Source: Macrostomum hystrix
Taxonomy: Eukaryota; Animalia; Platyhelminthes
Reading direction: 5' to 3'
Length of the DNA stretch: 64,000 nt
Assembly: GCA_950097015.1 (NCBI GenBank)
Contig: CATNEN010000039.1
Span: forward strand, 5,828,001 to 5,892,000
Shown here: one piece after another, positions 1 through 64,000 of the stretch
How the letters are laid out: every line of letters starts with the position of its first letter
Numbering within the stretch: position 1 is the first letter of the stretch
Notes under the pieces: model-generated
The model's input: the letters and a program-made list of their open reading frames with translations, nothing else
Told to the model about the DNA's origin: nothing
The model's database searches: none
Translations under genes and position numbers: made by a program

Positions 1-653
1 TGTCTCCTACCAACAGTAGTCCCTAAACATCTAAATGTCTAGCCTAAAAGCTCTAAAAGAAGAAGTTGATCATCTAAGAAATGCCTTTCCCAAGAGCCAT
101 CGTATATTTGTTGTTTCTTCAGCTAACCTGGATGAACTGAATTGCAAATTCTTTTTTAAATCTCAGTCATTTGAAGTAACTGCAACAATTATGGTAAGCT
201 TTTAACATTTTTCTCTTTATTAAGCTTAGGCCCACAGGCACTGTTGAACATTTATATCTAACTAGGACAGAGATTACTTTGTTGTAAGGCATGGTATTAG
301 AAATACAATTTTTTTTTATAAAATTCTTTATAAAAGAAAAAAGAACTTTTTGAATAAAATTAGGCTTCTTCGTAACCTAGCATTCTAATTCTTTTTCTAT
401 TGCTAGGCCCCTAACTTAGCTTACTAGTGACTTAGACTTGTGGACACTTTGTCATCTATAAAACAAAAGTTTTCAAAGTTAGAACAGAACCACCCCTCCC
501 CACCCCACCCCACCCCACCCCACCCCTCCTCACATCGTGTTGGCACCTATCTTTCAACTCTTATAATGAAATCAGTTTTGACACCTCTTTTTGACAATTT
601 AGAGTGTGAAGTGTGTTCACACCTCTGCCCCACCATCCCACCCTCACTTTATT

Positions 654-840
654 GATGACAAACTTGATTGCTTGTTATTAGTAGATGACAAACTGACCAA
701 ACGTTAAAGCATGCCAATTGGCTGGATGACAAAGTATCCTACCTTCCAAGTAGATGAGAAGTAGTAGATCCAAAGTTGTAGGCCTAAGATGACAAACTTG
801 TAAAATGACAAAGTTTTAAGATGACAAAGTTCTAGGATCC
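654..840. repeat. Degenerate cluster of (G)ATGACAAA motifs, possibly one arm of a Mutator/foldback-type TIR
   Basis: ATGACAAA recurs about 6 times in 190 bp, ending in GGATCC; a reverse-complement copy (ctttgtcatc) lies near 447. Confidence 0.3.
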
Positions 841-1287
841 CAAATGTGGGTGGTTATGACAATATGTAGAGTCTAATGAGGGCTAATGAGTAAGAGGACA
901 TATGAAGACACCTCAATGTCTTCAGACGCCTACAATGGGAACTCCTAATTCTTCATGTTTAGGGCTTAAGCCCTTTAGAAATTTCAATGCCATATGCAAA
1001 TTATGGGATAGAGTATACTATAGTCTATTGACTGTTGGTAGGTAATGTAAAGATTTCACAGGATTTATAACAAAGGTATTTCTTTAGACTGGCTGCAGTC
1101 TCCCTGACTTTGCAAATCCAGTACTACATTGGTCATCATTGGCTTCCATTTTTTATTTTTTTAAAGACATAGTGACATAATTCTCTCCTTAATTTGCAAC
1201 TTAAGTCTTTTTTGCATGTCCAAGTCCAAGCCCACATGAGCAACCTCAACTCAGGGGAAATAATTCACTCTGTGCTATGGTGACATA

Positions 1288-1631
1288 GGTCCCAGGTCAT
1301 TTTGGTGACAAGATATTTCGGTGACATCGTTTTGGTGACAAAATGGGTCAGTTTGGTGACAACTATTCTTGCACCTGAATATGCTTAGGAAACAGCCTTC
1401 CAGTTCCATGTGCTTAGAAAACAGCCTTCCATGTGAACTACGCACACCTATTATGTATTATTAAATAATGATGAATAATAATGATTAGTTCACATGGAAG
1501 GCTGTTTCCTAAGCATATTCAGGTGCAAGAATAGTTGTCACCAAACTGACCAATTCTGTCACCGAAACGACTTGAGTTGTCACCGAAATGACTGTCACCG
1601 AAATGTCTTGTCACCGAAATGACCTGGGACC
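1288..1631. mobile_element. Foldback/Mutator-like MITE with ~150 bp TIRs containing GTCACC(G/A)AA subrepeats
   Basis: 1288-1440 is the reverse complement of 1486-1631 (GGTCCCAGGTC...GACCTGGGACC), with a short AT-rich spacer; flanks gtgacata (1280-1287) and gtgacaca (1632-1639) form an 8-bp TSD with 1 mismatch. Confidence 0.8.
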
Positions 1632-3130
1632 GTGACACACACAGCAATGACACCAAGTTTAGTAGGGGTACAAATAAGTCCCACTTGTCAAATGATGGCA
1701 TGCCAAAGCATCTCACAGATAAGCACCCTGATTTTTATATGCAAATTGTTTTATCTGCTCTGTTTACAACTTGTCTCTTGTACAAACATTTTTTATATTA
1801 ACTTTTCTATATTCTTATTCTTTCTTCTCTTCTCTTTTCATTTTTTTCTTCCCTTCTGTCTTTTTCTGTCTCTCTCATTCCTTGTCCTTCTTTTCTTTTT
1901 GTACCTTGGTCTCCCCTTTCAGTTAATTTTTTGACTCACTTTGCTTGGCCCTCATTTCACCTGGCTGATTTTGCTGGTTTGGCAGGTACTGCACACCTGG
2001 TATATCATAAAAATATATTGTTTTGTATAGTAAGTCATGCAAAGTAAAAAATGTTACTAGTAACAAACTTTATTCCTTTAAAAAAGAAAGAAATTTTGTC
2101 ATTCATATATTATATCACATTACTATAAAATGAAATTTTGCATCCAAATCTAATTTCAATGTTTTTTTTCACAGTGTGGCATCATATTTTATAGGAAATA
2201 CAACAATAAGAAAAGCAAAGTTATCAATAAAGAGCAACTAAATGACATACAAAAATAGAAGAAAAAGTTTATTTGTTGTTTGCAACAATGTTTGATAACT
2301 AGAACCAGACGTTTTAAACTATATGTTTTCTAATGCAGTGCGTACTACCATATATGCGCAACCTCCCAAATCCTAGCTGGCTGTGCGACTTAGTTTTTGC
2401 TCTCCTTTGCGACTTAGTTCATTTCATTGCTCTATTTAAGACTTAGTTTGCTCTCATTTGCTCTCTTTTTCTCTCCCCCTTTTCCTTTTCTTCACACCTC
2501 CCTTTTTTGTCCCTTGGTCCCCCCTTTGATTTTTTTGCGCTTGGTCGATTGGTTTTTGCAACTTACCTTGCTTAGCCCTCGTTTCACCCGGCCGGCCCGG
2601 CCAGGTCGGCCATGTGTTGCGCATGTATGTGTACTACTATGCTTACTGTATTAATAATTTAGAGACAGCTACAGTGCTACTTATGCTAAACTAAACTAAT
2701 ATTAGCTAAACTAAGATAAACTAAGCGATATAAAATCGGTTTATAATGCCAGCTCACTAATGTAGAACATGCAGGTGCCTTCCAGTCAAATTATGTTATA
2801 AAAAATATATATATGGTGTTTTATAGAGTGGTTAAAAAATGAAACAAATTTACTAATGCAATGATGTATGAGAGTTGTTATAACTAAAATGTATTTATAC
2901 TTTTTATAAAAGCTATAATACTATAAATACTATTTGTGTAAATGTGGTTACACAAATTAGTTTTTTACTTAGTCCAACAAAGCAAGTAATAACAAAGCAA
3001 TTTATTCATTTTCGGGCCTATATAAGTACAAGTATTGATCTTGTACTTATAAGATAATAAGTGTACTTAAGTACTATTCTTGTACTTAAAAGAGAATTGG
3101 CTTGCATTGAAACCAACCTCCTACTCGCAG

Positions 3131-5428
3131 GAGAACTACCCCAGGGTGGCGCCACTCTGGTTCTCAGACTCGGACAATCAGCAGGTGACCTCCGCGCTGT
3201 CAGACCTACAAGACAGTCCGGCCATTGTTGCCGGCTGTCGCGGCCTTCTCCTACTGCAGGCCTGCCACCTGGTGGAGTCTCTGTGCCGCACCTTCGGCAT
3301 GCCAGTGCCATCTGAGGTTCCAGTCTTGAGACACGCCGCGTCTGTCTTCGCGGAGGCCGCCGCGGTAGCTGCAGCCGCAGCCGGCGCCATGGCCATGTCG
3401 GACGAAGAGGACACCGGCTTCGAGGACTTCGATGACGATCAGCAGGTAAAAATGAACTTGTAGTTGTTTATTCGACACTGGGTGAGTGGCAGAGCAGTAA
3501 CGCGTTGCCTCTCGCGCCAGGGTCCCTGAGTTCGATTTCGCGGTGAGGCAACCTTCATTTAGGGCGCAGCCACGGAGAGAAGGCTTGGGGGCTTGTCGTG
3601 AGGGGCAGGACGTCAGGACGCCCTGGGAGCCAACCTCCAAGGCACAATTAAGAATTTATACTGCCTGACGATGAGAAAGTTAGTGCAGATTTACACACCT
3701 GTGTGAGTGTGTGCCTGCTACAGTATCTGTGTACAGCACATTTGTGCTCAGTAATCAGCTAGTGTCACCAAATGAAAGCAATAATTTAATATATATTCCT
3801 AGATTCGAAAAGTTTGATGGGGATTAGAAACTCGGGGCAAATGTAAATCCTCTGAGTGGCAACGTACAAAAGCAGGCCCACACTCGAACCAAAGGTCCCT
3901 GAGCTCGAATCCGCTCCAAGGCCATATTAATTGATGGCGCAGCCACGGAGACAAGCTTGTGGGTCTGTCATGGATGCCTGTGACAGCTAGTTTCCAAGCC
4001 AGCTTAAAGATAATTTGTTTTATTCATCACTTGTGAACTTCCTCAGGTTGCTCCGTCCGGCTCGGACTCTGGCTACGGATCTGTAGCTTCCGCCTCCACC
4101 GCTGGCGCCTCCACCGCTGCCGGCGACGCTGCCAGTTTAGCCGACGACTGCGGAAATCCCGTGCCAGCCGAGTTTGCTGGCATCGAGTCTCGGGCACACA
4201 TTGAGCAGCTGCGGCGCCTCCGCTCTGCACAGCGGGACATGTACCGCTCGGTGTCCATGCCAAGCGGCGGTGCCCAGTCGCCAGCCGCCAGCGCCGCTTC
4301 AGCCGCCGCGTCGGCGACTCCGTCGCCAACTCCAGGCGCGTCTGTGCAGGCGACAGACCGGCTGATGAAGGAGCTGAAGGAGTTGTACAAGTAAGCTAGC
4401 AGCTGGGGTCAAAGGGCTCTAATCAATTATCATCCTGTCGTTTAAAGAGGTCAATGCCCTTTAATCAACCTGTTGTATAGGGGAGTCAATGCCCTTTAAT
4501 CAACCTGTTGTATAGGGGAGTCAATGTCCTTTAATCAACCTGTTGTATAGGGGAGTCAATGCCCTTTAATCGACCTGTTGTATAGGGGAGTCAATGCCCT
4601 TTAATCAACATGTAGTATAGGGGAGTCAATGCCCTTTAATCAACCTGTTGTATAGGGGAGTCAATGTCCTTTAATCAACCTGTTGTATAGGGGAGTCAAT
4701 GCCCTTTAATCAACCTGTGTTATAGGGGAGTCAATGTCCTTTAATCAACCTGTTGTATAGGGGAGTCAATGCCCTTTAATCGACCTGTTGTATAGGGGAG
4801 TCAATGTCCTTTAATCAACCTGTTGTATAGGGGAGTCAATGCCCTTTAATCAACCTGGTGTTCAGGGAGTCAATGCCCTTTAATCAACCTGGTGTTCAGG
4901 GTCGCATTGAATCCCCTTGTCCAATCCACGCCTGCCAGATCGAAGGACCTCAAAGCCGGCAGATTCTCTGTGGAGCTGGTAAATGACAGCCTGTACGAAT
5001 GGCAGGTCAAGCTGTACCAAGTGGACCCAGATAGCCCGCTGCAGCGCGACATTGAACAGCTCACACGCCAGCAGCAGCAGCAGCAGCAGCCAGGCTGCAT
5101 CACTCTGGGCTTTTATTTTAAGGACACTTTCCCTTACGAGCCGCCTTTCGTGCGCGTCATCTCGCCTGTGCTCACGAACGGCTACGTGCTGCAGGGCGGC
5201 GCCATCTGCATGGAGGTGCTGACCAAGCAGGGCTGGTCATCTGCCTACAGCATCGAGCCGCTGGTCATGCAGATCTGCGCCTCGCTGGTCAAAGGCAAGG
5301 CCAGGGTTGATTTCGAAACCAGCAGCCGGTCCGCCTACACAATGGCCAAGGCGCAGCACAGTTACCGGGCTCTGGTCAGCATTCACGAGAAGAAGGGCTG
5401 GTACACGCCACCTAAGGCCGACGGCTAG
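3131..5428 (+). CDS. UBE2Q: Ubiquitin-conjugating enzyme E2 Q family (5' exons not found); exons 3131-3445, 4047-4390, 4939-5428
   Basis: Phase-consistent GT-AG junctions; motifs [35 protein letters not shown] and active-site [21 protein letters not shown]; C-terminus [11 protein letters not shown]. Confidence 0.93.
3480..3790 (+). mobile_element. tRNA-derived SINE, family A (internally deleted)
   Basis: A box TGGCAGAGCAGT and B box GAGTTCGATTTC; body gcgcagccacggagagaaggctt shared with the copy at 48124-48486. Confidence 0.8.
3853..3965 (+). mobile_element. SINE family A, 5' fragment
   Basis: gtccctgagctcgaatccgc and ggcgcagccacggaga match family A. Confidence 0.65.
4449..4900. repeat. 36-bp minisatellite (gggagtcaatgccctttaatcaacctgttgtatagg) filling most of a UBE2Q intron
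   Basis: About 12 tandem copies visible. Confidence 0.95.
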
Positions 5429-5639
5429 AAGCTTCTTGTCTGTGATCTGTGACCTTTATCGTTATCGAGTGTACGAAGCTGTCTACGGACAAATTGTTCT
5501 TTCAGTTCATACTTAATTCTACTTTTTCTTAAGTACAACTCTCTTGTGTTATTTTGACGTCCCTTGAGTAGTTTTAACCTCCCTGAGTCATATTGAACCT
5601 AACCAGGGGACCTCTTGTGGGTCATTATGACGTCTACTG

Positions 5640-5790
5640 AATCATTTTGGTATTCATTGGGTAGTCTGACGTCTTCGTGTCTTTTCACCTCCCCTGGGTC
5701 ATTTTGACCTCGTCTGGGTCATTGTGACCTCGTCTGGGTCATTGTGACCTACCATGGGTGATTGTAACCTCTCCTGGGTCCTTTTGATCT
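5640..5790. repeat. Degenerate 20-bp tandem repeat (gggtcattgtgacctcgtct)
   Basis: Several imperfect copies in the UBE2Q 3' region. Confidence 0.6.
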
Positions 5791-6689
5791 CAGCTACTTA
5801 GCAGTGAAAAAAGCAATTAATTCTCTTTGTAGCAAACTTTAGCGCTGAACTTAGTATCCTGCTACAGTAGTCACTTACAGTAAGTATAATGTCATTCTAA
5901 TGTTGTTTCACGTAACTAACAAGCTAAAGAACAGACACACAAAAATTTGCTGGCTTTCTTGAAGTGCAATGAACAGCAAGAATAGCTGGTTTGATAAACA
6001 AATATATAAAAACATCAATAAAGATTTTACTGTGGTCATGTGCAACTATTGTGCATTTGTTTTTCTGTGCGAGTGTACATGCCCGTGTGCCCTTAAAACC
6101 AAACATTTCCCTCCCTGTACGCTCAGATCAGATCTTCAATTGAGAGCCCATCTCGCTGTGCGCGTTGCATACTACTGCTTGGCCTGCTGGTCAGTAGCGA
6201 GTATCGCTCTTCTCTCTATATTTTTTCTTAACTTTGAGTTGGGCCCTTATTCTGTGTTTTTTATCGCATCTCTTCTTCGAGTCTTATTCGCTGTCCACAA
6301 GTCTGTTTTAATTTGCGTTTCTCTGTGTACTTTTATTTTATCCCAGCCTTTTGTAAAAATATGATTTAACTGAATTTAATTTGTTTATTTACGCTGAAAA
6401 ATGTATGGCAACTTTTTGTACATAGATTTAACAATGTCAAGCTCAGAAAAGAAAAACTTTTCTAGTACAAGAAAATATAAAATAAAGAAAAATAAATAGA
6501 ATTTGACTCGCGTAGTGCGCCCTGTTTGCTCGGGATATCCTTGGAACTTGAATATTCGACTGGACTAATCGTTACATATATAAAATAGACATTTTAGCTG
6601 CAAGGTTATGTGTTGCAGTCTTTGTTCAGGTCTTTATACTTTTCTCCGGGGCTTTTTGACTGAGAATGTATTTCATTCCCATAGATTTC

Positions 6690-7288
6690 CTAATCCCACA
6701 GCATTATATTCCCTAATCCCACTGCATTAGATTCCCTAATCCACAGTCTTAAAATCACTAATCTCACAGCATTATATTCCCTAATCCCACTGCATTATAT
6801 TCCCTAATCCACAGTCTTAAAATCACTAATCTCACAGCATTATATTCTCTAATCCCACTGCATTATATTCCCTAATCCCACTGCATTATATTCCCTAATC
6901 CACAGTCTTAAAATCACTAATCTCACAGCATTCGATTCCCTAATCCCACTGCATTATATTCCCTAATCCACAGTCTTAAAATCACTAATCCCACAGCATT
7001 CGATTCCCTAATCCCATTGCATTATACTCCCTAATCCACAGTCTTAAAATCACTAATCTCACAGCATTATATTCCCTAATCCCACTGCATTATATTCCCT
7101 AATCCACAGTCTTAAAATCACTAATCTCACAGCATTCGATTCCCTAATCCACAGTCTTATAATCACTAATCTCACAGCATTATATTCCCTAATCCACAGT
7201 CTTAAAATCACAAATCTCACAGCATTACATTCCCTAATCCACAGTCTTATAATCACTAATCTCACAGCATTAGATTCCCTAATCCCAA
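6690..7288. repeat. ~22-23-bp minisatellite with two alternating variants (cacagcattatattccctaatcc / cacagtcttaaaatcactaatct)
   Basis: Tandem copies visible. Confidence 0.92.
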
Positions 7289-7451
7289 ATACAATAGATT
7301 CCTTCACCCCAAAGCTAAAAACTGCCTCCATTATAGTAACGTGCTTCATATTAATAGTCGATAACGCATTCGCGTCAGCTAATGGCATCTAGATTCTCGT
7401 GTACTGCCTCTACTACATCCGTTGTCGAGTTTTCACTCAGAGAATCGGCAT

Positions 7452-10400
7452 TCAAGCGTGGTGGATCTCCGTCAGGGCCACCGACGTCAGTGAGGTTGGT
7501 CTGGGTAGCAGCGGAGACTTCTTCACTGTATTGTCACAATCTGCAATAGCGTTATAGGACAGGGTTGGGAAAAAGTCTGTATTTATGTCTACAGGCATTA
7601 GACAGGCCTCTCAATACCGGTTAGACACGGCCTGTCAATAACTGTTAGACACGGCCTGTCAATACCGGTTAGACACAGCCTGTCAAAACCTGTTAGACAC
7701 GGCCTGTCAATTACCTGTCTAAGACACTGCCTGTTTTGTTAGACATTGGCTGCTAGTACCTATAATAATAACTGCAGGAGGGCTGCGGGCAATGTTGCAT
7801 CATTTGGTGACTCTAGACCCGCAGCCAGCGAGTAGGCGATTCTGTCTATTCCGCTGACTCCTAAGCACACACGGATACTGTACGCAGGCACACACTCACA
7901 CAGGTTCATGTGTACATCTGCCCTGACTTTCTCATAGTCAGACAGAGTGCACTCTCACTGTGCCTTGGAGGTTGCACACTGTCTAACGTAAATTGCACGA
8001 CAAGCCCAAATGAATGTGGCCTCGCCGTGGATTCGAGCTCAGGGACCTTGGTGCAAGAGCCGAACATGAAAACGTTCTGCCACTCACTCCCCGAGGGTGC
8101 TAATTCCTATAGGCTTCGATTCCTGTTTAACTGTAGTCACAGTAGTTACCAACCTGTCGTTTCGACGCGCATGATGCTAGCTGGCGCTGCCTGTTCCACA
8201 ATTAAGGCTGCAGTCTCATCCGCTATTGAGGCTTGGACTCGGACAGGAGCGGTGGGCTCACACTGATCTGGATTCGAACCAACGGACGCTGTGCCAGAGT
8301 CGCAGGACAGTTGGGAGTGGCGCTGCTGCACTGGAACAGTTATTACTCGTGTTTGCTTGAAGAAGCCAATGGAGTATATAACTACGCTAGTCGACACACA
8401 AATCAGCCTAACAAATTATCAAATCCAGACTTTGCAATGATAGCCTTTTTTGGTTTCGTTAAAAAATTATTAGACGACAAATAGCATCCAGATTATTTTA
8501 TCCTTGGTCCACAACACCCCATTCTCAGAAATCTCCGAAATATCCCCATCCTACGAAGCAACCTAATCCTTTTAAGAGTAGATTCTCAGAAATTTCCCTA
8601 TTCTCCGAAAATCCCAGTTTTCCAAGAAAAGCCGATTTTTTAAATAAAAAATACCAATTTTTCTTTAAAAAATCACTTATTTAAAAAATCCCTCATTTTC
8701 TCGAAAAAACCTGTCATTTTTTTACAAAAAGTCCAATTTTTTCAAACAGTTCTTTTTCCAAAAATCCCTTCTCTAAAAAATATATTTTTTTCCCGAAAAA
8801 TCACATTTTTTTAAACAAAAAATTACTTTTTTTGTTCAATACAAAATCATAATTTTTTTACAAAATTATTTTTCCGGGAAATCCTTACTTTCCGAAATAT
8901 CCCCATTATCCGAAATCTCAGCATTGTAACACAAATAAAATATATGGGCCTCGTAATAAATTTGGAACGACTTTTGCAATAAAATGCCATCGAACTTTTT
9001 CTTAAACGCATTTTAAAATTAAAAACACTAATGCTGTCCTGTTTCTAAATCTCGAATCTCTAAACCAATTTCATGCACAGATTAACATTTTTCCGCAGAC
9101 AAAAGCAGATCGAGTATCAAAGCAGCTGCCTGGCCTTTAATGACGGAACTGCCTTGCACTCAATTTACTTTGGGGAAGACAGCACATGCGACCTGCCCGT
9201 ACAGTGAGCAACTTTGGCTGAAACCAGAGTCCACTGCCTCAGCCATCCCCTGATTCTCCACTGCCTTAGCCATCCCCTGATTCTCCACTGCCTCAGCCAT
9301 CCCCTGATTCTCCAGTGCCTCAGCCATCCCCTGATTCTCCACTGCCTCAGCCTCCCCTGATTATTCAGTGCCTCAGCCATCCCCTGATTCTTCAGTGCCT
9401 CAGCCATCCCCTGATTCTTCAGTGCCTCAGACATCCCCTGATTCTCCAGTGCCTCAGCCATCCCCTGATTCTTCAGTGCCTCAGCCATCCCCTGATTCTT
9501 CAGTGCCTCAGCCATCCCCTGATTCTCCAGTGCCTCAGCCATCCCCTGATTCTCCACTGCCTCATCCATCCCCTGATTCTCCAGTGCCTCAGCCATCCCC
9601 TGATTCTTCAGTGCCTCAGCCATCCCCTGATTCTCCACTGCCTCATCCATCCCCTGATTCTCCAGTGCCTCAGCCATCCCCTGATTCTTCAGTGCCTCAG
9701 CCATCCCCTGATTCTTCAGTGCCTCAGCCATCCCCTGATTCTTCAGTGCCTCAGCCATCCCCTGATTCTCCACTGCCTCATCCATCCCCTGATTCTCCAC
9801 TGCCTCATCCATCCCCTGATTCTCCAGTGCCTCAGCCATCCCCTGATTCTCCACTGCCTCATCCATCCCCTGATTCTTCAGTGCCTCAGCCATCCCCTGA
9901 TTCTTCAGTGCCTCAGCCATCCCCTGATTCTCCAGTGCCTCAGCCATCCCCTGATTCTTCAGTGCCTCAGCCATCCCCTGATTCTCCACTGCCTCAGCCA
10001 TCCCCTGATTCTTCAGTGCCTCAGCCATCCCCTGATTCTTCAGTGCTTCAGCCATCCCCTGATTCTCCAGTGCCTCAGCCATCCCCTGATTCTTCAGTGC
10101 CTCAGCCATCCCCTGATTCTTCAGTGCCTCAGCCATCCCCTGATTCTTCAGTGCCTCAGACATCCCCTGATTCTTCAGTGCCTCAGCCATCCCCTGATTC
10201 TTCAGTGCCTCAGCCATCCCCTGATTCTCCTTTGTCTTAGCCATGAGGCACTTTTGGTGATTGTCGTCAGTGCCGTCAGTGCTGATTAAGTGCTGTCTTC
10301 AAATATAGTTATTATTTTCATAGTGCATATTAATTTTGCCAGTCATTGGGCATTGCAGTAGGGCAGATCAGGTTTCTCATTATTTCACACGGAAACAATG

Positions 10401-13400
10401 CACCGATGGCCCATCTGATTAGCGCCCTGCCTAGCTTGGCCAGGTGAAATCACTGCCACAATCACCATATCGCGACTTGATCAGATCAAACGGCAATGAC
10501 GGCTGCGAAATTGCGATTTAGAAAATTCGGTATTCAGTATTTCTCTCCGTTCTTCAGAGTCTCATTGTCCTATAAGACTCTCATATTGCCACTGCAGAAA
10601 TTTCTAACCATTTTTAAAGCAGCAGGGCAAAATAAATACCAGTGTGACCGATACGAAAATGACGGTATAGAGAGTGAAATAATAGAGAGTAATATATTAG
10701 AGAGTGACATATTGGTTTGCAACTTCTATTTCAAACTAACTTCAATTTCGCCCGTGAGACCGGCCTGCTCAAGTTAGGGTAAATCAATTTCACAAAAAGT
10801 AACTTACAAAAAGTTACTAATCGGGTACACACGAGCACCCCCCCGCGGGCGAAATTGAAGTTACCAATTGGGTACACACGAGCACCCCCCCGCGGGCGAA
10901 ATTGAAGTTACCAATTGGGTACACACGAGCACCCCCCCGCGGGCGAAATTGAAGTTACCAATTGGGTACACACGAGCACCCCCCCGCGGGCGAAATTGAA
11001 GTTACCAATTGGGTACACACGAGCACCCCCGCGGACGAAACTGAAGTTACTCAGTTTGAAATAGATGTTGAAAACTAATAATAGAGAGTGACATAGTAGA
11101 GAGTGACATATTAGAGAGTGACATATTAGAGAGTGACATAATACAGAGTGACATAGTAGAGAGTGACGTAATAGAGAGGTACATAATAGAGAGTGACATA
11201 ATACAGAGTGACATAGTAGAGAGTGACATAATAGAGAGTGACATAGAGGAGAGTGACTGTGCTCAGTGCTTACACTGCTTCATTCTCAGCCGACGTCGCG
11301 ACCTGTTAGCCACCTGGATTAGCGACCTCAGGTCTAGGCACTCCTTCTCCTTGTTCCGCAGCTCCGTCAGCAGCCGCTTCTGCCGCTCCAGACCGAAGGA
11401 GGCCAGGCGGTGCTGCTTGTCCAGCAGGCGAGCCAGCTGGCGGCGCTCTGACCTGCTCAGGCCTGCCCAAGAGGAGAACAACAGCGGGCAGATTGACATC
11501 CGTACTCAAAATCACTGCCCCTGTCACTCTTCGAATCGAATCTATCACTCTTCATATTTCCCCTGATACTCTTTAGACAGAATAAAGGTTTGACTTTGGA
11601 GTCGGCTGGGGGTTGCAGCCTAGGGGTTAGAGCGTCGGACTCAGGACTTGAAGGTCGAGGGTTCGATTCCAGACTCCACTAAAACAATTCCTGTCTTTAA
11701 GTAAGACTCTTAACTCTGCACTGCTTCCGTTCACCCAGTTGTTAAATGAGTACCAGCATTAATTGGCTGGGGTAATTGAGGGAGGGTGTGGCGTCCCCCC
11801 AGTCAATGGCTGCGGCTGTGCCGTCGGCTGAATCAAAATATCAGATTGATTCCCAGCAATGGCCAACGCTCACCGCCAGCTAGTTGAAGCACTCTGAGCA
11901 GTCTCAGCCCGATGCCGAATGCCATCAGGTCCCTGACGAGCGGATTCACGGGGGCAAAGTGAAGCGACAAGTTCAAGCAGCAGCTGACCACCGAGGTCAG
12001 GGCGTCCACGGCCTGAGTCGGTCAAGCAGACGAGTTTTCAAAAGTCAGAAAGATTCAGAATTTAAAAAAGCAAATTTAACCTATTTTTTGTGATTTCTTA
12101 AATTTTCATACGTCTTGTTACACCCAAAATTTTTTTCTGTAATTTCTAGGAAATCATGAACTCTTAGAAATTAATAGTTTTAAGAAACCTTCAATCCTAG
12201 TTAATCTTGGTTTCGTGGAATATTTCAATTCGAGGAAACCATCAATTCCAGGAAACCATCAATTCCAGGAAACCATCAATTCCAGGAAACCATCAATTCC
12301 AGGAAACCATCAATTCCAGGAAACCATCAATTCCAGGAAACCATCAATTCCAGGAAACTATATATTCCAGGAAACCATCAATTCCAGGAAACTATATATT
12401 CCAGGAAACCATCAATTCCAGGAAACCGTGAGTTCTAAAAACAACAGTTTTCGGGGGAGAAAATTATTTTTTTTCTGTGAATTTTAAGAACTGAAAATTC
12501 GAAGGAACAGATAATTTTAGGGAAATGGAATATTTCGCTTGTAGAAAACTTGAATCCTAGGAAACTAATTGGAATCAGATTTAAATGTCTAGTTATTACT
12601 CATAGATTCTAAGAAATCATAAGTTCTTGAATATAAAAAATTGTAGAAACGAAAACACTTCAGAATACCCTAACGTTGAAGGACTGCAAAGGTGCACGAA
12701 AATATTCGAGCGAAGTCAAAAACTAAATCTAAGAATATTTCAACCCAGCTTACTTCAATTGGAGTGAATTTTAGTCGAATCTTGTTTCTACTGGATCGGG
12801 CCACGCGATAGACGGTCTGAAAGAAAAAGAAGTGAAAATGTATATCAACATTTTTGCATTTTTGCTGTGTTCGCCTTACTCAACATGATGCTCGAAGCCC
12901 TGACTCAACATGATGCTCGAAGCCCTGACTCAACATGATGCTCGAAGCCCTGACTCAACATGATGCTCGAAGCCCTGACTCAACATGATGCTCGAAGCCC
13001 TGACTCAACATGATGCTCGAAGCCCTGACTCAACATGATGCTCGAAGCCCTGACTCAACATGATGCTCGAAGCCCTGACTCAACATGATGCTCGAAGCCC
13101 TGACTCACCTCCAAGACAAATGCAACAGAGAAGGCCATGACTGCATGAAACATTTGCGATCGATGCGGATCTGAAAGTGTAAGCTTTTGTTTAACTTGAT
13201 TCGAATTATTTTAATTTATTAATTTGTGTGTTTAACTTTCTATTGTGTCTTCCTTCACTATTGTTTACTTTCTAAGTTTCCAGTGTCTAGTATTTGGGTT
13301 TCCAGTGTCTAGTATTTGGGTTTCCAGTGTCTGGTATTTGGGTTTCCAGTGTCTAGTATTTGGGTTTCCAGTGTCTAGTATTTGGCTTTCCAGTGTCTGG

Positions 13401-16400
13401 TATTTGGCTTTCCAGTGTCTAGTATTTGGGTTTCCAGTGTCTAGTATTTGGGTTTCCAGTGTCTAGTATTTGGCTTTCCAGTGTCTGGTATTTGGGTTTC
13501 CAGTGTCTAGTATTTGGGTTTCCAGTGTCTAGTATTTGGGTTTCCAGTGTCTAGTATTTGGGTTTCCAGTGTCTAGTATTTGGGTTTCCAGTGTCTAGTA
13601 TTTGGGTTTCCAGTGTCTAGTATTTGGGTTTCCAGTGTCTGGTATTTGGGTTTCCAGTGTCTAGTATTTGGGTTTCCAGTGTCTAGTATTTGGCTTTCCA
13701 GTGTCTAGTATTTGGCTTTCCAGTGTCTAGTATTTGGGTTTCCAGTGTCTAGTATTTGGGTTTCCAGTGTCTAGTATTTGGGTTTCCAGTGTCTGGTATT
13801 TGGGTTTCCAGTGTCTAGTATTTGGGTTTCCAGTGTCTAGTATTTGGGTTTCCAGTGTCTAGTATTTGGGTTTCCAGTGTCTAGTATTTGGGTTTCCAGT
13901 GTCTAGTATTTGGGTTTCCAGTGTCTAGTATTTGGGTTTCCAGTGTCTGGTATTTGGGTTTCCAGTGTCTAGTATTTGGCTTTCCAGTGTCTAGTATTTG
14001 GCTTTCCAGTGTCTAGTATTTGGCTTTCCAGTGTCTAGTATTTGGCTTTCCAGTGTCTAGTATTTGGCTTTCCAGTGTCTAGTATTTGGGTTTCCAGTGT
14101 CTAGTATTTGGCTTTCCAGTGTCTAGTATTTGGCTTTCCAGTGTCTGGTATTTGGGTTTCCAGTGTCTAGTATTTGGGTTTCCAGTGTCTAGTATTTGGG
14201 TTTCCAGTGTCTGGTATTTGGCTTTCCAGTGTCTAGTATTTGGGTTTCCAGTGTCTAGTATTTGGGTTTCCAGTGTCTGGTATTTGGGTTTCCAGTGTCT
14301 AGTATTTGGCTTTCCAGTGTCTAGTATTTGGCTTTCCAGTGTCTAGTATTTGGCTTTCCAGTGTCTAGTATTTGGCTTTCCAGTGTCTGGTATTTGGGTT
14401 TCCAGTGTCTAGTATTTGGGTTTCCAGTGTCTAGTATTTGGGTTTCCAGTGTCTGGTATTTGGCTTTCCAGTGTCTAGTATTTGGGTTTCCAGTGTCTAG
14501 TATTTGGGTTTCCAGTGTCTAGTATTTGGCTTTCCAGTGTCTAGTATTTGGCTTTCCAGTGTCTGGTATTTGGGTTTCCAGTGTCTAGTATCTGGGTTTC
14601 CAGTGTCTAGTATTTGGCTTTCCAGTGTCTAGTATTTGGGTTTCCAGTGTCTAGTATTTGGGTTTCCAGTGTCTAGTATTTGGGTTTCCAGTGTCTAGTA
14701 TTTGGCTTTCCAGTGTCTAGTATTTGGGTTTCCAGTGTGTAGTATTTGGCTTTCCAGTGTCTAGTATTTGGCTTTCCAGTGTCTGGTATTGGGGTTTCCA
14801 GTGTCTAGTATTTGGCTTTCCAGTGTCTAGTATTTGGCTTTCCAGTGTCTGGTATTGGGGTTTCCAGTGTCTAGTATTTGGCTTTCCAGTGTCTAGTATT
14901 TGGGTTTCCAGTGTCTGGTATTTGGCTTTCCAGTGTCTAGTATTTGGGTTTCCAGTGTCTAGTATTTGGCTTTCCAGTGTCTAGTATTTGGGTTTCCAGT
15001 GTCTAGTATTTGGCTTCCCAGTGTCTAGTATTTGGCTTTCCAGTGTCTAGTATCTGGGTTTCCAGTGTCTAGTATTTGGCTTTCCAGTGTCTAGTATTTG
15101 GCTTTCCAGTGTCTAGTATTTGGCTTTCCAGTGTCTAGTATTTGGCTTTCCAGTGTCTAGTATCTGGCTTTCCAGTGTCTAGTATTTGGCTTTCCAGTGT
15201 CTAGTATTTGGGTTTCCAGTGTCTGGTATTTGGCTTTCCAGTGTCTAGTATTTGGGTTTCCAGTGTCTAGTATTTGGGTTTCCAGTGTCTAGTATTTGGC
15301 TTTCCAGTGTCTAGTATTTGGGTTTCCAGTGTCTGGTATTTGGGTTTCCAGTGTCTAGTATTTGGGTTTCCAGTGTCTAGTATTTGGCTTTCCAGTGTCT
15401 AGTATTTGGGTTTCCAGTGTCTAGTATTTGGCTTTCCAGTGTCTAGTATTTGGGTTTTCAGTGTCTAGTATTTGGCTTTCCAGTGTCTAGTATTTGGGTT
15501 TCCAGTGTCTGGTATTTGGGTTTCCAGTGTCTAGTATTTGGCTTTCCAGTGTCTAGTATTTGGGTTTCCAGTGTCTAGTATTTGGCTTTCCAGTGTCTAG
15601 TATTTGGCTTTCCAGTGTCTAGTATTTGGGTTTCCAGTGTCTAGTATTTGGGTTTCCAGTGTCTAGTATTTGGGTTTCCAGTGTCTAGTATTTGGCTTTC
15701 CAGTGTCTAGTATTTGGGTTTCCAGTGTCTAGTATTTGGGTTTCCAGTGTCTAGTATTTGGGTTTCCAGTGTCTAGTATTTGGGTTTCCAGTGTCTAGTA
15801 TTTGGCTTTCCAGTGTCTGGTATTTGAGTTTCCAGTGTCTAGTATTTGGGTTTCCAGTGTCTGGTATTTGGCTTTCCAGTGTCTAGTATTTGGGTTTCCA
15901 GTGTCTGGTATTTGGGTTTCCAGTGTCTAGTATTTGGGTTTCCAGTGTCTAGTATTTGGCTTTCCAGTGTCTAGTATTTGGGTTTCCAGTGTCTAGTATT
16001 TGGGTTTCCAGTGTCTGGTATTTGGCTTTCCAGTGTCTAGTATTTGGGTTTCCAGTGTCTGGTATTTGGGTTTCCAGTGTCTAGTATTTGGCTTTCCAGT
16101 GTCTGGTATTTGGGTTTCCAGTGTCTAGTATTTGGCTTTCCAGTGTCTAGTATTTGGCTTTCCAGTGTCTGGTATTTGAGTCATTCGTTTCGGATTTCCC
16201 CCAAACGAATTCGAGCTCGAAACCACAGGTTCCCCAGCTCACCCGCGCCATCGCCGTTTGAAGACGCGGCGAGCTCCAGGTCCCTGGCCAGCTGGTGGCT
16301 GACTAGCAGAAGGTCCAGCCACACCATCAGCAAGGCGGCGCAGTCCAGCCTGGCGGCTTTCATCCGGGACAACTTGTTGAATCCGATTCTGCAGGAGTTT

Positions 16401-18424
16401 CAACATTTCGGAGCTAGTAATGACTCGGAATGATTGCAAAGACAGTAACTTGGTTTTTGAACATCCTAGATCTCGTTTCTATTTTACAGTCTTGCAACCG
16501 AGTTGTTAAGGCGCTAGACTTAAGGCGATTTGAAGGTCGTGAGTTCGATTCCCGAATCAACTGGAAAAATTCGTGTCCACTGTAAAGACACTTTATCCAG
16601 CTGTTAAATAAGTACCAGAATCAGCTGGAGCAATGGAGAATGGGTGTTGCGTCCCCCAGTCCATGGACTAAACAGCCGTACGCAGCCTTCAGATGCGCAC
16701 GGCATCGCTGCGGCTGTGCATTCGGCCCAAGCTGGCAGGTGTAACAAATATTATACCTCTTTGCAATTGAATTCGCCGAAACAGCAAAACAATTCCCTAT
16801 AGAAGCCAACGTGGTCTAAAAATAGTAAGCCCATAGAAATTAAGCTAAAAGTCGAGATTGAATTCGCCGAAATTTCATTTGAATTCGCGTTACGCGCCAA
16901 TGGCTTGTATTCATTTAACAGGACAAAAAGCTTCGAAGGGGAAACAATCAAAGAGGAAACAAAGTTTGCGAACTGATGAAGAATGAAGTCAACCGAACGA
17001 TCAAAGAAAAGAGCAATCAATTATGCCCAAATGTCTTCATGATTCAAGCAGCGATTCAAGTAGGTTGCCGTGTGATCAGCCCACTGCAAGCACTTCTGCT
17101 GTGTGATCTCCTGTAGGGCGACCGTCACCTCACGTCTCAGAATTCCCATTCTCCAGGTGTGCAATGCGATGCCAAGGTTTGCTGCTGCAGCCGTATTGAG
17201 CAGTTCCGCACGAACTTCAGGCTGTGAGAGCAAGCGTCCGACGGCAGTCTTTAAGCAGGAGCCAGCCATCTCAGCCGCATTTAAAAAGGGCGAGTATGGA
17301 GCCAGCTGTTTGGTGGAATGACCTGCATCAAGCCCAGGAACATTGTTGTGAGCGCGAGCGCCATCATACACCGGAGTACATGGCTCGTCCACTAGCCCAT
17401 TTAACTCAGACAAAAATGCTGCGAAATGGCCGCTTGTGAACCCGCCATCCACCAGCGCATGGTGTACCAGACCCCATCGGGGTGAAACCGCCAGACAAAT
17501 TGTCAGGTTTCTCCCTCGTTGTCCGCTCGTAATCATAACGGCTCGTTCGCCTCTGGGTGCGCGAGCCCGACTCCTTGCTGTCCATAAATTCACTCCAAAC
17601 TCGTCCAAGAACACCAGATTCCCTCCCATACCGTCATTCAACATCCAACTCGCGAACTGCCACCGAGCCTCCTTCACCACGTCCGTGTTCCAGTTCGCAG
17701 TAATCTGACGACTGGCCTTTAGAGTGATGAGCTGGCAGTCAAGCATCCGACTGAGCGTTGAAAGACTTGGTGCCTGTTGGCCAGGATTCTGAGCCTGAAG
17801 GTGGTCTCTCATGCTGGCAAGGGTGACATTGGGGTTTCTTCAATCAGAAGCTTCACACTCTCAATCAGATCTTCAGTAAGCAGCTTCGGTCGTCCGCCTC
17901 CTCGGGGTAGTCTCTCAACAAGTCCCTCTGCAGCATATCGTTCATTAATACCCCTTGCCGTGCGCTTGTTGATTTCCAAGGTTTCAGCCAGCCGAATCCA
18001 ATCTCTGCCTTCATCATACGATCGTGTCAGGCGCAATCTATCCGTCATCGATACTGGCTTGTACAGTCCTCTCAGCATTTTGAAAACAGGATAGAGAAGG
18101 ACTGCCGAATTTAAATTGCTGCGATTTTAGCAACATATAGACACGTCACCAGTGCGAATTCAAATGAAATTTCGGCCAATTCAACCTCGACTTTTAGCTT
18201 AATTTCTATGGGCTTACTATTTTTAGACCACATTGGCTTCTATGGGGAATTGTTTTGCAGTTTCGGCGAATTCAATTGCAAAAAGATATATTTATTGCAT
18301 TAACTATTCTCTAATCTACAGCATGTATTCTAAACTCAATTTCAATCCCAATTTCGCAATGTACTCACTCAGAAATGGCCAAGGCGGTGCCGCAGTCCGC
18401 AGCGCTCGCATCGGCAACTGCCAT
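7452..18424 (-). CDS. Divergent Hv1-like voltage-sensor-domain protein (proton channel family); exons 18424-18369, 16388-16243, 13170-13109, 12816-12754, 12012-11874, 11462-11274, probable last exon 7540-7452
   Basis: Phase-consistent junctions give S1 LLMVWLDLLLVSHQLARDL, S2 FHAVMAFSVAFVLE, S3 EAVDALTSVVSCCLNL, S4 FGIGLRLLRVLQL and a C-terminal coiled coil RSERRQLARL...NKEKECLDLRSLI, colinear with HVCN1; no pore domain. First and last exons are less certain. Confidence 0.78.
7598..7745. repeat. 24-bp minisatellite (ttagacacggcctgtcaataccgg)
   Basis: About 5-6 imperfect copies. Confidence 0.8.
7762..8090 (-). mobile_element. SINE family A with (TTA)n tail
   Basis: Reverse complement of the 48124-48486 copy, with an internal deletion. 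Confidence 0.85.
9231..10228. repeat. 24-bp minisatellite (cagtgcctcagccatcccctgattctt-type)
   Basis: About 41 tandem copies. Confidence 0.97.
10665..11257. repeat. 15-bp minisatellite (atagagagtgacata) interrupted by a MITE
   Basis: Copies at 10665-10711 and 11079-11257. Confidence 0.9.
10712..11078. mobile_element. MITE with ~45-bp TIRs, TA target duplication and five internal 47-bp tandem repeats
   Basis: Left ttggtttgcaacttctatttcaaact vs reverse complement of right ttagttttcaacatctatttcaaact; TA at 10710-11 and 11079-80; 47-bp units start at 10823, 10870, 10917, 10964, 11011. Confidence 0.8.
11610..11830 (+). mobile_element. tRNA-derived CORE-type SINE, family B
   Basis: tRNA head (B box GGTTCGATTCC) followed by a CORE-like block gtaagactcttaactctgcactgcttccgttcacccagttgttaaatgagtacc. 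Confidence 0.8.
12234..12427. repeat. 17-bp minisatellite (ggaaaccatcaattcca)
   Basis: About 11 copies. Confidence 0.93.
12878..13108. repeat. 25-bp minisatellite (actcaacatgatgctcgaagccctg) x9 starting at a splice donor
   Basis: Identical copies; the terminal partial unit actcac is the GTGAGT donor of the Hv1-like exon 13170-13109. Confidence 0.95.
13276..16177. repeat. 20-bp satellite (tttccagtgtct(a/g)gtatttgg(g/c)), ~2.9 kb, filling an intron
   Basis: About 145 tandem copies. Confidence 0.98.
16497..16750 (+). mobile_element. SINE family B
   Basis: B box GAGTTCGATTCC; shared body cccccagtccatggactaaacagccgtacgcagccttcagatgcgc; 3' end ggcaggtgtaa. Confidence 0.8.
16754..18288 (-). mobile_element. 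IS630/Tc1-mariner superfamily DNA transposon, full length, ~135-bp TIRs, TA TSD
   Basis: 16754-16889 is inverted at 18154-18288; TA at 16752-53 and 18289-90; internal transposase. Confidence 0.93.
17021..18078 (-). pseudogene. IS630/Tc1-type transposase with one frameshift near 17815
   Basis: N-terminal HTH (LAETLEINKRTARGI..PRGGGRPKLL) in ORF 17809-18078; catalytic FLDE, YDGARAH, YSPFLNAAE in ORF 17021-17812. Confidence 0.88.
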
Positions 18425-18649
18425 CGCTGTATTGAAATTTCTGTAGAAAATATTTTGAAAGGCCGAGACTTCAGGTGTTTATCGGAGCGCCTCAATTCAG
18501 GATCTGGACGATCGCTTCTTGTTTAAATCCCCTCCCAGTCCCTGGGTGCTTTCAGCCAATCATAGGTGGACACGAAGACAACTGAGGGGACTAGCTTGCA
18601 CTTGATGTAAAAAGCCATGGGTGCTGATTAAAATCACTCAATACGAAAA

Positions 18650-18762
18650 GGGTTGTAGCTCAGTTGTTTGAGCATCAGACTCACAACTAAAAAGCTGGGG
18701 TTCGATTCCTGACTCCATTAGAACAAGTTGTGTCCATTAGCAACACACTTAACTCTACAGAG
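18650..18762 (+). mobile_element. SINE family B, 5' fragment
   Basis: gtagctcagttg A box, ggttcgattcc B box, then gtgtccattagcaacacacttaactct. Confidence 0.7.
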
Positions 18763-18795
18763 CTATGTTAATTGTCCTTGTCACCAGGGACCTTG

Positions 18796-19680
18796 TTACT
18801 GAATATCCTGAATATCCTTGTTACTGAATAACTTACTGAATGACTTACTGAATGACTTACTGAATGACTTACTGAATGACTTACTCAATGACTTACTCAA
18901 TGACTTACTCAATGACTTACTCAATGACTTACTCAATGACTTACTCGATGACTTACTCAATGACTTACTGAATGACTTACTGAATGGCTTACTCAATGAC
19001 TTACTGAATGACTTACTCAATGACTTACTGAATGACTTACTGAATGACTTACTGAATGACTTACTGAATGACTTACTGAATGACTTACTGAATGACTTAC
19101 TGAATGACTTACTGAATGACTTACTGAATGACTTACTGAATGAATTACTGAATGACTTACTGAATGACTTACTCAATGACTTACTGAATGACTTACTCAA
19201 TGACTTACTGAATGACTTACTCAATGACTTACTGAATGACTTACTCAATGACTTACTGAATGACTTACTCACTGACTTACTGAATGACTTACTGAATGAC
19301 TTACTCACTGACTTACTGAATGACTTACTCAATGACTTACTGAATGACTTACTGAATGACTTACTGAATGACTTACTCAATGACTTACTGAATGACTTAC
19401 TGAATGACTTACTCAATGACTTACTCAATGACTTACTGAATGACTTACTCAATGACTTACTGAATGACTTACTCAATGACTTACTGAATGACTTACTCAA
19501 TGACTTACTGAATGACTTACTCACTGACTTACTGAATGACTTACTGAATGACTTACTCACTGACTTACTGAATGACTTACTCAATGACTTACTGAATGAC
19601 TTACTCAATGACTTACTGAATGACTTACTGAATGACTTACTGAATGACTTACTGAATGACTTACTGAATGACTTACTCAT
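18796..19680. repeat. 12-bp minisatellite (act(g/c)aatgactt)
   Basis: About 70 copies. Confidence 0.97.
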
Positions 19681-20304
19681 TTGCTAAATCTGAGCAAATC
19701 AGCTAAAATTCACTGCTTAATTGGAAATGAATTGCCTTAATCGCCGAAGTCAGTCTCAAAAAAATTTTAGAGCATGAAAATGGTGTCCTTCATCAATTAC
19801 ATTTCCCTAGTTCAAAGGCCTACCTCTGCAGTTTCCTAGCAGCAGTGGGGCCCGCAACACACTAAAGTGCATCACAGATCAAAGCAGTCATTTCACAAAA
19901 ACGAGCAGGTTTTAATCGACCAAGAACAATCGATGTGCGGTGACGCGGGGCAGCCAGCCAGCCGCTGGAAACTCTATGTCGGAGGATGCGTGAGCTCCTT
20001 GCTCAACCGTCTCTGAGCAGTCCTTACAGCTCTCAGGTCATGTGACTAAATGCTCAGATCAAAAATGATCCCCATTCCCAATGGACTGCAGATTTTTATG
20101 TAGCTTGAAAAAGGGTAGCTTACTCAACTTTCTTTAGCGTTGGCATGGCAACCCTGTTCGGATTAGGTTAATACTTGACTATTCTTTCGTGCCCTTTTGG
20201 TACTGGCTAAAGGCTAATGGGCTAGTGGGAAAACAAGTTTGTGAGTTGAAATATAGTTTAAGTAGGTGGGTATATGCACGTATAATGGCAATGATGTAAA
20301 TTAA

Positions 20305-20620
20305 TATTCTAATAATTATACACCAGACCTGCAGCCAGCGAGGAGGCAATTCTGCCTATTCCGCTGACTCCTGAGCACACACGCACACAGACACTGTACG
20401 CAGGCACACACTCACACAGGTGTGTACATCTGCCCTGACTTTCTCATCGTCTGGCAGGGAACACTCTCACTGTGCCTTGGAGGTTGGCCCTAATGGCGTA
20501 AATTGTACGACAAGCCCCCAGCCTTCTCTCCGTGGCTGCGCCCGAAATGAATGTGGCCTCGCCGCGGAATCGAGCTCGGGGACTTTGATGCGAGAGGCAA
20601 ACGCGTTAGACTGCTCACCC
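20305..20620 (-). mobile_element. SINE family A
   Basis: Reverse-complement match to the family A head and body. Confidence 0.85.
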
Positions 20621-21241
20621 CATGGTTACGTAAATACGAGTAAGTATTATTCTTATACTACTGACATGTGCAGTTAGGTGAGTAGGCAGTTGCAGAAATG
20701 AATGAATGAGCACCCCTTCATCACATCTGAGCAACACTAGCTGTTGGATGGCGATCCCGCTGTAAGAAACCGGAATTTTCTGAATCCCAAGTACAGTGCA
20801 TCCACCTCCGCTCCCTCATCACTGTCTCCCCCAGCGAATCCTCCCCGGTTACCTATCCTCAGTCACATTGTAGTCAGACGCGTTCTTAGAATGTACTTTG
20901 GCCTCGCCCCGGGGTAGCGCTAATCGCTTGTACAGACAAGGTGGGCAGGTTCTGGCAAGACAAACATAGGTGACGATTTTCTAATAGATCTGATAACAAA
21001 CCAGTTTGAATGAATTTAGATTAATTATAGTGAGCTCTGTTAGCTTGAGCTGAGGGCTTGTCTGAGTTGTAGATAAACTGTTACTATAAGCTGTTATTCA
21101 ACTCTCACCTGCCTATGAGCACAGCTTTCCCCGTGTGGGGTAGAATAAACATTGTACAGGATAGGCTCAGGCTAAATCCCTTTCTCCACTGCTCTCCCCC
21201 TGAGTTCCCCTCTTCCCCTTGCCCCCTTAAACAATTCTCAG

Positions 21242-23442
21242 CCGCACCCACAACTGCCTGACCTCACTGTGGATTTGGCAGACCTGCAGGCTTCGATTCC
21301 CTATTCGGCTCAACTCCGCAATCCGCACCCCGGAATGGCTAGTGTAGCTAGTCACAATCAAACTCTCAACCTGACATCTGTTCAAATCCTTCGAGAGCCC
21401 AACAGCTTGGATGGCAGATCCAACGTAAGCAGCATTCTGACAGCAGTAGCCAACAAGACCCTCAGCGTGCTGACGAATGCAACCCAAAAGGTTAGGACTG
21501 CAACCACCGCCTCCACACCGATGGAGGATCTGGCACTGCCGATCGAGGAGGTGAGCCTGAGCGATTCCCCAGCTGACATCAGCCACTGAACACACACCCC
21601 AGCTGACATCAGCCACTGACACACACACCCCAGCTGACATCAGCCACTGACATCCCAGCTGACATCAGCCACTGACACCCCAGTTGACATCAGCCACTGA
21701 CACACCGGCTGACATCAGCCACTGACACACCGGCTGACACCAGTCACTGACACACAAGCTGACATCAGCCACTGACACATACACCCCAGCTGACATCAGC
21801 CACTGACATCCCAGCTGACATCAGCCACTGACACCCCAGCTGACATCAGCCACTGACACACCGGCTGACATCAGCCACTGACACACCGGCTGACACCAGT
21901 CACTGACACACAAGCTGACATCAGCCACTGACGCACCAGCTGACATCAGCCACTGACACACCGGCTGACATCAGCCACTGACACACCGGCTGACATCAGC
22001 CACTGACACACAAGCTGACATCAGCCACTGACACACCAGCTGAAATGAGCCAATGACACACCAGCTGACATCAGCCACTGACACACACACCCCAGCTGAC
22101 ATCAGCCACTGACACACACACCCTAGCTGACATCAGCCACTGACACATACACCCCAGCTGACATCAGCCACTGACATCCCAGCTGACATCAGCCACTGAC
22201 ACCCCAGCTGACATCAGCCACTGACACACCGGCTGACATCAGCCACTGATACACCGGCTGACACCAGTCACTGACACACAAGCTGACATCAGCCACTGAC
22301 GCACCAGCTGACATCAGCCACTGACACACCGGCTGACATCAGCCACTGACACACCGGCTGACATCAGCCACTGACACCCCAGCTGACATCAGCCACTGAC
22401 ACACACACCCCAGCTGACATCAGCCACTGACACACACACCCCAGCTGACATCAGCTACTGACAAACCAGCTGACTGCAAGACATTCAATTATAGAGCTCC
22501 AGAACCTTGGCGCCACCGTCGCGACCACCGCCAGCGCAACAGCCGCTGTTTCCAGAGTCAACAGAGGCGGAGAAGTCGGCTGCCCTGGCCATGGTCGGCT
22601 GTCTCCTGGCTGCAATGATCGTCTTCACAATCGCGTACGTCATCTACCAGCGCTACACCTGCAAGGTGTCACGGCGCCAAAAGAAGGTTTGAAGAAGGTT
22701 TTTACTTTTTGTCAGGTTTGTTTGACTTTGTAATCGGAGCTAACAGGTTGTTGCTAGATCTCACATTCTGGCAAGACAATTTTCACACCGATGCAAATTA
22801 TTGTCTCTCAGAGCAATGCGCCAATGAAGAGCCTGCCGATGAAGCAGTCCACTACGGCTATGACCATTGCCGGTGAGCATCATGCGGTCAGCGAGGCTCT
22901 GGTGCAGCAGGCGGCGACATCAAAGACAGCGCCACCTCATAGTCAGCAGCGTGAGTGAGTTACCTGGTTTGGTGCTGGTGCTCTGTATTCGGTTTTCAGC
23001 ATTTTTTATTTGCTGAGTGATTGGCCGGTTTGAATTGACACTTACTACTTTCGCGGGAGGCTCTCGTTTGGACTTCTCATGCTATTTACGCCCATGAGGG
23101 CCAACCCCCGGGGGTACACACCTGCCCCTATAGGACCCGTGAGTGGCAGGCAGCACAGCCGCAGCTATTGCGCGGCGCATCTGAAGGCCGTGTACAGCTG
23201 TTCAGTCCATGGACTGCGGGGGGGGCGAACCTCGATTGCTTCAGCTGATGCTGGTACCCATTTAATAGATGGGTGAACTTGAACAGTGCCCTGCTCAACG
23301 GGATTCGAACCCCCGACTCTCGGTCAAAAGCCAGCTGATCCATTTGTTACCAATCAAAACTCAATCTGCAGACCAGTCGTTGGCTAAGAAGTGGTACAAC
23401 TCCGCAATTCTTCAGTACGCCGACCAGAGCCCGAAAATTTGA
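21242..23442 (+). CDS. Single-pass membrane glycoprotein of unknown family (start exon not determined); exons 21242-21550, 22495-~22686, 22812-22950, 23372-23442
   Basis: Phase-consistent junctions; S/T-rich ectodomain with NQT, NLT, NVS, NKT, NAT sequons; TM AALAMVGCLLAAMIVFTIAYVIY followed by a basic stop-transfer segment. Confidence 0.65.
21569..22474. repeat. ~22-28-bp minisatellite (cagctgacatcagccactgaca(ca)n) filling an intron
   Basis: About 36 copies. Confidence 0.95.
23100..23345 (-). mobile_element. SINE family B
   Basis: Matches 34222-34515; B box ggattcgaaccc on the plus strand. Confidence 0.8.
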
Positions 23443-24071
23443 CGCGCGCCTGTCAGTCATTGTTCTCTGCTAGAAATTTTTACAATTGACTGCGAAATAG
23501 AATTTAAAATGGCAGTTGCATGCAAGACATCTTAGCACAGTCTGTTTGCTCTAGAGCTACTATTAGTAGAAAGCAACGTGCGCATCTGGCTGTTTTAGAA
23601 AAGTATACAAAAATAAATCATTTATAACGAACTCAAAGCTTTGAATTTACGTGTATATTCACTGCCGCACATTCCAATTCGTTATATAGTTTCACTGATC
23701 TTTGCTTTGTGTTTTTCTCTTTGTTCTTTATACTTTATTGTCCAGCACTTTGCACTGTGTCAAAGCTTTGCCCCATTCATTTGGACGCATGCACTCATAT
23801 AGTACTGAAAGTAGGTAATTTAGTAAACAATTTATAATTCCAGCCAAACAATTATCGATTTTGTTCAATATTCAGAATGTACTTTACGTTGTTGTGTAAA
23901 CGAGCTTTTAACGGCAATAAATTTATTAGCGTGTCAAACCGCCGTGCGACAATTTATTAACATTGAGTGTAGTTGATTGAGAGACTTATTATTTATTATC
24001 TTGACACTACATTTTTTATCTTCTAAAAAGGAACATCAGTTTGTCTCTTATTAAAGGGGGTATTGCCTGGT

Positions 24072-24274
24072 GTGGGGACATTGGTTGTCTGCTGGGGAAA
24101 TACATTGGTTTTTATGTTGCTGGGGGACATTAGTTCTCTGCTGCTGGGGGACATTAGTTCCCTGTTGCTGGGGGACATTAGTTCTCTGTTGCTGGGGGAC
24201 ATTAGTTCTCTGTTGCTGGGGGACATTAGTTCTCTGTTGCTGGGGGACATTAGTTCTCTGTTGCTGGGGGACAT
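24072..24274. repeat. 24-bp minisatellite (ctgttgctgggggacattagttct)
   Basis: About 7-8 copies. Confidence 0.9.
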
Positions 24275-24285
24275 TTTTGTTGAAG

Positions 24286-24431
24286 TCCTAGTTGATCCTA
24301 GTTGATCCTAGTTGATCCTAGTTGAATCCTAGTTGAATCCTAGTTGATCCTAGTTGATCCTAGTTGAATCCTAGTTGATCCTAGTTGATCCTAGTTGAAT
24401 CCTAGTTGATCCTAGTTGATCCTAGTTGAAT
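24286..24431. repeat. 10/11-bp repeat (tcctagttga(a))
   Basis: About 14 copies. Confidence 0.9.
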
Positions 24432-24436
24432 CCGAG

Positions 24437-24522
24437 TACGCAGCCTTCAGCAATCAGCAATTGCTGCGGCTGTGCTGTCGGTTGTACTCGTACAAGTGAC
24501 CCGATCAGGGCAGGTGTAATTA
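24437..24522 (+). mobile_element. SINE family B, 3' fragment
   Basis: gtacgcagccttcag...gctgcggctgtgctgtcgg...gggcaggtgtaat. Confidence 0.65.
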
Positions 24523-25067
24523 AGTATTCTTAAATATACAAATATTTCTACAAATAAATCACGAAAATCAAGTGAATTCCTATTTCACCCTGGTTCATGA
24601 AGGCGAAATCGAGATATACCTGCAGGCAACTCAAACTGGGAGGGCAATCGATTTGCAATAAGGCTAGGTGCAAAACAGAATATGTCACCTGCCCACCCGC
24701 CTCGTCAAGGACAATTCAGCCCCGAGTGTGATCAGGTGAGTTGCCTAGACAGACAAAAATAGACAAAGAATTCTCGCACGCAAGCCTGCAGGTCCAGCTT
24801 CCGACCAATGTCCCTCATCCTCGCCCTAATCCAGTTTTCAACCAAAACACCTGCTTGTCGAGGCTAATTCCGCTACTTCACCCGCTGTTTGAGCATTTCC
24901 CAACACCGCCTCGGCATTCCTGGCGACTTGTTTCTGGGATAAATTTTCTGAGCCGGCGTCACGCATCGAATGGGGTAGTTCTGCGAGTTTAATTTAGGAA
25001 TTCAGAGTCTCAGATCACGACTCAAACGATGACAACTGAGCTAATGAAAACATATAATTTCTTTGTT

Positions 25068-25519
25068 TCAGCGTTAGCGTCAGCGTTAGCGTCAGCGTTA
25101 GCGTCAGCGTTAGCGTCAGCGTTAGCGTCAGCGTTAGCGTCAGCGTTAGCGTCAGCGTTAGCGTCAGCGTTAGCGTCAGCTTTAGCGTCAGCGTTAGCGT
25201 CAGCGTTAGCGTCAGCGTTAGCGTCAGCGTTAGCGTCAGCGTTAGCGTCAGCGTTAGCGTCAGCGTTAGCGTCAGCGTTAGCGTCAGCGTTAGCGTCAGC
25301 GTTAGCGTCAGCGTTAGCGTCAGCGTTAGCGTCAGCGTTAGCGTCAGCGTTAGCGTCAGCGTTAGCGTCAGCGTTAGCGTCAGCGTTAGCGTCAGCGTTA
25401 GCGTCAGCGTTAGCGTCAGCGTTAGCGTCAGCGTTAGCGTCAGCGTTAGCGTCAGCGTTAGCGTCAGCGTTAGCGTCAGCGTTAGCGTCAGCGTTAGCGT
25501 CAGCGTTAGCGTCAGCGTC
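25068..25519. repeat. Near-perfect 12-bp repeat (tcagcgttagcg)n
   Basis: About 37 copies with one substitution. Confidence 0.97.
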
Positions 25520-26199
25520 AAATATTTAGGAAACTTATAGGCAAACATCTTTGCTTAAAAAGTTTATTTGGCGTAGGCGACAGAGTGAAAGATCATTTTT
25601 GGTACTGATTTGCATTTCGTCCCGGCTGAAATCCTTCTCATCCCCACCCTCTCTTCCCCTCTCTCTCTCCCTTTCCGACCCGAGATGCATGGAAAGTACA
25701 CCTGGAGTCGCTGCACATTCTGTACAGTCCGATGCGCCCATCCTCGTGTCTCCCTCTCCCTTTTCCTTTCTCTGTCTTTCCCCTCCGAAATTCTCTGCCC
25801 CGTCGCTTCTCGCCTCGTTTCACCGTTCGCCTCGCCGTCCGCTTCGTTCTCCCAGTTCAATAATTCTCTTTCCCATGGAAAATGCAGCTCTGGCTCGTGC
25901 GGATGGCCCGAGAAGTAAGCCAGGTCTGGGGGGAAGAAGAGCCGAGGGGCAGAGTGGAGGAGACGGAAAGACAGCTGGGGGCATGTAAGGCGGACAGGCA
26001 AACACAAACTCCAGTTGATGCCTGTGCGCCGCAACCCCCCATCTGACCCTCCGCGCGCGGGATTTCTCTTCAATTTAAAGAGTGCTACTGTACCGCAGCC
26101 CAGGCTTCTGCTGAAATCTGAAATCTCAAATAGACTGCGCAGCAAGCGGTTCCGAGCACACCAAAAGAGGACGGCGTCAACTACCAAAAGCACATCGCA

Positions 26200-28181
26200 A
26201 TGCTGAACATTGGCGGCGGCGGCAACGGCGGAGGCGGCGGCAGCGGCACTGCGGCGGAGCAGGCTGCAATTCACTTCTACGATGCCATCATTCAGAACGA
26301 CATGGATGCCCTCCGCCGCGCAGTTGAAGTCTTCAAGGTCGATTTGAACGCCAAATTCACTCTGGTCAGGAAGCAGCACCATTTCGACCTGTTCCCTGTA
26401 CACTTGGTGGCCTACAAGGGCTACTTGTCCATGCTGCACTACCTCATCCAGACTGGGGTGGCTGTCAACCAAACCACGGCCACCCTGCACCGTCACGCCG
26501 TGCACTATGCGGCGCTGAGGTCGCAGCTCTCCTGCCTGCAGATGCTGGTCAACGCCGGCGGCAAGATCGATGCCAGGGATACGTTCGGCAATACACCTCT
26601 GCACTATGCTGCGGAGGATGGCAATGTGATCCTCATGTCGCTGCTACTGCACAATGGGGCCAGCTTGGATGCGCAGGTGAGCGCTCAATTCTATCGATTT
26701 TCATCAGTTTAACTGTGGGTGATGCGGATGTGGGTACTGAACAAAACTCAAACTCCTGGCATCCGCAGGACATCACCAACAAGACGCCGCTGATGAAGGC
26801 CACCCGCAATGGCAAGCTGGCCGCAGTGAAACGGTTAACAGCAGCTGGGGCGAGCGTCAACCTCAAGGACAAGAACGAGGACACTGCGCTGCACTTTGCT
26901 GCTAGGCACGGCTCCGGAGAAATGACCTGCATGCTCATCAGGGTGAGGCGCTAGTCTAACTGCATACAATTTCTATGTGAATGAGGGAGGCAGATGAAGG
27001 AGTTATAAGTGGTGAGGGAGTGAAGGTCTTGTTGAAGTGAGTTGGATGAAAGAGGTTGAGGCTTGTATAGGTCCTAGAATGTCAGATTCGGTTTGGAGTG
27101 CCCTATAGAATGAAGCAGAAATAAAATAATAATTGCAGGAGGGCTACGGGCAATGGCACATCATTTGGTGACAGTAGACCCACAGCCAGCGAGGAGGCAA
27201 TTCTGCCCATTTCGCTGACTCCTGACCACACACGCACACAGATACCGTACGCAGGCGCACGCTCACACAGGTGTGTACATCTGCCTTGACTTTCTCATTG
27301 TCAGGCAGTGTCCACTGTCACTGTCTTTGCCTTGGAGGTTGGCCATCAAAGACCTAAATTGCAAGACAAGCCACCAAGCCTTCTCTCCGTGGCTGCGCCC
27401 CAAATGAATGTGGCCTCGCCGCGGAATCGAGCTCAGGGATCGCGGTGCGACGCGCAAATTCGCAAAACGCTCTGCCCTCACTTCCCCCCGAAGGAAGCAT
27501 TAGGCTGGGATTCGATTTCTTAAAAGATTTGCTTGCCGACTCTCCGCAGGCCGAAGCTCGAGTTGACGCCCAGAACCAATGGGGCCTGACACCTCTGATG
27601 GAGGCGGTGTCCTACAACCAGAAAGAGGTGGTGGCCGCGCTCATCAAGCACCGCTGCGACCTGTACAAGCGCGATTTTCGCACGGGAGACACAAGCCTGC
27701 ACATCGCAGTCAAGAAGAACTACACGGATCTGGTGAGCATGCTGCTGAGTGCCGGCAACTGGTACATCCAGTACAACTTCAACAACTTTGGCGAATCTTT
27801 CGTACACGACGTGGTGGTGTACAACCGCCTGGACCTGCTGCGCCTGTTCGTCACCTACAACTACAACTTTGACTACCCGGCCAAGAAGACGCCGACCGGA
27901 CTGGCGAAGCTGCCGTTTCAGCTGGTGCTGGAGCGGGGCCACCTCGAGATGGCCAAGATCCTCGCCCAGGTCGGCTGCTATTCCTCTTCGCGCTTCTGTC
28001 AGAACAGCGTGCGCCGCTGCCCGGAGCTCGAGTCAGTGAAGTCGCTGCGGTCCTGGGCCCGAAAAACAATTCGCGACCAGCTGGGCTTCAGTCCCGGCGG
28101 CAAGATCAATCGACTGCCCGTGCCTACCATGGTCAAGGACTTCCTGCTGCTCAAGGATGTGAAGTGGGACACTCGACTGCC

Positions 28182-28218
<37 letters not shown>

Positions 28219-28254
28219 GTAACAGCCAGCTTTGCCACCATGTCGTCTGGGTGA
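26200..28254 (+). CDS. Ankyrin repeat and SOCS box protein (ASB-like); exons 26200-26676, 26769-26942, 27550-28254
   Basis: Ankyrin motifs GNTPLHYAA, KTPLMKA, DTALHFAA, GLTPLMEA, GDTSLHIA; C-terminal SOCS box VKSLRSWARKTIR...INRLPVPTMVKDFL; all junctions phase 0. Confidence 0.9.
27121..27488 (-). mobile_element. SINE family A, full length, in ASB intron 2
   Basis: Reverse complement of 48124-48486 including the tail. Confidence 0.88.
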
Positions 28255-28945
28255 TAAACTAGAATTAGTTCAAACGGACGAGCGAACTTAAGAACCCGAA
28301 AATCATGAACACTTGTTCGTCACCTGTATAAAAATGTTAATTAGTTGTCTTGATTCTCTGCGTGTTTACCAACTTGGCCTACCTAACATTTCCGTGCTTT
28401 CCTGGAAAGTATAAAGTAGTTCATTTTTTATGATACAATTTCCCATACTCTAACCCTGCTCCTCTGTTATCCTTCTCTTACTGGGGTTTGCTTTTCGTAT
28501 GCGTGTAGCATTTAAATTTCCGGGTTTAGACATTTTTGACTCATTAAAACAAATAACTGTGTCCCCGTGGCTTAGCCCTAAATCTGCTTATAATTGAATC
28601 GTCTGTCATTGTAAGGTCGTCGCGGCTCTGTTGAACTATTGGTGAATTATAAAGTTTAGTCGATCTATTCTATTTTTATTTCAGATTTCAGCAAATGTGA
28701 TTCATTGATTGAAGTGTTACGAGCAAATAGCCAGTTAGATCGTGCGCAAATGTTTAACTGCTTATTCTTAAGACTTTAAATGTTTTTCAGCTTAAATAAG
28801 CTTGTGCAAAAAAATAAGATTCAAATTCAAATTTTTTTATTTCTATTTTAAATATTATGCGTCTACTCCGTCACGAGCTTAGAGTTGAATTTTCATTTTG
28901 GGAAGTAATAAAAATATTTTTTATGATGAAGAAAAGAGTTGAATA

Positions 28946-29706
28946 GGGTAGCAGGTGAGGAAGATAGCAGGTGAGGAGGGTAGCAGGTGAGGAGGCTAGC
29001 AGGTGAAGAGGGTAGCAGGTGGGGAGGGAAGCAGGTGAGGAGGGTAGCAGGTGAGGAGGGTAGCAGCTGAGGAGGGTTGCAGATGAGGAGGGTAGCAGGT
29101 GAGGAGGGTAGCAGGTGAGGAGGCTAGCAGGTGAAGAGGGTAGCAGGTGAGGAGGGAAGCAGGTGAGGAGGGTAGCAGGTGAAGAGGGTAGCAGGTGAGG
29201 AGGGAAGCAGGTGAGGAGGGTAGCAGGTGAAGAGGGTAGCAGGTGAGGAGGGAAGCAGGTGAGTAGGGTAGCAGGTGAGGAGGGTAGCAGGTGAGGAGGC
29301 TAGCAGGTGAGTAGGGTAGCAGGTGAGGAGGGAAGCAGGTGAGGAGGGTAGCAGGTGAAGAGGGTAGCAGGTGAGGAGGGAAGCAGGTGAGGAGGGTAGC
29401 AGATGAGTAGGGTAGCAGGTGAGTAGGGTAGCAGGTGAGTAGGGTAGCAGGTGAGGAGGGTAGCAGGTGAGGAGGGTAGCAGGTGAGGAGGGTAGCAGGT
29501 GAGGAGGGTAGCAGGTGAGGAGGGTAGCAGGTGTGGAGGGTAGCAGGTGAGGAGGGTAGCAGGTGAGGAGGGTAGCAGGTGAGGAGGGTAGCAGGTGAGG
29601 AGGGTAGCAGGTGAGGAGGGTAGTAGGTGAGGAGGGTAGCAGGTGAGGAGGGTAGCAGGTGAGGAGGGTAGCAGGTGAGGAGGGTAGCAGGTGAGGAGGG
29701 TAGCAG
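28946..29706. repeat. 16-bp purine-rich minisatellite (gagggtagcaggtgag)
   Basis: About 47 copies. Confidence 0.96.
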
Positions 29707-30913
29707 ATAAAAAAAATCATAAAAAAACCGTCAAATTACAGAAGTCAATAATTAGTTCTTTTCTTTAAGCAGCTATTATAAAACAATTTGCATCAAGAGA
29801 ATGTTGCAAATAGCAATTAATACTGAGTCTCGCTGATTGCTTTCCCCCTACAAAGCAGCAATGGGGAAAGTTGTCAGAACAATTTGTCGGAACAATGGAG
29901 AGTTAATGATCCGGGTGGATTGGACCTAAACAGCTTTGTGATTTGAGCTTCTACGGTTACTAAATACCCGTTCTATTTATGGCCGTTGTCATGGAGACTA
30001 GCTTGCAGCTGCGCTCAGCACTGTCTGTCCCTTGACGGGCTATTAAAAGCAGCCTTCTCACTCCAGTGTAGCCCGTAGGAGAGCAAAGAGTACAGTGACT
30101 GCAGAAAAGAATGGAAAATGGGTTAGTCATACCAGGGCATTCGGAGGGGGGTACTGCATAAAAATTCACTCCCGAAATGACGGGTTGGGTGTCGCTAAGG
30201 TTGTACTCTGTCCTCTACCCTCTGCTCCTCTCCGCGCTTTCTTTCTCAACAGGGTCTGAGAAGTGTTCCACCGTCCCTATCTCTCCAGTCTGCTGCAAGC
30301 CGCACACTGGCGAGATTGGTTGAGCACAAAGCTACTCAGCAAAGACAGACGCACGCGCGCTAGGTTTAAGGAATAAGCGAGAAGCGAGTGGAGCGAGCGA
30401 GCGAGTGGAGAAATCTCCAGCAGAAACGAGACACACGCGCACGGCCTCCTTGTTTCCAGCAGGTTGCTTCTAGGAGCCAGCTCCCTCCCCCCAAAGGAAA
30501 AAAGTAGCAGGCCTCACTAAAGCAGAAGACGCTAGCAGTAATTAGACTTAATAAGCCTTGGCTAATTAGACCCGCCCGACGTCAAGACATCTTTTCTGCG
30601 CCAGCTGCTGCCCTAATTTTCTGCAAGGTAAGCAAGGCTGGGCTTCCCCGTGCTTTCAATTTAGAGACACTGACATGTGCACACAGATGAGCACTGCTAG
30701 CTTAGATTCTCTGCTGACTTGAACACATTGTTTGTCGATGCCCAGTGCATCAATGCCGTGCAGCAATGGCATTATTGCACGGATAAGTCTTTAACTTTCA
30801 AACTTCGTTCACCAAAAAACCCCTTCTCTGTAGTGATGTTGAATGCCCGAATTCTTAGAAAAAGGGATGGACACCTGGTCGAATGCACAGCCCTGGAACG
30901 GCACTGAAAACTA

Positions 30914-32157
30914 CCATAGACAAAACGATAAAAAATAAAGAAAAACTTAAGGACGGCATGAATGCACGGACAGAAAAACAATTTAAATAAACCACTGCTT
31001 GGTCGTGTAGCCACGACCCATAGACACTCGTGCGCTACACTCCCAGCCGTGGTTTATTTAGTGCCTCATTGTATCGCATTTTTACACTCATTGCTTGTAT
31101 CCCTTTGGTGAGTAACAATGCATTGTTTGTAGGTACATTTTTAATTCGTTTTTATCGCGGTATGTTTTTTTAATATATTTTAAACAGCGAAGGAAGCAGA
31201 TTAGGTGACGAGCGTGTTTGAAACGTTTAACTCTTCCTAGATCAGTAGTCAGTCCACGACTCTTCAAGAACTCTAGAAAGTTGCGTCCATGTTCTTCCAT
31301 CTGCCTCAGCGAGCTCACAGGAAGATCGGCAATTTCAATAGCGAGTTCCTTTAGCTCATCTTGGAATCCAGGTGGCAGTGGAGTATCGTCATCCTTTTTA
31401 CCCAGGTTGTCCTCAATGAACAATGGATAGAAAATCTGACAATAATTCGTCCCTACGACAGTCGTTGGTAGATAATTCAGCGACGAGTTCAACTTCCGTG
31501 GACGTCAGTCCGTTTAGACTATCGACAGGAAGGTTTTCATGGTGTAGCAGCCCAATAGGCTTGCCAGCGTGATCCATCTTCTCTATGCTCGAAATGGTTT
31601 GTTAACAACTTCTCTCAGTTGCATGGCTAGCTGTCTAACTTTAATCAGATTCTATATTACCGGTAATATCACAGGTAATTTAGAATCTGCGACTTTAATA
31701 GCTCTCGTTTTACAGTACATGACAATGAATATCGTTTAAACCATAGAAAAAAGTGACCTCGTTCACACCCCACACCCCCTTGACCCCGTTTTGCGGGAAT
31801 TAGGTGGGATACTTTTATGTCTATGGTTGAAATGCGATACAATGGCGATAATCAGCGGTCCGGAGCTATCTATCATGCCATAGACAGTAAGGCAAAGGAG
31901 GGGTAAGCCATACCCCTTGACGGAATTGAGTGACGAGTGTCGAAAACGCAAACAAGCTGTCTGAAACGCTTGCTAAGTGTCAGAATTGACTGCGAGACTG
32001 TCGGAATCGGATGAAAACCTAGTAGGGACTGACCATAAACTGTCGGATTTGGATGCAACTTGAACAAAATATCCTACAGCTGTGCCAAAACTGAGCGAGA
32101 AAATGTGTAGAAGCCCTTGCTAAAGTCACTCAATAGTCCGTTTTGAGTGCCATAGAC
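30914..32157. mobile_element. Cluster A of CCATAGAC-type sites (putative site-specific recombination element)
   Basis: Cores at 30914, 31018, 31741 (ccatagaa), 31819 (reverse), 31878, 32032 (ccataaac) and 32150, several with inverted flanking arms. Confidence 0.55.
31088..31577 (-). CDS. Intronless orphan ORF (~160 aa) with one frameshift near 31430, lying between CCATAGA sites
   Basis: ATG at 31577 gives MDHAGKPIGLL...DELLSDFLSI, then a frame change into ORF 31088-31492 (EDNLGKKDDDTPLPPGFQDEL...GLTTDLGRVKRFKHARH...); AATAAA about 30 nt after the stop. Confidence 0.55.
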
Positions 32158-32438
32158 ATTCCGAGATTCAATACTAGCCAATGGCTTGTTTTAGCTACCA
32201 CAAAGCCAACAAGCGAAATAAAGCAAAAGTGCATGAATCGAAATATAGTACTATTTTATTGAATTTTTTATCAATTGATATATACGAGCTATGCTCATTC
32301 GTATTGTACATAAAAATCTTAATCTCCAAAAAATCAGGAGCAAAGACAGCAACGTCAGCAAGACAAGCGATAATCAGGTATTGACAAATATTTGAGCAAG
32401 GTCTTATCGGCAGTCAAAATCTATCAGGGCCAACCGCA

Positions 32439-33308
32439 ATGTCCAAGTACTGGGTCATCGAGCGAGGAGCACCTTACTCAACGGAGTACAAGCTGTACTT
32501 CTATGGTCCTAACGGCCCAATCTCGCCGTTTCACGACATCCCCTTGTTCGCCTGCGCCGAGAAACGCGAGCTCAACATGGTGGTGGAGATTCCACGCTGG
32601 ACCAACGCCAAAATGGAGATCAACAAGGAGCAGCGACTCAATCCCATTGTACAGGATGTGAAGAACGGCAAGCTGCGCTTCGTGGACAATGTGTTCCCGC
32701 ATCACGGCTACATCTGGAACTACGGCGCCCTGCCGCAGACCTGGGAGGATCCCAACCACACCGACGAGCGGACCCAGGCCAAGGGCGACAACGATCCGTT
32801 GGACGTCTGCGAGATCGGGCACCGAATTCACCCGCGCGGCTCCGTGGTGCGCGTCAAGCCACTCGGCATTCTGGCAATGATCGACGAAGGCGAGACTGAC
32901 TGGAAGCTCCTGGCGATAGACGTTACAGACCCACTAGCTGAACAGCTGAACGACGTTTCGGACATCGAGACGCACATGCCGGGCTTTCTGGACGCCACTA
33001 GAAGCTGGTTTCGCAACTACAAAGTACCGCAGGGCAAGCCGCGCAACGAGTTCGCCTTCAACGCTGAATTCCAGGGCCGCGACTTTGCTCTGAGCATTGT
33101 TGATGAGACGCACCGCAGCTGGCAGTCCCTGGTTGGTCACGTGATCGATCGGAATTCCATCTCGTGCGACAACGTCTCCGTGATCGGCAGCGCATATAAA
33201 ATCGACCAGTCAGAGGCCCGAGAGCTGGTGGAGAAGCAGCCCGCAGTGTTGCCTCCTTGCCCCATTCCGCCTGAGGTCAGCCGGTGGCACTACATCCCAG
33301 CAGAGTAG
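32439..33308 (+). CDS. PPA1: Family I soluble inorganic pyrophosphatase, intronless CDS
   Basis: ISPFHDIPL, MVVEIPRWTNAKMEI, NYGALPQTWEDP, GDNDPLDV and IDEGETDWK signature motifs. Confidence 0.97.
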   Translation: MSKYWVIERGAPYSTEYKLYFYGPNGPISPFHDIPLFACAEKRELNMVVEIPRWTNAKMEINKEQRLNPIVQDVKNGKLRFVDNVFPHHGYIWNYGALPQTWEDPNHTDERTQAKGDNDPLDVCEIGHRIHPRGSVVRVKPLGILAMIDEGETDWKLLAIDVTDPLAEQLNDVSDIETHMPGFLDATRSWFRNYKVPQGKPRNEFAFNAEFQGRDFALSIVDETHRSWQSLVGHVIDRNSISCDNVSVIGSAYKIDQSEARELVEKQPAVLPPCPIPPEVSRWHYIPAE

Positions 33309-34221
33309 ATTCGCAATTAGTCTACAGTTGTCAAGAGGCTGCTCTTTTGCGTAGCTGCTTTAGCCGATTCAATTGTTTTGTGCAAGGCTCGCTAAGTCGG
33401 TTCTGGAGTCGCATGAGGTATTCCACTAGCTATAGCAGTTATGCATCTCGAAGCACTCGTTTTTTTTCATTTTGTGATGCGTCTTAGCCATAAAAATCTA
33501 TATCAAAGGGACATTAGTAAGGGCCGTAAATTGAGAGTTGCTTGTGGGCGCTTGTATACCTCCAGGCCCAGCAGACAGACAAGAAATCTTAATACCACTT
33601 TTTATTTGGTAACCTAGCGTATAATACACAATCCATAATTTCCTTCTTTGAACTTTTTTCCTCAATAGCTACATTGAACTACTCCCATTGTTTCTTGATG
33701 ACACCAGAAAACTTCTGTCTGAACTTTTGAAAGTAGCGAATATTTTCCTCTGCTTTTATATATTTACCTCCACAATTGCTCTGGTGTTGTTACTTCATAG
33801 CAACTATTTAAATAGAGATATTCTGCGTGCTCTTCTAAACCCCTGTCCGTGTTTTGCTATGCTCAGCTTTCTGCTATGAAAGACAGCAAATTTTCCAAAT
33901 CTATTATGCAGTAATAAAAAAAATGTGTTTTCCCTAACATTCCATCAACACTCCGATTAAAATACTTGTAAAAATCTTATTAGTAATTTCTCTGTTTCCA
34001 TCTCTGGCGAAATAGTAGACTGATTCTTAATCTTGTTGATTCAGATCATCCAGCTAAGACTGTGGAAGTGGCGCCTCCTCCCCAGTCCATGGACTTAACA
34101 GCTCTCCACAGTCCATGAATCTGCGCTGTCTATGTAAGCACAGACCGACTAATAGAAAACGAATTACCTATTTAATTTATGAATCAAGCAGGGGAATGGT
34201 AATAAAAATGTATAGTAAGAA

Positions 34222-34515
34222 TTGATTACACCTGCCCCTATTGGGCCAGATGTGCAGCCGACAGCACAACCGCAGCTATTGCGCGGCGCATCTGAAGACT
34301 GCATACGGCTGTTCAGTCCATGGACTGGGGGGACGCCACACCCACCCTCAATTATCCCAGCTGATGCTGGTACCCATTTAACAACTAGGTGAACTGAAGC
34401 AATGCAGAGTTTTTGTCTTACTAAAGGACACAAATTTTTGTAGTTGAGTCGGGAATCGAACCCCCAACCTTTAAGTCGTGAGTCTGTGGGTCTAACCTCA
34501 AGGCCACAACCTCTT
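34222..34515 (-). mobile_element. SINE family B, full length
   Basis: tRNA head, CORE-like block, shared body and 3' gggcaggtgtaat. Confidence 0.85.
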
Positions 34516-34841
34516 AGGGGGGATTCTAGATTGCGATAGATACGAACTGCTTGAAAAATCTGTGATAAACTGAGGGAGGGGCCGCTGGTTTGTGTTGCAT
34601 TCGGCTTCATCCTGCTTGATCGGTTATAAAAACTGCGTGAGGGAGCTGAAAGGCTTCAGTTGGATCGAAAGCATGGTTTTGCAGCAGGGCAACTACGACG
34701 ACCCGCTCGGAGGTTGCCATCCGTAGTGCCCAGATGATGGACCAACCTGCAGCAGCGCCACCTTCCAGCACATCGGCCTGCAGTCGTACACGGAAATCCG
34801 TGTTCAAGCTGCTCTACTCATTTAAGTAGTAGGGAGGCTGG

Positions 34842-37176
34842 ACTAGACACTCAAAGTGTACCTCGACAATCGATGTGTACTTAGACACTCCAGGTGTACC
34901 TAGACACTCCTGGTGTACCTAGACACTCAAGGTGTACCTAGACACTCAAGGTGTACCTAGACACTCAAGGTGTACCTAGACACTCAAGGTGTACCTAGAC
35001 ACTGCACGTGTACCTAGACACTCCAGGTGAACCTAGACACTCCAGGTGTGCCTAGACACTCCAGGTGTACCTAGACACACAAGGTGTACCTAGACACTCC
35101 ACGTGTGCCTAGACACTCCATGTGCACCTAGACACTCCAGGTGTACCAAGACACTCCAGGTGTGCCTAGACACTCCATGTGTGCCTAGACACTGCACGTG
35201 TACCTAGACAATCATGGTGTACCTAGACACTCCAGGTGTACCTAGACACTCCAGGTGAACCTAGACACTCCAGGTGTGCCTAGACACTCCAGGTGTACCT
35301 AGACACTCCACGTGTGCCTAGACACTCCATGTGCACCTAGACACTCCACGTGTACCAAGACACTCCAGGTGTGCCTAGACACTCCAGGTGTGCCTAGACA
35401 CTGCACGTGTACCTAGACAATCCTGGTGTACCTAGACACTCAAGGTGTACCTAGACACTCAAGGTGTACCTAGACACTCCAGGTGTACAAAGACACTCCA
35501 GGTGTGCCTAGACACTCCAGGTGTTCCTAGACACTCCACGTGTACCCAGACACGCAAGGTGTACCTAGACACTCCAGGTGTACAAAGACACTCCAGGTGT
35601 ACCTAGACACTCCAGGTGTGCCCAGACACTCCAGGTGTGCCTAGACACTCCAGGTGTACCCAGACACTCCAGGTGTGCCTAGACACTTTTCCTAATTCGG
35701 ACTGGGCACCATTGCTGTCAGTGTTTGGACTAACTTGCAGAGTCGACTTGCAGATTCTAAAATTAATTCTCTCTATAAGGTTCCGATCCCAAGTACCCAG
35801 TTTCCAGGAGACAAAAGCCTCTGATGCATACAGAACTAGGCTTTCATTCATAGTTGTGCTAAACAGGATGAGCTGTTTGTGTTTTACTCTCTGAAATCCC
35901 GCCAACTTTCTCAGAAGCATTATTGGATATCCACTTTTTACCTAGTTCTATGGCATGAGTATCTATTGTTCCCTTCACGTTCATGTGAAACCCAAGATAT
36001 TTCCACTGCTGTACGGGTTCAACCAGTTGACCATGTAAAAACAGTCTATGTTGCCCTTGAGTGGAGATTGCAGCTTATAAGCTTTTTCTTCTCGGTGATT
36101 ATTTCTAATTTATGAGTATTGCAAAAATCTGCTACTTTGTCGAGGCCTTTTTGTAATTCTGTCAGGTCTTCACCAAAAATGACTAAATCGTCACAATAAA
36201 GCAGGTTGTTTACTTCTTCATTCAATTTGGAGGTATGGCTTTGAAATGAGTTTTTTAGGATTGTGCTTAGCGGGTCGATGTATAGGGAGAATAGCAGTGG
36301 AGATAGGGGGCATCCTTGCCTGACGCCATTAGTGATTCGACACGCCTCAGTAGCTGTGCTTTCTGACACCTTGAGGTGAAACTTCGCGCTTGAGTACATA
36401 CTCTCAATGGTACTTATTATTGCTGGGTTCACGCCCAACTGCTTTAATCGTGTGACCAGGGTTGGGTGGTGAACCATGTCAAAGGCGCTTTTTAAATCAA
36501 AGAAAACTAAATGGAAAGGCCTTTTCTTTTTCTTCTTTTTATGAATTAATGTCAATAGGGTTGCCATGTGATCGGAAGTCCGGCAAGCTTTTCTGTTTCC
36601 TATTTGACTAGCCGATAGCAAGTTCAGGGCTTTGATGTGTGCTTCTAATTTCTCGTAAATACACTCCACGTGTACCTAGACACTCTAGGTGTGCCTAGAC
36701 ACTCTAGGTGTGCCTAGACACTCCAGGTGTGCCTAGACAATCCACGTGTACCTAGACACTCAAGGTGTACCTAGACACTCCAGGTGTACCTAGACACTCC
36801 AGGTGTACCTAGACACTCCATGTGTACCTAGACACTCCATGTGTACCTAGACACTATATGTGTACCTAGACACTCCAGGTGTACCTAGACACTCCAGGTG
36901 TACCTAGACACTCCATGTGTACCTAGACACTATATGTGTACCTAGACACTCCACGTGTACCTAGACACTCTAGGTGTGCCTAGACACTCTAGGTGTGCCT
37001 AGACACTCTAGGTGTGCCTAGACACTCCAGGTGTGCCTAGACAATCCACGTGTACCTAGACACTCAAGGTGTTCCTAGACACTCCACGTGTACCTAGACA
37101 CTCAAGGTGTTCCTAGACACTCCACGTGTACCTAGACTCAAGGTGTACCTAGACACTCCATGTGTACCTAGACACT
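34842..37176. repeat. 20-bp minisatellite (ctagacactccaggtgtac) split by a LINE fragment
   Basis: Arrays at 34842-35687 and 36661-37176. Confidence 0.95.
35688..36660 (-). mobile_element. Non-LTR retrotransposon reverse transcriptase fragment (degenerate, truncated at both ends)
   Basis: VFFDLKSAFDMV, NGVRQGCPLSPLLFSLY and LLYCDDLVIF RT motifs; frameshifted continuation INFRICKSTLQVSPNTDSNGAQSELG. Confidence 0.92.
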
Positions 37177-38077
37177 TCTAGGTTTCTTTACGCTCGTAGC
37201 AGACACCACTCAAGGTAAAGCTAGCACTTTTGTTTTGTGTAAAATAAAATGTTTTTTTTAATGGAATATTTCACTTTGTTTGCAGCATTTTATTTCTGAA
37301 GCTTTTCTAAACGCTCGTTCTGAGCAGACAGTTGACAATAGCCAAAGCAATTAAGATTGAAAACTGTGCTCAGCAACATTTAATTTGACAATACTTCAGT
37401 CGGCACTCAGAGGCGCCCACTTCCCACCTGAGCTAAGAGATTCACTTAGTTGCCAAGCACAGGCCCACACTCCTAAGGCAGGGGCATATAGTTGAATTGA
37501 ATTAAAAGCCTCAATTAACTTACAATTATGTCTTCTTGCTTCGTTTCACTTTCATTCTTCACCAATAGAATGTAAATCTTTTCCTGAAGTGTTGCAATTC
37601 TTTCTTCTTTCAATTGTTGTGCCAAGCGTTTTCACTGCAGTAACAGCACAGCGGTTAAACCCAAAACCAGGTGGTCTGGCCAGCGTGAGCACTCTCACTA
37701 ATCAAAAGCCAATGAGGAAAGACATTTCTCAATTCATTCTCAGTGCCCGTGTGCGAGTCTATTCTTGTGGTTGTGAGAACATGCAGTGAGAACATGCGGC
37801 GCACCCAATAGTAACTAAAATACTAAGTTGCGCTGGTAAGGCACCGATTTATTTTCTTGCCCAATCTCTGTGCGATTGTCAGATGGAAACCGGTGGAGTA
37901 TAAGGAGGCCAGCAATAATCTCATCGATTATTAATAGCCAGACTAGAGTAAATTGCGCGGTCAGTCCACGCCTGGCTGCAGCCGACAGCACTTGTACGCT
38001 CAAATAGTAGAGTGAGACATTGACTCTCTGGTTTTATAGGTGATTACTCGTGAGCTTAGGGGCTTTGCAGAATACGA

Positions 38078-41000
38078 ATGCAGACTCGATCTGTCAGCCT
38101 TATCTTTAACAGCGGCAACACCAGCGTCAGCTGTGAGAGTCTCAGCGAGTTCGAAGATGAGAGCGTCTCGGGACGTCCGCCAACCATGACGGGCGCGGCA
38201 GCTGTCACAGCGCCACCGAATAGGCGACAGCAGCAGCGCTCTTTGCCTATGCATCAGAGGAACAACTTGAAGATGCGGCAGCAGCGCACTCAGTCGGACG
38301 CATCGCTTGTCTCGCTGCCGCGTATCATTTCGCATGAGGCAGCAGCAGCCAACGCCGCCGCCGCCGGTCCGACAGCAACACCGTCGCGTGGCGAAGCATC
38401 TGTACGTCGCCTGCTTCACCTACCGGCTGTAGCTCGCGTCTACCAGGAGTTCAAAGCCACGTTCGAGTACAAGCAGCTGTTCGGCCAGGCACCTCGAGTT
38501 TACATACCGTTTGTGGAGGCTGCGGTGTTTGAACCGCGCTACCTGACACCTGTCGAGAAGCGGGGCCAGCAGTATATCTTTCCGGGATGGTGCTACGGCT
38601 GCCGCCTTTGCCTCGGCTGCTTGCACCTCACGCGACCTCAGTAAGTAATTCCCTTCTTTTCTTTGTTTGCTGCACTGTTGAAAAAGCTTGTGTAGATTAA
38701 TAAGTTCAAAAGGACATCTAAAGACACAAATCGACTACCCTGAATCGCTGGCAGTCTTCACCAGGACAAGGCGGCTTCGCGTCGTCTACAGGCTGACAAG
38801 CAGCTGGCCAGCCGCGAGCTGACAGCCTCGATGGAGCTACTGCTTAATGGTGGGCGTCGGGCAACCTTGTCAAGCGAGACAGACGAAAATAGTTGAGTTT
38901 TGATTTTATCACAAAAGCATAAAAACAATTCAATAAAATATTGGTATATTCTCCTTTCTCTAAACTCACCTCATCCATTAAACGATTGCTCTCATTTTGG
39001 CAGTAATTTCGCTGCCTGACTGGGTGGTCAAGGAGATAGAGGATTACTACACGGAGACGGGCATAACACGAAAAACGACGCCAACGGATGTCGATCTGAA
39101 GAAGGCGCGCGTCAGTGTGGATCAAGATCGGCCTAAAGACTTCTACATCGGAATGCTTCAACACCAGCTTGGCGGGTGCAGCAGTCCGCGGACACTCGGT
39201 GGAAGCGACCGCGGAGTCGAATCTCCCGCTGACGAGCAGTCGGTCGGGCTCAATGGAGACATCAGCAGTGAGGACGAAGTTTTGAACGACCTGGAGGGCG
39301 ATGGCCGCGTAATCAAGGTCACCGTTAGCCGGCACAGGACAAATGACAAGAAGGAGGCAGAAGGAAGCGGTGCAGACGATGACGCAGAAGAGACAGACGG
39401 TGAGAGAAGGGGCAGAAAGGGACTGGACTTTGTGACAAGGATGTGATGGCTCTGTCAGCCTACTATTTAACAACCTGCATGTGCATGAAGTTTTTCTCTG
39501 AATCCAAAAGCTCACAAAGTCGTTCACAAAAGCGAAGCTGTCTAAACAATAGTCAATCCAGCTACAACTCTTCGATTCTTTTCATAATTGACTCTCGATC
39601 AGCGTCAAGCGAGCAGGACGATCCGGCGGTCCGAATCTACGACAGACAGCGGCGGCGTCGCAGTCGTCGCCGCCACCGCAGGGCGTGCGCTCGCGCAAGC
39701 ACGCGCCTGTCAACGGTTCCATCGTTGGCGGACTTGGAGGAAGACCGACAGAGTAGCAGCGAGGAGGATGTCAGCGAGACAGACGATGACAATTCAGAGG
39801 CTGGAGCTGGCGGCAAAGTTCGGTTCAAAATTCGCAGGCGCAATTTCGTCCTTTACAAAGGTTTTACAACTAAACATCTAAAAACTTACTTTAAAATCAA
39901 CCAGAAGCATTAAATGTGTCAATGAAATTATGACTTCAGTAGTCATGCGCGCTTCAAATTATAACCAAAACTTTTGCTAGACCAAAGCGAGGTAGATAAC
40001 TCTCGCTTGACGAAGTCTTCCCAGCATCGTCTGTTGCCATTTCCATGGCCGAGGCGATTCGCCAGTCTGAGCGGGGATTTAGCGGTCTGGTGGCCGCAGC
40101 TGCAGGTTGACAACCTTTCTGGTAACCTATGCATAGGCTGTCTATGCAAACTTGCTTTCTTTAGAGAAACCATTTCTTCGAGTATAGTTTATACTTACCC
40201 GTCCCCAGTAGAGATAGCACAAGCGCTTTGAAATATCTCCAGTAGATTTTTGTTGTTCCCTATAATTTGAGACTAGAGCGCTTACAAGGTTTGTTTACCA
40301 ATATTTTGTTTACCTATTTGTGTCGTATCTTTTATCTCCACGTCACAGCTCACCATTCGTCCCATCGGAAACATTCTTACATAATGTTGTTTTCGTTCGA
40401 AAATTATCTGACGTTCATTCCATGTATCTCGTAGTGTAGTTTTTTGGAAGTTAAAAACGAGAGAGAAAAGATTGCTACAGTTAAACCACATTGTCAATAT
40501 GGTGAAGTTAAAAAATTAGATTTACCTTGCACATAATAAAATCAAAGCAAAATAGTGCTTTTAACTTTGCAATTAACATGTTTATTGGAATCAGTACCAC
40601 ATCTAAATAAACTTTTTTCAGAGCCACACTTCTTCAGGCCGCGTCACAAGAAGAAGCTCACCATTCCACGAGATCCGTTTTCTAAGAACCGGCAATTTAA
40701 AATGGTGCGCCAGTCGATGATCACGCCTATTTCGTCCGGTAGAAAGCTCGATTTTATCACTACATCGAGGGAGACGAAAAGAAAGGTTTGATTGCTTTAT
40801 TTAATTGCCTACTAGATTGTATTTTCGTCGTTGCATGTTTAAGAGTTAGTACAAAACTTAGTACAAACGTAGGGCCTAGGGCTTAAGCCCTCAAGGGCTT
40901 AAATTGCACGACAAGCCGCTATATCCCCAATCGAATGTGGCTTCAACGAAGAACCAAGAATACCGACCATCGTGGGAGAGGAATGCGCACTAACCGCTTT

Positions 41001-44000
41001 GCCACTCACACACCCAAAATAAACTTCATTAATTGGAAACCTTCAACGAAAATCTTTAGAAATCCCGTAAAGTACTTTAAAAATAAAATGTATGCAATCC
41101 TTTGTACCTCACAAAACAGGAGCTGAAGCAGTTCAAGCTGAAGCCGAGAAACTCCGAGGAGAACCGCGGGGACTGGACGCCTCCGAAGCGAACTCCGTTT
41201 TCTATGAAAGTCTCAGCCCATCGAGGAAATGCGTAAGAAAATTTTTTTATAATCAAGTGTGCTTTTATCTTAATACATTCTTATCGAAACATTTTAGGAC
41301 TCAAGAAAAATTGCAGTCGAAAGTTTCTGCTCCAGGTGAGCATATTGTGCTTTCAGCCGAAAATTATCTCTTTTTTTCAGAAACAGCAGCATAATTTACA
41401 AATATCTTCGCTACGCAAGGCATTTGACAGGATTCATTAATTTAGTTTTCTGCATTCTTTAACTTTCAGAGCCGCAGCTACCTGTAATTGAAGGTGAGAT
41501 TGGCAGCGTCGTCTTCGATGAGCTATCAGCTAACAACCAACGCGCTAACATTGATGCTAACCAAACTAACAGCAAAGCTAACCATGCAAAGCAGATTCAG
41601 CGTCTAGCAGAGGAAGACGGACCTATGGAATCTTCCAAATCGTCTCAAAATTATGAGAAGAGTCGTGCCGCTTATTCTATAGTCACCCAGAGTAAGAAAC
41701 CGACAACTGGAACAAGCACAACACAGACTAAAGCCGCGAAGATAGATTTAGACAAAAGTCTTAACGCGAGGCAACTTGAAATGCAGACGACAATGCAGCA
41801 AAAGCAGCAGCAGCGGGAGCTTCAGAGCCAGTCGATGCCTAATTTTGGCTTGGGAGAAAGAAGTCTTCTTGGACCTCAACATAACGCAGGAATATCCTTA
41901 ACGCCGGACATTCGCTCGGTGCAGCATTCTCAGAACAAATCAAATTCGCGACTCAGCAGGAGTGTCACGTCATTAGCTGAATTCTACAACGTCACGAGAA
42001 GTACAGCGATAGTCGGAAAAGTTTCAGCGCTACTGTCGCTCGGAGCCGGGCCTTCAAGTGTTGGCCCCTCTAGTTCAGTCAGAAAGGCGGCCGTTGGCGG
42101 TGCAGTTGGTTTTGTTGCGAAATGGGCGGATTGGGAGTTTCAACAGTCACAACTGCAGGCTACAAGAATTGGTATGCCACTAATCACACTAATGATTTTA
42201 TCCACACACTGCGTACCCTTCACAGAGCAGGCGCCTCTCGCACTAAGGTACTTGAGCACGATTTCGCAACGGGCCAAGTTCATCTGGGGCGCAGCCGCGG
42301 AGAGAAGGCTTGGTGGCTTGTCGTACAATTTATGCCTCATGAGGCCCAACCCCCAAATAAATTCAGATTTACACACCTGTGTGAGTTTCTACCTGTGTAC
42401 AATATCTGTGTGGTTATTGTGCCTAAAATAAGCGTAATGGGTAGAATTTCCTCTCAAATTGTCTGGTTATGGCTAATTGGGAACATCAAAGCCTTAGAAC
42501 AGCAGGGTTTTGAGTCATTTTGTACTTTTTTCGTGAAACGTATTCTTGCTAAATGGGGTTAAAAAGCGAGCCTTGTGAAATACTCGTAAGCAACAGAAGG
42601 GTGGGACTGGGACAGCAATAGATGGAGTCCTCAAGTACACGGGTAAGCCAATTCCGCCACAATGGTTTTACAACCGACCAGACCGGGTCCGATTTGAATT
42701 TCTTGCCCGCTTTCTCGAGTTTAAGAAAATATTTTTCTCTGCTTACGATTATATACGAAAGCTGCATTCATATCTAAATATTTTTACCCGCTTTTGGCAA
42801 GCAGAAAAATGCTTGCTCACAAAGCAAGTCGAATGGTTCACGTTTCAAGCTTACTACTACTGATAATAACTGGCAAAACTTTTTCTAAAACAAAAACTAT
42901 CACGATAGTTGATTACACTTAACTCACTTCGCTGATAAAAATAATGAAGCAATAGCTCCAGCAGCAAGACGGAAGCAGCAGAATCGTCAGGCACAAGGTA
43001 ACTCAAATTGATCGAATCATAACTGCAGTTGTCTCCGTGCTTTGCGTCATTGCTTCTGTGGTTGGTGTGTCGAACATAGAAAACCCAATGAGTTTTGCTG
43101 TCTCAAAGTACCTACCAATGTACCTGTGTCTAGTGGTCTTTCTTGCTTAGAGACCTTCTCAAATCGAGCATATGTTTTTGGAAATATTTTTTCCGAAGAT
43201 ATCTTTATATCCAATTTATTTCTTTTATTTTTTGGTTTAAGTTATATAGGCCTTTTTAAACTTTAATTTTCAGTTATTCGTGACACTACTTATATAAACG
43301 AATATAAACTCAATAGCCTCTGATCGTAAAAAAAATTTTCCGCTCAAACTTTTTTGGCCGACACTTGACCTTAGTCTGGACTAATTTTTTTTAAACACTT
43401 TTACTTGATTAGATTGCTTTACTTCTCATCAGAAGTCGATAAGTTGCATTGTTCGTTATTCGGAAATTTATTCGCGCTTCGCATCAATTGTCTAGAGGCA
43501 CAAGAAGAGCATATTCATCAGCCAGCGTCTGTGGTCAAGCTCCAAAAGACTCGGCGTCGCATTCATCCGCCGATGCCGACGCCACCTCCGCCAGTGACAG
43601 CCGATGATCTTCTGCCTGAATCGATGCGACAAACAAGAGAGAGGCAGAAGCGAGAGAAGCCCGCGAGAGAAGGCGTCGCTGCCGTCAAGCTGTGGGGCCA
43701 GCGGATGGAGTCCTCTGAAGAGGAGGTCGACGACGAGTCGCCGTCGCCGACGCCACCGCCGCCGACGCCACCGCCAAAGACACCCTCTATGACTCCACCA
43801 CCACTGCCACCACCGCCTCCACTGCCAACAACCGCGGCTCCGCCACCACCGAGGCTGCTGAAGGTAGTGCCAAAGTAATGCAGCAGTTTTTATTTTACTT
43901 GATAGAACAGGATAATAATAAGCTGTAATAAATACAATAATGCAATAATAACAATGAGTCTTTGTACTTAAGCTTAAGATACAACGACAAATACTTTTTT

Positions 44001-44281
44001 CGCGTCAATCCGTTTTAGTCGGAAACAAAGAGCTTTGTGGGCGGCTCGCCAATAGCTCTGGATTTGCCACGCAGTCCGGAGACCGCCGTCTCCAGAATGC
44101 AGCGACAGAAGCCGCGAAGGAGGCCCAGGTGCAGCGCTCGGCATTTTTTATGATAGTTTTTATTACTTTTAGCTAGCTTTTACCTCAATACAAGTAGATC
44201 TTGTTCAAAAGCAGCGGGGTCTTGTTTTAGCTTCCTCTATTTTTATTTGAATAATTCAGCGATGACAATAGTCTGTTCTGA
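38078..44281 (+). CDS. Uncharacterised multi-exon, largely low-complexity protein; approximate exons 38078-38640, 38755-38849, 39004-39399, 39603-39860, 40622-40738, 41120-41232, ~41470-42140, ~43497-43863, 44019-44128, 44260-44281
   Basis: GC-rich coding-like blocks; the first six exons and the last three join in phase; the middle junctions are unresolved; no family recognised. Confidence 0.55.
40880..41012 (-). mobile_element. SINE family A, degenerate fragment
   Basis: aaattgcacgacaagcc, gaatgtggc and gccactcac match family A. Confidence 0.5.
42222..42475 (+). mobile_element. SINE family A, degenerate
   Basis: ggggcgcagccgcggagagaaggcttggtggcttgtcgt and cagatttacacacctgtgtgag. Confidence 0.75.
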
Positions 44282-44870
44282 CAGGTGAGAGAATAGGCAC
44301 AACAAGAAGTCGCGACAGACTAAGCATTTTTCATATGCCGTACAGCTTTTCCTCTCAGTAGAAGACGTTTAGTTAGTTTCTGGCAAAGTCAGTTCCATCA
44401 AGCTAAAACCTGGGCCAGTGTTTCAGGGATAGAAATTTTAGTCTCAAACTGTAGTGTAACCAAGTAAGAGAAAGAGTGACCGTCGCAATTTTCCATCAAA
44501 TCAATTGATGCACGCGGCCTAACGAGGCTCTGCGCCCCCTCAGCGCCACTATTGGCGGGCCTCATTTTCTTGCAGCGAGAAGGGAAAAAAAGAATGCTTT
44601 CCGCATTGATCGACAGGGAAGCCTCGCTTAACTCACGAGGCTGGGCGCTAGACTTGACTAGGGACAAGAAGTGTCTCTGAAGGGGCTCCAGGTAACTCAC
44701 TCCCACTTCCTTGTTTATTGGCTCCACGTTTGGCTGAGCGTCAATGCACAAGAGAAAACTGAAGCTCTCATACTAGTTGAGGCTGCTGTTTAAAACAGCG
44801 TTTTTAGCAGAAGTAAGCTTTACATAGTTCGCAGTTGCCCCCCGTCCTTGCAATTATTGGCTTCGCTGCC

Positions 44871-47598
44871 ATGTCCACACTAAAGTCCAAATGGCGCGCT
44901 GGCGCTATGGTTTCCAGACTGCAGCCATCACCGAAAAAGCCACCGACAACAGTTCCAAAGCCGCAACCTAAAGAAGAGCCAGCAATCAGCCGACCGAAGG
45001 ACAGTCTTGACTATCTAGCGAAATATTGCATCGTACACGCACATAGAATTCCTGCCTACGAAACAGCGTTCAAGCGAGCCGTTGTTAAGCAGCGCTTTCG
45101 CTACGACCCGTATAGAGAGATTGTTCGCGAAGCTGCAGAGGCAGCTGGTGGTGGTGGCAGCGGCGGGATGGTATGGTGGCCACCACAGGAATCGACACAG
45201 CCGGCTGCCGAAATGGCTCCTGTTGAAGCAGAATCACGCGAGATGTCATCTTTAATAGCAGATGGACGTGAACACGATGATTCTAGAGAGGCCGGCAGCG
45301 CGAGCGGGACTAGGGCTGCTTCCGCTAGCCGCCTGTCCACCGAGGAGATCTACCGGCTCCAGCTCCGACGCCAGGTTGGCACAATGCAAGCTGGTGATCG
45401 GCTGCTCGAGGCAATGCGGCAGAGGCTGGAGGCTTCATTGCCTCCGACTGTGCCAGTGAGTTGAGAAACTACTATTGATTTTTAGGTTCAGTAAACTTTT
45501 GGTTCAGAACAGCATCCTAACGAGGCTCTTTCAGGCTGCTAATCCAACGGACTGCGAGTTGGCCAAACTGAAATTCATTTTGGACTCGTTAACAGAACGA
45601 CTGGCGAAAACTAACGAGGAAATCCGGAAAATAAATGGTAGATGTTTGAGCTTCAATATAAATGTAACATAGAGTTAAGGGGGTTAGGGAATATTTTTTT
45701 AATTTATTATAAACACAATTCTTTCAGATACCGAAATACAGATAGTGGCTGGCATGGCCAGAGAAAAGTTTTGGGACTGCATTCCACTGCCGGATGATGA
45801 GCCGCAACCAGCGAAGCTTCAAGCCGGCGCTGAAGATCCTCCAAAGTTAAGACGGCGCCAGCAGCGAAGGCCGGGCGGTAAGATGGACCGCGAAGAGGCT
45901 ATTCGAATTAAGCGGCTAGTGGCCGGACTGCCCAGTGAGACGGTGGTGCAGATGCTGACGCCAAAGCAACTTGGAGAGGTATAATGGTGCATGTGTTATA
46001 TACTTTCTTGCTAATTTAAATTCTAAAACAGACATTAGGAATGGCTTACTGAGGCTAAAATGTCTATGGAACCCCGAAGTGGGGGCTCTGCCCCACACCC
46101 CCCGTCTCTGACTCTGAAAGTATAGCTTGGGCAAAAACGTCTATGGTACAATAAAATTGATACCCAAGCTTTGCGGGCGTCATTGAAAAATCCTCGGGCG
46201 CTCTGGCTATTAACTGCCCGCAAGAAAATTACCGAGCATTAAAAAGCGCTTCATAACGAGCCCCATACCTTTTTCGCCATGAATTGGCTCGTTTCCGGTC
46301 CTGAGTTATTAAGTTGTCCTTGGTCGGTATATATTCTTATATTAATTCATCTATGGACATTAACGGGCAAGACTTTATGCCCGCCGGGCAAAAAGGTCAT
46401 GGTACAATAGATCATCTCATCTTGGCACTTTATTATTTTAAAACATACAATTAATCCTGAATTTTGTTGAGTGAAATATTGTTTGGTTTGTTGACTTTAT
46501 ATAGTCTTGCTACTGTCTGTCACTATTTTTTTTCGTATTTTCAATATGGAACTTCCAGTATTCCACCTCTTTACATATATTGTAATGTAAATGTTGGACA
46601 GCAAAATGTCTCTCTTTGCAGCTGAAGGCCGCCAAATCACTTCGGCAGCTGACTTCGCAGTTGCATCGATGCCAGCATCGGGCGGAACAGCTGGCTGGCC
46701 GCATCGCCGAGACCAAGGAGGAGATTCGCCGGCTGACACTTTTCGGCAACACCGTCTTTGTTGAGGAGCAGCTGGAGCCGAGTCGGAAGCAGGCCGGAAG
46801 CGCGGCCTTCGTTCGCGAACAGTCACTGTTGTACCAGAAGCTCCACCCCGCAATCGACCTTGAGTTAAACATCGACCTAGTTGAAGAAGCTCTGCAGGAT
46901 ATTAATGGCCATCTAATCACCAAGCAGGAGATGCAGTATGTTTATCACATACTGAAGCTACCGGCCAGGACTCGAGTCAACTTCCGACTGTTCAGCGTGA
47001 TTGCCGCGCTCAGCGAAAAGGTTGTGCAGCTTGAGTGAGTTCACTACGTTTCTCAAGTACACTTACGAGCTAGCTCGTATTGAGAGTAGCTACTCGTATT
47101 TGAAGGTGGTGAAGATACGTCAGACACCAGTTTATGACCCTGTTAAGAAACCTCTTACCAAAATGTGTTACTATTTAGACCGATCATTCGCAAGATGGTG
47201 AACAAAATGAACTTCGACGCTCTAGACTACAAGCTGGAGAAGTGCAAGGAAATGTTCTTCCTGCTAGACGACCTCGATGACAAGGCTCCAACAGGATCTA
47301 TCACAGTTGATAGTCTGGCAATCGAACTGTTGGCGGGGAACCTCAAGGATGAGCACGTTGGATCGGTGAGCGCCATTGTTGCTGTGCTTAGAGAATTCTT
47401 AGAGAATGTTTTAGAGAGCCATGAATACTGAAGTAATTATTTGCTACTCTTCTGTTCTCGCATCAGGTAATAAAAAAATTCAACCGTGAGAAAAAAGGAT
47501 ACATCGACTTCCTGGACTACCTGACCTACGTGCCATTGTTCCTGGAAATTCACGAGCGAATTGTAGCTAATCCGCTCAATTCAGAGGCCGCCTGGTGA
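44871..47598 (+). CDS. Coiled-coil protein with C-terminal EF-hand-like motifs; exons 44871-45455, 45535-45637, 45728-45978, 46622-47034, 47179-47365, 47467-47598
   Basis: All junctions phase-consistent; EF-hand-like segments FFLLDDLDDKAPTGSITVDSL and KFNREKKGYIDFLDYL. Confidence 0.8.
46062..46402. mobile_element. Cluster B of co-oriented TCTATGG sites, intronic
   Basis: gtctatgg at 46062 and 46139, atctatgg at 46349, gtcatgg at 46396; sites 2 and 4 share the context gggcaaaaa.gtc(t)atggtacaata. Confidence 0.5.
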
Positions 47599-48123
47599 CG
47601 CGGCATCGATAGAGGAGTCGAGTGCTTTTGGCTTGCTCTTGACGACTTTTTTTGGTTATATTGTTTTGTGTTGCTACTGAAGTTCAAATCTGTCTTGTTT
47701 CGGGCAGTGGTACATATTACGCCATCAAGTTTAGTACGAAAAGGCGATGTTCTAAAGTTATATTTGAAAAATATCATTTTAAGCATAAAAACTAAGCTTA
47801 TTAGGCGGAGAATCGTGGACAGATCAGATATGGTACGAGCTATGTTATCCTCATGCTATTACTACCAACTAGAACCAAAAAGCGAATATAAAGTGCTCCA
47901 GAATTATTTATTTAATACTAAATAAAAAAACTCTATGGTGAATAAGAGAACTATTTTCCGCAAAAAAGTTTAAACGTAAATTTGTTTTGAATGTCAAATT
48001 TATTTAAATATGTTTAACTAATTAATTAAGACTTAAGTCTGGAGAACTCTGTCTATTAAATTTGATTAGATTTGTTGGTAGTTGAACCGTAATGAAATAT
48101 CGAAAGCTTATAGGCTTACAGAA

Positions 48124-48486
48124 GGGGGTCGGTGGCAGAGCGGTAATCGCGTTTGCCTCTCGCACCAAGGTCCCTAAGATCGATTCCACATTTATTTGGG
48201 GCGCAGCCACGGAGAGAAGGCTTAAGGGCTTGTCGTGCAATCTACGCCCTTATGGGCCAACCTCCAAGGCACAGTTCGAGTGTACACTGCCTGACGATGA
48301 GAAAGTCAGGGCAGATGTACACACGTGTGTGAGCGTATTCCTGCGTACAGTATCTGTGTGCTTGTGTGGTCAGGAGTCAGCAAAATGGGCAGAATTGCCT
48401 CCTCGCTGGCTGCGGGTCTAGTGTCACTAAATTATGTGCCACTGCCCACAGCCCTCCTGCAATTATTACTATTATTATTATTATTA
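48124..48486 (+). mobile_element. SINE family A, full-length reference copy
   Basis: A box TGGCAGAGCGG, degenerate B box, internal hairpin, 3' stem ggctgcggg/cccacagcc and (TTA)n tail. Confidence 0.9.
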
Positions 48487-49616
48487 GGCTTACAGAAAAA
48501 TGTTCTTTTGACTGGAGTTAGTTCGAAGCTTACAAGCGCTAGTAGCAGATGCCCTCATAGACCGAGTTTCTCAGAGGTCCGCCGCATCGTTGGGAAGCTG
48601 CTTCAGCGATGAAATCCTTGATGCAATCGGTGACATTAGCGGGCCCATCCAACTGCGTTCCGAAGTTGCAAAACCGGCCAACGGAGCGGACTCGACTGCA
48701 ATTCTCCAGTGTCAGGCCTTGATTAGGGACGGCACAAAAACGCCGGATCAGTTACTAAATCACTGAATGGACCAAGAGGTTTGACTCCCTAAAAGCAGTC
48801 ATGTCTCGATTGGTATTTGTGTCGTTCATGAAGCAGCCAAGATAATGATAGACGATGGCGGCAGAAGCTGAGGCCTAATGCATAGTCACGACTGCGATTC
48901 ACATATTGAATCATTTGACAATGCAGTCTACAAGGTTGACCAGCTCAATGCGAGAAAACATCTTTAAACATTTTTTGATAGTTTGAAAAACTGAAAAAAG
49001 GAGCAAAATACTCATGTTGGGATTTTTAAGTCAAGAAAATGTGGACTTCTCTAGCTTGTATCTGGGCTCGATAGCTCTGCCCCGAGTATACAACGCTGAG
49101 GCCATAGATTAACCGGCATGTGAAATCAATTGCGGATCCCCTGTGAGAGGGGATCTGCTGGCATCCGCCTGTCATTCATTCACTTGTAATGTCTATGGTC
49201 AAAACTGGGTGGACCAGGGAAGAGAGAAGAAGTCCCGCCTACTCTATCAGGCTTGAAAAGCATGGCTTCGTTTTATTTCTATTATCTAATCCAGTCCTGG
49301 GGCCAATTTTATAAAGCCTTGATCATAGATAAAAATCTATGGAACCGTTGATTTTATCATGTGCCACTTTTATAAAGAAGTGATAAAAATCTGACCACTG
49401 CGGGCATCCTGCCACAGACATATCGCGCTGTTGCAGAGATAGGATAAATTGATTTTATAAAACTTGTATCGGCCCACCATTGATGAAAAACTAGCGATAA
49501 AATCATAAGATTTTTAATTCTGCTTGTGACTAGGATAAGTCTTCATAATCATCATGGATTTTATTCAACTTTGGAATGTCGAGGACGAGGCGTGCTCCTC
49601 GAGTTTTCATTCCTCG

Positions 49617-49953
49617 CTAATTTTTCGACGGCGATTCCTTGCCTATTATCTGCAGCGCGATTTCATCTACCTCGTTCAGCTGAGCATCCTTCCCTCCCTC
49701 CGCGCCTGTCATTTTGCTGTTATCTTTCTTCTTAAGGGTCGCGCTTCTTATATTTTTCCGCGAGGCGTCGCGCAAGTGTTGAGGACGAATGTCCTCTTTG
49801 AAGCCATTCGCCTTTAGGACATCTAGAATTTTCTGCCAGGCTTCGTTCCTTTTTCTTGAACCGTCGGCGAAGTTGGCGAAGCTTCCAAAGATGATCTCCT
49901 TACGGGGAAGAATCTCCCGTAGCAGGAGTAGCTTTTTGCTCTTTAGAGAACAT
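49617..49953 (-). pseudogene. Frameshifted Myb/SANT-like (Harbinger ORF2-type) DNA-binding protein
   Basis: With about 3 frameshift corrections it reads MFSKEQK-LLLLREILPRKEIIFG...KNEAWQKILDVL...HLRD...NIRSATLKKKDNSKMTG; a Harbinger-like end ggggccaattttataaag lies at 49299. Confidence 0.65.
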
Positions 49954-50439
49954 CTTGCTTAGAATAATGTAAGATCGTGTTATAGCGACAAATTTAGAGT
50001 GAAAGAGCTGTAGAGCGGAGCTGGTATGGAAGAACTTCCAAATTTGGGACTAAATCAAAGATTATAAATACCCAAGATACGTCACTCAATGCAAAAATCT
50101 GGTTTTCGCTCTCATCACACACTTTATGCCATAGACATTGATAGCGCTATGCACCATTTCATGAATGAATGCTGCTATTTTTTATTGCCGGAATACTCAT
50201 ACGTGGTACATTGCAGAAATTGATGAATTTAACTTCATAAATTTAAGTGAATTTATATCAAATTACGCATGTGCATAGGTTGTTGCTGGCGCTAGAACTA
50301 TTTCACCTGGCAGTTTTATAAATTTTATATTTTATATTTTATAATAATTTAATATTTACACGCATATAAAAATACGCGTAGAACACGAAAAACATGGTGG
50401 GAAAGAAAGTAGAGGACAGAGATGAGCAGTTCGACTTAA

Positions 50440-50930
50440 CAAATTACAGTGCTATAGCATAACAGCTGTGCGTAGTAGGTCATGTAATCACGCAACTCCG
50501 AGATGATCTTCGAGCACACGCTCTCCTGCCTAAACAGCAGTTGCTTATGCCTTCTGATAGTCGCTTCTGACGGCAGACCCAAGTCTTCGGAGGCTCTTAG
50601 GTGGCGGTACGCTCAATTCAGATCTTGTCCATCTAAGTCCTTTCTGCTTCGTTTTACATCGCATAGAGCTCGTACGGGCTATTGAATGGAGCCTTCTGCA
50701 CTTGGTCTGTAGGTCTTTGATAGTCTTGCGCTAACGATCTCGCAGCGCATAGCAGGCAGTGCCTTCAAGTCGCTAGTGCCTGAGGTAGGTTCAACCGGTG
50801 AAGGTCGCATGTCAGACCTTAATGCTTCTGCAAAGCTCTGCAGCACTGGTGGGTATAGAATAGATTGTCAGCAATGTTATCTGGCAGAGGTTCAGGATCA
50901 GGGGAGACTGGTCGTAGCAGAGGAGATGCT
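50440..50930 (-). pseudogene. Decayed orphan ORF apparently homologous to 31088-31577
   Basis: Manual translation: EPLPDNIADNL...LQKH*GLTCDLHRL(fs)NYLRH*R...LRDR*RKTIKD vs TPLPPGFQDEL...LKSRGLTTDLGRVKRFKHAR...LKYIKKTYRD. Confidence 0.45.
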
Positions 50931-51268
50931 CCTTATTTCGAGGAGATTATATGATATAATATCCTAGTTTTGTCAAATAATCTCACCAAAAATTACCATA
51001 GACAACACATTCCCGGCTCAGAATAGTACAATTTATTAACGATTAAATAAGCAATCGTATTTTATATAGTCCTAGTTAGAAACATAAAAATGACTTTGAA
51101 AGTGGCTATCGTGATCCCTATAGCATGACATTACTGTCTATGGCCTCGGGATGCTGCGCGCCCCAGCCAAGACTAGAATAGAATAGAAAAGACGTCTAGA
51201 ATTTTCTGCCAGGCTTTTCTGCCAACAGCTAACAGCTAAAGTACTCGAATTAATCCAGTGGCCTGATC

Positions 51269-52549
51269 ATGAAAAGCTTCATGCTCTTCCCAAGGCATTC
51301 TGCCAGCTCTGAGAGTATCGCTTCCCTCGACAAGGCAATTAAAGTAACCGGACCGGAGTTTATCAGCGCCCTGAAGGACGCCATGGTTGAGATTGACGCC
51401 GGCGCTAAGCACCGGGTCGAAGTTCATGCTCTAGCTGGCTTCTTAGTCGCCTTTTACACCAACGATATCAATCAGCATCTGAGCGAAGCGCATCTCACCC
51501 AGCTAACGTTCACATTTCGCATCGAGTCTGTGGAGAAGACGCGTAACTGCTTGTTGGCCCTGTTCCACTCTCATGGCGCTACAAAGGTCGTACAGACCAA
51601 GCGGCACAAGGAGAACTTTCTGGTGCCGACTGAGGATTTTGTTTCCTACCTTAGCAGAAGAACTTATTTTCGAATTGAGAGCGAAGCTTCACTGCAAGTG
51701 ACAGCCTTTGAGTTTCCGGTTCGCGAGGCTCCAGTCGGTGACATCTCGTCCTTAAACTCATCAAAGCAACCGCCTTTGGACACAGGTTTGAACAGGACTG
51801 CAATTTTTCGCTCTATAAAAATGTGCTGTTGTCGAGATGCCCAACATTCTTTCACCAGTCGCTATCATTCTGAGATATTATGAGTTTGAAAAGGGCCTGC
51901 ATCCACATAGCAGAAATTCTTTAAACCCCAATGCGTCTGTACGTTGGTTTGACAACTCATATGACTAAGGGTGGCCAAAAACCACCTAAGATTCAAGTCT
52001 CATTTGCAACGACTCTGCAAGGTACTACAGAAAATAATTGTTGCGATTTATTTCTCTATATTTACCATCCTTGCAGAAGTACCACGCGAAAAAATCTGGC
52101 TAAAGCAGGACTTGGTCATGGCAAACTTTTTGCACTTCTTGGTGAACATGTTCGCTCGTGTGATTCCGGGTAATCTGCTCTACAGTTTGGACGCCGATTT
52201 CACCGGAGACTTCTTTGTTTGCATAAAGTTCCTACAGGAGACTCTGCTGGCGAATCCCATGGACCTCAGAAGCATCTACGAGCGCATTTGGGACCAGTTT
52301 CAGCACCTGAACCGCAATGCGAAACGCTTCACAAGGGTAGAAGATTTGCGACTGTACTGCCTCCCCATCATCAACAACAACTGGGCATTGTCCGTGCGGC
52401 GCCACATGTCGTCAGAGTGTCTTAACGGATTAATTGATAAGGCAGCGTTTGTGAAGGTCTGCAGCGACTGCATTATGTGGACCAGAGTCGATAAGAAACA
52501 TTCTGTCAAAGACAGAGTTAGGAAGCATAGAAACGATGCTCATAATTAA
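51269..52549 (+). CDS. Orphan protein of about 330 aa, probably two exons (51269-51785, 52077-52549)
   Basis: Two long globular-looking ORFs joinable through the phase-1 donor ACAG|gtttga and acceptor ccttgcag|AA; no family recognised. Confidence 0.55.
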
Positions 52550-53761
52550 AGGCAATCAAAGACAAAGGTTCAAGAGATTGTTCTTGCAGTCCAAATATTG
52601 TTTATTAACGGGTCTTTACGAGACGTACTATATTACTTAGTAGTGTCGAAAGTGCGTGTTAGGCAACTGTTACAACTAAATTTTTACTTGGTTTATTGTT
52701 GCATTTAAGAGCGTATAACATTTTTCCTAACTTATTTAAAAGTCTCTTTGCTGCGTTGAAAAGTTTAGAGTTGGGAGAAGTTTCATTCGGAACACATTTT
52801 CCGAAATCGGTCCCTTTCTCTTTCTGCTCATCCTTAATGACAATGAAAGCGAATTTTCTCGTCTCCTCGGTTCTTGCGGCTTACTTAAGTTTAGGATAAT
52901 GTTTTATGAGAAGACAAGCATGCATGGAGCTCTTATCAGACAGAATTCGTGTTACTACAGAGTTTAAGTTTAAGACGTCGGAAATCTTGTGCTGTGCGAG
53001 ATCGTACAGCAGTTATATTTGTGAGCGTATGTCTTAAACTGAAGCAGTGAGTCCTAAGGATAAGAAATGACGGGGTCTTCATGGCTCGGTAAACTGTGGC
53101 TATATACAATATATAACACCCCGACCAATGCAAAGAAGTACAGAAATTTCGCAAATGTTCAAATGCACCAGGAAACTAACGATAGATCAATCTCCTCTGA
53201 AACTCAGTTGCAGAAGTAGCGTGCGCAGAATTTTCAGGAAGACCTGGCCAGCGGCTCCGATTGCAGACGGTGTGGTTTTGAGTGTCAGGCAGAACGCAGT
53301 GATTGAATAGTCCACATCACCAGATGATCTGTTAAGCGACAGCTTGAGCTCTTGAATCACTCACTCACCAAACCATTGGACTGGTGATGTCCAGTAGGTG
53401 TTAAAACCTGTCGTATTTGTGTAGTGTCAGCTTGTTTGCCCTTCTATTATTCAGTACTTATTTTTAGACACGTGTATTTTGCTAAGAGTTCACCCACGCC
53501 AAGCCAGGCCGGACCAGCTGGGGGAACGGACGCCCACCACCCCGCGAGCGCTACCCCTGGGCTACGGTCCCGGCCAATCAGCGAGCGACCCGGCCTCACT
53601 ACCTGTCTACCCTCGGCAAGAAGCGACCCCGGGGCTCAGAACGGCGGTCGCAAGTCTACTGTGATTTTTCGCCTTGGCTCAAGCTACAGCCAGGCATCCA
53701 CCTCGCCGATCGACCTAATTTGGGGTTAAATTAAATGACTCTATATAACGAAGCGTGTTTT

Positions 53762-54517
53762 TGTAGTCCAAAATATATTTTCTCCGCAATTCGCCTCACA
53801 CTGTGAGAAGCACGTGCAACTAGTCCACTTGTTTTGTCCCTCCCCGCCCGACCACGCTCCGCTTGTTCAGTTAGGTAGCTTTCGGCGCTACGCGTCTTGA
53901 GAGTGCGCCGCTGACAAGGGTGGTCTAGATAGGCGCTTGTTGTCGAAGTCAGTACGTGCTCTCTTCGGAGACTCCGCCGTCAGGCAGAAGGAGTGCCAAC
54001 CGATAGGATCTGTCGGGGCAGCGCTGAAAGCAGAGACAACCGGAGCCTCTCGGGAAGAGTAGGGCGCGGATTAGGCCAGTTTAAGTAAAATTGTTATATC
54101 CAAATTGTTAGACCAGACTTGCTTCTCACTGTGAGCGCGCTATAATTTATTTCTGTGTGAACATCCTTATTCTGTCAGTATAACTTTTAAGTCAAGTAAA
54201 CGATATTCAAAGTAATTCCTATTCGTATCTGGAATCTTAGTCACAGCCGATTAACTCACTCCTAATCAAATTATTCGAGTCTTCGCGTTCATACTGTGTT
54301 ATTCTTTTTCATTGGGAGTTTCGCCGGGCCGGAGGAACACTCTGGTCTCATCGCTTATCTATTCCGCTTCGCTCGCTACCGCAGTCTCTAACGCTATTTA
54401 ATTCCAGATTTCCCTGCTGCTATTGAAACGATTGGTAGGACACCGACCCCGGTGAATAGTGAATAGTCGCTAGCTTTAAATTCCTCACGCTCCAGCTAGG
54501 ACATTCATTTTATTACA
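53762..54517 (+). mobile_element. Probable solo LTR
   Basis: TGTAG...TTACA termini, about 750 bp, no ORF, internal AGTAAA signals; TSD not clean (tttt/tttg). Confidence 0.4.
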
Positions 54518-56362
54518 TTTGGTTTTGCTTTAGGAAGCGCTGGAAGTCTTCCGAACAAAAATTGGTTCTATTGTCCACTGAGACAAGAAACTTCGGCAAA
54601 CCAACATATTTAAAAATACTTAAGAAGAAGATGCGAGGGAATTGAGAACTTGCAAGTCAATCCAGCGAGAAATTGCAATACGAGCAACCTGAAGTATTGT
54701 ACATCGCAGTGTCTATGTGAACACATTCGACTAATTCCAATATATAGCAATATATATAACAAAGCACTAATAGCGGATGAGATACTGGAGCTGTTGTATT
54801 GCAGAACATGGACGAAAGTGCAGTAGATGATTTTATTCAAGTTAACATCAAAGAAATAAATTATTTCTTGACATTAATTAAACATCAAGTTAATCTATAA
54901 CATCAATAAAATTAACTTGCCAGAATGCAAGCCCTGACACAGAGAATAAGCGATTCAACTGCAATTAGCTGAATCTGGAAAAACCACAATTGGTCTCGAC
55001 AAGGGTCTGACATGTTCACTGCAAAAGGGGGACTGCAACAAGCAGAATATGCTTCTGTACTGGCCCCGTCTCTTATAAGCTCTCCAGTAATTAATAAGTG
55101 ATTTTCAAAGGACAACTAAAACGAGCCTTTAGTGTATCGAACGAAGGAGTTTTGCCTTGTCTGTAATCAGAACACTGTTGTTGCTAGCTAGGTGCTCCAT
55201 TGTCTGTGAGCCTCTAGGAAGATAAAGAGGCCTCAGATAATAGCCAGAAACCTACAGAAATCAAAGGTAAGCTTTTCTTGACTAGCTTTCATCAGCCTCT
55301 TAAAGATATATAATCAAATATCAGTGTCAAAATAGTTTTTACGGTATATTTGTAGTAATAAAGTAATAATTAACTGACATCAAGAGACCAGGCAGAGCTT
55401 GTCAGTGAACACAATAGCTTGTTTGAATTTTCAGCTTTGATACTCACATTGAATGTGCAGTGTATGTCTTTCAAAGCACCCCATTTCCATCCAGGGTTAT
55501 GGTGGCTGCCCAGACTTATTTGCCAGAGAAAGCAGAATTTTATTGAATCCTGCTGGAAATCCTGATCAACTGAAACTGTTGAGTTGAAGCAGAGCTGTCA
55601 TCGAATGAGTTTGCAAGCAATCTACTGAGTGCTTCTGGCGAGGAAAGTTAGGCTCTGGTTCCAGACTCAGCTCAAGCCACAGACAAATGTTCTCTCGTGT
55701 GTAGCTGATCAATCCGGGCAGGCAGTGAGTCCATTAAAAAATACAACTCGATTCAGCAGACACGCCTAAACGAGTGCTGGGCAGCATTGGATATCTACAG
55801 CATATTTATCATAGAAGTTATGGAGTTCCTGACAGACGGACTTCAGTCATACTTGATGATAAGCGTAAATGGCTTGCCCCATTCTCACACAGTGTTGTTA
55901 ACTCCGCTAAACTCAGAGGCTCAGATACTAGTAATATTACTAGAAAAAAATTAATCCATTGTGTTTTCCTGGATTTTTCAAACAAATGCGATAGCTGAAA
56001 ATTCCTCAAGTGTTGCAGATTCGATTCTCTCTAACTGAATTCTGTTGAATGAAATTCAGTGCAGATGCTGCGAACTGGCATGCTCTGCCTCCTTCACATA
56101 ATAGAAACAGCATCGATGAGCGTGAAGGAAATCTGATACAATGCATCCAGACCTATTGGGCATACTTATCTTGCTTCACAATAGCAACAAGGTTGCAGTT
56201 AATTATTTACGGAGAGCAGGGAAGGCCTGAGTGGGTTATGAAGACAGGGTTCACTTGCTCAAACAAGAAAAATATCACACTTTTGAGACTTTGAGAGAAC
56301 ATGATCAGAAATGAACTTTTTACACTTGTCTCTGACTGAGAATGAGAATGAGGAATGAGAAC

Positions 56363-57535
56363 CCAATCCTTCAGATGACAGTCCAATCCATCAGATGACA
56401 GTTCAATCCATCAGATGACAGTTCAATCCATCAGATGACAGTTCAATCCATCAGATGACAGTCCAATCCATCAGATGACAGTCCAATCCATCAGATGACA
56501 GTTCAATCCATCAGATGACAGTCCAATCCATCATATGGCAGTTCAATCTATCAGATGACAGTTCAATCCATCAGATGACAGTTCAATCCTTCAGATGGCA
56601 GTTCAATCTATCAGATGACAGTTCAATCCATCAGATGACAGTTCAATCCATCAGATGACAGTTCAATCCATCAGATGACAGTCCAATCCATCAGATGACA
56701 GTCCAATCCATCAGATGACAGTTCAATCCATCAGATGACAGTCCAATCCATCATATGGCAGTTCAATCCATCAGATGACAGTTCAATCCATCATATGGCA
56801 GTTCAATCTATCAGATGACAGTTCAATCCATCAGATGACAGTTCAATCCATCAGATGACAGTTCAATCCATCAGATGACAGTCCAATCCATCATATGGCA
56901 GTTCAATCCATCAGATGACAGTTCAATCTATCAGATGACAGTCCAATCCATCAGATGACAGTCCAATCCATCAGATGACAGTTCAATCCATCATATGGCA
57001 GTTCAATCCATCAGATGACAGTTCAATCCATCATATGATAGTTCAATCCATCAGATGACAGTCCAGTCCATCAGATGACAGTCCAATCCATCAGATGACA
57101 GTCCAATCCATCATATGGCGGTTCAATCCATCAGATGACAGTTCAATCCATCAGATGACAGTCCAGTCCATCAGATGACAGTCCAATCCATCAGATGACA
57201 GTCCAATCCATCAGATGACAGTTCAATCCATCAGATAACAGTTCAATTCATCAGATGACAGTCCAATCCATCAGATGACAGTCCAATCCATCAGATGACA
57301 GTCCAATCCATCATATGACAGTTCAATCCATCAGATGACAGTCAAATCCATCATATGACAGTCAAATCCATCATATGGCAGTTCAATCCATCAGATAACA
57401 GTTCAATCCATCAGATGACAGTCAAATCCATCATATGACAGTCAAATCCATCATATGGCAGTTCAATCCATCAGATGACAGTTCAATCCATCATATGACA
57501 GCCCAATCCATCAGATGACAGTCTAATCCATCAGG
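56363..57535. repeat. 20-bp minisatellite (aatccatcagatgacagt(t/c)c)
   Basis: About 58 copies. Confidence 0.97.
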
Positions 57536-59530
57536 TGACTGCCCATTTTTACGCTTCAGAGTTTATGATGGTAACAGGGCATATTTTAATCTGCTGTGTT
57601 TTTCATATTACATTTTTCTGCTTTTCTGTGTTCTCTCTGTTCCAAGTTTTCACTTGTATGTACATTGTACTGTCTGTTGCACAGCTTTGCATGTGGCTCT
57701 GTGGCAGTTTCAATCCATTTTCTGACGCTACAAAGAGGCCCTCTAAAGCAGAGAAAAAAGCTGCATTCATTGTGCAGCTTGTGCTTGTGTGTATCTACTG
57801 TCTCCACGCAAGCCCATTGTAGCCACAGGACTCGAAACTCGTCTCCTCCAAGCACCGCCAGCCCTTCAAAATGTGCAGAGCGACAATGAAAGCTCGCACA
57901 TTAAACAGAAGACTCAACTGGACCCGAATAGAAAGCTAGAAAGCAGAAAATTGAAAGCAGAGTGTAGTCAAAGCTTCGGAGACCTGTGTAGTCTAGATTT
58001 GTCGGCCTCGGAGCAGAAAGGATTTAAGCTGTCTAGGAAATCGGCATCAACACTGAGTGAGTATGCACGGCCTTGCTGTGGGCAATACGAAACTGTGTCG
58101 CTGGGGTCCATTGATACTGAGCATGGCGCACGATTTTCCGATTTTGAATCACTCATTGGAGCATTTGGCCGATTTTTCCTGTTGCGCTGAGAAAGTTTTC
58201 CGGTCCCAGTCCCAATGCACGCGCGATGGCTGTCTGCTGATCCTGCATTAAAAAATCGATGTCTCCCCCCTATCTGGCTGCTGAACCAGAGCCAGCAATT
58301 ATCGAGGCTTGCAGTTTTTGTGCGTATAAAAGCGACATTAAAAATGAGACACATGGCCCCAGTCAAACACACTGCGGCAGAGGGTGACGCTTTGAGCAAT
58401 GATGTCAGACGCATGGGATCGGCCACTCAGCTGCGAATATTCTGACGTCTACTCTGAGCTGCCTTTAGAGGGCCAATGCATCGTGCTGGACGGCTACCAC
58501 TGCGCTGCCTGTGAGTGCGACTCCGACAGTCCACTGTCTTCGAACCTTTTATTGAAATGCTCAGTCGAATCCGTTTGTTGTTGAGTTGAACGCCAATCGG
58601 TTGCTCAGTCCTTGGACGGACGGCGAATAGTATCCGGGGGGTCTTAACCTCGGGCCGGGATTTACCTGAAAGGTACCAGCTCGTTTTGGAAGACACTCGT
58701 AGCCCCCATGCCAGCAGGCGCTGAGAATAGAACAGTTGTGAGCTTGTCAAATACCAACATTTTCGGTCCTATTGCTGAGGCCGCGGCACAGCATGCACAG
58801 GAGTACAAGACACACAGAAGTATTTAGGAATCACGCATAGGAGGAAACAGGTACCTATTCAAGTGGGTGTTCTTATCGTCGCATGTCGGTTATGCTCTAA
58901 AAGCAGTGTCATACACCTGGCAAAGTAATAACTATCCCACGATGAGCTCTGGAATTAAGATAGAAAGGCCTCTGATGGAGTTTAAGCAGTGCGCGGGGCA
59001 CACGGCCTGGCCCCACCGCTGCTCCGCTGCCGCCCGGCCTGGGTGTACTTTTAGTATTTTTGCGATTTGTCTCATAGACAGCTCTTCCCGAGCGCAGGCA
59101 GCATTGAGCGACTCGTCCATCTCCCTGCTCCCCAAATTGCCTATGTAGCCGCATCTGCCTCACTCGCTCCCATTCAGCTCCTCTCCCTGGCAAGCGCTTC
59201 CCGCATCCGTGAGCAAAGTGAATTGCCCCACCAGCCCGCCTTCAGCATCGGATTGCAGCGGCCAATCCGCAGAGAGGACTGCTAGCTAGTCAGACAAATT
59301 GCAGGTGGGGAGAAGAGGAGGTGCGATGTTTGGAAAATAACGGCTGACTCAGATATCTTCAAGGCTGAAGGCTTCAAGGCAAGAAATATCATGTAGCTCA
59401 AAAAGAAAATTATCGAACGGCCCACCAGCTGATCGAACGGCTCGATCGAACGGCCCACCAAGTGATCAGAGGTTAAAGCAGTCTGCTAGGGTCAATAATC
59501 ACGGCTGAGATGGCCCGCTCGGCATAGTGG

Positions 59531-62500
59531 ATGGCTCTCTATGGCAGTTCCGTGCCCACAAGTCTGCGCGGCTTGCTCTCGTGCTGCTACGGCGGCCGCG
59601 GAGTCGGTGGCTGCGAAGTCTGCGAGCATCATCAGCGGCAGCAGCAGGCGCAGCGAGCGGCCTGTAGGAGCGCTCAGAATCTGTTGCCGCTGACGCCATC
59701 TGGCTGGCGAGAGCTGAGACGAAGCCCGGAAGAGTCCGAGCAGCGACAGCGTCGCAGCGCAAGGACGTGCGGAGGCGGTGGCATCGCTTGCAACTTCAGC
59801 GACAGCGACAGCAACAATGAAGAACTGTCAAAAAGCAGCCTTAGTGACAGCGGCTGTGGTGAGACAAGTCAGAAATATCGATAGAATAAGGTGGAACTGA
59901 CCCCAGTTGGGTACAGTCAGTAGCTATTCAAACACTAGGCTAAAAACTCCTGGAAATCTGGCAAATGCGTGTACGAGCTCGAAGCTTCGAAAATCAAGGA
60001 AGGAAAATGAGACTTGAGTCTTGAGTATTGAGTTATAGAAATTTTTCTTGTTCACGGGAGAGTGCATTAATCACCTGCCATTCAGCAAATAGGAGAAATG
60101 TAGCGGTTGTAATTGATCGGCACCATATTTTCTTTACTGTCAAGCTGCGTGCAACGCTATTACTCACAAAACCGGCAGGTGACACGCTGCTTGAATAATC
60201 TACTTGTACAACCATCGACCAGGCAGTCTTTAAGTCGCCTTACTTTCTTATCAATATTTCCCATGCTCGCATTGCATTACCACACAAAAGTGCATGAATG
60301 GAGGGCCATCAATTCTTCTACATAGGAATCATTATTTATTTATCCGATAGATAAAGAACCCCAACACAAGCCGACAAAGGAGCAAAAAACCCTGGACTGG
60401 GAAATGAAATTTTATCATTTTAGTGCTTGGAGAAACAGCCATCTTTGGAAATAATATGCACATGCGAGAGTCGCAGGCTTGTCAACGCCTCGGGAACGAA
60501 AATTATTGTTGTTCAGAAAAGTACTCGCAACAGAGGAAAACTGCACTGCAAACTAAGAGTACAATTTGGCTGTTCTTTAACCGCAGCCCAACTATGTATT
60601 CAGTTTCAGTACTTACCCTGAATGCTTTGATTGATTGTTACAACTCACATCATGCACCATTTTCATGTCAGGCGCCGCTGCTGCGGCAGCAGCCGCCGAT
60701 GATGATGACAATATTGACGGTGCCGACTTATTCGACACTGTCGATGGCGACCGGGTGAGGCGGTCCCGCCCGACGCCAGCTGGCTCAGTTGCTGCTGCAT
60801 CTTCGATAGCCTCGCCGACTGGCTCGGAGCAGCAGCGGCGACTGCGGCAAAAGAGAAGGTGACCTTCAGTTTTAAGGCGTTAAGCGCTAACCAATAGCAC
60901 ACATTTAATGTAGCATTAGATTTTATGCAATGTCAACATCAGAGAAACTGTACTCTGACGTCATTCTTTTGGACAGGCAGCAGCAGCAGATGGGTGGCGC
61001 CTCGGGCACGCCAACCACGAGTCCATCCTCGCGACGATCCGACGCTGGCGCCTCCTCGCAACTGACCGTCACAGACGAGGACGTCGCTGGTGCCAGCGGT
61101 AGCCGACATTCCTCGGCAAGGCCACGGCAGCAGAAGCGTACGCCCAAATCACCGAGATCTCCGCAGTCACAAGCCAGCGTAGCAAGAAGTAGCAGAGGCG
61201 GTGGCAGCATTGCTGATCGAATGCCAACACCGTCTGTAGTTTCCGAGAGGCACAGTCATTCACGACAGTCGGCAGCTGCAGCAGCAACTCAGGCTGCAGC
61301 CGACACAGCCGCTCCGGAGTCGGGGGCTGATTTGCAGAGTCGCCAACTGGCCGATGGACTACAGATTGAGGACTTTAACGATGGACCGATTGATGAAACC
61401 ATTATGCAGGCGTACGGTGAAGTGCGGAGCGGTCCCGAGGTGAGTCTACAGTTTTACCCATTGAATCATGTGCATTGTAAACTTTTGTGAATTAAGCTTG
61501 GTAATGAGCTTGCTACGACAGTTGGTGTCAAATCCGCACAAAAATGGCGCTCTCAGTACTGGTGCATGATTGGCATTCTGAAACATTTAATCACCTTCTA
61601 GTGAGCTTAAAAACTATGAAAAATAATGCTTAAAAGGAAACCAAAGGACCAGTTAAGAAGATCAGCAAAGTACGAAAGATCGGAACACTTGAGACGTCGA
61701 TAAAGTACGACAATACTGCCAAGGTGGTGACAGTGAAGATAATACAGACGCACGAGCTCCCTCGGCCAGGCACCTTCGACTTCGGTGACAAGAAGGGCTC
61801 AAATCTGAAGTGGAATGCCATCCAGGTGACGCTCGCACTCCTGCCAGATAAGAAGCAGCGCCACAGGACAGAAATTGCCAAGGGCGACAATCCGCAGTTT
61901 GACAAGTCCTTCTTGTTTACTAATATTTCGTCAGGTACGATGTACTAGCATTCCTGTTCTTGCGAAAGAAAGATTTTTGAATGGTACATTTGACTGTTAG
62001 CTAACCGTCTCAGTGACCTTAGTGTCGAGTGGACAAAGTTAGTATGAAGAATCATTATCTGAATTAAATTTTAACTGGCAGTGGAATTCGGACGATTGGG
62101 CATCCGGTTCCGCGCCTACGGCTGCCAGCACAAGCGTCGGAAGCTCCTGATGGCCGAGAACGTCCTAGCACTGGCGTCTCTGACGTCGCCGAAAAACGAG
62201 ACAGTTCTGCACCTGCCGCTGGAGATGCGAGCTGGCGACTACAGCAGGCGGGTGAGCGCTTTTTGCATGCAAAGTGACGAAGGTGACAGACAGCGTATTC
62301 AATTTTAGTTCTGAGAATACGTGCCTGGAGTTCCGGATGAGTACGGGTAGTTATACTGAGAAATCTGAGTTGTTACTGAGGCCACCAGAGGCCTTTTCAT
62401 GGAGCCATCTCCGGTTTCTCTAACTATCAACTGGCACTGAAATCTCATTAGGACTCCGAGGAGGAGGCCAAGGAAGATCCCGACGAATTTAAGTTGGACG

Positions 62501-63337
62501 GTTGGACATCGCTGGGAGTCACCGGCTTCCCGGAGCTGTTCGTCGGCATCACTTACAACGCCTCCACCGGACAGCTGGCCATCGAGATCATCAAGGGCAG
62601 CTCATTCAAGCTGCCTGGCATGAGCAGAGCACCAGGTTCGGCCTTTTATGCATAAATGGCTTTTTATAAGAAACGAATAAAGCAAAATAGGCAGTTGCGG
62701 ACGTTGTTTAGAGCCGCAAATGCCAGACTGACCAAAATGGGAAAAACTTAGAATCCTATAAACTCCTATTGCTGTAGATACCTACGTGAAGATTTCATTG
62801 ATGGCATCGAACGGTCACGTGCTGCACAAGTCAAAGACTCCGTCATCTGAGGGCACTCAAAATCCCATGTGGAAGGAGAACTTCGTTTTCCCTGTAAACA
62901 AGTTTCAGCTTTCAGACATAACCATTATGGTAGCAGTCTACGCCAAGAAGACTATGAACAGAAGAGAGATTATTGGCTGGTTCTCTATCGGTAAGTTGTT
63001 AATTGACTTCTAACCCGTCACCAAAGTGACCCGTCACCAAAGTGACCCGTCACCAAAGTGACCCGTCACCAAAGTGACCCGTCACCAAAGTGACCCGTCA
63101 CCAAAGTGACCCGTCACCAAAGTGACCCGTCACCAAAGTGACCCGTCACCAAAGTGACCCGTCACCAAAGTGACCCGTCACCAAAGTGACAGTCAATGAT
63201 GACGCAAACTCCATCCACTGCCAGGCTGCAACAACAGTGGCGAGGAAGAGCTGGCTCACTGGCAGGACATGAAGGATGCCAGAGGCGAACCTGTGCGTCG
63301 CTGGCACCGACTTCTTCAGACGGACAAAAAGTCCTAG
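59531..63337 (+). CDS. Synaptotagmin-14/16-like tandem C2 protein; approximate exons 59531-~59860, 60672-60858, ~60943-61440, ~61655-61934, 62082-62251, 62452-62635, 62778-62990, 63225-63337
   Basis: C2A (IQVTLALLPDKKQRHRT..GDNPQFDKSFLF) and C2B (PELFVGITYNASTGQLAIEIIKGSSF..YVKISLM..FVFPVNKFQLSDITIMVAVY..IGWFSIG.NNSGEEELAHWQDMK..RWHRLL) typical of SYT14/SYT16; 5' exons are less certain. Confidence 0.85.
63013..63190. repeat. 16-bp minisatellite (acccgtcaccaaagtg) x11 filling the last synaptotagmin intron
   Basis: Identical tandem copies. Confidence 0.95.
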
Positions 63338-63821
63338 AAAGTGTAAGATGCAACGGTTAGCACGGAGCCTAATAGTCATTTATTCAGACTGGGCTTAACT
63401 GTTTTCAAATCTGCTCGCAATTCGACAAAATTTGATCCTAACCCCAAGCAAGCTAATTGTGATGAGCGCTTTTAACATGTTATCCATGCTTACGCCAGTA
63501 ACTTTTACGCATAAACTTTATTTGCGGACTGCATACCTCGCGGTGGTTGCTGCCTAGGCAACCACTTTTGCGTACAGCCCAAAATGCGTGTTCGTGGTAT
63601 CAGCAGAAAATATATCGTTGCACTTTCATTCATTGAAAAGTAACTGATCTCTAGAAACGAAGAAGTTGCTCCATCTGTTTCGATCGTTATTTTAACAAAT
63701 ATGATGTAGCAAATGTTTTCTTTGACAATGTGTGCCGACAGCGGCAACAGTGGCGATTCTGGTTTCAGACAAGCAAATTTAAAGGGCGTTGAAGTTCTCA
63801 TTCATACGTTCCTTGCCTACC

Positions 63822-64000
63822 TGTCACTAGGAGGCTAGCGAACAACGCAGGATACCATTAGGGCACACCCGCGGAAATTCCGTTTGTAACCCTATTCCAG
63901 CCATTTAGAGAGCTTGGACAAGCCTCAGCCAATAGGAATCGACGCCTGGCTTGGGGGGGTCCTGAACGGCTATAAAAGCGAGACACTGGTGACGTAATTT
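63822..64000 (+). promoter_or_regulatory. Pol II promoter, possibly the U3 part of an LTR cut by the window edge
   Basis: TGTCAC start, CCAAT box at 63929 and TATAAAAG at 63971. Confidence 0.4.

Follow-up and report, generated by a model that had tools for sequence, protein, structure and literature searches.

A short word shared by unrelated repeat families in three clusters of a Macrostomum hystrix contig, and its possible role as a docking site

Gene context and repeat families of the three clusters

The window, a contiguous stretch of 64,000 nucleotides from Macrostomum hystrix, contains 11 exact copies of the octamer CCATAGAC/GTCTATGG, counted in both orientations and hereafter called the word. 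All of them fall in three small clusters, A at 30.9-32.2, B at 46.06-46.15 and C at 49.2-51.15 kb (Table 1). The original prediction, which took the word for the core of a recombination-site cassette system, was right about the number and coordinates of the copies and about their confinement to three clusters.

Table 1. Features of the locus (positions in the window)
Feature	Position	Strand	Remarks
Inorganic pyrophosphatase gene, exon 1 (5' UTR)	30410..30625	+	transcript-like contigs of runs X5 and X1 join 30625 to 32336
Inorganic pyrophosphatase gene, intron 1	30626..32335	+	1,710 bp, GT..AG; joint in X1 and X5
Inorganic pyrophosphatase gene, exon 2	32336..33950	+	CDS 32439-33308; extent from transcript-like contig
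Repeat family R1, internally deleted copy	30727..31079	+	left arm 30727-30891 joined to 30886-31079
Exact word inside R1	30914..30921	+
Long imperfect R1 hairpin	30984..31060	+	exact word 31018-31025 in loop; inverted repeat I4, 19 nt at 89%
Repeat family R2	31067..31844	.	perfect 15-bp inverted repeats CATTGTATCGCATTT at both bounds (I6, 100%)
Cluster A orphan ORF	31088..31492	-	frameshifted copy of R2-borne ORF; 4-nt indel relative to L003 splits frame
Nested 46-bp palindromic miniature element in R2	31646..31691	.	8-bp target duplication ACTTTAAT
Repeat family R3	31862..32108	+	5'-truncated copy of ~305-bp non-autonomous Crypton derivative; exact word 31878-31885
Exact word 40 bp beyond sharp R3 3' end	32150..32157	+	no detectable paralogue
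Repeat family B1	46033..46201	.	young; 93-97% in at least 40 copies
B-family companion segments	46204..46409	.	46204-46242 and 46341-46409; contiguous in L006 and ~20 genomic copies
Nested 98-bp miniature element	46243-46340		splits companion segments; junction duplicate ATTAA
Single-copy patch	49102..49419	.	exact word 49191-49198 (-); one-mismatch words 49102, 49335, 49412
Myb/SANT-like DNA-binding domain open frame	49620..49958	-	single-copy; start looks frameshifted
Repeat family C-a/C-b	50054..50925	.	remnant of 2.27-kb element with 84-bp terminal inverted repeats
Repeat family C-c	50926..51068	.	143-bp young miniature element; exact word 50996-51003 central, between two small hairpins
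Exact word 68 bp beyond C-c 3' end	51136..51143	-	no detectable paralogue

Cluster A lies entirely within intron 1 of an inorganic pyrophosphatase gene (Pfam Pyrophosphatase, E = 9.6e-52), whose exon 1 ends in AAG before a GTAAGC donor. The transcript-like contig of run X5 (1,831 nt) equals 30410-30625 plus 32336-33950 with 0 differences. The first repeat family in the intron, R1, is present in the genome in at least 13 copies (76-90% identity), and the longer ones (L014, L018, L020 and L021) carry 475-677 bp between the arms. In addition to its two exact words at 30914 and 31018, the window copy has a decayed one, GTCGATGC, at 30734-30741, where the left-end word is intact in L019 and L020. 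The R1 hairpin is conserved together with its word in L009 and L012, and with a word bearing one mismatch in L016 and L018.

R2 has an exact word at 31819-31826 on the minus strand, 3 bp inside the right inverted repeat, and L002 (97%), located 72 kb upstream, is a copy whose start corresponds exactly to 31067. The 86-bp inverted pair described earlier for cluster A is present only if a one-mismatch partner is accepted, namely the near-word CCATAGAA at 31741-31748; at this position the older copies L003 and L006 have CCATAGAC, and L006 additionally keeps the GTCTATGG partner at 31819. The miniature element nested in R2 carries no word, is flanked by duplicates at 31638-31645 and 31692-31699, and is missing from L003. 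R3 recurs in L004, L007, L008 and L010, and all copies cease to match at 32108-32112; no match in the genome covers 32113-32250.

The location of cluster B is probably intronic. Its exact words, at 46062-46069 and 46139-46146, are both on the minus strand within B1, and the second forms the loop of a hairpin with the arms AGCTTGGG (46124) and CCCAAGCT (46163).

Cluster C is intergenic. The patch at its left side, which includes a perfect 8-bp-stem hairpin at 49135-49155, probably represents the decayed end of an old element; no second match to 48950-50050 was found elsewhere in the genome. The adjoining open frame scores 22.4 bits against Pfam Myb_DNA-bind_5 (cut-off 21.7, E = 1.2e-4). The C-a/C-b remnant retains the left terminal repeat (50054-50137) with an exact word at 50129-50136 and lacks ~830 bp internally as well as its right end; in full copies on contigs C19, C31, C38, C1 and C14 the far end is 50054-50137 inverted, at 98-100% identity. 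C-c is represented by 37 copies with an exact 18-nt anchor, at 93-99% identity.

Clusters A and C had been thought to share one layout, two direct words enclosing a minus-strand ORF of cargo type. The spacings are indeed as described, with 860 bp from 31018 to 31878, 867 bp from 50129 to 50996 and 148 bp from 50996 to 51143, but the likeness is one of geometry, and the DNA in common amounts to no more than 12-17 nt at the words. The expected frame exists in cluster A, in frameshifted form, with no Pfam family and no homologue among 1.84 billion representative proteins, and it has no match in cluster C (best tblastn E = 0.53). The second cassette of C has no intact ORF; the C-a/C-b remnant has only frames of at most 62 aa, with no Pfam match. 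The cargo genes once proposed are a frameshifted orphan and decayed remnants. The two cassettes are not homologous, and they consist of different repeat families.

Abundance of the word and its position in the elements

Dinucleotide shuffles of the window contained on average 1.45 words (maximum 5), and none of 100 reached 11. The chance level of about two per 64 kb assumed earlier is misleading, for the genome contains 21,428 copies of the CCATAGAC word, against 6,012 of a reversed control, or about 6.2 per 64 kb. The word is in excess throughout the genome, and the window stands at only ~1.8 times the average. The 200 kb upstream of the window hold 10 further words, also in small clusters, and the surroundings of the R1-R3 copies reach 62 words in 64 kb, ten times the genome mean.

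A logo of 78 sites with unrelated flanks gave the extended consensus [T/G][A/G]-CCATAGAC-A-[A/T], with nothing else conserved. Among the flanks reported as recurrent, those of the words at 30914 and 50996 alone share a longer stretch (25 nt at 84%), and the remainder are mostly the extended consensus. No dyad or inverted arms were found beside the word, contrary to the predicted core between inverted arms. Of the words, 15% have a hairpin with a stem score of at least 9 no more than 90 bp away, compared with 6.7% of random windows.

The idea that the word belongs to mobile DNA is borne out: six mutually unrelated families of dispersed repeats (R1, R2, R3, B1, C-a/C-b and C-c) contain at least eight of the 11 words. 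Two other words are placed 40-68 bp outside an element end and, these two included, three of the 11 are in DNA without a detectable paralogue. The word usually lies 18-80 bp inside the element end (~18 bp in R2, ~75-80 bp from the 5' end of the full R3 unit, ~75 bp in the C-a repeat, 29 and 55 bp in B1), in many cases within or next to a hairpin particular to the family, and is central in C-c. Repeat alignments have more end points than expected at 11-80 bp from words (160, with ~112 expected), whereas the excess at 1-3 bp is weak (13, with 6.5 +/- 2.4 expected). Homology had been expected to break exactly at the words; the element boundaries lie off the words, and in the families for which we have sequence the homology runs through the word.

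The Crypton link

The 5' part and the 3' terminus of R3 are shared with a ~1.7-kb element on contig C38 that carries a DUF3504 (Crypton recombinase) domain. The R3-like ends lie at 9933646-9933753 and 9935316-9935364 with the domain between them, at 9934458-9934772 on the minus strand, and the word stands 3' of the recombinase gene. An 18-mer that includes the word, TCATGCCATAGACAGTAA, is identical in R3 and at C38:9933682. R3 is a deletion derivative of a tyrosine-recombinase element of Crypton type, and the word occupies the equivalent position in both.

The genome has at least 147 DUF3504 matches, many of which belong to ~500-aa open frames. The 264 kb of contiguous sequence examined revealed no recombinase, in keeping with the earlier statement that the window has no recombinase ORF, and neither did the surroundings of the 12 R1 copies examined. 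A search for recombinase genes next to such sites had also been proposed. Of 121 copies of the window families, 8 have a recombinase domain at a distance of up to 10 kb (1.2% expected), and the other 93% have no detected domain in that range. The link to a Crypton-like recombinase acting in trans gains support for at least one piece, R3; no other family is tied to an element that carries a recombinase.

Words are also modestly in excess just outside element ends. A same-strand word lies 22-112 bp downstream of 4 of ~11 R3 3' ends, in flanking DNA that is unrelated, and a word is present within 150 bp of the 3' end in 6 of 37 C-c copies, although these numbers are small and transposon-rich DNA is word-dense anyway. 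The insertion into the C14 copy of C-a described below would be another case of landing near a word.

Interpretation and comparison with known systems

Clusters A-C are three patches of transposon debris in a transposon-rich genome, derived from unrelated, mostly non-autonomous and mostly dead families, and in our opinion the word probably serves as a docking site in them. All three patches are mosaics. Against docking count the lack of a recombinase in the 264 kb and beside the R1 copies, the distance of most family copies from any detected recombinase domain, the fact that R3 is the only window family tied to a recombinase-bearing element, and the three words in DNA without a paralogue.

Alternatively, the word might be bound by a host factor for transcription or chromatin, such as one active in germline or stem cells, and many transposon families could have gained it independently because their expression benefits; the clusters would still be patches of transposons, but the word would be unrelated to recombination. 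We regard this as rather unlikely. It would agree with the occurrence of the word in families as different as those with 15- and 84-bp terminal inverted repeats, those with hairpin ends and a Crypton derivative, with the lack of dyad symmetry, as for a monomeric DNA-binding domain, with the two words 5' of the R2 ORF, and with the three words in DNA lacking paralogues. In addition, published animal Cryptons have no terminal inverted repeats, so some carriers, such as R2 and C-a, may belong to other superfamilies, which would favour a host factor over a shared recombinase. However, the position of the word relative to genes is inconsistent (3' side in the C38 Crypton, both terminal repeats in C-a, and the geneless C-c and B1), and the words follow element ends, not coding starts.

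It is improbable that the word is the strand-exchange core itself, with integration from core to core, true junctions at the words, and modules swapped or inverted between them. Most CryptonS elements do have TATGG, a pentamer within GTCTATGG, as their terminal direct repeats (PMC3212892), and the C14 copy of C-a has, judging from alignment coordinates only, a 577-bp insertion bounded by duplicated TGCCATAGAC. Meanwhile, eight B1 copies start 2 bp past the first word and four partial copies exactly at the second, the slight excess of alignment ends at 1-3 bp points the same way, and B1 is flipped against its companion segments in the window relative to ~21 other copies. However, every family with sequence continues through the word to boundaries 18-80 bp away, inverted arms are absent, and of the nested insertions, one with a clear junction is flanked by an 8-bp target duplication that lacks the word, the other by an ATTAA junction duplicate. 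The words and near-words of cluster B all point in one direction and therefore cannot explain the inversion of B1.

A functional integron- or shufflon-like cassette array, as first proposed, is hardly credible. Its one support is the geometry, with direct words 860-867 bp apart in A and C and short segments between inverted words; the supposed cassettes are composites of unrelated repeat families with boundaries off the words and with frameshifted or decayed ORFs that have no homologues, no homology links A to C, no recombinase is nearby, cluster A is removed by splicing as an intron, and there is no cassette or cargo function here.

The resemblance to integron attC and shufflon sfx sites is superficial, being limited to short repeated sites between segments; here the segments are dispersed repeats, with no adjacent integrase and no functional cargo ORFs. 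The elements hAT, CACTA, P and Harbinger have short subterminal transposase-binding repeats in both orientations, within ~100 bp of the ends, which non-autonomous derivatives keep. Their words are family-specific, whereas here one word extends across families and the suspected enzyme is a tyrosine recombinase. Bacterial IMEX carry a dif-like site by which they exploit XerCD, a host-encoded recombinase; unrelated elements share this short site because they need the same recombinase, and they integrate at existing sites. The carriers of the word are likewise unrelated mobile elements with one short site in common, but the IMEX site is a crossover with dyad arms, a geometry absent here.

Among Cryptons, non-autonomous families outnumber autonomous ones, and CryptonI-1N1_RPro, CryptonA-1N1_OL and CryptonA-1N2_OL have been named (Kojima & Jurka 2011, PMC3212892). 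Such elements are short and retain nothing but the two termini of a tyrosine-recombinase element, and R3 stands in exactly this relation to the C38 element; here, however, the ~10-bp word is common to many unrelated families, some with terminal inverted repeats, and published animal Cryptons have neither terminal repeats nor a shared motif (PMC3212892). In CryptonS, which occur in oomycetes and diatoms, the pentamer is likewise linked to Crypton ends, but there it is the terminus and is taken as the recombination substrate (PMC3212892), whereas the present word is set back from the ends by 18-80 bp, to the inside or the outside, and readable junctions show no duplicate of it.

Under the docking explanation, the ~10-bp R-CCATAGAC-A would bind a Crypton-type recombinase or a partner DNA-binding protein, and any element that kept the word could be mobilized in trans. 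New copies would tend to land near existing words because the docking protein would recognize the word in targets too, and clusters would result. The families may in this way have landed in or beside one another, giving the mosaics of R1, R2 and R3 in cluster A, of B1 and its companions in B, and of C-a/C-b and C-c in C. We infer that R-CCATAGAC-A most likely acts as a docking word for Crypton-type recombination, which would serve autonomous and non-autonomous elements and may also mark their preferred targets.

Repeat families at the octamer clusters

The original prediction counted 11 exact copies of the octamer CCATAGAC (reverse complement GTCTATGG; hereafter the word) in the window, and this count is confirmed; shuffled sequences have a mean of 1.45 and never attain 11. 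The words fall in three groups, clusters A (30.9-32.2 kb), B (46.06-46.15 kb) and C (49.2-51.15 kb), and their positions are listed together with the repeat families that carry them.

Octamer positions, repeat families and other features discussed in the text; (-), minus strand; window coordinates unless a contig or fetched copy is named
Feature	Position	Strand	Copies	Remarks
Cluster A words	30914, 31018, 31819(-), 31878, 32150
Cluster B words	46062(-), 46139(-)
Cluster C words	49191(-), 50129, 50996, 51136(-)
R1 (cluster A)	~30727-31079		at least 13	76-90% identity
R2 (cluster A)	31067-31844			perfect 15-bp inverted repeats at both ends
Palindromic miniature element	31646-31691			46 bp, nested inside R2; 8-bp target duplication; without word
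R3 (cluster A)	31862-32108		about 11-14	5'-truncated copy of ~305-bp unit
B1 (cluster B)	46033-46201		at least 40	young family, 93-97%; both cluster B words inside
B companion segments	46204-46242, 46341-46409			split by nested 98-bp element
C-a/C-b (cluster C)	50054-50925		~10 (C-a)	remnant of 2.27-kb element; young family with 84-bp terminal inverted repeats (100%)
C-c (cluster C)	50926-51068		37 with exact 18-nt anchor	young 143-bp family, 93-99% identity; central word
Myb/SANT-like open frame	49620-49958	(-)	single-copy	just over Pfam threshold; adjoins cluster C
Word-carrying minisatellites	G000:C1 515395-516042, 750456-751087, 1762462-1762679, 2124088-2124415, 2171138-2171268, 4861719-4862167; L011:877-1296
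Minisatellite examples	13276-16178, 9230-10244, 28945-29706, 34843-35687, 36661-37176, 56364-57539
Miniature element with CCCCAGTCCATGGACTGAACAGC ends; tRNA-like repeat	16659, 23205, 34085-34330; 11663, 16545, 18702, 34452

Contigs from two public runs join position 30625 to 32336 across a gap of 1,710 bp bounded by GT..AG, and a 1,831-nt contig equals 30410-30625 plus 32336-33950 with zero differences and, like an mRNA, stops at that point. Pfam identifies the coding frame 32439-33308 as an inorganic pyrophosphatase (E = 9.6e-52); therefore, all five cluster A words lie in the first intron of the pyrophosphatase gene, which simply tolerates a 1.7-kb intron filled with transposons. Three repeat families, unrelated to one another, make up the mosaic of cluster A. 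The window copy of R1 is missing 475-677 bp of the longer copies. It carries the words 30914 and 31018, of which 31018 occupies the loop of an extended hairpin, and a further word at 30734-30741 that has decayed here but is preserved intact in two of the other copies. R2 has a copy at 97% identity 72 kb upstream, with its start exactly at 31067. In addition, its word 31819 is situated 3 bp inside the right repeat; the partner of this word, at 31741, is exact in older copies. Compared with the fetched genomic copy L003, the orphan ORF of R2 carries a frameshift in the window; it belongs to no Pfam family and has zero homologues among 1.84 billion representative proteins.

Cluster B is located between two open frames on the plus strand, 45703-45980, with a GT at its end, and 46586-47035, and judging from these frames it is probably intronic. 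The second B1 word is in a hairpin loop. The nested element that splits the companion segments (46243-46340) has the 5-bp junction duplicate ATTAA and no word. In the window, all cluster B words run in one direction. B1 there has the orientation of the companion segments, as it does in a single copy at 82% (C11:3159160-3159402), and in about 21 other copies B1 is inverted relative to the companions, with a spacer of 26-30 bp; the difference could have arisen by inversion or by independent insertion.

In cluster C, the C-a/C-b remnant has lost about 830 bp of its interior and its right end, and its word 50129 lies about 75 bp inside the left repeat; a full C-a element is located at C19:129279-131550. 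The frames of the remnant gave no Pfam match, and we make no claim that one of them resembles a recombinase C-terminus. The stretch 48950-50050, which includes word 49191, is single-copy. A 26-nt piece of the Myb/SANT-like frame, 96% identical, occurs at 51191-51216, 48 bp from word 51136. The DNA common to clusters A and C is limited to 12-17 nt at the words, and the two clusters are unrelated. A decayed homologue of the cluster A ORF in cluster C is not supported either: a search with that ORF found no match there.

The surroundings are also rich in repeats. At least 17 minisatellite arrays of unrelated 10-68 bp units occupy about 10 kb of the 64-kb window (4450-63190), including a 22-bp array of 132 copies. 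Also present are a miniature element whose inverted ends read CCCCAGTCCATGGACTGAACAGC and a tRNA-like repeat with GGAATCGAACCC, a B-box-like word; no tRNA was called in the window by ARAGORN, and Rfam gave nothing in 28-54 kb. A reverse-transcriptase fragment at 36046-36669 (-) (RVT_1, E = 1.1e-29) has one 19-bp tandem array on both sides (34843-35687 and 36661-37176), and an intronless ankyrin-repeat plus SOCS-box open frame, a pointer to an animal genome, is found at 27445-28254 (+). The segments 42233-42336 and 48155-48248 are 78-83% similar and lie within the plus-strand ORFs 41625-42431 and 48092-48421, which match no Pfam family and possibly form a pair of local orphan genes. Outside the window, a 1,136-bp element at L015:1859-2994, with inverted ends CAGGGACAACTA and the 9-bp target duplication ATCCGCTCC, is an insertion relative to the paralogous copy in L019 (both fetched genomic loci) and resembles a normal DDE-type insertion, within the same transposon-rich DNA.

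Genomic distribution of the octamer and the cassette reading

A scan of the assembly (220 Mb, 42 contigs), in which the window is C39:5,828,001-5,892,000, found 21,428 copies of CCATAGAC versus 6,012 of the reversed control word. The genome mean is 6.2 words per 64 kb, which makes the window only about 1.8 times as rich as average; in the 200 kb upstream of it there are 10 further words in groups of 2 or 3. Conservation around the word covers one or two positions per side, [T/G][A/G]-CCATAGAC-A-[A/T], over 78 distinct sites. The flanks are unrelated to each other, unlike those of other window 8-mers of equal enrichment, which were all set aside as coming from tandem arrays or the tRNA-like repeat and having long common flanks. 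In the literature searched, the octamer turned up in primer sequences only. Direct word pairs 25-150 bp apart number 7,365 versus 1,450 for the reversed control. Many unrelated minisatellites, with units of 16, 21, 41, 49, 52 and 80 bp, hold exactly one CCATAGAC per unit. No special link between tandem arrays and the word is concluded from this, because the control word also forms pairs and the genome is full of minisatellites.

The original prediction interpreted the clusters as integron- or shufflon-like cassettes with cargo ORFs, moved in trans by a Crypton-like recombinase, and expected homology to break at the cores. For every family whose sequence was available it does not: the boundaries of R1, R2, R3, B1, C-a/C-b and C-c, which are the end positions given in the table, are all away from words. 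In an all-against-all comparison over 330 kb, alignment end points were enriched 11-80 bp from words (160 versus about 112 expected) and mildly enriched at 1-3 bp (13 versus 6.5 +/- 2.4). Inverted arms around a 6-8 bp core were not recovered either: 11-bp arms around the word average at most 3.25 complementary pairs versus 2.75 in random windows, and the logo has one conserved base on each side of the word. The frameshifted ORF of R2 and the Pfam-negative frames of C-a/C-b are not intact cargo genes. As for DDE miniature elements with target duplications, which the original prediction gave as a refuting case, the element nested in R2 is a fit and the other nested element (46243-46340) has just the junction duplicate ATTAA, but neither contains the word; the word-bearing R2 and C-a do have inverted repeats. 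The apparent cassette system is intronic and intergenic transposon debris, not a cassette machine.

A stem score of at least 9 was reached near 15% of words versus 6.7% of random windows. A hairpin plus word was rejected as a universal architecture, since it applies to a minority of sites and the mean folding energy is no different. Going by coordinates only, eight B1 copies begin 2 bp past the first word and four partial copies begin exactly at the second. A C-a copy at C14:1993968-1995929 has, by alignment coordinates only, a 577-bp insertion exactly at the subterminal word, flanked by the 10-bp duplicate TGCCATAGAC. The B1 starts and the C14 insertion hint at events at the word.

R3 and an element bearing a Crypton-type recombinase

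The R3 unit carries its word about 75-80 bp from the 5' end; its 3' end is sharp, with no inverted repeat seen. At least 147 matches to the Pfam domain DUF3504, which we take to be the Crypton recombinase, are present in the genome, many of them in open frames of about 500 aa. One match, at C38:9934458-9934772 (-), is flanked within 1.7 kb by both R3 ends, namely a 94% identical copy of the 5' part (C38:9933646-9933753) and a 90% identical copy of the 3' terminus (C38:9935316-9935364). In addition, the 18-mer TCATGCCATAGACAGTAA around the word is identical in the window and at C38:9933682. Given the match of both ends and of the word on C38, R3 is a deletion derivative of a recombinase-bearing element of about 1.7 kb, in which the word occupies the same subterminal position. 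R1, R3, B1, C-c and C-a all have dispersed copies with defined ends, and R3 is the one family of the window for which termini in common with a Crypton-recombinase element were found.

A recombinase gene beside the array, as in integron- or shufflon-like systems, was not found: the scored candidates include no DUF3504 match in C39:5,628,001-5,892,000. The window itself is without a recombinase ORF, as had been noticed, its ORFs giving only pyrophosphatase, ankyrin/SOCS, the reverse-transcriptase fragment and the Myb/SANT-like domain. Around the fetched R1, R2 and R3 copies, the ten largest ORFs gave no recombinase by Pfam, only a tubulin gene and noise. The following counts are small and come from transposon-rich DNA that is word-dense anyway: 8 of 121 window-family copies have a recombinase domain no more than 10 kb away (1.2% expected); a same-strand word stands 22-112 bp past the R3 3' end, in unrelated flanks, in 4 of about 11 copies, including window word 32150; a word lies within 150 bp of the C-c 3' end in 6 of 37 copies, among them window word 51136; and 62 words occur in 64 kb around the R1-R3 copies, ten times the genome mean.

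Non-autonomous Cryptons of the deletion-derivative kind have been published, as have TATGG termini for CryptonS (PMC3212892). Animal Cryptons are defined without terminal inverted repeats and without target-site duplication, and no terminal repeat, recognition site or other terminal feature has been published for them (PMC3212892). In contrast to this definition, R2 and C-a have inverted repeats. Our literature search found no paper that ties Cryptons to Macrostomum in substance.

Possible roles of the octamer

The word is a subterminal signal common to Crypton-type and other elements. Present in an element with a recombinase, in that element's deletion derivative and in several further young families, it is a concrete candidate for a recognition site of animal Cryptons. 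In the reading we find most likely, the recombinase or a partner protein would dock at the word and recognise it in element and target alike; docking of this kind could account both for the word being kept by non-autonomous families and for elements piling up near words. The main rival, which is still live, holds that the word is the binding site of a host factor and was picked up by transposons; R2 and C-a keep it alive by having terminal inverted repeats. A promoter role is made less likely by the place of the word with respect to genes, which is not consistent. The starting idea of a host regulatory or insulator motif, favoured at first, was downgraded once repeats had been analysed and recombinases searched for.

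The docking reading can be extended to a proposal that we consider improbable: R-CCATAGAC-A would be the recognition word of an active Crypton-type system, and its copies, over 20,000 in number, would be partner sites in a network spanning the genome, with elements mobilised in trans, landing next to each other and occasionally undergoing word-to-word recombination. Such a network would account for the C14 insertion at the word, the B1 subfamilies starting at the word and the flipped B1. If true, the proposal would give animal Cryptons their first defined cis-acting site.
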